Positions 1 through 64,000 of a stretch of 64,000 nucleotides of DNA are shown here, piece after piece (the first letter of the stretch is position 1; each line of letters starts with the position of its first letter). The notes beneath the pieces are model-generated. The model was not told the DNA's origin and ran no database searches. It worked only from the letters and a program-made list of their open reading frames with translations. Both the position numbers and the translations under genes were made by a program. This DNA is from Eledone cirrhosa (taxonomy: Eukaryota). The DNA is taken from NCBI GenBank assembly GCA_964016885.1, contig OZ024744.1, forward strand, positions 72,664,001 to 72,728,000, written 5' to 3'.

Positions 1-174
1 ATTTTTTTTCAATGGAATTAACATATATATATATATATTAGTATTGGTGCTCTGAAATAGCGATGTATACATGAATGTATGTATAGTATATTTGGCAATA
101 TACCGTATGTTTAATTAAAAACATTTTAAAGTAGTGACTGTCACTTACATATTTTCGGCAAAGGTAGGGAGAGA

Positions 175-216
175 GGCTGACAGTCTGTTTCTCACTGTTT
201 GGCGTTTATCAAAACC
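175..216 (-). ncRNA. Minimal type-I hammerhead ribozyme motif (U3-A8 variant), probably from a PLE pLTR
   Basis: Minus strand reads ggtt-TTGATAA-a-cgc-caaaca-gtg-a-GAAA-CAGACTG-TC-agcc. Stem I is ggtt/agcc, stem II is cgc/gtg, stem III is quasi-palindromic, and the cleavage triplet is GUC. Confidence 0.6.
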
Positions 217-288
217 AGGCACTCCCCTGCTTAGCGAATGGTGTTCTAAATGTTTTTAATTAAACATACGGTATATTGCGTAATATAC

Positions 289-329
<41 letters not shown>

Positions 330-498
330 TGTATTTATCATTGTTGTGATATATGTATGGCCACTGCCTTCGGTCGCTTTTCTTGGCGTCACACTTTTTA
401 ATTGTTGTGTTTACTCTAGATGGTATTGTATTAACATGCTGCTCTATTGAGTGCTTTGTGATTGCTTTAAACAACTCGATTAGTACTTAGATTCATAC

Positions 499-545
<47 letters not shown>

Positions 546-589
546 TAGTGCTGCTCCTGAACACTAATTATTTTTTGCCAAGCTCTAAA

Positions 590-2250
590 ATTGGAGTGAC
601 AATAAACTGCACCCAGTAAACTTGGTAAAATGGTAGTATGGTAGTGCTGGTGTGAGGATAAAATGTAACCATTAAACTTTGTAAAGTGGTAGTGCTGGTG
701 TGACGATTAAAATACACCCAGTACACTCTGTAAAGTGGCAGTGTTGGTGGGATGATAATCGGACCCCTGTGCACTCTGTAAAGAGATATTGCACCCATTT
801 CACTTTGAAAAGTGGTAGTGTTGCTGTAACAATAAAATATATCTTTCTTTATTTGCCACAGGGGGGTACAAAAATGGGACATTACAAGACGTGACGGCGG
901 GGGTTTTACATAAAAATCATATAGCTTTAACATTAATAAATAACTATAAACAATATATAGTAAAATAATAATTGAAATCCCCAGTAGTGGGGAACGTTAC
1001 TGAAGGGTTGTTTTACACCCCATGGATAGAACAACCCTCAACACCAGGAACACGTTTGTAGGTGTTCCTGTCTTCCTTCTGTTTATCTTCCTCAACCTAC
1101 AGGTTTATATACAGAGAAGGCCCATTCACTCGGGCCATTTTTGCCCCATTCACCCACCTTTCAGCGAATTTACTGGGGTGTAGCACCTCTCTCTCTACTC
1201 TCACCTTCCTTCTGAAGTGATACTTAAAGAAGGGGTTAAGTTGTTGTCCGGAGAGAAAGGTGTTTGCCCTCAGTCCTTTTAACCTCATCCACCATATTAC
1301 CTCTTTCTCCATAGCCACCAGACAGAGGAAAACCGCCTCTCCTTCGTTCTTAAATGAAGGTGGCGGGGTGATCCTCACGATGGACTCGGCTGATAACTGG
1401 ATGCGTCCCACACGTGACAGCAGCTGTTCGACATAATTCCACAGGTCGGTCACCCCTGGACACTGAACAATTGCATGCAGAACGGTTTCGATGTCCTGCT
1501 CGCATCTTGGACATGTCCTTTTGGCAGGATCTCTGCCAGGTCGTCCTTGCCTGTAGATTTTGTCTCAAACTGGTAGAGCTCCTCGGTAGCACTGCCAGGC
1601 CAGAGACTTCTGGAAGTTATCCATAGGCTCTGGACGGAAAGTCCTCCTGAACAGACTGCTCAGTTCATCCTCCTCAATGCCTAGAGTTTCCCCAAGAATG
1701 TCGTCGCACTTATCCTCCACTAATCCCCTATAGAATGTCTAAGTGGAGTCTCCGCTGATTGCTGTTTCCGCTTGGTAGAGGGCTGTGAGCGCCTGTAGGC
1801 ACTCGAGGTAAAATATAAGCAGTACACTTTGTAAAGTACTGGTGTAAAGTGGTAGCATTGGTGCTATGACAATAAACATCCATGATAAAAAGCATCCAGT
1901 ACACTCTGTAAAGTAGTAGTGCTGGTGTCATGATAGAATGTACCCAGTTTACTCTGTAGCATAGTAGTCCGGTGTCATGATAGAATATACCCAGTCCACT
2001 CTGTAGCATAGTAGTCCGGTGTCATGATAGAATATACCCAGTCCACTCTGTAAAGTGGTAGCACTGATATTTTGATAAAATGCATTAAATGCACATTGCA
2101 AAATAGTTGGCATTAGAGAAGGCATCCAGTTGCAGAAATCATACTGAAATGAAAGCATATGAGCAAGATGTAATTTTCTGACTTGCCTAAACTCAAACCA
2201 TGTCAACCCATCCAGCCCAGAAAACAAATGTAAAATAGTAAAGATGACGA
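590..2250 (+). repeat. Degenerate array of the ~45-bp RTE-3'UTR/SINE module ending in an RTE-type tail, interrupted by an L1/Tx1 insertion
   Basis: Repeated 'cacccagtacactctgtaaagtggtagtgctggtgtca..ataaaat' units at 590-840 and 1818-2100, then 'gaaggcatccagttgcagaaa...aacccatccagc...gatgacgatgatg'. Confidence 0.65.
842..1808 (-). mobile_element. 5'-truncated L1/Tx1-clade LINE (ORF2 C-terminus and 3'UTR) with 9-bp TSD
   Basis: Minus strand encodes CPRCEQDIETVLHAIVQCPGVTDLWNYVEQLL (CX2C-X8-H-X4-C knuckle typical of L1/Tx1 ORF2). It ends with AATAAA. TAAAATATA is duplicated at 833-841 and 1809-1817. Confidence 0.8.
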
Positions 2251-3519
2251 TGATGTATAATGTTTTGAATAACACAATGCCTTGAACATAAAAGAATCAT
2301 AATTATAATACCTTACTCTCACAGGTATTCTTTACTTGCAAACCTCAAATATTCTTCTAATAGTTTAGAACTTTCTATTCACCAAGATATTGTTGTTTAG
2401 CATACTTAAGATCAAAGGAAAGGTTCCAACTGCATCAAAGCCATGTTTTTTTTTTTTCTTTATTTGCTTTACAAATTTAGTGTATCCAATATAACCTTCC
2501 ATTTTAAACTCTTTTGATACCAAAACAACATAAAAACACTTCAAGTTCTACAATTCAAAATTGTTTTTAAGTGCTTATATTTTTTTAAACAACCCTTCCA
2601 GCATGTTTCTTTTTTGAAAATTATTTTTGTTCGAACCATTTCTTTCATTAGGAATATGTGAACGAAAGGGTTGAGACAGAAAGGTGTGATTTGAGTGAGA
2701 ATTTGCTGCTATGAGCAACCACGTAGAGGCTCTGTCAGTGGTTGGTTCACCAAGGTATTTTTCCTCATTTGGTGGTTATGAAATAATCAAATGCAGGCTG
2801 GGTGGCTGGATCTATACAACAGTTATTTTCTAAAACTATTTAATGTTGATAATAGTGTGTATGAGAGAGAGAGATAGAGAGATAAAGAGAGAGAGATAGA
2901 GAGAGAGAGAGGTGGGGTGGGGTAGAACACAGAAAGAAAAAAAAAGGTAAAATTTAGACTTGAGTCTTGGTTTTTCTTTCTTTGAAAATTTGCTGTTTCA
3001 GAACCTTTTTCATTTTGATTTTATAACATTTTTCTTTCTTTCAAGCAATTTTTGGAATTTTTACTAAAGTGAACCAGATTGAATGGATATTATAAAAGTC
3101 ACAAACTACTATTCTCTCTCACTCTACACACACACATACATACATATATTTCTTCAGCCACTTGAAAAATTTTCTTGGCAATTTCTTATTTCTTTGAATG
3201 TCACGCCACACATTTTCGTTGTAACATCATCTTTGGGTGTTTCCTGTTATAAACGCTACTTATATATCATAAGCATTAACATTTTGCATTCAGAAGTTTG
3301 GTACTTTTTCTTTCATTATTTATTTATTTATTTATTTATTTGTTTATTTATCTTAGCATGAAGTTTTAATTTCATTGTTAAAATCTGTAGAAAAATAATT
3401 CATCAAAAATAAGTGTGTATGTGAGTGTATATATATATGATGTATATATATATATATATATATGATGTATATATATATATATATATATGATGTATATATA
3501 TATGATGTATATATATATA

Positions 3520-4098
3520 TTTATATATAAAGTTGTAGTTCCTGTCTGTTTGTTTGTTCACGAACTCCTCCTATGGTTTTGGAGATAGACCGCCGTAACA
3601 AGATATATTCTGAAACTACATTGCCCAGGGTACTTGGATAAGTATATTTCATTTTTATCAAAGGGTTCCCCGGGGCCGCAAAGCGCCGCTGAACATTTTT
3701 TCCCTTCAATTTATATGAAATTTAAACCATAAGTAAATGACAAGATATGATGCCTATTCATAAACTTTCAGCAAATTTCAATAATAGTAAGACACCCTAA
3801 TGAGGGTTAAACCCCCATGTTTTGGAAGCCCATAACTTGAGTATTGGAACCTCTATTATCACGGGGTTTTTCTATTAATTAAACGTAAATCAACAAAAAA
3901 ACACCTCTCTTTTCTAGTAAAATTTGACATCAACTTCGAAATCCTTAACCACTGTGAGTGTTTTAGCAAAATTGATAGCTCTAAGAAGAAGTGGTAAAGT
4001 GATGGATGAGTAGTAATTATTGATGTCGAATTTGATAAAACGGCAATGCTCCTTGTTGCATATGCTGTTGAACCAATCAATCAAAATTTCAGGTATAA
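3520..4098 (+). mobile_element. Probable Helitron/DINE-like non-autonomous 5' fragment
   Basis: Begins 'tatataaagttgtagttcctgtctgtttgtttgttcacgaactcctcc', resembling the Helitron 5' ends at 6349 and 9221. No 3' CTAG/hairpin seen. Confidence 0.4.
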
Positions 4099-4731
4099 AG
4101 AAACAAAGCCTGCATGCTCCGATGGATGTGTAATAGTAATATACGCGAATGACAAAGCATGAATGAGTTGAGAGACTGAGCATAAGAGGAATCAAATGCT
4201 GTGTGCAGGAGAGGCGGTTGCGTTGGTAGGGACATGTGATGCGTATGAAGGATGACAGCTGCATAAGAGGGTGCAGAGCACTAGAAGTCAATGGAAACTG
4301 CGGAGTGGGGAGACCCAAGAAGACCTGGGATGTGGTGATAAAAGCCGACCTTGCCCAATTACACCTCTGGCGTCACACAGTAATACAGAGTACCCGACCT
4401 CCCATGGGTACAAGCTGAAGCATATAAACAATATGCCCCCACACCCTCCCACTGCAAGGTGGTCGTGGAGGTGCCACGGCAAAAAAGCACCCAGCCCACA
4501 CTGTAAAGTGGATGTGTAGGCGCCACGGAAAAAGCACCCAGCACTCACTGTAAATGAGGTTGGTGTTAGGAAGGGCATCCAGCTGTAGAAATCAAGCCAA
4601 AATCAGTTCCTGTATGAGCAAGGCATGGTCAGCCGACCAGACACTGCCCACAACAGGACAACCCGCCCGTCTAACCCATACTAGCGTGGAAGAACGGACG
4701 TAAAACGGTGATGATGATGGTGATGATGATG
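4099..4731 (+). mobile_element. RTE LINE family A, 3' fragment
   Basis: Encodes MRMKDDSCIRGCRALEVNGNCGVGRPKKTW, followed by a 3'UTR and (GAT)n tail. Near-identical to the reverse complement of 11823-12480. Confidence 0.9.
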
Positions 4732-4734
4732 AAT

Positions 4735-5258
4735 TATATCTAAAATCCTTTTACTAAGTCTACCTAAATCGGTCTTCGTAGGGTTAATAAACCGAATTCC
4801 GTCTGATCCAGGATGTTGAGATCAGAGGTGATTTTAAACCAGCATCGTTGATTTCATTAATGACGCTCCGGTTAGTTTTACGCTAATTCTTAGTAACAGC
4901 ATTATGTAGCAGTTGATGGTAAGCACTACGCTCCACTTGATATAGGTTGCCAGTTTTGTCGGAATGGACGTGTACGGCATTAGAATCCTTAATAGAACAA
5001 ATTCTATTCTTCAAGTCCTGCTTGAAGGAATTGCTCCTATTCCGAAATTTGATACTCCGTATGAGATCCAAGACATCATTTTCGAAGGGTAGCAATGCTG
5101 GGTTACTCGGAGGGTTATTGTAGGTTTTAAACCCAAATTTATCATGTTTGTTGTCTGCTTTTCCCTGATTATCGAAATAAAAGGCACGCCAACGCAACCT
5201 TTTAATGAACGCGTCTGTTTTCTGTATCAGGAGTTTTAGGTATGTTTTCCTGCTTATC
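4735..5258 (-). mobile_element. Penelope-like element ORF, N-terminal fragment
   Basis: ORF 4883-5260 encodes FIKRLRWRAFYF...FGFKT...FENDVLDLIRSIKF...SDKTGNLY, the PLE N-terminal region with a DKT/DKG-type motif. It has an in-frame stop and is truncated by (TA)n. Confidence 0.75.
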
Positions 5259-5489
5259 AAATATATATATCATATATATATATATCATATATATATATGA
5301 TATATATATATATATATAAATATGATATATATATATATATGATATATATATATATATATGATATATATATATGATATATATATATATATATGATATTTAT
5401 ATATATATATGATATTTATATATATATATATGATATTTATATATATATATATGATATTTATATATATATATATATGATATTTATATAGT

Positions 5490-5837
5490 GGAGGCATATG
5501 GCTTAGTGGTTAGAGCATTGGCCTTGCAATCGAAAGGTTGTGAGTTCAATTCTCAGACCGGGTGATGTGTTGTTTCCTTGAGCAAGACACTTTATTTCAC
5601 ATTGCTCCAGTTTACTCAGCTGTAGAAATGAGATGATAGGGGCAGGGGTCCCTATCATTCCACTGCTAAGTGGTCGTGGAGGTGCCACGGCAAAAAAGCA
5701 CCCAGCACTCACTGTAAATGAGGTTGGTGTTAGGAAGGGCATCCAGCTGTAGAAATCAAGCCAGAACCAGTTTCCGTCCCACCCTTGCAAGCAGGGAAAA
5801 GCTGACGTAAAATGATGATGATGATGATGATGATGAT
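5490..5837 (+). mobile_element. tRNA-derived SINE: Meta/V-like central domain plus RTE-derived tail
   Basis: A box TGGCTTAGTGG, B box GAGTTCAATTC, central 'ccttgagcaagacactttatttcacattgctccag', RTE 3'UTR sequence and (GAT)n tail. Confidence 0.85.
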
Positions 5838-6053
5838 ATATATATATATGATATTTATATATATATATATATGATATTTATATATATATATATATGATAT
5901 TTATATATATATATGATCTATATATATATGATATTTATATATATATATATGATATATGATATATATATTATATATATATATGATATATTTTATATATATA
6001 TATTATTATATATATATATATTATATATATATTATATATATATATATTATATA

Positions 6054-6238
6054 TAATTGTTTCTACTTTTGGCACAAGGCCAGAAATTACCCAGTGCATT
6101 ACTGGTACTTTATTTTATCGACCCCGTAAGGATAAAAGACAAAGTTAACCTCGGCGGGATTTGAACTGAGAATGGCCATAACTCTATGCGTCAAAGTATG
6201 GCGTCTGACCCTCTACCAATACTACCAATCCACCGCCC
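6054..6238 (-). mobile_element. tRNA-derived SINE with Nin-like domain. Other copies or fragments at about 7843, 17244, 32190, 32353, 35408, 35690, 45262, 47497, 49055 and 50440
   Basis: Minus strand 'gttcaaatcccgccgaggttaactttg.ctttcatccttacggggtcgataaaataaagtaccag...ggccttgtgccaaaagtagaaacaatt' recurs many times in the window. Confidence 0.8.
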
Positions 6239-6348
6239 TATATATTATATATAGATGATTTATATATATTATATAATATATATATATATTATATATATAT
6301 AATATATATATAATATATATATATCATATATGATATATATATATATCA

Positions 6349-7387
6349 TCTATATATATAAAACTGAGGTTGTCTGTCTATCGATTTTTGGCACACATCT
6401 CCTCTTAGAATCTCTCACGGAATTGCACCGAAATTACTATACTTGTACATTGAGCCCTAGCGAAGACATCGGAAAAAAAATATTTCAAATTGACCCGCCC
6501 TATCTGACGAAATCGAATATAATGTATCGATTTTTGAGCGTAAGTGATCAGTTATTTCCCTTTGTTCTGTTTACATTCAGCGTAGCGTCTTACGTTCTGT
6601 TTACATTTTCTGCGTGCAAAAATTAAAAAAATTACGCTGGCAAAAATTAAAAAAATTACGCTGGCTTTCTCAGCGTTTAAAATGACTTTGACCTGCAAAA
6701 TTCATCAGTTCGAACACTAAGCTTCCGTTTTGCTTCATTTCCATCTAAAAGCCTTTTAAAACAATATTTTTACTTGAAAACAAGTCTATTTAAAGACTAC
6801 GTAAAACAAGCAAATATTTCGTAAAAAAAAGCAAAAATTATATAAGTTTATTTAAAATATATGTATCTGTAAATTTCGTTAGGCGTGCAGACAGACAGTC
6901 GTGCAGAGAGGTGATATAGGCATGCAGACAGACAGTCGTGCAGAGAGGTGATATAGGCGTGCAGACAGACAGTCGTGCAGAGAGGTGATATAGGCGTGCA
7001 GACAGACAGTCGAGCAGAGAGGTGATATAGGCGTGCAGACAGACAGTCGTGCAGAGAGGTGATATAGGCGTGCAGACAGACATAACTGATAATTTGGTTA
7101 CGCTAATGTTTTTCTCTGCGTTGCAGTGTTTACATTTTCGATCTTTGTTAATAAATAACCAGTGCAGTTTCTATCCCCAGCAACCTCTTTTGTTATAACA
7201 TTCGGGTTATCGTTATGTTTTCTTAACTTCATAAGGCATATTGTTGGTTGAGGGAATATTAATCAAAAACACCACATGCAAGTCTGCACAGTAGACACTA
7301 CAGTTTTTAAGCCAAAAAAGAAACTTAACATTGTAACTTTAACACAGCTACTGAGCGACCCCGAGCAACGCCGGGCTTTACTGCTAG
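6349..7387 (+). mobile_element. Non-autonomous Helitron
   Basis: 5' end A|TCTATATATATAAAACTGAGG. 3' end has the hairpin cccgagcaacgccggg followed by CTAG|T. No TSD. Confidence 0.85.
6881..7082. repeat. 37-bp minisatellite (~5.5 copies) inside the Helitron
   Basis: Unit aggcgtgcagacagacagtcgtgcagagaggtgatat. Confidence 0.95.
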
Positions 7388-7812
7388 TATATATATATAT
7401 ATATCATATATATATATATATAATACATATATATAATATATCATATATATATAATATATATGATATATATAATATATATATATCATATATATATATATAT
7501 AATACATATATATATCATATATATATAATATATATGATATATATAATATATATATATCATATATATATAATATATATATATCATATATATATATAATAGG
7601 TAGATATATCATAGATATATATATCGTATATATATATAATATATATATATCGTATATATCGTATATATATATAATATATATATATGATATATATATATTA
7701 TAGGATATATATATATGTTATATATATATCGTATATATAATATATATATATATATATATGATATATATATATATTATATGATATATATATATGATATATA
7801 TATATCATATAT

Positions 7813-7844
<32 letters not shown>

Positions 7845-8015
7845 ACTTTGCCTTTCATCCTTACGGGGTCGATAAAATAACGCACCAATAATACACTGGG
7901 ATAATTGCTGGCCTTATGCTAAAAGTAGAAACAATTATATATATATATATGATATATAATATATATATTATATATATATATATATAATATATATATTATA
8001 TATATATATGATCAT

Positions 8016-8268
8016 CGTAGGGTTAATAAGCCGAATAGAGGGGTTGTTCGGAAAATTGGATTTGTGATCCTTCAGGGTAAAGTGGGGAGAAATAGGGTCC
8101 AGAGGTTCTGTCCGGTCCAGGATGTTGAGATCAGAGGTGATTTTAAACCCAGCATCGTTGATTTCATTAATGACGCTCCGGTTAGTTTTACGCTAATTCT
8201 TAGTAACAGCATTATGTAGCAGTTGATGGTAAGTACTGCACTCTACTTGATATAGATTGCCAGTTTTG
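8016..8268 (-). mobile_element. Second fragment of the same PLE region as 4776-4960
   Basis: Shares 'ccaggatgttgagatcagaggtgattttaaacc...gccagttttgt' with 4808-4960 and is bounded by (TA)n on both sides. Confidence 0.75.
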
Positions 8269-8300
8269 TATGATATATAAATATATATATATTATTTATA

Positions 8301-9221
8301 CTAGCAGTGGTACCTGGCGTTGCACGGGATAAGGTATTTTGGAATGCGGGCCACCAACAGACCTAATCATGGAAAAACTGCATGCATGGACAATATGTAA
8401 AAAAGATAATAAACCGAATACTCCTATGGCTGGATAATCTTTAAGATTCTTTCTCGATGAAGCAGGAAAAATGCAGTTTTTCACCTAATGTGGGCCCTAG
8501 TGGATCAAGAAAATGAATTTTTTTTATGTGCATAATATGCCTTGAAATTTCGGGAAAATCGGGTAGACATAACACCTCAAAAAAGCCCTAAAAACCTGAA
8601 AAAAAAAATGAAGTTTTTCACCTAATGCGGGCCCTAGGCCATAAAAAAGTTGGATTTTCTTTGCTCACAGTATGAAGAGGAGACTGGCTAATACATAGTA
8701 ACAGTTTCAAAGAAATCAGTCTACTGTAACAACTCAAAAAACCCCTAAAAACCTGAAAAAATGCAGTTTTTCAAATAGGGTATCAACAAGTTGAATTTTT
8801 TTTATGTGCATAACACTCCCTGAAATAAAATTAATACACATGTAAAGTTTGAAAAAATCGGTTGGGTACTTCTCAAGTTTTAGGGATTCAAACTGACACA
8901 CACACACACAGACAGACATCCTCAGGGAAGTGACGTAATGCAGACAGTCAGACATACAGACAGATATTATAAGGGCGCGACCTTATATGTATGTATCTAT
9001 CTTAAAAGAGAAAGACTAAGAATTATAGAGAGAGATCGCTAAATCGCCTAATGCGGTCCCTGGGGAATTGAAAATTTGAAATTTCTGTCGCTCAGAACAC
9101 TCCCTGAAACATAAGTATTACATGTGTAAAGTTTGAAATCAGTCGGTTGGGTGGTTCTTGAGTTTTAGGGATTCAAACTCACACACACACAGACAGACAT
9201 CCTCAGTTTTATATATATAGA
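8301..9221 (-). mobile_element. Non-autonomous Helitron
   Basis: Minus strand starts TCTATATATATAAAACTGAGGATGTCTGTCTG and ends cccgtgcaacgccagg-taccactg-CTAG|T. Confidence 0.85.
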
Positions 9222-9226
9222 TGATG

Positions 9227-9268
<42 letters not shown>

Positions 9269-9333
9269 GATATATAAATATATATATATATTATATAAAT
9301 ATATGATATATATGTTATATATATATATTATAT

Positions 9334-11046
9334 AGAGCGAATTGATCTAGATGAAATGCAGTTCGGGTTTGTGTCAGGAAAAAGTACCACAGACGCTCTT
9401 TTCATTGTACGACAACTACAGGAGAAGTACCTAGCTAAAAGTAAACCCCTATACTTAGCTTTCGTCGACTTGGAGAAGGCCTTCGACAGAGTCCCCCGTT
9501 CCATTATCTGGTGGGCTCTTAGAAAACTGGGTGTTGATGAATGGCTTGTGAGAGCTATACAAGCCATGTATAAAGAAACAGTTAGCAAGGTTAGAATTAA
9601 CAACGAATATAGTGAAGAGTTTAGTGTAAAAGTTGGTGTTCATCAGGGCTCTGTTCTTAGCCCCCTACTATTTATTATTGCCCTCCAGGCTATAACAGTG
9701 GAGTTCAAGACCGGCTGCCCATGGGAACTCCTATACGCAGATGATCTAACGCTCATAGCTGAATCAATGGCCGAGCTAGAGAAGAAATTCCAAACATGGA
9801 AGCACGGTCTAGAATCAAAAGGCCTTAAAATTAACCTAGCTAAGACTAAAGTTCTAGTTTGTAAGAAAGAAAATAAGGCAGCGCTCCCCTCCGGGAAGTG
9901 GCCATGCGCAGAGTGTAGGAAAGGCGTAGGTAGAAATTCCATTTTGTGTCCCAAATGCAAAGTTTGGGTGCATAAAAGATGTAGTGGGATCACAGGTAAG
10001 CTAACTAAGAACATAGATTTTACATGTGGCCGGTGTTCTGGGGATATAAGTAGCAGCAAGTGCCCACAAAATACTAGCTCTTTCAACTGCGCAGAGGGTT
10101 CTATAGAAATAGTTGACAGCTTCCGTTACCTGGGTGACAAAATCAGCAGTGGGGGAGGGTGCTCTGAAAGTACAGTAGCTAGTCAGAACTGGGTGGAAAA
10201 AGTTCAGAGAGCTTATACCACTATTAGCCGCTAAAGGGTTCTCCCTAAAAATGAAAGGCAGGCTGTACGATGCCTGCATACGAACAGCAATGTTGCATGG
10301 CAGTGAGACCTGGGCATTGTGTGCAGAGGATATACGTAGACTAGAGAGAAACGAAGCTTGCATGCTCCGCTGGATGTGTAATAGTAATATACGTGAACGA
10401 CAAAGCATAAACGAACTAAGGAAAAAATTAGAAATAAGAGGGATCAGATGTTGTTTACTAGAGAGAAGGCTACATTGGTATGGTCACGTGACGCGCATGA
10501 AGGATGATAGCTGTATAACAAAGTGCAGGGCAATAAAGATAGACGGTAGCCACGGAATAGGCAGACCCAGAAAAACCTGGGACGAGCTGATAAACTCCGA
10601 CCTCACACACTTACACCTCACCAAGACAATGTCACTGGACCGAGACCTTTGGCAGTACTCAGTAATAGAGAAGACCCGCCTTGCCAGTAGGCATCTCTAA
10701 CAAAATACACCCCGTCCCACCACCACCACCCCCACCGCATCCACACCACCCCGTTCTATGTAAAGTTATGTTGGTGCCGCGCCATCCAGGCCGAAACAAA
10801 TGAGATCGTGTAGGTGTCACGACAAAAAACACACAGTCCACGCTGTAATGTGGCCGTGTAGGCAACACGGTAAAAACCTCCCAGACCCACGCTGTAAATG
10901 TGGTTGGTGTTAGGAAGGGCATCCAACTGTAGAAAACCTGCCAGACAGTCCTATGCGAGCAAGAAAATCACTCTTGCCTCAAGTGGGACTACGCCCGTCC
11001 AAACCCATGCAAGCGTGGAACACGGACGTTAAACGTTGATGATGAT
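9334..11046 (+). mobile_element. RTE LINE family B, 5'-truncated RT with one frameshift
   Basis: QFGF...FVDLEKAFDRV...GVHQGSVLSPLLF...LLYADDL...FRYLG, then MLHGSETW and GRPRKTW in the next frame. Has a 3'UTR and (GAT)n tail. Confidence 0.95.
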
Positions 11047-11088
11047 ATATATGATATATGTTATATATATATATTATATATATATATA

Positions 11089-11133
<45 letters not shown>

Positions 11134-11135
11134 AT

Positions 11136-11167
<32 letters not shown>

Positions 11168-11613
11168 ATTATATGTATATTATATATATATATATATATT
11201 ATATATATATATAATATATATATGTATATTATATATATATATATATTATATATATATATAATATATATATGTATATTATATATATATATATATATTATAT
11301 ATATATATAATATATATATGTATATTATATATATATATATATTATATATATATATAATATATATATGTATATTATATATATATATATTATATATATATAT
11401 AATATATATATGTATATTATATATATATATATATTATATATATATATAATATATATATGTATATTATATATATATATATATATTATATATGTATATTATA
11501 TATATATATTATATATTATATATGTATATTATATATGTATATTATATATATATATGTATATTATATATATATGTATATTATATATATATATTATATATAT
11601 TATATATATATAT

Positions 11614-11645
<32 letters not shown>

Positions 11646-11749
11646 AATATATATATTATATATATTATATATATATAATATATATAATATATATATTATA
11701 TATATATAATATATATATATATATATTATATATATATATATTATATATA

Positions 11750-11814
<65 letters not shown>

Positions 11815-11822
11815 ATATATTA
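11047..11822. repeat. (TA)n/(TAT)n microsatellite tract
   Basis: Almost pure A/T alternating sequence. Confidence 0.95.
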
Positions 11823-14038
11823 TCATCATCATCATCATCACCGTTTTACGTCCGTTCTTCCACGCTAGCATGGGTTAGATGGGTTGTCCTGTTGTGGGCA
11901 GTGTCTGGTCGGCTGACCATGCCTTGCTCATACAGGAACTGATCTGGCTTGATTTCTACAGCTGGATGCCCTTCCTAACACCAACCTCATTTACAGTGAG
12001 TGCTGGGTGCTTTTTCGTGGCGCCTACACGTCCACTTTACAGTGTGGGCTGGGTGCTTTTTTGCCGTGGCACCTCCACGGCCACCTTGCGGTGGAGGGGG
12101 GGGGGCATATTGTTTATATGCTTCAGCATGTACCCATGGGAGGTCGGGTACCCTGTATTACTGCGTGACGCCAGAAGTCACGGTCGTGTGTCATTGATTT
12201 TGAGAGGTGTAGTTGGGTAAGGTCGGCTTTTATCACCTCATCCCAAGTCATCTTGGGTCTCCCCACTCCGCGGTTTCCATCAACTTCTAGTGCTCTGCAC
12301 CTTTTTATGCAGCTGTCATCCTTCATACGCATCACATGTCCATACCAGCGTAACCGCCTCTCCTGCACGCAGCATTTGATTCCTCTTATGCTCAGTCTCT
12401 CTCTCAATTCCTCTATGCTTTGTCGTTCACGTATATTACTGTTACACATCCATCGGAGCATGCAGGCTTCGTTTCTCTCTAATCTACGTAAGTCTTCCAC
12501 CTTCAGCGCCCAGGTCTCACTACCATGCAACATCGCTGTTCGGATACACGCATCATACAGTCTGCCTTTCATTCTGAGGGAGAAGCCTTTTGCAGCTAGC
12601 AGTGGTAGTAGTTCCCTAAACTTCTTCCATCCCGTTCTTACCCTAGTTATTGTACTTTCTGAGCACCCACCTCCGTTGCTAATTCGGTCACCTAGGTAGC
12701 AGAAGCTGTCTACTGTTTCTACAGGGCCCTCCCAGAGATTGGTGGTACTTGTTTCCTGTGGCTGTTTGCTTGCTGTTTCAGCACAGCTGCTGCATGTGAA
12801 TCCTACATTCTTAATTAAGCTTCCTGAGATCCCGCTACATCTCTTGTGTACCCATTGTTTGCATTTGGGGCAGAGAATGGAGTTTCTACCTACACCTTTC
12901 CTACATACTGAGCAAGGCCATTTCCCTGAGGGGATCTGGGTTCTGTTTTCTCGTCTACTTACAAGGACCTTAGTCTTTGTCATGTTGACTTTGAGGCCCT
13001 TTCTCTCTAGTCCCTGCTTCCAGGTTTGGAATTTATTCTCTAGTTCTACCATAGATTCAGCTATGAGTGCGAGGTCATCAGCATACAGGAGTTCCCATGG
13101 GCATCCGGTCTTAAACTCCTCCGTTATTGCCTGCAGGACTATGATGAACAGGAGAGGGCTAAGAACAGAGCCCTGGTGGACCCCAACCTGTACGCTAAAT
13201 TCCTCGCTATACTCATTGCCAATCCTAACTTTGCTTACTGCTCCCCTATACATGGCTTGTACCGCTTTCACAAGCCATTCATCTACTCCTAGTTTTCTAA
13301 GAGCCCACCAGATTACTGCACGTGGAACTCTGTCAAAGGCTTTCTCAAGGTCGACAAATGCCAAGTAGAGTGGCTTACTTTTAGCTAGGTACTTTTCCTG
13401 TAATTGCCTCACAAGGAAGAGGGCATCAGTGGTGCCTCTCCCTGGTACAAACCCAAATTGCATCTCGTCTATATTCACCCGGTCCCTAATCAGCTGTGCT
13501 ATAACTCTTTCTGTTACTTTCATGACCTGGTCCATCAACTTTATACCTCTATAGTTTCCTCTATCTAGTGCATCGCCTTTACCTTTGTAGCAGTTGACAA
13601 TGATGCTACTGCACCAATCTTTTGGTATGGACCCCTCTAGTATTACCTGGTTAACGATACGTGTGGTTATAGTGTGACCTACAGACCCAGATGCCTTCAG
13701 CATCTCGGCAGCTATACCCGATGGACCGGTTGCCTTCCCTATCTTCATATCTCTGATTGCCTTACTTACTACGCTGCCGCTGACTTGTACTGCTGGTCCC
13801 TCTATAGGGTCTACGTGGGGTAGGGTCTCTTCTTCCCATGCATTCTCCTCATTTAGTAATCTATCATAATGACTCTTCCATGCATCTTTCTTCTCAGCAC
13901 TTGTGAGGGCAAGCTCACCTTTATCATTCCGGATACACTTCTCTCCAATGACATCACAACTATCTCTGACACACTGCCTCGCAATCTTGAATACCTCCTG
14001 TTTCTGGTCCTCACGTTGTAAAACATGCTTGAATTTTC
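11823..14038 (-). mobile_element. RTE LINE family A, 5'-truncated, RT ORF uninterrupted (young copy)
   Basis: 541-aa ORF 12123-13748: KATGPSGI, NYRGIKL, QFGF, DLEKAFD, QGSVLSP, YADD, C4HC3 insert, FCYLG. (GAT)n tail at 11823-11840. Confidence 0.97.
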
Positions 14039-15331
14039 TATATATATATATATATAATATATATAATATATATATATATATATTATATATATATATATAT
14101 TATATATTATATATATATATATTATATATATATTATATATATATTATATATATTATATATATTATATATATTATATATTATATATATATATTATATATAT
14201 ATATATTATATATATATTATATATATATTATATATATTATATATTATATATATTATATATATATATATATTATATATATATTATATATATATTATATATA
14301 TTATATATTATATATATTATATATATATTATATATTATATATATATTATATATTATATATATATTATATATATATATATTATATATTATATATATATATT
14401 ATATATATTATATATATATATATATATTATATATATTATATATTATATATATATATTATATATATATATTATATATATATATTATATATATATATTATAT
14501 ATATATATATATATTATATATATACATATATTATATATATATATATATTATATATTATATATTATATATATATATTATATATATATATATATATATTATA
14601 TATTATATATTATATATATATATATATTATATATATATATATATTATATATTATATATTATATATATATATATATTATATATATATATATATTATATATA
14701 TATTATATATATTATATATATTATATATATTTTATATTATATATATTATATATATATATATTATATATATTATATATATATATATTATATATATTATATA
14801 TATATATATATATTATATATATATATTATATATATATATATTATATATATATATATTATATATATAATATATATATATAATATATATATTATATATATAT
14901 ATATATTATATATATATTATATATATATATATTATATATATATTATATATATATTATATATATATATATATTATATATATAATATATATATATAATATAT
15001 ATATTATATATATATATATATTATATATATATTATATATATATATATTATATATATATTATATATATATTATATATATATATATATTATATATATATTAT
15101 ATATATATATATTATATATATATTATACATATATATATATTATATATATATTATACATATATATATATTATATATATATTATATATATATATATATTATA
15201 TATATATTATATATATATTATATATATATATATATTATATATATATTATATATATATATTATATATATATTATACATATATATATATTATATATATATTA
15301 TACATATATATATATTATATATATATTATAC

Positions 15332-15363
<32 letters not shown>

Positions 15364-15701
15364 ATACATATATATATATTATATATATATTATACATATA
15401 TATATATTATATATATATTATATATATATATATTATATATATATTATATATATATATTATATATATATTATATATATATATATTATATATATATATATAT
15501 TATATATATATATATATTATATATATATTATATATATATTATATATATATTATATATATATTATATATATATTATATATATATTATATATATATTATATA
15601 TATATTATATATATATTATATATATATTATATATATATTATATATATATTATATATATATTATATATATATTATATATATATATATTATATATATATATA
15701 T
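14039..15701. repeat. 1.66-kb (TA)n/(TAT)n tract
   Basis: Nearly pure A/T low-complexity sequence. Confidence 0.95.
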
Positions 15702-16865
15702 AGAGGTACTCTCAGTAAAGTCAGGGTAGGAATGGAGTTTAGTGAGGAATTCCAGATACAAGTAGGAGTACATCAGGGTTCGGTCCTCAGCCCGCTCTTG
15801 TTCATTATAGTCCTCCAAGCCATAACAGAGGAGTTTAAGACTGGCTGTCCATGGGAACTTCTCTATGCTGACGATCTGGCTCTTATGGCAGAATCAGTAG
15901 AGGAGCTAGAGAATAAATTCCGGCTATGGAAACAGCAGTTGGAAGCAAGAGGACTGAGAGTAAATCTAGCTAAGACAAAAGTGTTGATGAGTAGAAAAGA
16001 GGACAAAACCCTGATTCCGTCAGGGAAATGGCCATGTTCGATATGCAGAAAAGGAACTGGCATAAATTCTATAAAATGCACACAATGTAGGTCCTGGGTA
16101 CACAAGAGATGTAGCGGGATAGCAGGCAAACTAACAGGTAGGGAGAAATATGTATGCAGTAGATGTACAGGGAAATTAGACAGTAGAAGTCGCACTGATA
16201 GACACATTTTTCAAATGCGAGAGGGCGCTATAGAAGTGGTGGATAGCTTCCGGTACCTAGGAGATCAGATTAGCATGGGAGGAGGGTGTTCCGAGGCCAT
16301 AGTATCTAGAATAAGGACGGGTTGGAAGAAGTTTAGGGAGCTGCTTCCTCTGTTGACGAAGAAGGGTTTCTCCCTGCGTACGAAAGGCCGGTTGTATGAT
16401 GCCTGTGTGAGGAGCGCGATGCTGCATGGTAGTGAGACATGGGCAGCTACCGCAGAAGATATGCGACGGTTGGAGAGAAATGAGGCAAGCATGCTCCGTT
16501 GGATGTGCAGTGTAAATGTGCGTGAACGACCCAGCATAAATGTGTTGAGAGAGAAACTGTGTCTGAGAGGGATAGAATGTAGTGTACGGGAGAGGAGACT
16601 GAGGTGGTATGGACATGTGATGCGCATGGAGGATGACCAATGGGTGAAGAAGTGCCAGGAAATGCCAGTTGAAGGAAGACGTAGTAGAGGTAGACCACGA
16701 AAAACATGGGCGGAGGTGGTGAGAACAGACCTCAGATCATTGAAGCTCACGGTGGAGATGACGAGGGACCGTGACGAGTGGAGAGATGCTGTGCTGAATA
16801 AGACCCGTCCCACCCTTGCAAGCAGGGAAAAGCGGACGTAAAATGATGATGATGATGATGATGAT
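15702..16865 (+). mobile_element. RTE LINE family C, 5'-truncated
   Basis: 369-aa ORF 15732-16841 with QGSVLSP, YADD, C4HC3 insert and FRYLG. The stop codon directly abuts the (GAT)n tail. Confidence 0.95.
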
Positions 16866-17008
16866 ATATATGATATATATATAAGATATATATATGATAT
16901 ATATATATATATATATAAGATATATATATATATGATATATATATATATTATATATATATATTATATATAATATATAAGATCAAAAGATGGTTAAAGGAGT
17001 TCCACGTA

Positions 17009-17075
17009 TTTTATTATGCGCATTTCAAAAACAAACATCATCATGCAATAATATTTGTGTTTTCATCAGATAAAA
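17009..17075 (-). ncRNA. Type-I hammerhead ribozyme motif with canonical core
   Basis: Minus strand: ttttat-CTGATGA-[~16-bp stem II, aaacacaaatattatt/gatgatgtttgttttt]-GAAA-TGCGCA-TA-ataaaa. Stem III is the palindrome ATGCGCAT. Confidence 0.8.
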
Positions 17076-17211
17076 CAGGAGGACATGATATGAAGGCTAA
17101 AAAACACTTGTGGATAGTGCAGTTTTAAATCAACATATGAAAAGTAATTTTAGATTGATGTGTGATATCTGCATTGCTTTATTGTACTACAATAAAACTC
17201 ACCTCCTACAT

Positions 17212-17243
<32 letters not shown>

Positions 17244-17339
17244 TTCATCCTTGCAGGGTCGATATAATAAAGTACCAGTAATGTACTGGGATAATTGCTG
17301 GCCTTGTGCCAAAAGTAGAAGAAATTATTGTAAGGCACA

Positions 17340-18397
17340 AGGCCAGCAATGATCATAGCATTCAGTCCCAACCACAGTGGCAACAATACTATCAAAAGGC
17401 CTGTTAGGCTATGGAAGAGAGTTACGGGAAGCGAAAGTAGGAACAGGAACAAATAGAAGAAACAAAAACACATACAGAGAACACAATAATAAAAGAATGG
17501 GACAAAATACATAAAAAAACAACAGTAGGTATATAAACAGAGGAATAGGGAACAAATGACTAGAAACAAGTACATATAGAGACTCCAGGTGTGCAAACAA
17601 GATATCCAAGGTTCACCTGACGCTGGGGTTGCCGTGAAGCTATGCCCGGCATCCACAGACAAGTTTGTTAAAGTCTTCAACTAGCACCACTACGTTGCTA
17701 GTCTGTACAGTTTGAGGAAGGTTCCAGAAGATCTGTGGAGGCAGGTGCTGAAGAGGTTACTCCTTTTATTGATAACTCGAGCTTCCCTCTCGATTACTTC
17801 CATAATCTCGGTGACACACAAATCGCACGAATCATGCTCCGCCCCCTCTCTCTGTAGAGTTGGGCTGATGCTACCTTGGACCACGACAAGGTGAATTCTA
17901 TGTTATCTTGTTTGAGACGCCACACTAGTTCCGAGAGGCCGGTGCTGTGTTTCTTATCAGCCCTCCTAAAGGTGTGGCAGTGATTGTACCAGCGTTCCTT
18001 AAACTTATTAGCCATGGCTACGATATAGGTGAAGGTATGGTTGCTGGTATTCACCCTACATTCATATACTAATCCATTGCCAAGGCACCTACCCTCCAGG
18101 GTCAGCTACCGAGGTTTCTGCAATTACAGCCCGGAGGGGTGTTCCCGCCTGTTTCACCGGAACGCGTTGTATGATTCTCCGGTCTTTCAGGGTCCAGGAA
18201 GTTACCAACAGAGAAAGAGGTATTTGCATTTTTTGTGCGTCTCCTCACGGTTGCCATCTCCCTTGGAGTTGCAGACGTTTTTTAAACTATTGCAGTTCAA
18301 GGCTTCTCTGTTTTGTGCTAGGTTTCTAGATGTGAAGTAGGACAATTTAATCGTGTGCCTGTTGAAGTCAAACAAGATAACGTAGAATTCACCTTGT
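17340..18397 (-). mobile_element. Penelope-like element 3' part: RT thumb remnant, GIY-YIG endonuclease and pLTR (decayed)
   Basis: Across frameshifts: FNRHTIKLSY...CNCR..PLEGRCLGNGLVYECRV...TYIVAMANKFKERWYNH...STGLSELVWRLK...CDLCVTE...INKRSNLFSTCLHR. Confidence 0.85.
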
Positions 18398-18437
18398 AGT
18401 ATATATTTATATATATGTATAAAAAAAAAATTATATA

Positions 18438-18787
18438 TCATCATCATCATCATCATCATTTCATTTTACATCCGCTTTTTCCCTGCTTGCAAGGGTGGGA
18501 TGGGAACTGATGCTGGCTTGATTTCTACAGCTGGATGCCCTTCCTAACACCAACCTCATTTACAGTGAGTGCTGGGTGCTTTTTTGCCGTGGCACCTCCA
18601 CGACCACTTTACAGTGGAATGATAGGGACACCAGTCCCTATCATCTCATTTCTACAGCTGAGTAAACTGGAGCAATGTGAAATAAAGTGCCTTGCTCAAG
18701 GAAACAACACATCACCCGGTCTGAGAATTGAACTCACAACCTTTCGATTGCAAGGCCAATGCTCTAACCACTAAGCCATGTGCCTCC
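18438..18787 (-). mobile_element. tRNA/Meta-like/RTE-tail SINE (same family as 5490-5837)
   Basis: Near-identical reverse complement of 5490-5837. Confidence 0.9.
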
Positions 18788-19435
18788 ATATATATATATA
18801 TTATATATATATATATAAATGATGATGATGATGGATATATATATCATATATATATATATATTTATATATATGATATATATATATGATATATATAATATAT
18901 ATATTATATATATATGATATATATAATATATATATTATATATATATATATATATAATATATATATCATATATATATATATATAATATATATATCATATAT
19001 ATATATATAATATATATATCATATATATATATATATGATATATATATCATATATATATATATAATATATATATCATATATATATATATATGATATATATA
19101 TATCATATATATATATATATATGATATATATATCATATATATATATATATAATATATATATCATATATATATATATATGATATATATATCATATATATAT
19201 ATATAATATATATATCATATATATATATATATGATATATATATCATATATATATATATATATGATATATATATCATATATATATATATATGATATATATA
19301 TCATATATATATATATATGATATATATATCATATATATATATATATGATATATATATCATATATATATATATATATGATATATATATCATATATATATAT
19401 ATATATGATATATATATATATATATATATATATCG

Positions 19436-19467
<32 letters not shown>

Positions 19468-19558
19468 ATATATATCATATATATATATGATATATACATC
19501 ATATATATATATATATCATATATATATATGATATATATATATATGATATATATATATA

Positions 19559-19874
19559 TCCATCATCATTTTACGTCCGCAAGGGTGGGACAGGAACTGA
19601 TTCTGGCTTGGTTTCTACAGCTGGATGCCCTTCCTAACACCAACCTCATTTACAGTGAGTGCTGGGTGCTTTTTTGCCGTGGCACCTCCACGACCACTTT
19701 GCAGTGGAATGATATGTACCCCAGTCCCTATCATCTCATTTCTACAGCTGAGTAAACTGGAGCAATGTGAAATAAAGTGTCTTGCTCAAGGAAACAACAC
19801 ATCACCTGGTCTGAGAATTGAACTCACAACCTTTCGATTATATCAATGCTCTAACCACTAAGCCATGTGCCTCC
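19559..19874 (-). mobile_element. tRNA/Meta-like/RTE-tail SINE with small deletions. A further 5'-truncated + copy lies at about 51424-51686
   Basis: Same sequence as 18438-18787. Confidence 0.9.
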
Positions 19875-21326
19875 ATATATATATATATATGTGTGTATGT
19901 ATATATACTCTGTTATTTTACTGTCATCATATCATATAATGATTAGCATAGAAGCAGCAGTTTTGTTGCTGCTATTCGTCAAAGAATTTTATTTCTGTTG
20001 TACAGCAGGATATTCCATGGAGTAAATGTAACTATTTCTTATTTCTCTTTGGAAATCTTCCAGACTGACCAGACTGACTACCACCATTTTATTTTATTTA
20101 TTTATTTATTCTTCAACTTCCTATGATTGGTTTTCGTCTGTTTTAACCATTTTGGAAGCAATTTTCTCGCTGTGTACTTTTAGAGCTAAATTACATTCAA
20201 TTAGTAAACATTGTGTATATATGTATGTGTGTGTGTATACATATATGTATGTGTGTACATGTGTGTAATGTGTGTATGTATACGTGTGTGTATATATATG
20301 TATATGTGCGTATATGTGTATGTATATATGTGTACGTATGTGTATAGATATATATATGTGTGTGTGTACATGAGTATGCGGGCATGCATAAATGATAAAC
20401 AAATAAATAAAACAAACAAAAAGGATATTTGATTAATTATATTTAAATGTTCTGGCATGAATTGTGTGTGTGTGCGTTTCCGTATGTGTGTGTGTGTATG
20501 TATATGTGTGTGTATGTGTGCGTGTTTTTATATTGTATATTGTCTATTTTATGAGTGTTTTTATTTCATTTAAACACATGTCTACTGTCTGGAGTGGCAG
20601 ATATTATTTCTCCAGCATTTTCAGAAGATATTCAAAATGGTAATTAAAAGTAATTATTTCAAGGACTTTTATAAACAGAATTATGAAGACATAATTCCAA
20701 TTTTCTGATTATTATTTCCTAGTCAGATGAAGTAATTTCAGAATATATTTCATTTATGAAATGCTTAATAAATTTAATTTGTCTACTTAAGGAGCATTAG
20801 TTCTGCTTCAACATTTTCCTATTAAAATTAATTGAGCTTTTGAATTTTTTCTACTTCTATTATTGTAAATTTATTTTATTTTATTTATTCCTGTTGTGTT
20901 AATTTGTTTTTGATATATATATATATATACACACTCACATACATTCATACATATATATATACATATGTACACACCCATACATTCATATATATATATATAT
21001 CTATATATTGTTTATTTCTTTGTGCAGACTTGATTGAAACAAAACAAGATAATTTATTCAATCTGAAATATTTAGATTAATATATTTAACTGACTTTATT
21101 GAAATGTTTTCATACACTGTTATAAGATGCACTGCAGTAGTTACAAAGTTGGCCATATACTGACCCACAGATCAGAAATTCAAATGCATAATTAAGATAA
21201 TTTCATAAAACTTTCTTAAACTGAATCAACTACACTCATTTTTTTTTCTTTATCTGGTAGGTTTGGAGTAAGGGCAGTGCCCATGGCCTTCACAGGCCAT
21301 CCAGAACCATCATATTTATATATATA

Positions 21327-21930
21327 CAGGGTGCGGATAATATTTGTTCGCAAGATTACTGTCTAGGAAAAAGTAACAGAGTAGTTTTATTTTTTAAGAT
21401 ATATTTATCAAACTTGGGTCAGTTTGTCTTCATGACTTGTTCTTTCGATCTCACTCGATAAACCCGCCATTGGCTTTGATGACGGCCTCAAGCTGGCCTC
21501 GGAACCGGCTACTGGTCTTCATCACTGTCCCCCAACTTAGGCCCCTAAAGGCACTTGACATCCTGGCCTTCAGATTGTCTTTCTTATTGCAGCTAGATAT
21601 GTTGGTGTCTCGTTCCACTGCGCCCCACACAAAGAAGTTGAGGGGGTTGCAGTCAGGCGAGCTGGGAGGCCAGATGTCAGGTGAAGTGTGGTCAACGAAG
21701 GTCTCTTTCGGCTGGTATGGCAGGGCGCTGAGTCTTGATGCCACATGTACGGCCTACCTGCAGCTACCTGGTTGATCCAGGATGTAGCCATCGGTGTTCA
21801 GCTTGAAGCCCTCATGGAAGAAGTGAAGTGGCATGACATCACCTTGACTGCTGACGACACCTAAGATCAATGTTGTCGCTGGAAACTTTGTCTGCATGAC
21901 TCTGGGCACGTCTTTGGATGAGACACTATT
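21327..21930 (-). mobile_element. Tc1/mariner superfamily (maT/DD37D-like) transposase relic with one terminus
   Basis: KFPATTLILGVVSSQGDVMPLHFF...GRPYMWHQDSAPCHT...WPPSSPDCNPLNFFVWG...RLEAV-like C-terminus. The terminus reads TA|CAGGGTGCGG. Confidence 0.85.
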
Positions 21931-22437
21931 CTCCTGCTGACGCTGAGAAAGTCTGACATTTCCTTATTTGTCCTCCCAGCGCGGATTCCAAGAAGAACTC
22001 CGTATGAATGTACTTATATATGAGAGGTGAATATATATATCTGTATATAGGTGAACGCAAGCACGCAAGCTCTTTGTGTGTGTGTGTAGGTCCACACAGA
22101 TAAGTGTACGATTAATGACTCGGAATGCCTCTTTATAGGTGTGAGCACATGTGCATGTGGGTGTATATGTAGGGAGGAGGCAAGCAAGCAAGGGATTGGC
22201 ATGGGAATTCATAAAAACTCGACTACACACAGCAGTAATTTTGCCGATGTATTGGGGTGGGTGACAGCTCACGCCTGAATGGAGATGGCCAGTGGGCAGA
22301 TTTCAATGGTCAAGCACTATGATGACGTCACAAACTATCAACCAATCTAAGTGCCGTGCAAACAGGATGATGGCAGATGATAAAGTTTCGAAGGGTCGGA
22401 GTCCAGCAGAAAGAGAATTTGCTTTGAAATCACTAGA

Positions 22438-22528
22438 CGTATCTGAGGAACTTGCGAATCCAGAGTCCAGTTCGATCCACAAACAGATCGCACCTCGAGC
22501 TGTTCGCCGGAGAAACAATTGTAGTACG
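22438..22528 (+). ncRNA. Type-I hammerhead ribozyme motif with long stem II, in a probable PLE pLTR (~21935-22572)
   Basis: cgtat-CTGAGGA-a-cttgcgaa...cgatc-cacaaaca-gatcg...ttcgccgg-a-GAAA-CAATTG-TA-gtacg. Stem III is the palindrome ACAATTGT and the cleavage triplet is GUA. Confidence 0.7.
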
Positions 22529-22570
22529 AAATAAATTGTGTTCCAATGGATCTCTAATTCTTCGTTTTCC

Positions 22571-22613
<43 letters not shown>

Positions 22614-23928
22614 TAAAAAAGTTGAACCCAAGGAAACTAGCTTATATTTTGCATTGGCAAAAAGTTATATAAATACTATCAATAAACGGTGGAATATGTT
22701 TTATGTGTTGAATTGAGATATTGTTTTGGTTAGAAGTATTAATTGGAGAGAGAGAGAGAAACATGGAATATCAACTGGTATTGAAGAATAAAGAATAGTG
22801 TGAGATGTGGAAGAAGGGGAGATAAAGAGTGTTAGTAGAGGGAGGGACAACATTGATCCAAGCAAGAAAATAGAATGGAAAAAGCTAGAACATTAGTAAA
22901 AAAAAAAAGTTGAGCAGAAGAGGAAAGGGAGGGAAAGGATGTAACAACAAACACTGTGCAAACATGCAAATACATTATTTTTTTACTTTTTCTCCTACTT
23001 TTAATCAGTAGACTGTAACTATGCTGTCGGACCACCGTGAAGAGATATAATCCATCATATTGACCTCAGTATTTACTTTCTCCAAGCATTGTACTTATTT
23101 TATCGATCTCTACCTTTTGGAATGATGAGCAATGTTATTAAAAAAGACTATGCTGCCTTCAAACTGAACATATACTGTTGAATTACATTTTATCATGAAC
23201 AGGTCAAAGAGAATCACTTCTATGTTCTTGTGGTAACTTTCCAGAAACTCTTTGGCATGATCTGTTTTTAATGTAAGAACTTTCAGTTTGAGAGAGAGTA
23301 TATCTTGAAGACGATCACCAAAAATGTACCAAGCTTGATGTCAAAGATCTACCAACTGTAAACAAAATCTTTTTGAATACATGGAGGTTAGGAAAACCTC
23401 CTAGGTGCTTTACAGCTTCTCTTGCTCTCCATTTTTTTCTTTATTTTTCTTATGCTTATGCCCCCCCCCCCCCCCCCCATTTGGCCTTCCTTATTTAATT
23501 TTTTAATTTTATTTTTTAGATTTAATTTTTTTATTTTTATATTCACTTATCTCTGTGTATTTTGTTTCTCATCTATAACAATTGCTAGATACTTCCATTA
23601 GTCTGTCATGGCTTACTAGCTCTATACAGACATTTAAATTGATTAAATGAATAAATAAATGTAGGCTATAAACCATCAGAAAATATAAACATAGATTTAC
23701 ACACACACTTTCCTTTTACCCATAGTCGACTCAATAAGCAGAGTTTTAAACTTCTATTTATGCCGGTCTAGAATTCAAATTCTCCGTTTTTCTCTCGGAT
23801 TTTCAATTAATATTTTACATGTTTTTAATAATATGTCTCATTCTGTTGGACCCTTCCTAAAAACTAATCTTCTCCTAAAGTTACCCATTTCCCGCCCTCC
23901 CACCCCCCACTCACCACCATTGCTATAT

Positions 23929-26900
23929 GGTCCAATCATAACTCAGTGGCTTATAGTAAGTTCTCTAACAAATCAGTATAGCAAAGCTACCACCTCGGTT
24001 ACTACTGCTTAAGTTTAGACCTGTTTGATGGGTGGACTGCGGAATTTGGAAAGTCTAAGCACTGAATGACAATGTCACAGATAAAGATTAATTCACCTTC
24101 TACTGCAGGATGAGAATACAAGGACCCCTCTTTATTTCAGACACGGATGACCAACATAATTCCATCTCCCACACCCCTCCCTGTCCCTCCAACCCATCCA
24201 TCCCACCCTCCCAACTTCAGAGTTGGTGCCAGATTCATCGTGCGTAAAAAAAGATGCTATAAACTTTTCTGGGTGGAAAATGACAAAGGCCTGGGTGGTG
24301 TAGGAATTATGTTAGCTGAAAAATGGGTAGATAAGGTAATTGATGTAAATAAAGTGAATGACAGAATAATTAAAATAAGACTAGTTCTAAATAGAACTAC
24401 TGTGACAATAAGATCCGCTTACGCACCCCAATCTGATCTACCTGACGTTATAAAGGTTCTATGAGATGCTAATGCACACTACCTCCCAAATAACCGACAG
24501 GAACTACTTAATTATTGCTGGCGATCTAAACAGTCGCGTTGGACAACATAGTGATGGCTATGATGGAATCCATGGTGGCTATGGGGTTGGAAATAGAAAT
24601 GAGGAGGGCTTCAGAATCCAGGAATTCTGTGACGCTAATAACCTAACTATCTGTAACACAAACTTCAAAAAACAAGAAAACCACTTGATCACCTAAAGAT
24701 CAGGGGTACACGCCAGCCAGATAGATTATATCCTTACTAGCAGACGGGACAAAGTGTCTGTTGTAAACATCCCTCCCCCATGAAGAATGCACCTCCCAAC
24801 ATAGCCTAGTAGTTAGTGACCTCATAGTCAGGAATAGACATACTTGACGACAGAGGAGGCCTACCTTGAGGAGAAGAATATGGAAGTTGAAGGACCCCAT
24901 AGCCAGTGACAAATTTAAAAGCTTATTACTTGATGCCTTTGACAATAAGGAAGAGCAATTAAAGACGTGCAGTATAGAGGAACAGTGGCAAATCTTGAAA
25001 GTGAACCTGCTGAAAGCAACGGATGAAATCTGTGGCTGGAGCAGACCTATTGGCAGGAGGAGAGTAACTTGGTGGTGGAACAGTAAGGTGGAGGAGACAA
25101 TCAAGGCCAAAAAGCAGGCTTGGAAAGTATGGCAGGATGGGGGAAGTAGAGAGAACAATCAAGTGGCCAGAGAGAAGCTAGGAGACAAGTGTACCTTGCA
25201 AAAAGGGAAGCAGAGGATAGAAAGTTCAAGCATGTTTTACAACGTGAAGTGTTCAGGATTGCTAGACAATGTGTCAAGGAAAACCGTGATATTGATGAGG
25301 AGAAGTGTGTCCGTAATGATAACGGTGTACTTGCCCTCACTGATACTGATAAGAAGATAGCCTGGAAATGTCACTACGAGAGACTATTAAATGAGGAGAA
25401 TAAATGGGAAAAAGATAGTCTGCCCCAAATCGATCCAATAGAAGGACCAGCGGCGCAAGTTAAAGGTAGTATAATAAGTAAGGCAATCAAAGATATGAAG
25501 ACAGGCAAAGCAGCTGGGCCTTCGGAGTTAGTTGCTGAGATGTTGAAGGCATCTGGATGTTGAAGGCATCTGGAATAGAAGGACATACTATGGTCATCCG
25601 TATAGTTAACCAAGTAATACAGAATGGGGTCATACCAAAAGACTGGCATAACAGCCTCATCATTGACTGCTACAAGAGTAAAGGGGATGCCCTAGATAGG
25701 GGAAACTATAGAGGCATTAAATTATTTGACCAGGTCATGAAGGTCACAGAAAAAGTTATAGTGCAACTAATCAGAGAGCGAATTGATCTAGATGAAATGC
25801 AGTTTGGGTTTGTGTCGGGTAAAAGTACCATAGACGCTCTTTTCCTTGTACGACAACTACAGGAGAAGTTCCTAGCTAAAAGTAAACCCCTCTACTTAGC
25901 TTTTGTAGACCTGGAGAAAGCCTTTGACAGAGTCCCCCCGCTCCATTATCTGGTGGGCTCTTAGAAAACTAGGTGTAGATGAATGGCTTGTGAGAGCTAT
26001 ACAAACTATGTATAAAGAAACAGTCAGTAAGGTTAGAATTAACAATGAATATTGTGAAGAATTTAGTGTAAAAGTTGGTGCTCATCAGGGCTCTGTCCTT
26101 AGCCCCCTCCTATTTATTATTGCCCTTCAGGCTATAACAGAGGAGTTCAAGACCGGCTGCCCATGGGAACTCCTATACGCAGATGATCTAATGCTCATAG
26201 CTGAATCAATGGCTGAACTAGAGAAGAAATTCCAAACATGGAAGCATGTCCTAGAATCAAAAGGCCTTAAAGTTAACTTGTCTAAGACTAAAGTTCTAGT
26301 TTGTAGAAAGGAAAATAGGGCACAGGTGCCCTCAGGGAAATGGCCATGCTCAGTGTGTAGGAAAGGAGTAGGCACAAATTCCATTTTATGTCCCAAATGC
26401 AAAGTATGGATACATAAAAGATGTAGTGGGATCACAGGTAAACTATCAAAATCAGCAGTGGTGGAGGGTGTCCTGAAAGTGCAGTAGCCAGAGTCGGAAC
26501 GGGATGGAAAAAGTTCAGAGAGCTTATACCGCTGTTGGCCACAAAAGGTTTCTCTCTAAAAATGAAAGGCAGATTGTATGATGCCTGTATACGAACAGCG
26601 ATGCTACATGGCAGTGAGACGTGGGCATTACGTGCAGAGGACCTGCGCAGACTGGAAAGGAACAAAGCATGCATGCTCCGTTGGATGTGTAATAGTAATA
26701 TACGTGAACGGCACAGCATAAATAAACTAAGTGAGAAATTAGGAATAAGAGGGATCAGATGCTGTTTACTTGAGAGAAGACTACATTGGTATGGCCACAT
26801 GATGCGCATGAAAGACGACTGCTGTATAAAAAAGTGCAGGGCGATCAAAATTGATGGTAGTTACGAAGTAGGTAGACCCAGAAAAACCTGGGACGATCTG

Positions 26901-27410
26901 ATAAATTCCGACCTTACACACTTGCATATCTCTAAGACAATGTCACTGGACCGAGATCTTTGGCGCTACGCAGTAATACAGAAGACCCGCCTTGCCTATG
27001 TACAAAGCAAAACCTACAGTCAGTAGGCACCTCTTAACCAAATATACACCCCAATCCACTACCTACCCTATCCTCCCACTCCCACCAACACCACCCTCTC
27101 TCTGTAAAGTTGGTACCACAACATCCAGTCCAAATAAATGAGATCAAGATCATGTATGTGTCATGACAAAAACACACAGTCCACGCTGTAATGTGGCTGT
27201 GTAGGTAACATGGTAAAAAGTTCCCAGTTCCACACTGTAAATGTGGTTGGTGTTAGGAAGGGCCTCCAGCCGTAGAAAACCTGCCAGATAGTCCTATATG
27301 AGCAAGACACAGTCACCCGACCAACCTTGCCTCAAGTGGGACAACTTCCGTCTAACCCATGCTAGCGTGGAAGATGGACGTTAAACGAAGATGATGATGA
27401 TGATGACGAC
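23929..27410 (+). mobile_element. Near full-length but decayed RTE LINE family B (APE endonuclease plus RT)
   Basis: GVGIML, AYAPQ, GDLNSRVG, RNEEG, QIDYIL, QHSLVV endonuclease motifs and full RT motifs in several frames. Has a 17-bp duplication at about 25541-25574, a deletion near 26450 and a (GAT)n tail. Confidence 0.95.
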
Positions 27411-27586
27411 ATCTATCATAATCATCATCATCATTGTTTTTACATTCATTTTTCCTTGGTGGCATGGCCTGGATGGGATGTTTTGAGACAATATTTTACA
27501 GTCAGATGCTTTTCCTGATGCCAACTCTTTTAGTCACTTCATACAACATGAAGGGATACGGTGTACCTATTCTAAAAACTGGGGTA

Positions 27587-27622
<36 letters not shown>

Positions 27623-27741
27623 AAGAATTTGTAGTTTACTTGAAGCATTGTGTATGGTATACAATATTTGAAGTTTGAAAGCCACAACAATACAAGATGG
27701 ATGGAAAAACAAATGTGTTTTTACCTTAATTTATTTATATG

Positions 27742-27779
27742 TCCTGATATTTCAAGATTAAAATCTCTTCTTCCGAGGA
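27742..27779 (-). ncRNA. Minimal hammerhead motif with one core substitution (U4>G)
   Basis: Minus strand: tcct-CGGAAGA-a-gagat-ttta-atctt-GAAA-TA-TC-agga. Confidence 0.55.
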
Positions 27780-28060
27780 AAATAAAACGGACTAATCCAG
27801 TGTCTGATTTGGTGCACTATACCATGCTAGTGGAACTGAGTTGTTTCTCTTTAAATCTGCATAGACACATATATAGTAATACGCGATGACCCACATGTGC
27901 ATGCATACACGTGTGTGTGTAAGCACACATGCATGGATATAATTGTGTAAACACATGGATATAATTGTGTAAACACATGAATGCATAGATGAATAATATG
28001 CTCGTATGTGGGGCCTATGTGTACCCCTATGTGTAGTCTAGTGGCCCTCAAAATTAGATG

Positions 28061-29143
28061 TTGTGTGCCTAGTTCTATGTTAGGTATTGTGTGCCTAGTT
28101 TTATGTTAGGTATTGTGTGCCTAGTTCTATGTTAGGTATTGTGTGCCTAGTTCTATGTTAGGTATTGTGTGCCTAGGTCTATGTTAGGTATTGTGTGCCT
28201 AGTTCTATGTTAGGTATTGTGTGCCTAGTTCTATGTTAGGTATTGTGTGCCTAGTTCTATGTTAGGTATTGTATGCCTAGGTCTATGTTAGGTATTGTGT
28301 GCCTAGTTCTATGTTAGGTATTGTGTGCCTAGTTCTATGTTAGGTATTGTGTGCCTAGTTCTATGTTAGGTATTGTGTGCCTAGTTCTATGTTAGGTATT
28401 GTGTGCCTAGTTTTATGTTAGGTATTGTGTGCCTAGTTTTATGTTAGGTATTGTGTGCCTAGTTCTATGTTAGGTATTGTGTGCCTAGGTCTATGTTAGG
28501 TATTGTGTGCCTAGTTCTATGTTAGGTATTGTGTGCCTAGTTCTATGTTAGGTATTGCGTGCCTAGTTCTATGTTAGGTATTGCGTGCCTAGTTCTATGT
28601 TAGGTATTGCGTGCCTAGTTCTATGTTAGGTATTGTGTGCCTAGGTCTATGTTAGGTATTGTGTGCCTAGGTCTATGTTAGGTATTGTGTGCCTAGTTCT
28701 ATGTTAGGTATTGTGTGCCTAGTTCTATGTTAGGTATTGTGTGCCTAGGTCTATGTTAGGTATTGTGTGCCTAGTTCTATGTTAGGTATTGTGTGCCTAG
28801 TTCTATGTTAGGTATTGTGTGCCTAGTTCTATGTTAGGTATTGCGTGCCTAGGTCTATGTTAGGTATTGCGTGCCTAGGTCTATGTTAGGTATTGTGTGC
28901 CTAGGTCTATGTTAGGTATTGTGTGCCTAGGTCTATGTTAGGTATTGTGTGCCTAGGTCTATGTTAGGTATTGTGTGCCTAGGTCTATGTTAGGTATTGC
29001 GTGCCTAGTTCTATGTTAGGTATTGCGTGCCTAGGTCTATGTTAGGTATTGTGTGCCTAGGTCTATGTTAGGTATTGTGTGCCTAGGTCTATGTTAGGTA
29101 TTGTGTGCCTAGTTCTATGTTAGGTATTGTGTGCCTAGTTCTA
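28061..29143. repeat. 26-bp minisatellite, ~41 copies
   Basis: Unit ttgtgtgcctagttctatgttaggta, with two recurrent variants (gtt/ggt and tgtg/tgcg). Confidence 0.97.
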
Positions 29144-30771
29144 GTCTATTATTGATTTGTAGGTGTGTTGTGTCTATCATTAACGCTTCCTTAATTCTAA
29201 GATTGCCATAGATTCCTTTCTCTTGTTTCAACATTAACTGTTATTTTTAAAGCTTCCATAGTTTCCATCTAGTAAATTTTCAGTTATAAGGCATTGGTCA
29301 ACTTGAGGCTATAGTAGAAGAAAGATACTTGCTTAATAGTTGCCAAACAAACTCCTTAACCACACTGTCATACCTCTGCCTATCATCATCATCATCATCA
29401 TCACTGGGAGCCTTTTTTACCATGTCTCCTATATATATATCCTGTGTGTGTGCATTCATTCATGCATGCATGTATGCATGTAGTTCAAGATAAAAAAAAA
29501 AGACAAAGGAAACATTGTTTCCTTTGTCTGATTTGATGAGTTCCACCCAACCCGGTAAGCGAATGAAGTCTGGGATCTTGTTGATCAATTTGTTCGATTG
29601 TGCCCTCACAGGTTGAATGCTTAATAATTTATTTAAATTATCTGAATTTGCAAAGAAGCAATTGAACCCTGTTAACAGCATAAAATAGTAATGAGTGATG
29701 GTAATTCTTTCATTGTCATATTTTTTATAAAATATGCTCTACTTCAACTAATTAATGAAGTGTGATTAATTTACTGAAATTATTATTTCATTACTATGAC
29801 TAGCAGAAAAACCACCCTTTGTGTGATTTTACTCCTAGCATGTGTAGTGTGCATATTGATATTAGACGCAGATATATATGCATGTAGATATGATACGTCA
29901 AATAAAATCGTAATTGAGAATATACACAGAAATTGAAGAGAGACTGTGTTACACTGTCTTCTGTAATCAGTAAAGTAATCCATGATATATTTAAAAAAGA
30001 CAATATTATATATAAACTGCATTACGGTGAAATGTAATGAAAACGGAGAAAATTAGCAACGGAAATATAAACGTTATGATATAACGATGCAAATATTTGA
30101 ACGTTTATATAAGCAATATAATATAGCATCCGTTATATGATAACCAGAAGTATTGACATTTGAAAATTTTAAAAGAAGTGAATCTTAAAATAAGTAATCA
30201 TTATATTTAAGAATATTTATGTTTAATCAACAGCTGCAAAATTTTGTACATAAATTATTTATTTAAAGTAATCCAACTTATTTCACTAACGGGATAAAAA
30301 AATATATTCAGGACACAGTCCCACACTCCTCCCTTTATTATATTAACTTCACATATGATTCTTATATAAAATTGTTTTATATAAATTTAAATAGGAACCT
30401 TTAAAATGGGTAACTTCATTTCTTAAAGCTAAAGCCAATTTTGGCTGGATTTGTATTAAAAGGGTTAAAGTAGGCATAGGCAATTCTTTTCCAGCAGTGA
30501 GCCACATAGGATGTGACTCATCATAAGGTAGTCTGCACTACTAAAAATTTCAAGGCAATTTTGAAAGCCAAATAAACCACGTGACTCGTGGGTTGCAATT
30601 TGCTCATTATTCGGTTAAAGGAAATCACAAATGGATGGTCAGCGTGCAATTTTTTTTCTTTCATAATTTTTCTCTCTTTCTATCATCTTTCTTTGGAATA
30701 TAACTAAACAAAGTTTTTTGCATAAAATTATAATAGAAGGCTTTTAGATAAATGTAAATGCTTTAACATAA

Positions 30772-31145
30772 ACAGTGGCCAAAATGGGGTTCCTCTGCAG
30801 AATCTTTGGAGTAATGATACTGGATGCAGTGCGTAACTTGGAGATCAAGAAGTCCCTCCTGATTGAGCTGCTTCTTCACCGAATTGAGAGATCACAGCTC
30901 CGATACTATGGGCATGTGGTTAGAATGTCTCAGGAAAGAGTCACTGGACAGATTTTATGCACAAAACCAATTATCAAGAGACCCAGCAATAGACAAGATG
31001 GTCGAATAACATCCATGAGTTCGGTTGGTCTCATTTGAGGATCCAGCCAGATCAATTGAAGACGTTTGCTTCTGACAGAACCTGCTGGAAGGAGTGTTTA
31101 AGGACTCTACCCCTACAATCCTCCCAGGAATAAGTGGGTGAAGAA
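30772..31145 (+). mobile_element. Old RTE-type LINE 3' fragment. Second copy at about 55530-55825
   Basis: MGFLCRIFGV...IERSQLRYYGHVVRMSQER. Shares 'ggatccag.cagatcaattgaagacgtttgcttctgacag' with 55718-55756. Confidence 0.75.
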
Positions 31146-31504
31146 GCAGCTTTGTAGCATAGACCCAGGGTTGATTTCAAGTGTTTTTAACAAACAAAAC
31201 AAAAAATAAAACTGAGCAAACAAGGAATCCTCTCTTATAATAGTTAAATATTTAAAGCCAAATTCCTTGAAATCACACAACTTTCTTAAAAGGAAGTAAG
31301 GACATTTTTGCCAATATAGTCCTAGATATATAAAATGACAGGGTGGTCACATGTCTAACTCTGTTGGGTTAATCTATTGATAAACAACAAAATGTGTGTG
31401 TGTATAATAAGCCAATATGGGAGCTTCTATATAGTTGCTCAATCTGCTAGACATAGCAGACAATCTCACTTAAATTAAACTCTATTATCTTAAAAAAGGT
31501 TGGT

Positions 31505-31689
31505 CATGTCAAACTGAGTGTCCCTCAACATATGTGTTGTCTGAGGGCCACATATGACAACTAATTGAGCACATTATAACTAATTTTACGAAAACAAAAC
31601 ATGCTCGCGCTATAAAAACCTTAGTGTGGGCTGCAGGTTTGCTTGTAAAGGGCTGCATGTAGCCCGCGGGTCGCATGTTTGACATGCTG
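31505..31689. mobile_element. hAT-like MITE
   Basis: TIR catgtcaaac...gtttgacatg with subterminal 'gggctgcatgtagcccgcgggtcgca'. Confidence 0.55.
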
Positions 31690-33013
31690 TATAGTATATG
31701 TGTTATATTTATAGTCTGTTTTTTATCTACGTACTATAAGTTATTCCTTTATAGATAATTAGGATCAACAGCCACCCATCAAACAGAAATATAAAATCAA
31801 TTCTTTTGAGCGTTTTTGACTCTTTTCTCAATCTTTGTACCAAATTGTCTCTCAGAGCATACATGGGGTCCCTTGCCTTTCCTCAGGATTAATCAGGTGA
31901 GAGAAGCCCCTTAATATATGCATGTATCACACAAAATTACTTGAACCAGTGCTGGTTAGGATTATCATCATCTCATCTTAAACATCAATCACTTCCCTCC
32001 AACTGAGGTTAGCTGAGACTTTGTGTACTAACTGTTAGTGAATGATTCCGCTTTTGTATTAGTTGGTGTCACGATGAAATGCACCCATTACATTGTGTAA
32101 TTGGCTACGCTAGTGTCATGATGAAATGCACTCAGTACATCCTGTAAATTGGACAATTTATTTATGATAAAAACAGTATAAACATGGTATTATTTACTGG
32201 CAGTATCGGCAGAGGGTCGGACGCTATGCTTTGATGCACAGAGTTACGGCCCTTGCCATTCTGAGATAGAATCTCACTGAGGTTAACTTTGCCTTTCATC
32301 CTTACGAGGTAAAAAAAGTAGAAACAATTATTTACAGTAACAACAATAATAATAATTGTTTCTACTTTTTGGCACAAGGCCAGCAATTATCCCAGTGTAT
32401 TACTGGTACTTTATTTTATCGACCTCGTAAGGATGGAAGGCAAAGTTAACCTCGGCGGGATTTGAACTCAGATCATAAAGGGACGTAACTATGCTGGAAA
32501 GCATGGTGTCCGAGTCTCTACCGATGACAACTATAATGATGGCTATAATAAAAAAAAAGGGAAACAAAAAGAAAGAAATAGGGAAATATAGAGGAACAAG
32601 ATCAGAGCGTCGGCGGTCCGTCTGAGGAGGGAGCAAGCCCTACGTCGTTAGGTGGCGGTTGCAGTGGGTGAACTGCCATCCCCCGCGGGAATGCTTTTGC
32701 CGTCTTGTCCGCGGGGCGCAGCACTTCTGCCCTCTTACCTTAGGCCCAAAGCCCAATCACCCGCCTCTCTTCTTTGACACCAGAGCCCTCGCTTTCCCCT
32801 CCCCTTCCCGTTCTTTTTCCTCTTTCTTCTTTTTCCTTTTTCTCTATATTTCCCTATTCTTTCTTTTCTGTAAGTTAGTTGGTGTCAAGAGGGACACCCA
32901 ACTTTAGAAATCATGCAAAAAATGAAACATTTAAGCAAGATGTGGTCCCTCTTACTCTATCTAGTTTTAGAGCCTGAGGGTGGACGTAAACTGATGACAC
33001 ACATGTGTGTGTC

Positions 33014-33077
<64 letters not shown>

Positions 33078-33080
<3 letters not shown>

Positions 33081-33722
33081 TCATCATCACCATCATCATC
33101 ACCGTTACGTCTGTTCTTCCACACTAGCATGGGTTAGACGGGTTGTCCTGTTGTGGGCAGTGTCTGGTCGGTTTACCTTGTCTTGCTCATACAGGAACTG
33201 ATTCTGGCTTGATTTCTACAGCTGGATGCCCTTCCTAACACCAACCTTATTTACAGTGAGTGTTGGGTGCTTTTTTTCCGTGGCGTCTACACGTTCACTT
33301 TACAGTGTGGGCTGGGTGCTTTTTTGCCGTGGCACATCCACGACCACTTTGCAGTGGGAGGGTGTGGCGGCATATTGTCTATATGCTTCAGCTTCGGCTT
33401 GTACCCGTGGGGGCTCGGGTACTCTGTATTACTGCGTGACGCCAGAAGTCACGGTCGTGTGTCATCGCCTTTGAGAGGTGTAATTGGGTAAGGTCGGCTT
33501 TTATCACCTCATCCCAGGTCTTCTTGGGTCTCCCCACTCCGCGGTTTCCATTGACTTCTAGTGCTCTGCACCTTTTTATGCAGCTGTCATCCTTCATACA
33601 CATCACATGTCCATACCAACACAACCGCCTCTCCTGCACATAGCATTTGATTCCTCTTATGCTCAGTCTCTCAATTCATTTATGCTTTGCCATTCGCGTA
33701 TATTACTATTATCCATCGGAGC
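33078..33722 (-). mobile_element. RTE family A 3' fragment
   Basis: QERRLCWYGHV...GRPKKTW, 3'UTR and (GAT)n tail. Confidence 0.9.
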
Positions 33723-33766
33723 ATATATATATATAGATGTACATATATATATATATACTGTGTATA

Positions 33767-34886
33767 TCATCATCATCACTGTTTTACGTCCGTTCTTCCA
33801 CTCTAGCATGGGTTAGACGGGGTGTCCGGTCAGTTTACCTTGTCTTGCTCATAAAGGTACTGATTCTGGCTTAATTTCTACAGCTGGATGCCCTTCCTAA
33901 CACCAACCTTATTTACAGTGAGTGCTGGGTGTTTTTTTTCTGTGGCGCCTACATGTCCACATTACTGTGTGGGTTGGGTGCTTTTTTGTCGTGGCACATC
34001 CACGACCACTTTGCAGTGGGAGGTTGTAGGGGCATATTGTCTATATGCTTCAGCTTCGGCTTGTACCCACGGGAGGTTGGGTACTCTGTATTACTGCGTG
34101 ACGCCAGGTGTAATTGGGTAAGGTCGGCTTTTATCACCTCATCCCAGGTTTTCCTGGGTCTCCCCACTTCTCGGTTTCCATCGACTTCTAGTGTTCTGCA
34201 CATTTTTATGCAGCTGTCATCCTTCATATGCATCACATGTCCATATCAACGCAACTGCCTCTCCTGCACACAGCATTTGATTCCTCTTATGCTCAATCTC
34301 TCTCTCAATTCATTTATGCTTTGCCGTTCGCGTTTATTACTATTACACATCCATCTGAGCATGCAGGCTTCGTTTCTTTCTAATCTACGTAAGTCTTCCA
34401 CCTTCAGCGCCCAGGTCTCACTACCATGTAACATTGCTGTTCGTATACACGTATCATACAATCTGCCTTTCATTTTGAGGGAGAAGCCTTTTGCAGCTAG
34501 CAGTGGTAGTAATTCCCTAAACTTCTTCCATCCCGTTCTTACCCTAGTTATTGTACTTTCTGAACACCCACCTCCGCTGCTAATTCGGTCACCTAGGTAG
34601 CAGAAGCTGTCTACAGTTTCTACAGAGCCCTCCCAGAGATTGGTGGTACTTGTTTCCTGTGGCTGTTTACTGCTTGCTGTCCCAGCACAGCTGCTGCATG
34701 TGAAGCCTACATTCTTAATTAACCTTCCTGAGAACCCGCTACATATCTTGAGTACCCATTGTTTGCATTTGGGGCAGAGAATGGAGTTCCTACCTACACC
34801 TTTCCTACATTCTGAGCAAGGCCATTTCCCTGAGGGGATCTGGGTTCTGTTTTCTCGTCTACTTACAAAGACCTTAGTCTTTGTCA
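33767..34886 (-). mobile_element. RTE family A 3' fragment including the C4HC3 insert (His ligand mutated)
   Basis: ORF 34246-34899: KTKV...WPCSECRKG...CPKCKQWVLKIC...FCYLG. Confidence 0.92.
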
Positions 34887-36150
34887 GAACATTATTCATA
34901 CCTGTGCAACCATTTGATTGGCAAATTTCTAGAAGCTTTTATTTGTTTAGTATAACTATTTATCAAACAAAAACTACTTAACTATTTTCCTAGTGTAGCT
35001 TCAATTTAAAATATGCTCACAGTCAGCTATGATTCTTTAAAAATGTAGATATTGAGAACCAGGCACTGCTGGCTTCATGCATAGGAGAGGAAGATAGCCA
35101 AATACTAAGATTTGACCAATCACTTCCTTTTCATACGATTGAGACCCTTGGTGTCTTCCCTCCTCAAACTGCCATTTCCTCCATAAAATGAGAGGAGTGC
35201 ATCCTAGCTAAAGAAGGAGGTGGAATGGCTGATGCATCATGTATTTCTAGCTATTCTCCGTGACAATGTCATCACCATTTTGTCTGCAAAGTGCAGCTGA
35301 AATATACTCTCTCCCATCCCCTTACTCTCACTATTAAATTTTTGTTCTTTCTCTTGCATTTTTTTTTCTGGCAAACATACATCATAATTTAATAGAAATT
35401 TGTTAAATAATTGTTTCTACGTTAGGCACAAGGCTAGCAATTATCCAGTGCATTACTGGTACTTTATTTTATCGACCCCGTAAGGATGAAAGGCAAAGTC
35501 AACCTCGGCGGGATTTGAACTCAGAGAAATTTGTTAAATAATGTGTGTGTGTGTGTTTATTTGATTATATAGAACCAATGAGAAATCAACATAACATGAA
35601 CTTAGCTATTCCTCACTTCAGTTAACATAGGTTATGTCTTTTATCGAACCTCAGATATTTTACAAGATGGTGAATTGGCAGGGTCATTTGAACAACAGAT
35701 AGAATGCTTTGTGTTCTTCTTTCTGGGTTGCTACACTCTCAATTCAAATCCTGCTAAAGTCAACCCTACCTTGCACCCTTTCGAGGTCAATAAAAACAGT
35801 ACTGGGGCGATTCTTCCTGTATATTTCTTTCTAACTTCCTCTCTCTCTTTCTCTGAAAGATATCGGCTATGTTCAGACCTGAAGAGGGGATGGACTCCAC
35901 CAGGTTTAAAATGCCCCAAACAAGTCATATGTCCATTCGACGCCCCTATGAGATATTTTACAGACAGAATTAATAAGATAAATATGAAACTAATAATGAT
36001 TTTTGACACACAGTGTTTCCACAATGTTGTAAACTCTGATGTAGCAGACCTATTGTCAAAGGTGTTCTTGCTATGACCATCCATCCATTTTTCTTCAGGT
36101 ATTGTGTACTAGCCAAAGATAGAATAGCATTATTTGAGAGACAGCTTCTA

Positions 36151-36250
36151 CGGGGTGTCCCAAAAAATGTATACACACTTTGGTTACCTGTACAGGTAAT
36201 ATTTATTAGAAGGCTGTTGAAGTGTGTATACATTTTTGGGGGACACCCTG
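36151..36250. mobile_element. 100-bp Tc1/mariner-type MITE
   Basis: TA|cggggtgtcccaaaaaatgtatacacact ... agtgtgtatacatttttgggggacaccctg|TA, giving ~29-bp TIRs and a TA TSD. Confidence 0.85.
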
Positions 36251-36901
36251 TATTTCTATTAGACCGAGAACTGCATAACCCCACTCATCCACTTACTGGC
36301 TTCAAAGTATGATAGAGTTGTAACAAATAAACCATCGCTTGTTTCCTTGGATTCTACTGTTTCACAGCCATACCAGGATCTATTTTCATTTGAAAACAAG
36401 CAATATTGAAGCCATGCAAAACACCACATTTCATTACATGACAATATATTTTCCATCAGTGATCGTTTGGGTAAAACATTTTCATCTAAAACCAAAGTAA
36501 TTGTGAAGGCCGAAATATAATTATTCAGTTTCGATATCAAATTCTTTTGAGGGCAAATTTGTATTTTACTCCTCCAGAGTAAATAAATTATTTACTTAAA
36601 TTCAATCATTATACCCTAGAAAATATAACTTTTATAGCGTATAAGAAAACCCACATTTCAAACAAAACTATAACTCCAAGAAACAGCTTTCCACATCCAG
36701 ATCAGGAGCAGCAGCTATATATATATATAACTATGTTTGGTAAAGAGAGATGTACGTGTTAACCTCACACGGATATTGACAACGGATAGCAACTTGTTGT
36801 CGCGGCTCTTGTTTATTCTTTTGTTTTTCTGGCTAGAAGAAAACAAGGAATTCGAGAATCGGACGAGGAGTCAAACCATTATAGTAAACATTTCATGATT
36901 A

Positions 36902-36903
<2 letters not shown>

Positions 36904-36943
<40 letters not shown>

Positions 36944-37937
36944 TTTACGTCCGCTTTTCCCTGCTTGCAAGGGTAGGATGGGTCTTATTCAGCACAGCAT
37001 CTCTCCATTCGTCATGGTCCCTCGTCATCTCCACCGTGAGCTTCAATGATCTGAGGTCTGTTCTCACCACCTCCGCCCATGTTTTTCGTGGTCTACCTCT
37101 ACCACGTCTTCCTTCAACTGGCAATTCCTGGCACTTCTTCACCCATCGGTCATCCTCCATGCGCATCACATGTCCATACCACCTCAGTCTCCTCTCCCGT
37201 ACACTACATTCTATCCCTCTCAGACACAGTTTCTCTCTCAACACATTTATGCTGGGTCGTTCACGCACATTTACACTGCACATCCAACGGAGCATGCTTG
37301 CCTCATTTCTCTCCAACTGTCGCATATCCTCTGCAGTTGCTGCCCATGTCTCACTACCATGCAGCATCGCGCTCCTCACACAGGCATCATACAACCGGCC
37401 TTTCGTACGCAGGGAGAAACCCTTCTTCGTCAACAGAGGAAGCAGCTCCCTAAACTTCTTCCAACCCGTCCTTATTCTAGATACTATGGCCTCGGAACAC
37501 CCTCCTCCCATGCTAATCTGATCTCCTAGGTACCGGAAGCTATCCACTACTTCTATAGCACCCTCCTGCATTTGAAAAATATGTCTATCAATGTGACTTC
37601 TACTGTCTAATTTCCCTGTACATCTACTGCATACATATTTCTCCCTACCTGTTAGTTTGCCTGCTATCCCGCTACATCTCTTGTGTACCCAGGATCTGCA
37701 TTGTGTGCATTTTATAGAATTTATGCCAGTTCCTTTTCTGCATATCGAACATGGCCATTTCCCTGACGGAATCAGGGTTTTGTCCTCTTTTCTACTCATC
37801 AACACTTTTGTCTTAGTCCTCTTGCTTTCAACTGCTGTTTCCATAGCCAGAATTTATTCTCTAGCTCCTCTACTGATTCTGCTATAAGAACCAGATCATC
37901 AGCATAGAGAAGTTCCCATGGACAGCCAGTCTTAAAC
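36904..37937 (-). mobile_element. RTE family C, 5'-truncated, with 7-bp TSD
   Basis: Near-identical to the reverse complement of 15832-16865. GATTACA occurs at 36897-36903 and 37938-37944. Confidence 0.95.
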
Positions 37938-39688
37938 GATTACAAGCCATCAAATATATACAACTGCTTGCGCGTGCACAGATACACACATCAAAGCCGA
38001 ACAAGAATGTCTACGTAGGCACATATTTATAGATCCAGGTATAAACTATATAAACCTAAATGCATGCATACACACACGCATGCACAGACAAATCAAAATA
38101 TATATTTTCGTATATTGATGTTTAAAAAAAAAGAAATGCCAATAAAAAAAGTAATATATATTTGTCTAGGTATGTACGTTCGTGCAAATCAACAAAAACA
38201 GATATACATAACTTCATGCATACCAATAAAGAAAAAGACAATAAGTTTACATGACATAACATACATATATGTTTGTATATAATAATAAGTGAAGAGTTGC
38301 CTATATCTGTAAATATGTACCTGTGTGTGTGTGTAAGTATATATACATGTAAGTACGGCAGTCGCTTCATTTGCGTATTACGTATAACACACATAGCTTA
38401 TGGAATTATCATTAAGAGCATTCGATTCATATATGGACACAAAATTAATATACATATGTACAATACACAATTCTGTTATAAGATACTTGCAAACTATAGT
38501 AAAAAAATAAAATAAAATAAAACCAACATTAATACGAAATACCTACAAAGTATTACAGGAGTTACATCAGAGAATTTGTTTACTAACTATATATATATAT
38601 ATAGATGTGCATATATATTTATATATATAGATAGATATGTGCATATATATTTATATATATAGATAGATATGTGCATATATATATATACTGTGTGTATCTA
38701 GTTTGGAAAAGGTACACTGTATCTTGCATGCAATTAGAAGCAACTAAAAGTGTTGGTGTTTGAAAGGGCCTCTATAAAATATTGTCTCAAAAAGCCTTGC
38801 CCAACCCATGTTAGCATGGGAAAGTTGACATAGAATCTATGATGATGACATACATCTATCTGCAGTGGTGCACATCTATGAGTATGCTCACTCTTTTATT
38901 GCTTTCATAAAATACATTTCACTGTAAATAAGGCCGGTGCTAGAAAGGGCATCCAGCTGTAGAGACCAAGCCAAAATCAGTTCTATATGACCATGACATG
39001 GTCACCTGACCTGACATTGCTCACAACAGGATAACTCGTCTAACCCACGCCAGCATGGAAAAGTGGATATTAAACGGTGATGATGATGTTGATGATATGT
39101 ATTAATCAATCAATCACGATCAAAGCTGACCACTATTTTCACTTTGCTATTAGTTGTTGGTGGTGGTGGTGGTGGTGGTAGTAGTAGTAGTAGTAGTAAT
39201 ACTTGGATTGGATAACATTTGGCATTTCTAATCCAGCAGACAAGACCCATAATGTTTGTTTGATAACTTCCAGATTCAGTCAAACAACTATTGTTGAGTA
39301 CATAGCACTGCTTAATTATCATTCCAATATATGATAAGTAATTACAGTTATTTGAACAATTCCAAAGAAGAATTTGGTCATGGTCATGACAGCATTTCAG
39401 TTCTCAGTTAATAGATATCTCATCAATTACATAGTTTTGTCCAGTATTGTCTACCATTAAAGCATTCTTATCCTGTACTCTACTATTAACCATTTCATGA
39501 CAATATATTTAAAGAAATAAACTGCTATATTTTAATTTTGAAAATAATCAGGGATTTTGAGGGATTTAGTCAAATAATTAACTTTTATTTTATTATTTAA
39601 ACTTGTAAAAAAAATCATTATCATCATCATCATTGTCATCATTGTCATCATTTGTTGGATTTATGTTCTTACATAATGTTCTTACATA

Positions 39689-40330
39689 TAATTGTTTCTA
39701 CTTTTTGGCACAAGGCCAGCAATTACCCAGTACATTTATTTTATCGACCCGGTAAGGATGAAAGGCAAAGTTAACCTCGGCGGGATTTGAACTCAGACCG
39801 TAAAGGGATGTAAATGTTCTTACATATGTTATTAAATATAATCACTTTAAAACAATTGCCCTCCTTTAAAAATGTAAAGCAAAATCTTTACTGATCCTGA
39901 TCTTGTCACTGATTCATCGCTCTGTCAAATAATTGTTTCTACTATAGGCACAAGGCCAGCAATTAAAAGTGGAGGGGAAAGTCGATTAAATCAACTCCAG
40001 TGTATTACTGGTCCATTATTTATCGACCCTGTAAGGATGAAAGGCAACAAAGCTAACCTCAGCGAAATTTGAACTCAGAACGTAAAGGGACGTAACTCTA
40101 CGCCGCAAAGCATGTCCAACGTTCTACCGGTACTGTCTGTCAAATAATTGTTTCTACTTTTGGCACAAGGCCAGCAATTATTCCAGTGTATTACTGGTAC
40201 TTTATTTTATCGACCCCGTAAGGAGGAAAGACAAAGTTAACCTTGGCGGGATTTGAACTCTGAACATAAAGGGCCGCAACTCTTTGCTGCAAAGCATGGT
40301 GTCTGACCCTCTACCGATACTGCCAAACCA
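39689..40330 (-). mobile_element. Cluster of three same-orientation Nin-like SINEs
   Basis: Copies at about 39689-39812, 39929-40135 and 40144-40330. 'ctgtcaaataattgtttct' precedes both of the last two. Confidence 0.8.
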
Positions 40331-40974
40331 CATGATTCAAACAAGAGGCACTTTTTTTTGATAATCTCTGCATCATGGCTTGTTGATGACATCCTGCGTA
40401 GTATTTATACAGCGATAACTTAATATATATGATCATTATCATCACCATTTAACGTCCATATTTTCACGCTAACATGGGTTAGATAAGTTGTCCCGTCCGC
40501 TGTGAAACAAGACAGATCAGATGTTTGTGTCTTGCTAATACAGAACTCTTTCTGGCCTGGTTTCTACAGCTCTTCCTAACAACAATCACATTTACAGTGT
40601 GGACTAGGTGCTTTTGTGGTGACACCAATACAGTGTATTTATATATATATATACACATATCTAATATGTAGGCATGTATTTCACTGTACATTGAAATAAT
40701 AATAAACACCTTTAATTGCTTTTTGGATCTAATTGGATCCTGATCATGAGGCTTATATATCATCTAATAAACCACAAGGAAACATAGTAACATTCTAATT
40801 TGCATATAATTAGCGTTCATGTTGGGAATTAATTAAGATATATATCAAGAAGTGTGCTAGCAACCGAAGTGTATGTTAAAGTTATATCTGTATAGGTACA
40901 TAGTGTATAACTGAGACTGCAATGTGTATATAGATATACTTATTTTTAATATGAAAATATGTAAACATGCCAGA

Positions 40975-41345
40975 AAATACATGAGCAATGACTGTAGAGG
41001 ACATGTGAAGGCTGGGGAGTAATGAAAGCAACCATGCTTCGTTGGATGTGCAATGTAAATGTGAAAGGATGGTAGAACTTGGATGAATCGAGGGAGAAAC
41101 TGGGTTTAAGAGGAATCAGAAGTGATGTGCATTGGTACAGACCTGTGATGCACATGGATGATGATCGCTGGGTAAAGAAGTGCGAGGAAATCTCAGCGGT
41201 AAGAAGCTGCAGTTGGGGTAGATGAAGGATGACCTAGGTGGAGGTGGTGAGAGCTGATCTCAAATCGTTGAGATTCACAGAGGAGATGACACAGGAATGC
41301 CAAGAGTGGAGAGATGTTGTGCTGAAAATGACCTGTCTAAACCCC
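40975..41345 (+). mobile_element. Old family-C-like RTE 3' fragment
   Basis: Decayed NEATMLRWMCNVNV...MHMDDDRWVKKC...EVVRADLKSL. Confidence 0.7.
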
Positions 41346-41559
41346 AAACATATTTCTGTTTCTTTCCCTTCTCTCTCTCTCTTTCTATTTCATCTTTTAT
41401 TTCTCATTCTATCTCTGATGAAGTGCCAGTGTCGCAAGCGTAAAGACTCTTTTCCTACTATACCAAGCGTTAAACTAATACATTTCTTGATTCTACTGTG
41501 TCGTTTGCTTTTTCCACACACACATACTCACACACATTTATATATATATGTACACATTT

Positions 41560-41612
<53 letters not shown>

Positions 41613-41645
41613 GTTATGTAATAAACAACATAAGATAATTATTTC

Positions 41646-41698
41646 ATTTACCAGTGGTTTCTTGAAGACAGATGTTGTATCTGTCTTCAGTCGTCAGA

Positions 41699-41701
<3 letters not shown>
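41646..41701 (-). ncRNA. Hammerhead ribozyme motif, stem I mostly lost
   Basis: Minus strand: ttt-CTGACGA-c-tgaagacagat-acaac-atctgtcttca-a-GAAA-CCACTGG-TA-aa, with a perfect 11-bp stem II. Confidence 0.65.
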
Positions 41702-41739
<38 letters not shown>

Positions 41740-41870
41740 TTATATATGTGTGTGTGTCACAAGGTTAACCAAGGAATGTATGTATGTATATATATATATA
41801 CACACACACACACATTTATATATATATATATGTACACATTTACATATATATATATATATGCATTTATATA

Positions 41871-41915
<45 letters not shown>

Positions 41916-41942
41916 GTATATATGTATGTATATATGTATATG

Positions 41943-41991
<49 letters not shown>

Positions 41992-42618
41992 ATATATATA
42001 TAGATATATATATACATTCTTTTGTTAACCTATTAAAACAAAGTGATGCATTCAATGTGGAGTTAGCAAATTATTGTTTGTTATGTGATGTACCCAATAA
42101 AATCATAATTCTATCCTGTCTCAGACATTTATCTTTCTAAAGTCTAAAGAATGTGTGGGTAAAATTGTCAATGTGAAATATTTGGACAACTTTATCATAA
42201 TTTTCAGCTGGTGTCATACATTATTTAATTTCCCTTTTCTCAGCTATTATCGTGATGTTCCCAGACTGTGAAACCCCCTGCTTTCATGCATATCTTCTAT
42301 ATTCCCTTCTGCCTCTTATAACTAATTTCTTTCTGTTTAGTCATTTTTTTTTTCCTACTGTAACATCTTGAAATAAATAACATCTATTTACATTTCTTTA
42401 TTTCTCTTATCTATAGTAAGTCAAGTTGAAGTCTAACAAGTTTAGTTTTAAGTTTTCTTATCTTAGAAGTACTAAGAACTTACAATTTTAATGCTTTTAT
42501 GTATGATTATCAAAATTTATTACCGTATGATTTTTCACATTCTAAATTTAGTAACTATTCCCTCTTTCTACTTACAAAATTTGAGTTGTATAATGAAAGC
42601 AGATTATCTATCTATCTA

Positions 42619-42679
<61 letters not shown>

Positions 42680-42810
42680 GTGAGGTTTTTTTTTACAAAA
42701 TGAAAAATAACCGAGGTGTCCTACACGAGTGGAAGTATAAAGAAAAAGGGATGAAATCGAAAATGCAACTGAAGTCTTATTTTTTTTAAAATATATATAT
42801 TTATTTGGTT

Positions 42811-42848
42811 CCTTTACCGGTTTCGCAGTTCTTCTGCTTTTCAAAAGG
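42811..42848 (-). ncRNA. Minimal hammerhead ribozyme (U3-A8 variant), left arm
   Basis: Exact reverse complement of 43499-43536. Confidence 0.75.
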
Positions 42849-43498
42849 TGAGTTGAGATGGAGGGTCTGTGGTTTTTCTCACATCTGGTTGGTCTCTAAA
42901 TGTTACTTGTTTTATATGGAAAAACTGGCTCGAAAACCAGGTTTTTCGAGAAGTAATTTGATTGGTTTGTCAATAATATACACACACACAAGCACACAAA
43001 TAAACACATATCTTCAGTCTCAATAGAAAATCTGAACTCTGACACCTGAACTCTGACAGCTGGCCATATTCACTGAACCAGAACATTTCTCCCAATCCCT
43101 TTTCCCTTGACCACTATCTCTCCATTGTCATAACATTCACTATAGACTACAGAATAGTTTTCCAAATAAGGGCGCAAAAATGTAATGAAAACTTGTTCAC
43201 GTGACAGCCAAATTTCATTTATAACCAACCAAAAAAAAGCCTTCGTGAGCCTCATTTTTTCAAGTAAAAAGAAATTCAAACACTCATATATGAAAAAACA
43301 ACCTGTGACAACCCCCCCTCTCTTATTTGAAGAACTATTGTAACGCGAACTGGCGCGAAATTTATTATAATTATTGACAAACCAATCAAATTACTTCTCG
43401 AAAAACCTGGTTTTCGAGCCAGTTTTTCCATATAAAACAAGTAACATTTAGAGACCAACCAGATGTGAGAAAAACCACAGACCCTCCATCTCAACTCA

Positions 43499-43536
43499 CC
43501 TTTTGAAAAGCAGAAGAACTGCGAAACCGGTAAAGG
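43499..43536 (+). ncRNA. Minimal hammerhead ribozyme (U3-A8 variant), right arm
   Basis: cctt-TTGAAAA-gcag-aagaa-ctgc-GAAA-CCGG-TA-aagg. Stems I and II are perfect, stem III is the palindrome ACCGGT, and the cleavage triplet is GUA. Confidence 0.75.
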
Positions 43537-43604
43537 AACCAAATAAATATATATATTTTTAAAAAAATAAGACTTCAGTTGCATTTTCGATTTCATCCCT
43601 TTTT

Positions 43605-43640
<36 letters not shown>

Positions 43641-44112
43641 CGAAGGAGTTGTCGTAAGGAACCAGATGGACCATAACCAGAGTACTCAATAGCCAGTACT
43701 CAGTCCAGAAATAGCCGTTGAAACGGCTTGATCTCTGCCGTCGGGGTCATACATTTTCCTTTGCGAGCAGGGAAGAGCGGACGTAAAAAAAAAATATATA
43801 TATATAGTGATTGAGTGGGAATATTGGGAATATTGGTTGTATAGATTTATTTATTAATGCCCTGTATCACATGGAGCTGCATTAGTAAGAAATTCTTAAA
43901 AATCAAAAAAACAGTTCCATGATTGCATCACATTAAGAATTGAAGTCTTTGTTAATATCACAAATTTTCACAATGTCTGTCTGCTAGTAAAAATACTATA
44001 AACATTTGAATTTACAAATATATAGATTTTTTGCTAGATCATAACAGAATGTTATGAGTTTAAATTTAAAGTTTTAGTGTAAGTTGTTGAAAACTTTTAA
44101 TTTTATTTTCAG

Positions 44113-44136
44113 TCTGAGGAAATAGCTGAAGAAAGC
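44113..44136 (+). CDS. Candidate 24-nt micro-exon (SEEIAEES) of the MICU gene
   Basis: ttttattttcag|tctgaggaaatagctgaagaaagc|gtaagt. Only phase 0 is stop-free, matching the phase-0 start of the exon at 57648. Confidence 0.55.
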
Positions 44137-44939
44137 GTAAGTTGTGACTATAATCTGGAATATGTTACCTAACTCTTTAAATGGTTTATTGGTGGTTTTC
44201 TCTACCCTTTTTCAGTTTGCTATTAATACACATGCGCACACATGCACATGCACACACGGACAGAGACAGAGAAATGAACAAGACTGTATATACTCATATA
44301 TAAGCTAAGAAATATGTAAAGAAAAAAAAATCAATGTTAAAATGTTGGCTTATATTCAAGGTTAATATTTTGCCAATTTTCACCAAATTCAAAATTCTTC
44401 CTAAATGAGGTACTAAGATATTTTCATTTTCAAGGTGAATATAATACTGGTTTCACTTTTGAGATGAAATTTGTATTTCCTATTGTTTTTGATATGTTTT
44501 GAATGAATATGGCCTTCAAAATTGGTTGGAAAATGGTAAAAAATCATTACATAATGGCCTTATAAAACAAACTATTCTCTAAATAAAACTTAAAACCTCA
44601 TAAATATATTCTCCACTCATGAGAATTTCAAAACCACACCATCTAAACATAACATGTTGATTACCTGACTCAGCTTATAAATGGAATTTGGATTTTGCCT
44701 ATTCTATTAGCATTGTTTTTACATCCATTTTTCCATGTTTGCATGGATTGGAGATAAATTTAAAAAATCTCAGACTGTAATCTCATTGTTACATGATAGA
44801 TAATATTAGATTTCAGAAGTTGAATATTAATCTTTTATTACTAAGTACAACTGTAAGGAGTACTTGATACTTCCCCTAGTCTGTCATTGCTTACAAGCTC
44901 TCTATAGACGTTTAAATAAAATAAATAAATAAATAATAC

Positions 44940-45250
44940 CACCCTTTCTCTGTAAAGTTATGTTGGTACCACAACATCCAGTCCAAAATAAGAGGTTGTG
45001 TAGATGTCACGACAAAAAAACACACAGTCCACACTGTAATGTGGCCGTGTAGGTAACACGGTAAAAACCTCCCAGTCCACACTGTAAATGTGGTTGGTGT
45101 TAGGAAGGGCATCCAGCCGTAGAAAACCTGCCAGACAGTCCTATACAAGTGAGACACGATCACCCAACCTATCTTGCTTCAAGTGGGACAATTCCCGTCT
45201 AAACCCATGCTAGTGTGGAAGATAGACGTTAAACGATGATAATGATGATA
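44940..45250 (+). mobile_element. RTE family B 3'UTR/tail fragment
   Basis: Matches 27090-27400. Confidence 0.85.
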
Positions 45251-45916
45251 AATTGAAAGTTAAGGATTGTGGATTAGCAGAATTGTTAGAGCATTGGATA
45301 AAATTCTATGCAGCATTTATTCTGGCTCTTTACATTCTAATTTCAAATCCTGCTGAGGTCAATTTTGCCTTTTATCCTTCCAGGGTCAATAAAATAAAGT
45401 AGCATTTAAATACTGGGGTTGCTAAAATAGACTTTCCCCTCCACACAAATTGTAGGTCTTGTGCCTAGTTTAGAAATCATTATTAATTTGAAACTAAACT
45501 TCTAATAAAAATTGATTATTTTGATAATTAAAACACAAAGAAAGTATATTCTTGTTAGAAATATGGCCACAAAAAGGCTAATTAACTATAATATGACATT
45601 GGTATCTATTTTCAACTATGTTGTGTGAAGCAATTAGTCTTTTAGTGGCTCAGTACAATGTGAGTAGAATTTGAACAAATGATTATTTCAAATGTATTAA
45701 ATACCTCAACTAGTTACAACTGTTCTTAACATTCTCATTAGAATTAATTACAGGTTCTTTAAAATTAGTTGTCAACTTTGATGACCAACTGATTTAAAAT
45801 TAGAAACATCAAATATGTTTGCTGCTTTTTGTTTAACACCTTTGTTTAACACCTTGTTTTACACCAAACCCCCTAAAACTACCCATGGTTCTTTGACACA
45901 AAACTATTTGCTTTAA

Positions 45917-46112
45917 CTCTTTAGCATTTACATTACTCTATATATACTATTGTATTTGCCTCACATAATAAATATAGAATCTATGAGATTTTGATATTAT
46001 TTATTTTGAGAATAATATCTTAAAGTAGATATGAGCAGCCAGTTATGACCAATTTGAACAGAAAGAGGTGAGAGAATTCTGGCCCAAAATGGCTGATTTA
46101 AATGCTAAAGGG
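45917..46112. mobile_element. piggyBac-like MITE (TTAA TSD)
   Basis: TTAA|ctctttagcattta...taaatgctaaaggg|TTAA. Confidence 0.7.
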
Positions 46113-47215
46113 TTAAAGTGGCTATATATATAAAAAAAAAAACCTTCCAGCAATTTTATATAAGAAACTTTGTAAAGTCATGTTCGAAATACCAGCTTAA
46201 TAATGAGAAAATTATTTTACTGAATCCCTCCAAAATCTTTAGTATTTTCAAAAATTATTTGAAAAATCATAGTGTTGGCTCTACAATACTGTAAAGTAGT
46301 ATTGCTGATCTACAATAAAATGCACCATTTCACTCTGTGAGGAATTAATGCTGGTACTACAATAAACTGCACCTAGTATGTTCTGTAAAAAGGGTGGTAT
46401 TGGTGCCATGCCAAAATACATCCAGTACACTCTGTAAATTGTTTGTCACCAGGAAGGACATCGAACTGTAGAAATGTTTACCAAAATGGAATGTATGAGC
46501 AAGGAATGGTCTCTCTGACCTACCTCTTCATGCCAACTCATGACAGCCTGAAAGATTGACATGAATTATGATGAAGCATGTATATGTATGTATATATATA
46601 TATATATATATATATCATCGTCGTCAACATGATCATCAACCTTTTTGCTTTCCATTCTGTCATGAGTTGAACAGGTTATTACAGTACATGACTAGACTGA
46701 TCGTCACTCTTACATTTCATATTTGACATAATTTCTCTGGCTAGATGTCCTTCCTGATGCCAAATACATTACAGAGTGCACTAGGTGCATTTTGCATGGT
46801 ACCAGTTAATACCACTTCACAGAGTGTACTGGACACATTTTACATGACATCAACACTATCACTTTTTGGTGATGCCATTTCAAGACAAACATAAACTTTA
46901 TGCTTTATTTAGCTGTGTCAAATCAGCAAATGTTGGATCTCTGCATTGATTTATGCCAGGTTCTTGCTAATAACATTTGTTAATGCTCTCCTAAGCCATC
47001 TTTTATTTGAAATAAATCTCATTCAGATGGAGCTATTTTTCTTTTAGATTATCCAATACAAAAAAAAAAGAAAAATACATTGCAAATGAACTGGTCAATT
47101 TTATTTTTTATTTTTTTTACCATTTTTCAAATGAAATAACAGATGTAGAAGAAATTAGGAAAATATACAACATATTCATTGGTAAATTGTTCTTTAGAAC
47201 ATTTGCTCTTGCTCT

Positions 47216-47468
47216 GATCGATCAACAAGATCCCAGACCTCATTTGTTTGCCGATCGGGCCGACCTCATCAAATCAGACCAAGGAAACAATGTTTCCATT
47301 AATCTTTTCATTGCTGACACTATCTACCAGTCACAACTCCTGGCAGAAGGAGCAACGTGAAATAAAGTGTCTTGCTCAAGGACACAACGCATCACTCAGT
47401 TCGGGAATTGAACTCATAACCTCACAATTGCAAATCCAACCCTCAAACCACTAAACCACGTGCCTTCA
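47216..47468 (-). mobile_element. tRNA/Meta-like SINE with a non-RTE tail. Other copies at about 51697-51945, 56370-56603 and 61427-61620
   Basis: Same head and central domain as the 5490 family (gagcaac.tgaaataaagtgtcttgctcaagg) but ends 'tctgggatcttgttgatcgatc'. Confidence 0.75.
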
Positions 47469-48355
47469 TTACTTAACCAAAATATCTTAAATATAATAAT
47501 TGTTTCTACTTTTGGCACAAGGCCAGCAGTTACCCAGTACATTACTGGTACTTTATTTCATCGGCCCCGTAAGGATGAAAGGCAAAGTTAACCTCTGCAG
47601 GATTTGAATTTAGATCGTAAAGAGACGTAACTATGTTGGAAAGCATGGCGTCCGACCCTCTACCGATACTGCCAATCCACTGCCCTTCATTATTATATCT
47701 TAAATATAATAATGATGGAATGTTTTAATATATCTACACTTATAAATTGGCAGTTTTGTAGCATAGAACCAGGATTGTGGATTGCTATCAACAGGGTTAA
47801 TATTTTCATATTGAATTTTCATTTAATTGATTTATTTAATGTTTCTATGCTATATTAAGTGATGACTATAAAAAAATATATATATTGGAAGTCATGTTTT
47901 TCATTTTGGCCTGTTCTTACTAATTAGTTCAGTTTTGTTTGGATTTTCTATTTTTTAATAACATTTTCTCAAAGTTTGAAAAGTTATTTAAGTTAACAAA
48001 GAATAGACTTTCAAACATTTTCCCCCTTACCCTTAAAAAATGAAAATGTTTAGTTATTGTACTGACACAATGATTTATAAACTTTTTGACTATTTTGTCC
48101 AGCTATACTTTATTGTAATGATTAAGACAGACAGTTATTCAACAATTTTGTTGATATGTCATCAGTTCACTGACATAACTAACACCTAGTAAGGTGCATG
48201 TAACCTCGATTTTCTCATACAATGTAAAAAATTTCTATTGAGTTTGCTTGTTGAATCTTGTCTTTAACATGCAAGAACTGATATGATAAATGATATATAC
48301 ACCATTACACTAACATAATAAAATTATTAAACACCTGAGTAAATTAATTCCTTAA

Positions 48356-48564
48356 CCCTTTTAGCATTTAAACTGGCTGTATCCAGCCAGAATTCTCTCA
48401 CCTATTTCAGTTCAAACTGGCTGTAACTAGCCACTCATACTGATGTTAAGGTATTGTTATCAAAGTAAATAACATCAAAATCTCATAGATTCGATATTAT
48501 GTGAGATAAAACTGTTACCATGAAAATACAATAGTAAATATCGAGTAATGTAAATGCTAAAGGG
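48356..48564. mobile_element. piggyBac-like MITE, inverted relative to 45917-46112
   Basis: TTAA|cccttttagcattta...gagtaatgtaaatgctaaaggg|TTAA. Confidence 0.7.
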
Positions 48565-51500
48565 TTAACTCTTTTGATACCAACCTGTCCCAAACCACCA
48601 TTAGTTTTATGAAACAAAATCACCAGTTTTATGGGGGTTCCTATTTAAATTAAGATCTCCCAACATAGTTTGATACAAGTAGGTGGTAACTCATGATGGG
48701 GCAAGCAAACAGCAGGAGGACCTTAGGAGGAAGAACTCCCATCAAGCATGTGTTTTGGTCCTTGACTCTTCTTGACACTTTAATGGAGTTAGGCCTACCC
48801 AGGTCATGATTCCTCAGTGTCCCGCTGCTGCTTTTTCTCTTCTAGTGGGATATTTACTTAATAACAAAATAATTGCTAATTTTAATAAATCCTTCCAACT
48901 CCATCATTAATTAATTCATATAGAGTGTATTTAATTCAACAAATGGCCACAAACTAATAAAATTAGTTATGTCATTCTTATAAATTCAAGATTATTTTAC
49001 ATTTAGTTTTCATGCTTGTATTGTAATTTATGAGAAAGCTGCAATTTCTTGTAAATAATTGTTTCTACTTTTTGGCACAATGCCAGCAATTACCCCAGTG
49101 CATTAGTTCATCGACCCCCGTAAGGATGAAAGGCAAAGTTAACCTCGGCGGGATTTGAACTCATAACGTAAATGGCCATAACTCTATGCTGTGAAACATG
49201 GCGTCTGATGCTCTACCGATACTGGCAATCCACGACCCTTATATTTCTCATAAATAATATTAGTTTCTTATTCCTAAACCAGGCTAAGATTTACTGTAAA
49301 AGGATATAATTGATTAATTCAGCAAATTTATTGTTATTGATACATCATCATGATTTTAAGTTCATTTTCCATGCTGGCATGGGTTGGATAGGTTGTCAGG
49401 GTTTGAGAGAAGATGGATCAGTTAACCACATTTTTCTCATATTTTTTCATATTTTGTCATGACTTCTACTTTCCAGAGTGCACTGGGTGCATTTTAAAGT
49501 GGTACCAGCACTTGGTCCTTATTTTATTGATTCTAACCTTCCACAATTATAGACCAAATGTTCGTGGAATTATTTGTATTTATTTCATATCACAATTCTA
49601 TGAAAAATAGCATTGTTTGTTATTGGTTTACAACAGGTCAATTGCTAGTTCATCACATGTAAGGATAGTAAATTTGACAAAGGATCATCTGTGCAACTCA
49701 GGTTTAACAAATACCACAAAGCACTTTTTTGTTTGTTGTGTTTGAGAGCACCAGTTTATCAATTTTCTCGTTGATATTTTATTTTTGTGCTGATTTACAT
49801 GAACAAAAGACATACATGTACACAGTTTCCACTTTACTAAACTCCACTCTCAAGGCATTGATAGGTAAACCTGAGGCTAAATACCAGGATTGACAGAGTT
49901 GCAAAATTGACCTCCTAACCACATGGCTTTTCAGGTACCTATAGAACAACACTTTTGATACCAAACCACCTCAGACCTGCCAATCTCTAAAAACCTAAAC
50001 GGAGGAGCATGAAAAAAAATGCCCCAAAATGAGGAGAAATGAGCAAAATGGGGAGATTTTACATAATGAGAGCTATGCTCATTTTCACAAGAGAAGACTT
50101 CTCTCACCCACCAGAAAGTGGGTGGGAGATATCCCAGTCCAACAGGGAGAGTTGACTGCCCTGTTACCTGGAAACGGCATTGGTACTGGGATACAAAACT
50201 AGTCCCTATGCATTGTTCATAGTTATATCAAAACATTCTATTATAATTTTATGCAATAATGTTTCATGTTCTAAACATTGATTTTCAGTATATGAATTTT
50301 ACTGTATAATTTCATTAGATCTTTCCCAATTCTTGATTATTTTCAAAATTAATTGAAATGCATGGGCAGTTGATTTCATTAGAAACATAACATGGTAATA
50401 AAAAAAGGATTAAAACTTTGCTAAGTGAAATTGAATACTATAATTGTTTCTACTTTTGGCACAAGGCCAGCAATTATTCCAGTGTTATACTGGTACTTTA
50501 TTTTATCGACCCCGTAAGGGTGAAAGGTAAAGTTAACCTCGGTGGGATTTGTACTCAGACAATAAAGGGGCGTAACTCTATGCTGTAAAGCATGGCGTCC
50601 GACCCTCTACCAATTCTGCCAATCCACCAAAATAGAATACTATAATGTAACTCTATTGTTTCAGCCACCTCTATATGTTAGTTATATTTCTTCTGAATAT
50701 TAATATGAGATTTAAATAATTATAATTTTATGTTGTTCACAGAAATGTATAAAATTAATTCATAAATGAGTAGTAGTTAGGGTGTTGAAAGATGGGAACA
50801 AAATTGTTAAAATCAAATCAAAACTAAAACAAAAAAAGGTTAATTTATATTTTATTAATGTCACACTACTGGTCTTTTGTCATCAACTAGTTGACTAGTT
50901 TGATCCCCCTCCCATCCTTCTATTTGTTTTGTTGCAAATGAAATAAAGTAAGATTCTATACACAGGTGTTATTTACTGATATAAAAAACAAACAAACAAA
51001 AAACAAACATTTATATTGTATTTTTTTTATTGTTGTTTTTTTTTCCTTTTTGTCATATTTCCTTATTCCTCATACTACATACAAATATAATTTTATGAGT
51101 GTGTATGAATATACATAGATAGATGCATGCGTGTGTGCGTGTGTGTGTCTGTGTGTGCGTGCATGTATATATGTGTGTGTCTGTGTCAGTATATATATAT
51201 ATATATATATACATATATAATGCTATAGTTTGCTTGAAGCATTGTATATAATATATAACGTTGAAAAAGATAGATAGGTCCTGAAATATTGGACAGCTAA
51301 AATAACAACAACAACAAAACAAAGATTACCAGGTGACTTTTACTTGTCGTTACCTCATCTTACAGTCCATTCTGCATTGTCTAGCCTTCTATCACTTTGA
51401 GTTATATATATATATATATATGATGTCTTGTGTCCTTGAGCAAGACACTTTATTTCACATTGCTCCAGTTTACTCAGCTGTAGAAATGAGATGATAGGGA

Positions 51501-52179
51501 CTGGGGTCCCTATCATTCCACTGCAAAGTGGTCGTGGAGGCGCCACGGAAAAAAAGCACCCAGTACTCACTGTAAATGAGGTTGGTGTTAGGAAGGGCAT
51601 CCAGCTGTAGATAGAAATCAAGCCAGAATCAGTTCCCGTCCCATCCTTGCAAGCAGGGAAAAGCGGACGCAAAATGATGATAATGATATATATGTCGATC
51701 GATCGACAAGATCCCAGGCCTCATTCGCTTAACAAATAGGATGGAGCTCGTCAAATCGGACAGAGGAAACAATGTTTCCATTGTTCTTTCCAATTACTAA
51801 AACTATCTACTGGTTATAAATCCAGGCAGAAGGAGCAACATGAAATAAAGTATCTTGCTCAAGGACATTGCCTGGTCCGGGAATTGACCTCACAACCTTG
51901 TGGTTGCAAATCCAATTCGTTAACCACTCTGTCATGTGCCTTCACCATCTCTTTTTCACTTCACCTTCTATACATACTTTCTTTTCTTGGCTTTATTTCT
52001 ATCTCTTGTGTGACAGCACATTGGTTTGTAGCAGATTTTATTTATTTGTAAATAGTTGAAAGACCAATAATCCTGTCTTTTGTCTATTTGCTACTGTCCG
52101 ATCTTCTATGGAGCTAATTGGTTCAACCTTAACAACTGAAACCACAAGGACCTCTAGTGGTTGGCTGATGAGAAGGAAA

Positions 52180-52625
52180 TGTCCTGTATTTCATGTCCAT
52201 TTTCCATTGTCTTTTATGGAAGTGAGATGTGCGCACTCAAAATCACATCTGCAGAGACTCTTGCAGTGGCCCAACATAAAATGGAGCGAATCATACATGG
52301 CCTCACTTTACATGACAGGAAAAGCAACACGTGGATTCAATAGTAGATTGACATGAAGGACATAATCAATACCATAAAATACAGCAAATATAGATGGGCT
52401 GGCTCAGTCTCTTGTTTCAGAGACAACAGGTAGACTATTAGAGTGGCAGAATGGACACCAAAGCAGTGAAGAACCACCAGAGGGTGGTCAAAGGCCAGAT
52501 GGTGCATTGATCTACCCAATAGCTTGTCCCCACATGGTCCAATACGGTCAGAGGTTGGAAGTGGTGGAGGTCAGCCAGGGAGGGGTTCCTCCAACAGGAG
52601 TGAGAAGGCCTGGATTTTTGATTTT
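52180..52625 (+). mobile_element. Old RTE-1-type LINE C-terminal relic
   Basis: YGSEMCAL...AQHKMERIIHGLTLHDRKSNTWI...KYRWAG...EWTP. Confidence 0.7.
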
Positions 52626-52634
52626 TGATATATA

Positions 52635-53150
52635 TACTGGGATGACCAAAAAGTTTGTTTGTTTGTTTTTTTTTTAAGCAACATTAAGCCACAAGTTTTA
52701 AACACAAAGCTATTTAAATAATTACAGTTTTTTTTCCAGTATCTTCTGCCATCTTGTGGGCAGATCCATTAGTCCTTTCTCAAAGAATTTTATGTCTTTA
52801 AACTTCCATGTGAACTTTTAGATCCTCTTCAGAGTTGAAGGTTTGTCCATTCAATGATTTTTGAAGAGGCCGAATCAGGTAGAAACCTGAAGCTGCAATG
52901 TTGAGCGAATATGGAGAATGCAGCAACATTTCCCAGCCAGGCACCAGTAACGTAGGCTGCATCATCAAGAAGTGTGTGGTCTGACATTGTTGTGGTGAAA
53001 GTCAATGCCCTCAATTAGCAAGTGTTGGACACTTCTGGTGAACCACTGCATTTAATTTGTCTAGCTGGTCACAGTACACATCCAAATTGAAAGTCCTGTC
53101 TGTTGGAAGAAGCTTGTAAAAGATAACACTCATCCAATTCCATCAAATAT
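52635..53150 (-). mobile_element. mariner (DD34D-type) transposase relic
   Basis: Decayed VIFYKLLP...YCDQLDKL...HNNVRPH...GWEMLLHSPYS...LQKSLNG...FEKGLMDLPTRWQKILE. Confidence 0.8.
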
Positions 53151-53945
53151 AACGCTACTGCAGAGTTGTTTTACACCCCGTGGATAGTACAACCCTGAAC
53201 ACCAGGAACACGTTTTGTAGGTGTTCACACCTTCCCTCTGTTTATCTTCCTCAACCTACAGGTTTATATACAGAGAAAGCCCATTCATCCGGGCCATTTT
53301 CGCCACATTCACCCACCTTTCAGCAAATTTACTGGGGTGTAACACCTCTCTCTCTGCTCTCACCTTCCTTCTGAAGTGGTACTTAAAGAAGGGGATGAGT
53401 TATTGTCCAGAGAGAAAGGTGCTTGCCCTCAGTCCTTTTAACCTCGTCCACCATATTACCTCTTTCGCCATAGTCACCAGACAGAGGAAGACCACCTCTC
53501 CTTCATTCTTAAATGAAGGCGGCGGGGTGATCCTCACAATGGACTCGGCTGGCAACTGGATGCATCCCACACGTGACAGTAGCTGTTCGACATAATTCCA
53601 CAGGTCGGTCACCTCTGGGCACTGAACAATTGCGTGCAGAACCGTTTCGATGTCCTGCTCGCATCTTGAACAGGTCCTTTTGGCAGGATCTATGCCAGGG
53701 CGTCCGTGCCTGTAGATTTTGTCTCAAACTGCCAGGCCAGAGACCTCTGGAAATTATCCATAGGCCCTGGACGGAAACTCCTCCCGAACATACTGGTCAG
53801 TTCGTCTTCCTCGATGCCTAGAGTTTCCCCGAGAACGTCGTCGCACTTATCCTCCACTAATCCCCTATAGAATGTCTAAGTGGAGTCTCTGCTGATTGCC
53901 GTTTCCGCTTAGTAGAGGGCTGTGAGCGCCTGAAGGCACTCGAGG
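53151..53945 (-). mobile_element. Second copy of the L1/Tx1 fragment
   Basis: Colinear with 993-1808 apart from a ~21-bp deletion and point changes. Confidence 0.85.
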
Positions 53946-54937
53946 CCATAATAGATTGAAAGTACACAAGGCAGACAGGATGCTATAGCGATTCGATGCA
54001 TGCGTATTTCAGACACATAGGCCCATGAAGGAAAAAAAACATTGATTGTTCATTTTGTTTTGAACTATTTTCAGCTCCACAGTTAAAAAAAGGGTTATAG
54101 CTCTGAAATATCATGTTGAAATACACTTGATAAAACATTACTTTATCCTGTTTTATTTGTCAGTAATTGTCTGTTGTATTTTTCTACCACACTGTACTGG
54201 CTGTTTGAAAATTATCAGTCTTTTATTACATATCTCTGCTTCTTATTAACTACACTAATTTATATCTTTGTATATATATATGTATATATATATACACGCA
54301 TATATATATATATATGCAGATACTTTCTCATACCCTCCTTAAGCAAGATTTAGGTTTTATCTCCCTGTATTAACATGTTTTTGAAACTGCTTATTAATAA
54401 AATATGTTGATGCTAGTCCTTGAAATAACTATGGCTCTTGTTGATTAGTTCTTTCAAAAGCATGCAGTTCTGCAGAACTTTATAGAAATTTCATGATAAT
54501 ATATGTCTGTATCTAATGCAAAAAAAAAGAAAAAAAGCTTTTTTTTCTTCTTATCTCTATTTGTTGGCTCTATAACTTTGCTGGCTTGTTCAATGGTCTG
54601 ATGTTTTTTTTTTTTTAATACAATTCTTAATGTTTATTTCCCACAAAAGAAACAAAAAAAAAATATATATATATATATATACAACGCACTAACAAATCCC
54701 AAGCCTACCACCACCACCACCACACAAAATTAAAAAAAACCCATAATCATAAATCAGTGTCTTACTAAATTATATTGACTTGAAGTTTTAAATCAACCAA
54801 GCTCTTTCATTTGCAAGTAATTTTTTAAATGAACTCTTGCACCTTATATTTTATTTAATTCTTTTAATACTTATTTTTTTCACTGAGAGAAAATTAATAT
54901 CTATCAATGTAATTTGTTTTTAAAACATTTTATTTAT

Positions 54938-54969
<32 letters not shown>

Positions 54970-57647
54970 TTGGTGAAATTTTTTGTCTAGTAAAGAGGAA
55001 GGGTTTCAGACATAATATTGCACGTAAAGAATTTTCTTAGAGTTGAAAGCTAGGGAGGATAGATTAGATTAGTGTCTTCAATGTTACATTTGTACAGTTG
55101 AAGGTAGGGCAGGAATGCAAAGTTGCAGAGTCTAAGAGGAGAGTTACAATATTACTGACAAACAGCAACTACTACAAGCAGACTCATAGTTGATTGGAAA
55201 TGGAAGGGAACGCGTAATTTTGGAGGAGGAGGAAGATACGGCATAGAAGTAGTAAAACGATGATATGCAAATAACAGTATACCATCATTATTAACCTCAT
55301 CATATATTCATTTTCTTTTCAGAAGAAATGACTATATTACTAAATATGTTCAAGAACACCAGTAACCAAAGTAGATATACTAGAACAAATATGGAGAGTA
55401 TGTCCAATCTTTAGAGAAGGTCAATAAGTACATAAGGCTCAAATATGATCACAAATACAAGTGGCTGAAATGGGATTCCTCTGAAGGGTCTTTGAAGTAA
55501 TGTTACTCGATAAAAGAGATCAGAGAGTCACTCCAGTTAGAGCCGCTTCTCCAAATTGAGAGATCACAAATCCGATACTATAGGTATGTGGTTAGAATAT
55601 CTCAGGAAAGAATTGCTGTACAGATTTTATGCACAAAACCAACCAGCAGGAGACCAAGGGATAGACACCGGGCAAGATGGTTGATAACATTCATGAGTTC
55701 GGCTGATCTCATTTGGGGATCCAGTCAGATCAATTGAAGACGTTTGCTTCTGACAGGACGGAAGGAGTGTCTGAGGACTCTGCCCCATGACCCTCTCAAG
55801 AATAACTGGCCAAAGAAGAAGAGAGGAAAACAACTGAATCTCTTGACTAACTGGTCTAAGAATTTATATGATTTCACTTGAGTCAAGAGTTGATGCAAAA
55901 CATCAAGTTATCCTCAGACCAAATATCTAGTTTAGATGCTTGCAACAGAGTGGAGTCTACCTAAGGTACTCAAGCATCAGGTGGTGGTGGTGGGCAACAT
56001 ATTAAGTTACGTATAACAGTTACAGTAATCCAACAAATTTCCACACAATATTTGTGATTTTTAACTCTTTATGGTGCACAATGTCTACTCAATGTCACCC
56101 ACAAAACCTTGGTGGAACCAACACTCACTAAGGTGACATCCACTGGGATTAAAATTGGAATTATCTGATTGCAAGACAAAGTTTTTATCTGTATGATCAT
56201 GTGAGTCATTTAAAGAGAAGTTGGGGAAAAACAACAAAATTATTTGGTATATAGAAACCAAACTGAATGGAACTTAACTGGTTTTCTTAGTCTTTTCAAT
56301 TTCTTTTCCTAATTAGATGTTGACATCATCTATTGCATGTGGTATTCAGTTGTTTTCAAGGTTGGAGAATCGATCAACAAGATCCCAGACATCATTCACT
56401 TTCCGAGTGGGGTGAAACATATGAAATTGGACTAAAGAAACAACGTTTCCATTGGTCTTTCAATTTCTGATACTATCTACCTATCGCAATTCCTGGCAGA
56501 AAGAGCAACATGAATAAAGTGTCTTGCTTAAGGTCCATGAATCAAACTTGCAGCCCCGTGATTGCGAATCCAATTCTCTAACCACTAAGCTATGCCCCTT
56601 CATTTTCAATTCTGGCTCTGATCTTGGTTAAAGATATATCTGGCCATAAAAATCTGCATCTGTCAAGCATTTATTTGCATCATTCTATACGGCAAAACAA
56701 TGTAGCCAAAGAGAACTATGGTGTTACACAAGCTAGAGGTTTTCAACCATTTTTGCCTTTGCCAATTTCTCTATGTTAATGCATTGGATTTTTGTGTCAA
56801 TCTTCAAATTTTCCCGTTGCTGCATGATTGTTTTCCCGCAAGAATTCCTTCTTGAGACACACCTCTATTGGTTTAGTTACATAAATGTATTCAGCTGTGA
56901 TGTAGTTGCATCAAAGCACCTCTTAGGACGGCATAAATGGCAAAACAAACGGTTGAAAATGAGGAGTGTCCTTAGCAGGTTCTATCTTCAGCTGGTCCAT
57001 GCATATATCGTGTCTGCCATTGGAATCATGACTATCTGACAATATCAGTCAATACTGGCTGTCAGTGATCATTGCGCATTGGTGCTCTCTGTTCACAATA
57101 CTGCACCAGCTCAACCTATTCTAGGTGAACACGTAAGAATACTGCTGTTGGTTTTTGTGAGAGTTTATAAGAGCCATCTGTCAGTGAAGGCAACAAATAC
57201 CAGATAGAATATGTTTTGTTTCTTTTAGTAAGATGCTTTATTATATACAGTTGTGCACCATAAAGAGTTAAAAATCACAAATATTGGATGTGGTCCATAA
57301 CAATTTCTATAAAAATCAAAATATAACGTAAAATATAGGCCGGCAAATACAGTATATTGTTATCAATAATTTAGTGTTAAAAAGCATGAAAAAATAGATA
57401 TTACTGCGAAAAATCCATTAAAAAAATCACAGAAGATATTTATGATTCTGCGAATATACAGTGGTTTCCATGAATAATTATTAGTTAGGTTCTAAGGAAA
57501 ATTCTGCAAATAACCAGGATCGCAAATGCAGAACCACGAATATGTGAGGGTACACTGTAATATGTTTTGTTTCTTTTAGTAAGATGCTTTATTATATGAT
57601 ATGATCTTTGTATATTTTATAATTATATTATTCTATATTTATTTCAG

Positions 57648-57774
57648 ACTACTCACCGTCCACTTAGCTTTCGGGAACAAAGGTTTCGAGCTTTTGCATC
57701 AGTCGAATATGAAGGCCATTTGTACATGACACCGCAGGACTTTCTGGAGTCAGTTTTGGAAGATGCACCAAGAT
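57648..57774 (+). CDS. MICU3: Internal exon of mitochondrial calcium uptake protein MICU2/MICU3 family (EF-hand)
   Basis: atttcag|...|gtaagt, 127 nt, phase 0 to 1, encoding TTHRPLSFREQRFRAFASVEYEGHLYMTPQDFLESVLEDAPR. This matches the conserved MICU2/3 motif RF..FAS.E..G..YMTP.DFL recalled from memory; the MICU3 versus MICU2 assignment needs phylogeny. Confidence 0.88.
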
Positions 57775-58428
57775 GTAAGTAATTATTTTATAAAGTTCAA
57801 ATATTAGTAAAATTTTATTCTATGTAAAAAGTAAAAAAAATAAAAAATTTAGATTGAGAAGAAAGAATGGAATGTAAAATAAGAAAATATTTTTAAAAAA
57901 ATCGGAAAAGGAAGGAAAAGGCAAGGGCTCTAGTGTCACAGAAGAATGGGGAGGGTGGGCCTAAGGCGCAGTGGTAGTGGATCTGCGCTCCACGGACAAG
58001 ACTGCAAAATCATTCTTGCAGACAATGATTTAGTTAGTTAAATTCTGTCTCAAACCCTGAGGTTCATGCCAGAGTTTATCCTGTTTTGCAATTAAGAGCT
58101 TAAAAATATCCCCTGGACATTGCAAAGTTAAGCCAGAGCTGTTGCTGCTGGTATTTGTTTACTACTGAGTGGACTTGGGTAACATAGAATTAAATGTCTT
58201 TCTCAAGAACATGACATTGTGCCCAATCCAGGATTTGCACCCACATTACTCTCATGAACACAACATCCTAACCAAGATTTAGAAGGTGGAGGACAAAACA
58301 ATTAGAAATACCAGTCATTGTTTGCTGTTTCGATTTCGTTAATATCACAGTAATCTGTTATATATATATATATATATTCAAAGATACTTCATTTGGATCC
58401 AGTACATTCATTTGTATATATATATATA

Positions 58429-58812
58429 TGTAGCGCTCTCTAGACAGGGAAGTAGTTAGAGTTACTTCCCGTTGAAAGTCTAGAACCCTCTTTTGCAACT
58501 TCTGCAAAGAGGTTATAAATAGTGGCAACATAGCCAGCTCCTTCTGTCTTTGGCGCCTTTCCTTCGTACCGACAACACTGAAGATGAACATGTTAATCAT
58601 GGGCTATACCTAAATATGTACGAGGATATTTCTGTACTACAATTATAACGGAGTTATAATAAAAGGAAGACTTGTATTCGTTATGGTGTTTTGTAATATA
58701 TCTTTTTGTAATATATCTTTTTGTAATATATCCTTTTCTGTATAAAATTTAGTAGTTAGATTCCGGTGATATTTACTCAAGTAAATAATCCTGGGTCTGG
58801 CAGAACACTAAA
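58429..58812 (+). mobile_element. Possible solo LTR inserted in (TA)n
   Basis: Starts TGTAGCG and ends CACTAAA (imperfect inverse). Contains TATAAATA and AATAAA and is flanked by TA repeats. Confidence 0.4.
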
Positions 58813-59744
58813 TATATATATATATAAATTTGAGCAACTTCCATCCATCACACAATGTGTGTGTGTGTTTGCGTGAATGTATGTGTATTTGCGTGAATAT
58901 ATGTGTATTTGTGTGAATATATGTGTATTTGTGTGAATGTATTTCTGTGAGTGTGTATTTTTGTAAGTGTGTCAGTGTTTGCATGTTTATATTTATATAC
59001 TAATACATATAAATATATGCCAATGCACATACACACACACATGCACACACATACATATACGCATCAGCATATTGAAAAATTTCTAGTATATTGAAAACAG
59101 ACAGTAAATAAGATTTAGCTAAAGTATTTTTATATGAATTCTATTGTGAGTTTGACCTAATTCTTCCCATGCACATCTTGCATGTGTTGCCTAGAATATC
59201 ACTACTTGCACAAAAAGATAAAGGAAATTGACATTTAATTGTCAATGTATATTTTATCCAAAATATAAGGAATTAATAAATATTTCCAAGGTAACATTTT
59301 GATTTCCTTGTTTTTCCCTTTTTTCTTTCCTTCCTATTTTTTTTTCTGATATTATTATCTCAATATTTATAAGCTCCATTTCAATTGTAGCAGTTTCCTA
59401 AAACTAACTGACTTGTGTGTATTGTGTCTGTCATTTATCAAAACACATTACAACAAAAGCAAAAATCTCACTAATATTAAGAATATTACTAATAATAATA
59501 TTTTTTACCCCCATTTGTAAGGTTTGTCTAGCAATCAGTTGCTAGGTGAAGCATATTAATTGACCTCAGATCAGTCCTTGATCTCAGAGGCTTAATATAT
59601 CAAGTAGGTTTCTGGCATTGCTAGTGATGGTATAAATGTGGGCACTGCTTATAAAGTTGTGGATCCCAAGGCTTCTGATGTAAGACGTAAGATGTTTAGG
59701 GACCAGACCTATTGCCCCAATGATGATTGGCACAGCTGTCTCTA

Positions 59745-60365
59745 CGTGTCTATGGCCTGGATTGACTTTAAGAAGGCATATGATATGGTGCCCCATTCTT
59801 TGATGTGAGAGCCTTTTACTAAAAAAATACATGTGGTACCATGGTAAAGCCTGTCTATAACCTTCATTGGCTTTTGTGTAGTAAATACCAATATGAAGTC
59901 ATAGAGAATTGGTATGAGTATGTACCTTGTAAAGTAATGCATGATGATGAGAAAACAATGATATTCTGGGATTATGATTTTCAGACTGATAGAGTTATTG
60001 AGCATCACTGACCAGACATTGTCATATTAAACAAGAAAGACAAATACTGTCAGATCATTGACGTTGCCATTCCAAATGACACAAATATTGCAAGTAAGAT
60101 TAAAAACTCACCAAGTGCTCTGAATTGAAAGTGGAGCTGGCAAGACTAACTGGAATGCAAGAGGGTAATGTGAAAGTGATACCAGTTGTGATTGGTGCAT
60201 TAGACTCAATACCATTGAAACTTCAAAACTTCTAAAAGTTACTGGAAATACCATACTGGTTAGGTGTCATATAAAAGGCTGTTTGCTTGGTACTGTGTAC
60301 ATTTTGATCTGAGTATTATCTGTGTGAGGTCCTTGTTGAAACTTGGCAGATGACTAAATAATAAT
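59745..60365 (+). mobile_element. R4/Dong-like non-LTR relic (RT scrap plus restriction-like endonuclease)
   Basis: MAWIDFKKAYDMVPHS, then IFWDYDFQTDRVIEH..PDIVILNKK...IIDVAIPND...VIPVVIGAL. An opposite-strand RLE C-terminus (VPIIIGAIGLVP) lies at about 59584-59745. Confidence 0.75.
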
Positions 60366-63326
60366 AATTGTGAAAATATTTTTGATTCGTCATCATCATC
60401 ATCATCATCATCACTGTTTCCATCCACTTTCCATGCTTGCTGGCATGAGTTGGTTGGGTTGTCATGGTCTGTGACTGCACAAGTCAGAGAGACCTCATTT
60501 TGCTCATATGTTCTATAATCAGCATGGTTTCTATAACAGGAATGCCTTCCTAATGCTTTTACAGAATATACCAGGTTAATTTCATAGTGGCATCAGCACT
60601 ACCACTTTACAGAGGGCACTGGGTGCATTTTATTGTGGCATCAGTACTTTCATTTTACAGAGTACACTAGCTGTATTTTATCATTGCACCAGTACTAGAA
60701 AGGTTGTCATATTCTCAGTCAGACAGAAAATATCTCACTACCCTACATTGTCTCTTCTATCACCATCCACTTTACAGAGTATACTCAGTGCATTTTATTG
60801 TGGCATCGACACAGGATGAGAGGGTCCTCTCTCCTCGATGTTGTCTCAGTCTATTTATCTACCACTTTATAAGGGGTTGAGCATCAATATTGTACCATTG
60901 TAACACCAGTCAATATGATAATATAATAAATTCCCATGACAACTAAATATATAAATAACCATGCTATCACAGTTTTAACCCGGTTTACTCATGGGTTATA
61001 CCTGGATATTTTTTGTTAATTAAAAATTTATGAGCAAATATACAGTTAGAAGATATCCCATGATTTATTTATCATTAAAGACTTTTCTTGCAAAAGTTAT
61101 CTTATTACCAGGGTATTATAAAATATTTTATAAATTGACAACACATACACACAAACATGTATATATCATCCAACCTATGGTAGCAGGGAAAACAGCACAA
61201 GGGCTGGCGCTATGCTGTACTGAAGAAGACCCGATCTGCAACACACAATGTGACTTGACACTCCTTTCCACTAGCACTCCCTAACGGTTATTCTCAACAT
61301 CACCACTTCATCCATACACACACATTTTTAGCAGCTTCCGTCCTGGCGTTCTTAGCATTGTTATACTTCAATATGAGTGACAGTACTGTTATTTTTACAA
61401 ACAATGTCCTGATTCATATGTTAAGGTGCATGGCTTAATGGTTAAGGAATTTTATTCCCAATCATGAGGTTTTGAGTTTGATTCTTGGACTGGATAATGT
61501 GTTATGTCCTTCAGCAAGACACTTTACTTCATGTTCCTTCTGCTAGTATTTGTATTTCCATGGTCCAATTTGATGAATTCCACTCCACTCAGTAAGCGAA
61601 CAAGGTCTGGGATCGATTCAGTTCTATTGTTGCAGTTCTGCTATCATCTTACACTTCTGATCTTCATATAATGTTTGATATTCTGTGTAAGATATGTTCT
61701 ATTTAAGGGCACCCGTTCTCTCAATACAACCAGATATTTTCTCAATAACTCCGAGACATTTGGAGCCTTCAAATTTTTTCTTTTAATTTCCATATTTCAA
61801 GATTAGATTTCTCATTTCTAATCATATCTTTAAATAGCTTTTTACTATTTTCTTTCCATTTTAACAGAAAAATTTATATCACAAAATTTCAACTGCATGT
61901 ATATATTTACATCCTGGAAAGGGATGGGCTTCAGCAAGCTTAAAATGCCCAAGACACACTATGTCATGACCGATAAGTGATTTATAAACACTAATAAAAA
62001 TAAACCATGTTGAAGGAATATCTATATTAAAATATCAATAAAATTCTAGTTCAGTATATTATTTCTACTAATTACACAAAAGAAATTATTTATTTCATAC
62101 CTTTCCACCCATCAATTTCATTAACCCAAGAATTCTTAGTATTTTATTTCCATATTAGATTGCTATGTCAAGGGGGCAGTTTATGTCTAAAACACTGCTT
62201 GTTTTAACACCGCCATTATGTCCTTGGATGTCTTTAGCAGAATTGACACTATTATAAGCATGCCAACCAGATTTTGAATTCCTTCCTTAATCAGACGTTT
62301 TCTTCTGCAGACATTGACCTACAGATGTTGCATCTGAGTATCAACTGCATGAATCTCATCAGTCTAGTAATGCTTGCAGAATTTATGGTCATCACTGTCT
62401 TTCCATTCCCTTATCCACTGGTTAAACCTAAAATGAAACATGCTTTGTTAACATTCATTGTTCTACTGGTATTTTAGTCATTAAATTATTTAAAAGTTTG
62501 TAGTTAGAGTTTTAACAAAAAATCTCTGAAATTTATTCATCTCATAATATTTTTTAAACAACATTTATTGCAACCTTTCACGTAATATCTTTAACAGAAG
62601 ATAAAAATATAAATGGAAAAAAAAATGAGCAAACCAATAAAAATATAAGCATTTTAATTTAAGATTTAAAATTTCATATTAAATGTTTCCTTTATGCATC
62701 CATACCCAACATGTATGTTTTTAAATTCATAATCATAAATAAGGTACCAGTGAATTTTAAATGAGCTTTTGGGTTGAAGAAAACAGCTACAGATGATAAT
62801 TATTAATAATATTTTTTTGATAAATTATGCTATTACTTTCTGCTGTGTCATTGCTACCAAACCATAAGAAGGTCAAACTGCATGCATGTAATCAGTTGAA
62901 TCTTTTTAATTTATATTTCCGCCCTCTTATTATTTTGTTTCCCCTTTTTTTATTTAATATTCGCAGTTATGTGTATTCGATTTAGAATAAGTACACTGTA
63001 TCCCCACATATCATAAAGGGGGACTAAAACATTGGTACCAGCAAGGACATCCAATCATAAACATTGATTAAAAAAATTGAAAAACGATAATGGAGCCTGC
63101 AAGACTTACTCATACTTTAGCTGGAATATGGTCTTAAAAAGCTTGTTATAAGATTATAAGAATCTGTGTGTATGTGTGTATTTGCATGTACACATGCATG
63201 CACACATACCTCTGTGTATCCAGTTATGAACATGTACACTGTATCTATGTATATTGTAACAGCTGATTAAAAGAGGTTGATACCAGGAATGGCATCTGTC
63301 TGTAAAAGATTGTTCCGAAAGGGCCC

Positions 63327-64000
63327 TATGCTGTCATGAGGCTTGCAATGGAGGCCTGCCATGGCACTTGCAATGGAGACCTGTCATGGCACTTGCAATG
63401 GAGACCTGTCATAGGGCTTGCAATGGAGGTCTGCCGTGGCACTTGCAATGGAGGCCTGTCATGGCACTTGCAATGGAGACCTGTCATGGGGCTTGCAATG
63501 GAGTCCTGCCGTGGCACTTGCAATGGAGTCCTGCCGTGGCACTTGCAATGGAGGTCTGCCATGGCACTTGCAATGGAGGCCTGTCATGGCACTTGCAACG
63601 GAGGCCTGTCATGGCACTTGCAATGGAGACCTGTCATGGGGCTTGCAATGGAGACCTGTCATGGGGCTTGCAATGGAGGCCTGTCATGGGGCTTGCAATG
63701 GAGGCTTGTCATGGGGCTTGCAATGTAAGCCTGTCATGGTGCTTGCAATGGAGGCCTGTCATGGTGCTTGCAATGGAGACCTGTCATGGGGCTTGCAATG
63801 GAGTCCTGTCATGGCACTTGCAACGGAGGCCTGTCATGGCACTTGCAATGGAGACCTGTCATGGGGCTTGCAATGGAGGTCTGCCGTGGCACTTGCAATG
63901 GAGGCCTGTCATGGCACTTGCAATGAAGACCTGTCATGGGGCTTGCAATGGAGGTCTGCCGTGGCACTTGCAATGGAGGCCTGTCATGGCACTTGCAATG
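63327..64000. repeat. 25-bp minisatellite, ~27 copies, running off the window end
   Basis: Unit ggcctgtcatggcacttgcaatgga, with variants (gggc/gcac and gac/ggc/gtc). Confidence 0.97.

Follow-up and report, generated by a model that had tools for sequence, protein, structure and literature searches.

Hammerhead motifs at the (TA)n-joined 3′ ends of predicted Penelope-like element insertions

Hammerhead motifs and their host repeats

Seven hammerhead motifs lie in the window (the whole 64-kb stretch of DNA analyzed), and all are present at the positions and on the strands reported in an earlier note. Each motif belongs to a high-copy repeat present here as a 5′-truncated copy, with a (TA)n junction downstream, and the six unrelated contexts distinguished in the note proved to be six unrelated multicopy families, F1 to F6. 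To judge from their sequences, five families derive from protein-coding Penelope-like elements (PLEs) and one, F1, is non-coding. The putative coding families comprise one Neptune-like (F6), three Hydra-type (F2, F3, and F5), and one Nematis-like (F4) family.

The F1 insertion (38..292, minus strand) consists of a main arm (38-232) ending in a tail and a short inverted arm (about 233-292), with TA tracts on both sides. Its hammerhead (175..216, minus strand) has a U3-A8 core, an A-A mismatch at the first stem II position, and a bulged, extended stem I (158-229), which makes it canonical-type and an exception to the earlier description of all seven as minimal. The F2 insertion (16976..17210, minus strand), the 3′ end of a young, apparently Hydra-clade PLE, terminates in a short end, is bordered by TA on both sides, and contains a 42-nt inverted tail piece (17169-17210); its hammerhead (17007..17077, minus strand) has a consensus core, a long stem II, and a perfectly palindromic stem III. 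F3 is represented by a truncated PLE 3′ UTR (21998..22577, plus strand) whose short end runs into TA. The F3 hammerhead (22438..22528, plus strand) combines a consensus core and a perfectly palindromic stem III with a branched stem II that has A-A at its base. The F4 insertion (27621..29248, minus strand), from an old, probably Nematis-like PLE, spans the endonuclease end, the 3′ UTR, and a tailed end. Specifically, it holds the final GIY-YIG endonuclease codons (29088-29248, minus strand), a 26-bp minisatellite of about 42 copies (28054..29143, minus strand) that grew from the single-copy ORF-end/UTR junction of F4, and a minimal hammerhead (27742..27779, minus strand) that lacks loop 3. The F5 insertion (41611..41702, minus strand) is an approximately 90-nt 3′ end of a putative Hydra-type PLE flanked by two TA tracts; its hammerhead (41646-41701, minus strand) has C-A at the first stem II position. 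Finally, motifs 42811 and 43499 belong to a single F6 insertion, one in each of its two arms. The inverted arm (42673..42977, minus strand) carries a tail (42673-42735) and a hammerhead (42811-42848), and the main arm (42976..43611, plus strand), a 636-nt 3′ UTR that comes from a young, Neptune-like PLE with two ORFs and has its short end in TA, carries a hammerhead (43499-43536, plus strand) with a U3-A8 core and a palindromic stem III.

A strict descriptor, the first used, recovered three of the seven motifs among four matches (shuffle mean, 0.15). The relaxed descriptor, loosened after the motifs had been seen, allows an unpaired first stem II position. Limited to C3-G8 or U3-A8 cores, it gave 5 matches, and 100 dinucleotide shuffles made block by block had a mean of 0.08 and a maximum of 1; freeing position 4 raised the count to 7, i.e., six of the reported motifs and one unrelated match, against 0.42 (maximum, 3). 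The same descriptor found 33 matches in 40 unseen stretches of the genome (400 kb) versus 0.4 in shuffles, and the check set beforehand, a frequency above that in dinucleotide-shuffled sequence, came out positive in both window and sample. Because hammerhead density is equal in the two, we rejected the idea of a special cluster in the window; the estimated total is 135,000-375,000 motifs per (3-Gb) genome. An Rfam scan of the whole window returned no hammerhead, its matches being microsatellite-driven miRNA only, and Rfam scans of short regions gave HH9 below the gathering threshold, for F1 only. Standard descriptors and Rfam miss these motifs because of natural core variants, namely G4 and an unpaired 10.1-11.1. 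Chance matches within AT-rich repetitive DNA would accord with the late loosening of the descriptor and the lack of an Rfam match at gathering score, but the yield from unseen stretches, the fixed place near element ends, and the covariation make this reading extremely improbable.

The type-I core C3 U4 G5 A6 N7 G8 A9 ... G12 A13 A14, or its compensated U3-A8 form, is present in six of the seven motifs. The YUGANRA core earlier ascribed to all thus holds for six and fails at 27742-27779, which reads CGGAAGA, with G rather than U at position 4. The G is family-wide: CGGAAGA occurs in 19 of 35 F4 copies, CpG-decay forms in 9, and CUGA in none. Beyond the mismatches in window motifs 175, 22438, and 41646, the first stem II pair is relaxed in 12 of 33 sampled motifs; by family, 10.1-11.1 pairing is present in F2, F4, and F6 and absent from F3, F5, and 43 of 54 F1 copies. 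With a G4 core or stem II mismatches, catalysis may be weak or absent. Across the 54 F1 copies, the core 3-8 pair is U-A in 38, C-G in 12, U-G in 1, and otherwise in 3, a covariation that represents few events within related subfamilies. Stem III, earlier described as (quasi-)palindromic, is self-complementary in all six families. Stem I, earlier drawn as complete throughout, has lost its 5′ arm to truncation at 41646-41701, and in relatives of that motif stem I is 6 bp long. Folding of isolated motifs is mostly not better than that of shuffles (z ranging between +0.9 and −3.1), and no motif has a same-strand partner of its own family within the window. Hammerhead variants were reportedly described by Lunse et al. 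in 2017.

Coding parents

GIY-YIG and/or RT frames lie upstream, on the same strand, in longer copies of five families, and the linkage of flanks to PLE ORFs that the earlier note had suggested checking is thereby borne out for five of six. In F6, F2, and F4, and at two loci each in F3 and F5, truncation series nested at the 5′ side connect the hammerhead without a break to RT/endonuclease frames. The F2 parent frame (copy L129) has 749 codons with DKT, a CxCx5C linker, and C-terminal CxxC and CxH, and the ORF end lies upstream of the hammerhead in 6 of 20 loci; F2 would belong to the Hydra clade, its TA target and motifs matching PMC8557442 by eye, without a tree. We rejected a Hydra relic at 17705-18099 as the parent element for motif 17009, since its identity to the F2 frame is 41% and another repeat plus TA lie between. 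A Hydra-type endonuclease with collinear UTR lies upstream in 2 of 8 extended F3 loci and 2 of 5 extended F5 loci, links that traverse long UTRs rich in microsatellites and interrupted by nested insertions; the genome also contains many other Hydra relics. For F4, the endonuclease lies 335-572 nt upstream of the hammerhead in 14 of 20 loci (the query being one), and the SDKGxEF motif of these degraded copies resembles Nematis rows in a motif comparison without a tree. A Naiad parent was rejected, as every linked endonuclease is C-terminal.

These parents bear on the proposal that each of the six families is a self-amplifying non-coding retrozyme or solo pLTR family. Most copies in every family are short and lack ORFs, the 316-nt F1 tandem unit has a longest stop-free frame of 52 codons, and one F2 mini-structure shows an identical junction at three unlinked loci. 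That recurring junction, however, falls within 5-nt microhomology, and hammerhead-to-enzyme continuity refutes the proposal for F2, F4, and F6 and opposes it at the F3 and F5 loci; for the six families together, we judge it improbable. The non-coding, retrozyme-like character earlier suggested for these families fits F1 (175-216), a short head-to-tail unit, and not the other five, which appear to be 3′ ends of coding PLEs. The accompanying identification of type-I hammerheads of PLE pseudo-LTRs agrees with our reading.

The F6 parent is represented by a natural full-length copy (L022) with RT (E 3.7e-07) and GIY-YIG (E 2.3e-06) matches. ORF2 contains GxKF, DKG, RT, a CxxxxCxxC linker, plus GIY-YIG at the C terminus, and the target is TA; motif comparison without a tree (DKG, Cx2-5CxxC linker, C-terminal GIY-YIG) suggests a Neptune-like PLE. 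Two copies (L026 and L028) carry two hammerheads on the same strand, about 4.7 kb apart. ORF1, a 400-residue coiled coil, overlaps the RT-endonuclease ORF2 in the −1 frame; this phase occurs in 22 of the 25 best copies and departs from the single-ORF organization of the Neptune clade. A U6 run at the overlap is kept in distant relatives, an in-phase slippery heptamer near the ORF1 end is conserved, and a hairpin lies 7 nt downstream (−7.8 kcal/mol; variable in relatives, −4 to −17 kcal/mol). The F6 parent likely makes its enzyme by −1 ribosomal frameshift. Internal initiation of ORF2 remains a rival: many homologs are annotated with Met 25-35 residues ahead of GxKF, the position at which F6 has GTG. 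A splice acceptor at the junction is disfavored, given that the U run is followed by AG in F6 and 6 of 10 relatives, the other 4 lacking it, and that in 24 of 61 ORF1 proteins AG is precluded by the residue following FL; contigs of two untyped runs over the junction gave no informative joint. The ORF1 family has about 1,000 clusters and no Pfam match, searches against Pfam giving no consistent family. A language-model lead (0.86) to Gag was rejected; the predicted structure is five long helices, with no fold match at E 0.001 and weak matches only to designed coiled coils.

Insertion junctions and a proposed mechanism

On the 3′ side of all seven motifs, at 37-138 nt, lies a (TA)6+ tract, against a background of 13% within 150 nt. 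The reported nearness to (TA)n is thus upheld, but the accumulation in TA tracts offered to explain it is not: the TA link is a property of the 3′ insertion junction. Every family has two fixed 3′ ends, short and tailed. TA follows the short end in 17/17 F6, 18/18 F2, 14/17 F3, 11/11 F5, 21/30 F1, and 4/7 F4 cases. One tailed and one short, untailed arm make up 62 of 69 head-to-head pairs, a set with analyst-chosen anchors that includes a few overlapping fetches of one insertion. The 5′ junctions at 20 F6 loci comprise 15 inversions, 2 abutting TA, 2 running off the locus, and 1 other. The hallmarks of PLEs are found, i.e., 5′ truncation, partial tandems, an inverted 5′-truncated copy, and a tail at one end. 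Very probably, the motifs are hammerheads of 3′ pseudo-LTRs from six independent PLE families, in 5′-truncated copies joined to (TA)n, with cleavage likely only in tandem parent transcripts and not at isolated sites.

We propose that the element's GIY-YIG endonuclease cuts (TA)n. On each of the two target strands, reverse transcription would be primed downstream of the hammerhead, with the short site used by one strand and the tail end by the other; early termination plus joining of the two cDNAs would yield a head-to-head pair in which a single arm is tailed. Since sequence on either side of the cleavage site is kept in every copy, the template would be uncleaved or re-ligated RNA. The hammerhead may trim multimeric transcripts as a dimer via its palindromic stem III, which would need two same-strand copies, as in partial tandems. 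In vitro, PLE insertion started at the same sites on both strands, unlike the asymmetry inferred here, and did not require cleavage (PMC11167929). That dispensability is one point for regarding the hammerheads as chiefly RNA dimerization or protein-binding signals, whose palindrome would pair two pLTRs and thereby allow priming by both target strands, with cleavage secondary. The strict one-tail asymmetry is another, as is the self-complementarity of stem III in families where position 4 (F4) or the first stem II pair (F1, F3, F5) is relaxed. Yet the compensated C3-G8/U3-A8 pair speaks for the catalytic fold being under selection, and Naiad PLEs, without hammerheads, make the same inverted, tailed insertions (PMC8557442); we hold a mainly structural role to be unlikely.

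The F1 unit is about 316 nt, non-coding, 39% GC, and head-to-tail, with tail-to-tail spacing of 252-338 nt (mostly 301-320) and hammerhead-to-hammerhead spacing of 279-308 nt (3 loci). It is dispersed as 1-1.5 units; no long arrays were seen, and no parent enzyme was found, no PLE-type RT/GIY-YIG being linked upstream. F1 may be a non-autonomous passenger moved in trans by a PLE enzyme, and the PLE insertion signature that it bears is direct structural support for such putative mobilization.

Comparison with known systems

Published accounts already describe hammerheads at PLE ends as well as TA targeting, inversions, and tails (PMC4209133, PMC8557442, PMC11167929). Since the hammerhead–PLE link is known, the motifs alone are catalog material, though their estimated genome number is large. 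Less ordinary are the one-tailed head-to-head pairs, the G4 family, the missing first stem II pair, and the Neptune-like −1-frame ORF1 overlap at a conserved U6. F6 and F2, very young and with intact natural copies, could serve studies of the role of PLE hammerheads and the origin of tails and inversions.

PMC8557442 treats EN+ PLEs as single-ORF in the text and allows, in the Fig. 1 legend, an optional frameshifted coiled-coil ORF1, clade unnamed. Freely readable literature text yielded no description of such an ORF1 in Neptune elements; if not yet described, it alters the single-ORF picture. We offer tentatively, as a possibility we rather doubt, an undescribed, widespread EN+ PLE subgroup with gag-pol-like −1 fusion of RT-endonuclease to a conserved coiled-coil ORF1, whose in vivo insertion would be obligatorily asymmetric double priming (short site/tail end) and would also mobilize a hammerhead retrozyme.

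Compared with Neptune clade PLEs, F6 shares the ORF2 motifs and TA target and differs by its −1-frame overlapping ORF1. F2 resembles Hydra clade PLEs (Craig et al. 2021, PMC8557442) in DKT, CxCx5C linker, CxxC/CxH, hammerhead, and (TA)n target, and F3 and F5 share the endonuclease type. The Hydra-1_oBim hammerhead (File S2, PMC8557442) differs from all six families, which are new; tails are 33-95 nt here versus 30-40 bp in that paper. A published account of PLE hammerheads describes the same topology (type I), a stem III that is tiny and palindromic, the U3-A8 variant, and an extra base after A9 (here in F4), and likewise numerous unrelated families in a genome, copies that are mostly single and truncated, and opposite-strand pairs 100-700 bp apart. 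It stresses a conserved G10.1-C11.1, whereas F1, F3, F5, and other families here have a mismatch and F4 has G at position 4. Finally, F1 is like animal non-LTR retrozymes (PMC7229834; bioRxiv 10.64898/2026.07.22.740005) in its short non-coding unit, hammerhead type, and head-to-tail partial tandems. It differs from them in that no long arrays were seen and in bearing the insertion signature of PLEs, namely a tail, a head-to-head inversion, and a TA target, and would tie animal retrozymes to PLE integration through structure rather than co-occurrence.

Hammerheads in the window and across the genome

All seven hammerheads described in the earlier note lie in the window where it placed them. A strict descriptor recovers three of the seven. 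With the first stem II position relaxed, the window gives 5 matches versus 0.08 in shuffles (100 shuffles), and with position 4 also free, 7 versus 0.42. Because the stem II relaxation was post hoc, made after the motifs were known, we tried the relaxed descriptor on 40 further 10-kb stretches, evenly spaced through the 3.0-Gb source genome. This 400-kb sample contains 33 matches, spread over 18 stretches, versus a shuffle mean of 0.4 (20 shuffles). The window density, 5 per 64 kb, equals that of the sample. Bootstrapping across stretches gives 18–50 matches, corresponding to roughly 135,000–375,000 matches genome-wide. Of the 33 motifs, 24 have a TA tract no more than 200 nt away on their 3' side and 4 have one on their 5' side (background 12%).

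We note that the first stem II pair is absent in 12 of the 33 and that one motif (L319) carries C at core position 4. At least 15–20 additional hammerhead families occur in loci L314–L353 and the flanks of other loci.

Six repeat families and their parents

The copy-number check of flanks reveals that every one of the six motif contexts is a repeat family. First-look candidates number 2217 for F1 (motif 175), 683 for F2 (17009), 2426 for F3 (22438), 1493 for F4 (27742), 1525 for F5 (41646), and 898 for F6 (42811 and 43499). Best copies are 97–100% identical for F2, F5, and F6, about 91% for F3, and about 80–85% for F1 and F4; the best 40 candidates per family were scored and 20 retrieved, which biases the samples to window-like copies.

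The earlier note took these families to be non-coding. That reading survives for F1 and fails for the other five, which are linked to coding Penelope-like element (PLE) parents. Specifically, F6 sequence is continuous with an upstream C-terminal GIY-YIG that has a Cys linker, and locus L022 contains a natural full-length F6 copy with both reverse transcriptase (RT) and GIY-YIG. Upstream of F2 is a 749-codon frame bearing Hydra hallmarks, as set out in section 11 of PMC8557442. In 14 of 20 F4 loci, the query among them, the GIY-YIG end lies 335–572 nt upstream of the hammerhead. The final endonuclease codons of the window F4 are preserved at 29088–29248, and a 26-bp minisatellite (28054–29143, about 42 copies) is an expansion of the single-copy junction behind that frame. 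The parent links of F3 and F5 are the weakest: among extended loci, 2 of 8 for F3 and 2 of 5 for F5 are joined to a Hydra-type endonuclease through a collinear UTR.

No coding parent was found for F1, whose longest frame is 52 codons. Its tail continues directly into sequence 5' of the hammerhead; the resulting units measure about 316 nt and form partial head-to-tail tandems. Most copies have a consensus splice-donor hexamer after the hammerhead's long stem (window about 128–137, minus strand). Introns are known in PLE pseudo-LTRs.

The F2 and F3 hammerheads have perfect palindromes and consensus cores, and F6 carries a U3–A8 variant. Among 54 F1 copies, with counts inflated by relatedness, the 3–8 pair is U–A in 38 and C–G in 12, 43 lack an intact first stem II pair, and one stem II pair shows 5 double changes. 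Against Rfam HH9, whose gathering score is 52, an F1 relative reaches 21.9 bits. Of 35 F4 copies, 19 carry G at core position 4 and 9 show CpG-decay forms.

Other Hydra-type PLE frame relics, 36–41% identical to the F2 frame, lie on the minus strand at 4847–5131, 8016–8264, and 17705–18099. By eye from translations, several RTE-type LINE fragments occupy 9299–16841, 24848–27026, and 34246–37853; two have frames near 650 codons, and the fragments adjoin long degenerate TA arrays. A 25-bp GC-rich tandem repeat (63331–64000) continues past the window end. PLE-type RT-endonuclease also occurs at L298–L313, in contigs labelled bacterial genomes that are probably host-animal contamination.

ORF1 and the frame overlap of F6

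The F6 parent (L022, 3424–6887, minus strand) encodes a 400-residue coiled-coil ORF1 overlapped for 88 nt by the RT-endonuclease ORF2 in the -1 frame. Judged from sequence, ORF2 is probably expressed by -1 frameshifting rather than by splicing or a downstream start. Its GxKF and DKG motifs precede its first Met, and the overlap contains a U6-A run in 25 of the 25 best copies, 22 of them in -1 phase. In a set of 95 related loci taken from other collections, 37 have an N-terminal motif that could be placed; 10 of these 37, from about eight lineages at 31–52% identity, have an in-phase U6 run 12–22 codons before the upstream-frame stop. Most of the rest are more distantly related, and in two a long in-frame extension takes the place of this arrangement.

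An ORF1 profile search returned 1019 clusters, the best 150 of which are all under 550 residues; this family of about 1,000 clusters has no Pfam match. FL falls within the last 30 residues of 61 of 87 full-length members (preceding windows: 10, 2, and 4). The predicted structure consists of long helices and matched no known fold. Esterase ORFs are described in Neptune-like elements (PMC5408684), and the Fig. 1 legend of PMC8557442 names a frameshifted coiled-coil ORF1, leaving its clade unstated.

Insertion anatomy, proposed mechanism, and known systems

Every family has two 3' ends, one short and one lengthened by a tail, both usually followed by TA. Counted from anchors chosen in the analysis, tails measure about 33 (F1), 46 (F4), 63 (F5), 68 (F6), 81 (F3), and 95 nt (F2). 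Non-inverted truncated copies can also adjoin TA at the 5' side (F6 L007 and L017; F2 L064 and L066; the window F5), and TA is therefore favored as the insertion target. One tailed and one short arm make up 62 of 69 head-to-head pairs, a set including a few overlapping retrievals; four have two tails and three none, and of these exceptions two or more are tandems truncated where the locus ends. The F2 inverted-tail mini-structure at window 16976–17210 recurs at unlinked loci L050, L051, and L052 with an identical 5-nt microhomology junction, representing either a mini-family or a recurrent template switch.

The structures, linkages, and junctions described above are direct observations. From published work and this anatomy, we infer that the element's endonuclease would cut the TA target, that both strands would prime on RNA that is uncleaved or re-ligated, using two sites downstream of the hammerhead, and that truncation followed by joining would yield the final insertion. 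The hammerhead is predicted to cut as a dimer within tandem transcripts, and F1 would be mobilized in trans. The window copies are likely inert, because the 64 kb contain no same-strand hammerhead partner of the same family and the F6 arms would pair mutually in a read-through transcript. L026 and L028 have the two-hammerhead arrangement required for dimers.

The one-ended tail has been reported qualitatively (PMC8557442 and PMC3846280), tails have been linked to two internal RT start sites (PMC11167929), and the U3–A8 variant was previously known (PMC4209133). The hammerheads are a real feature of known kind, in new families.
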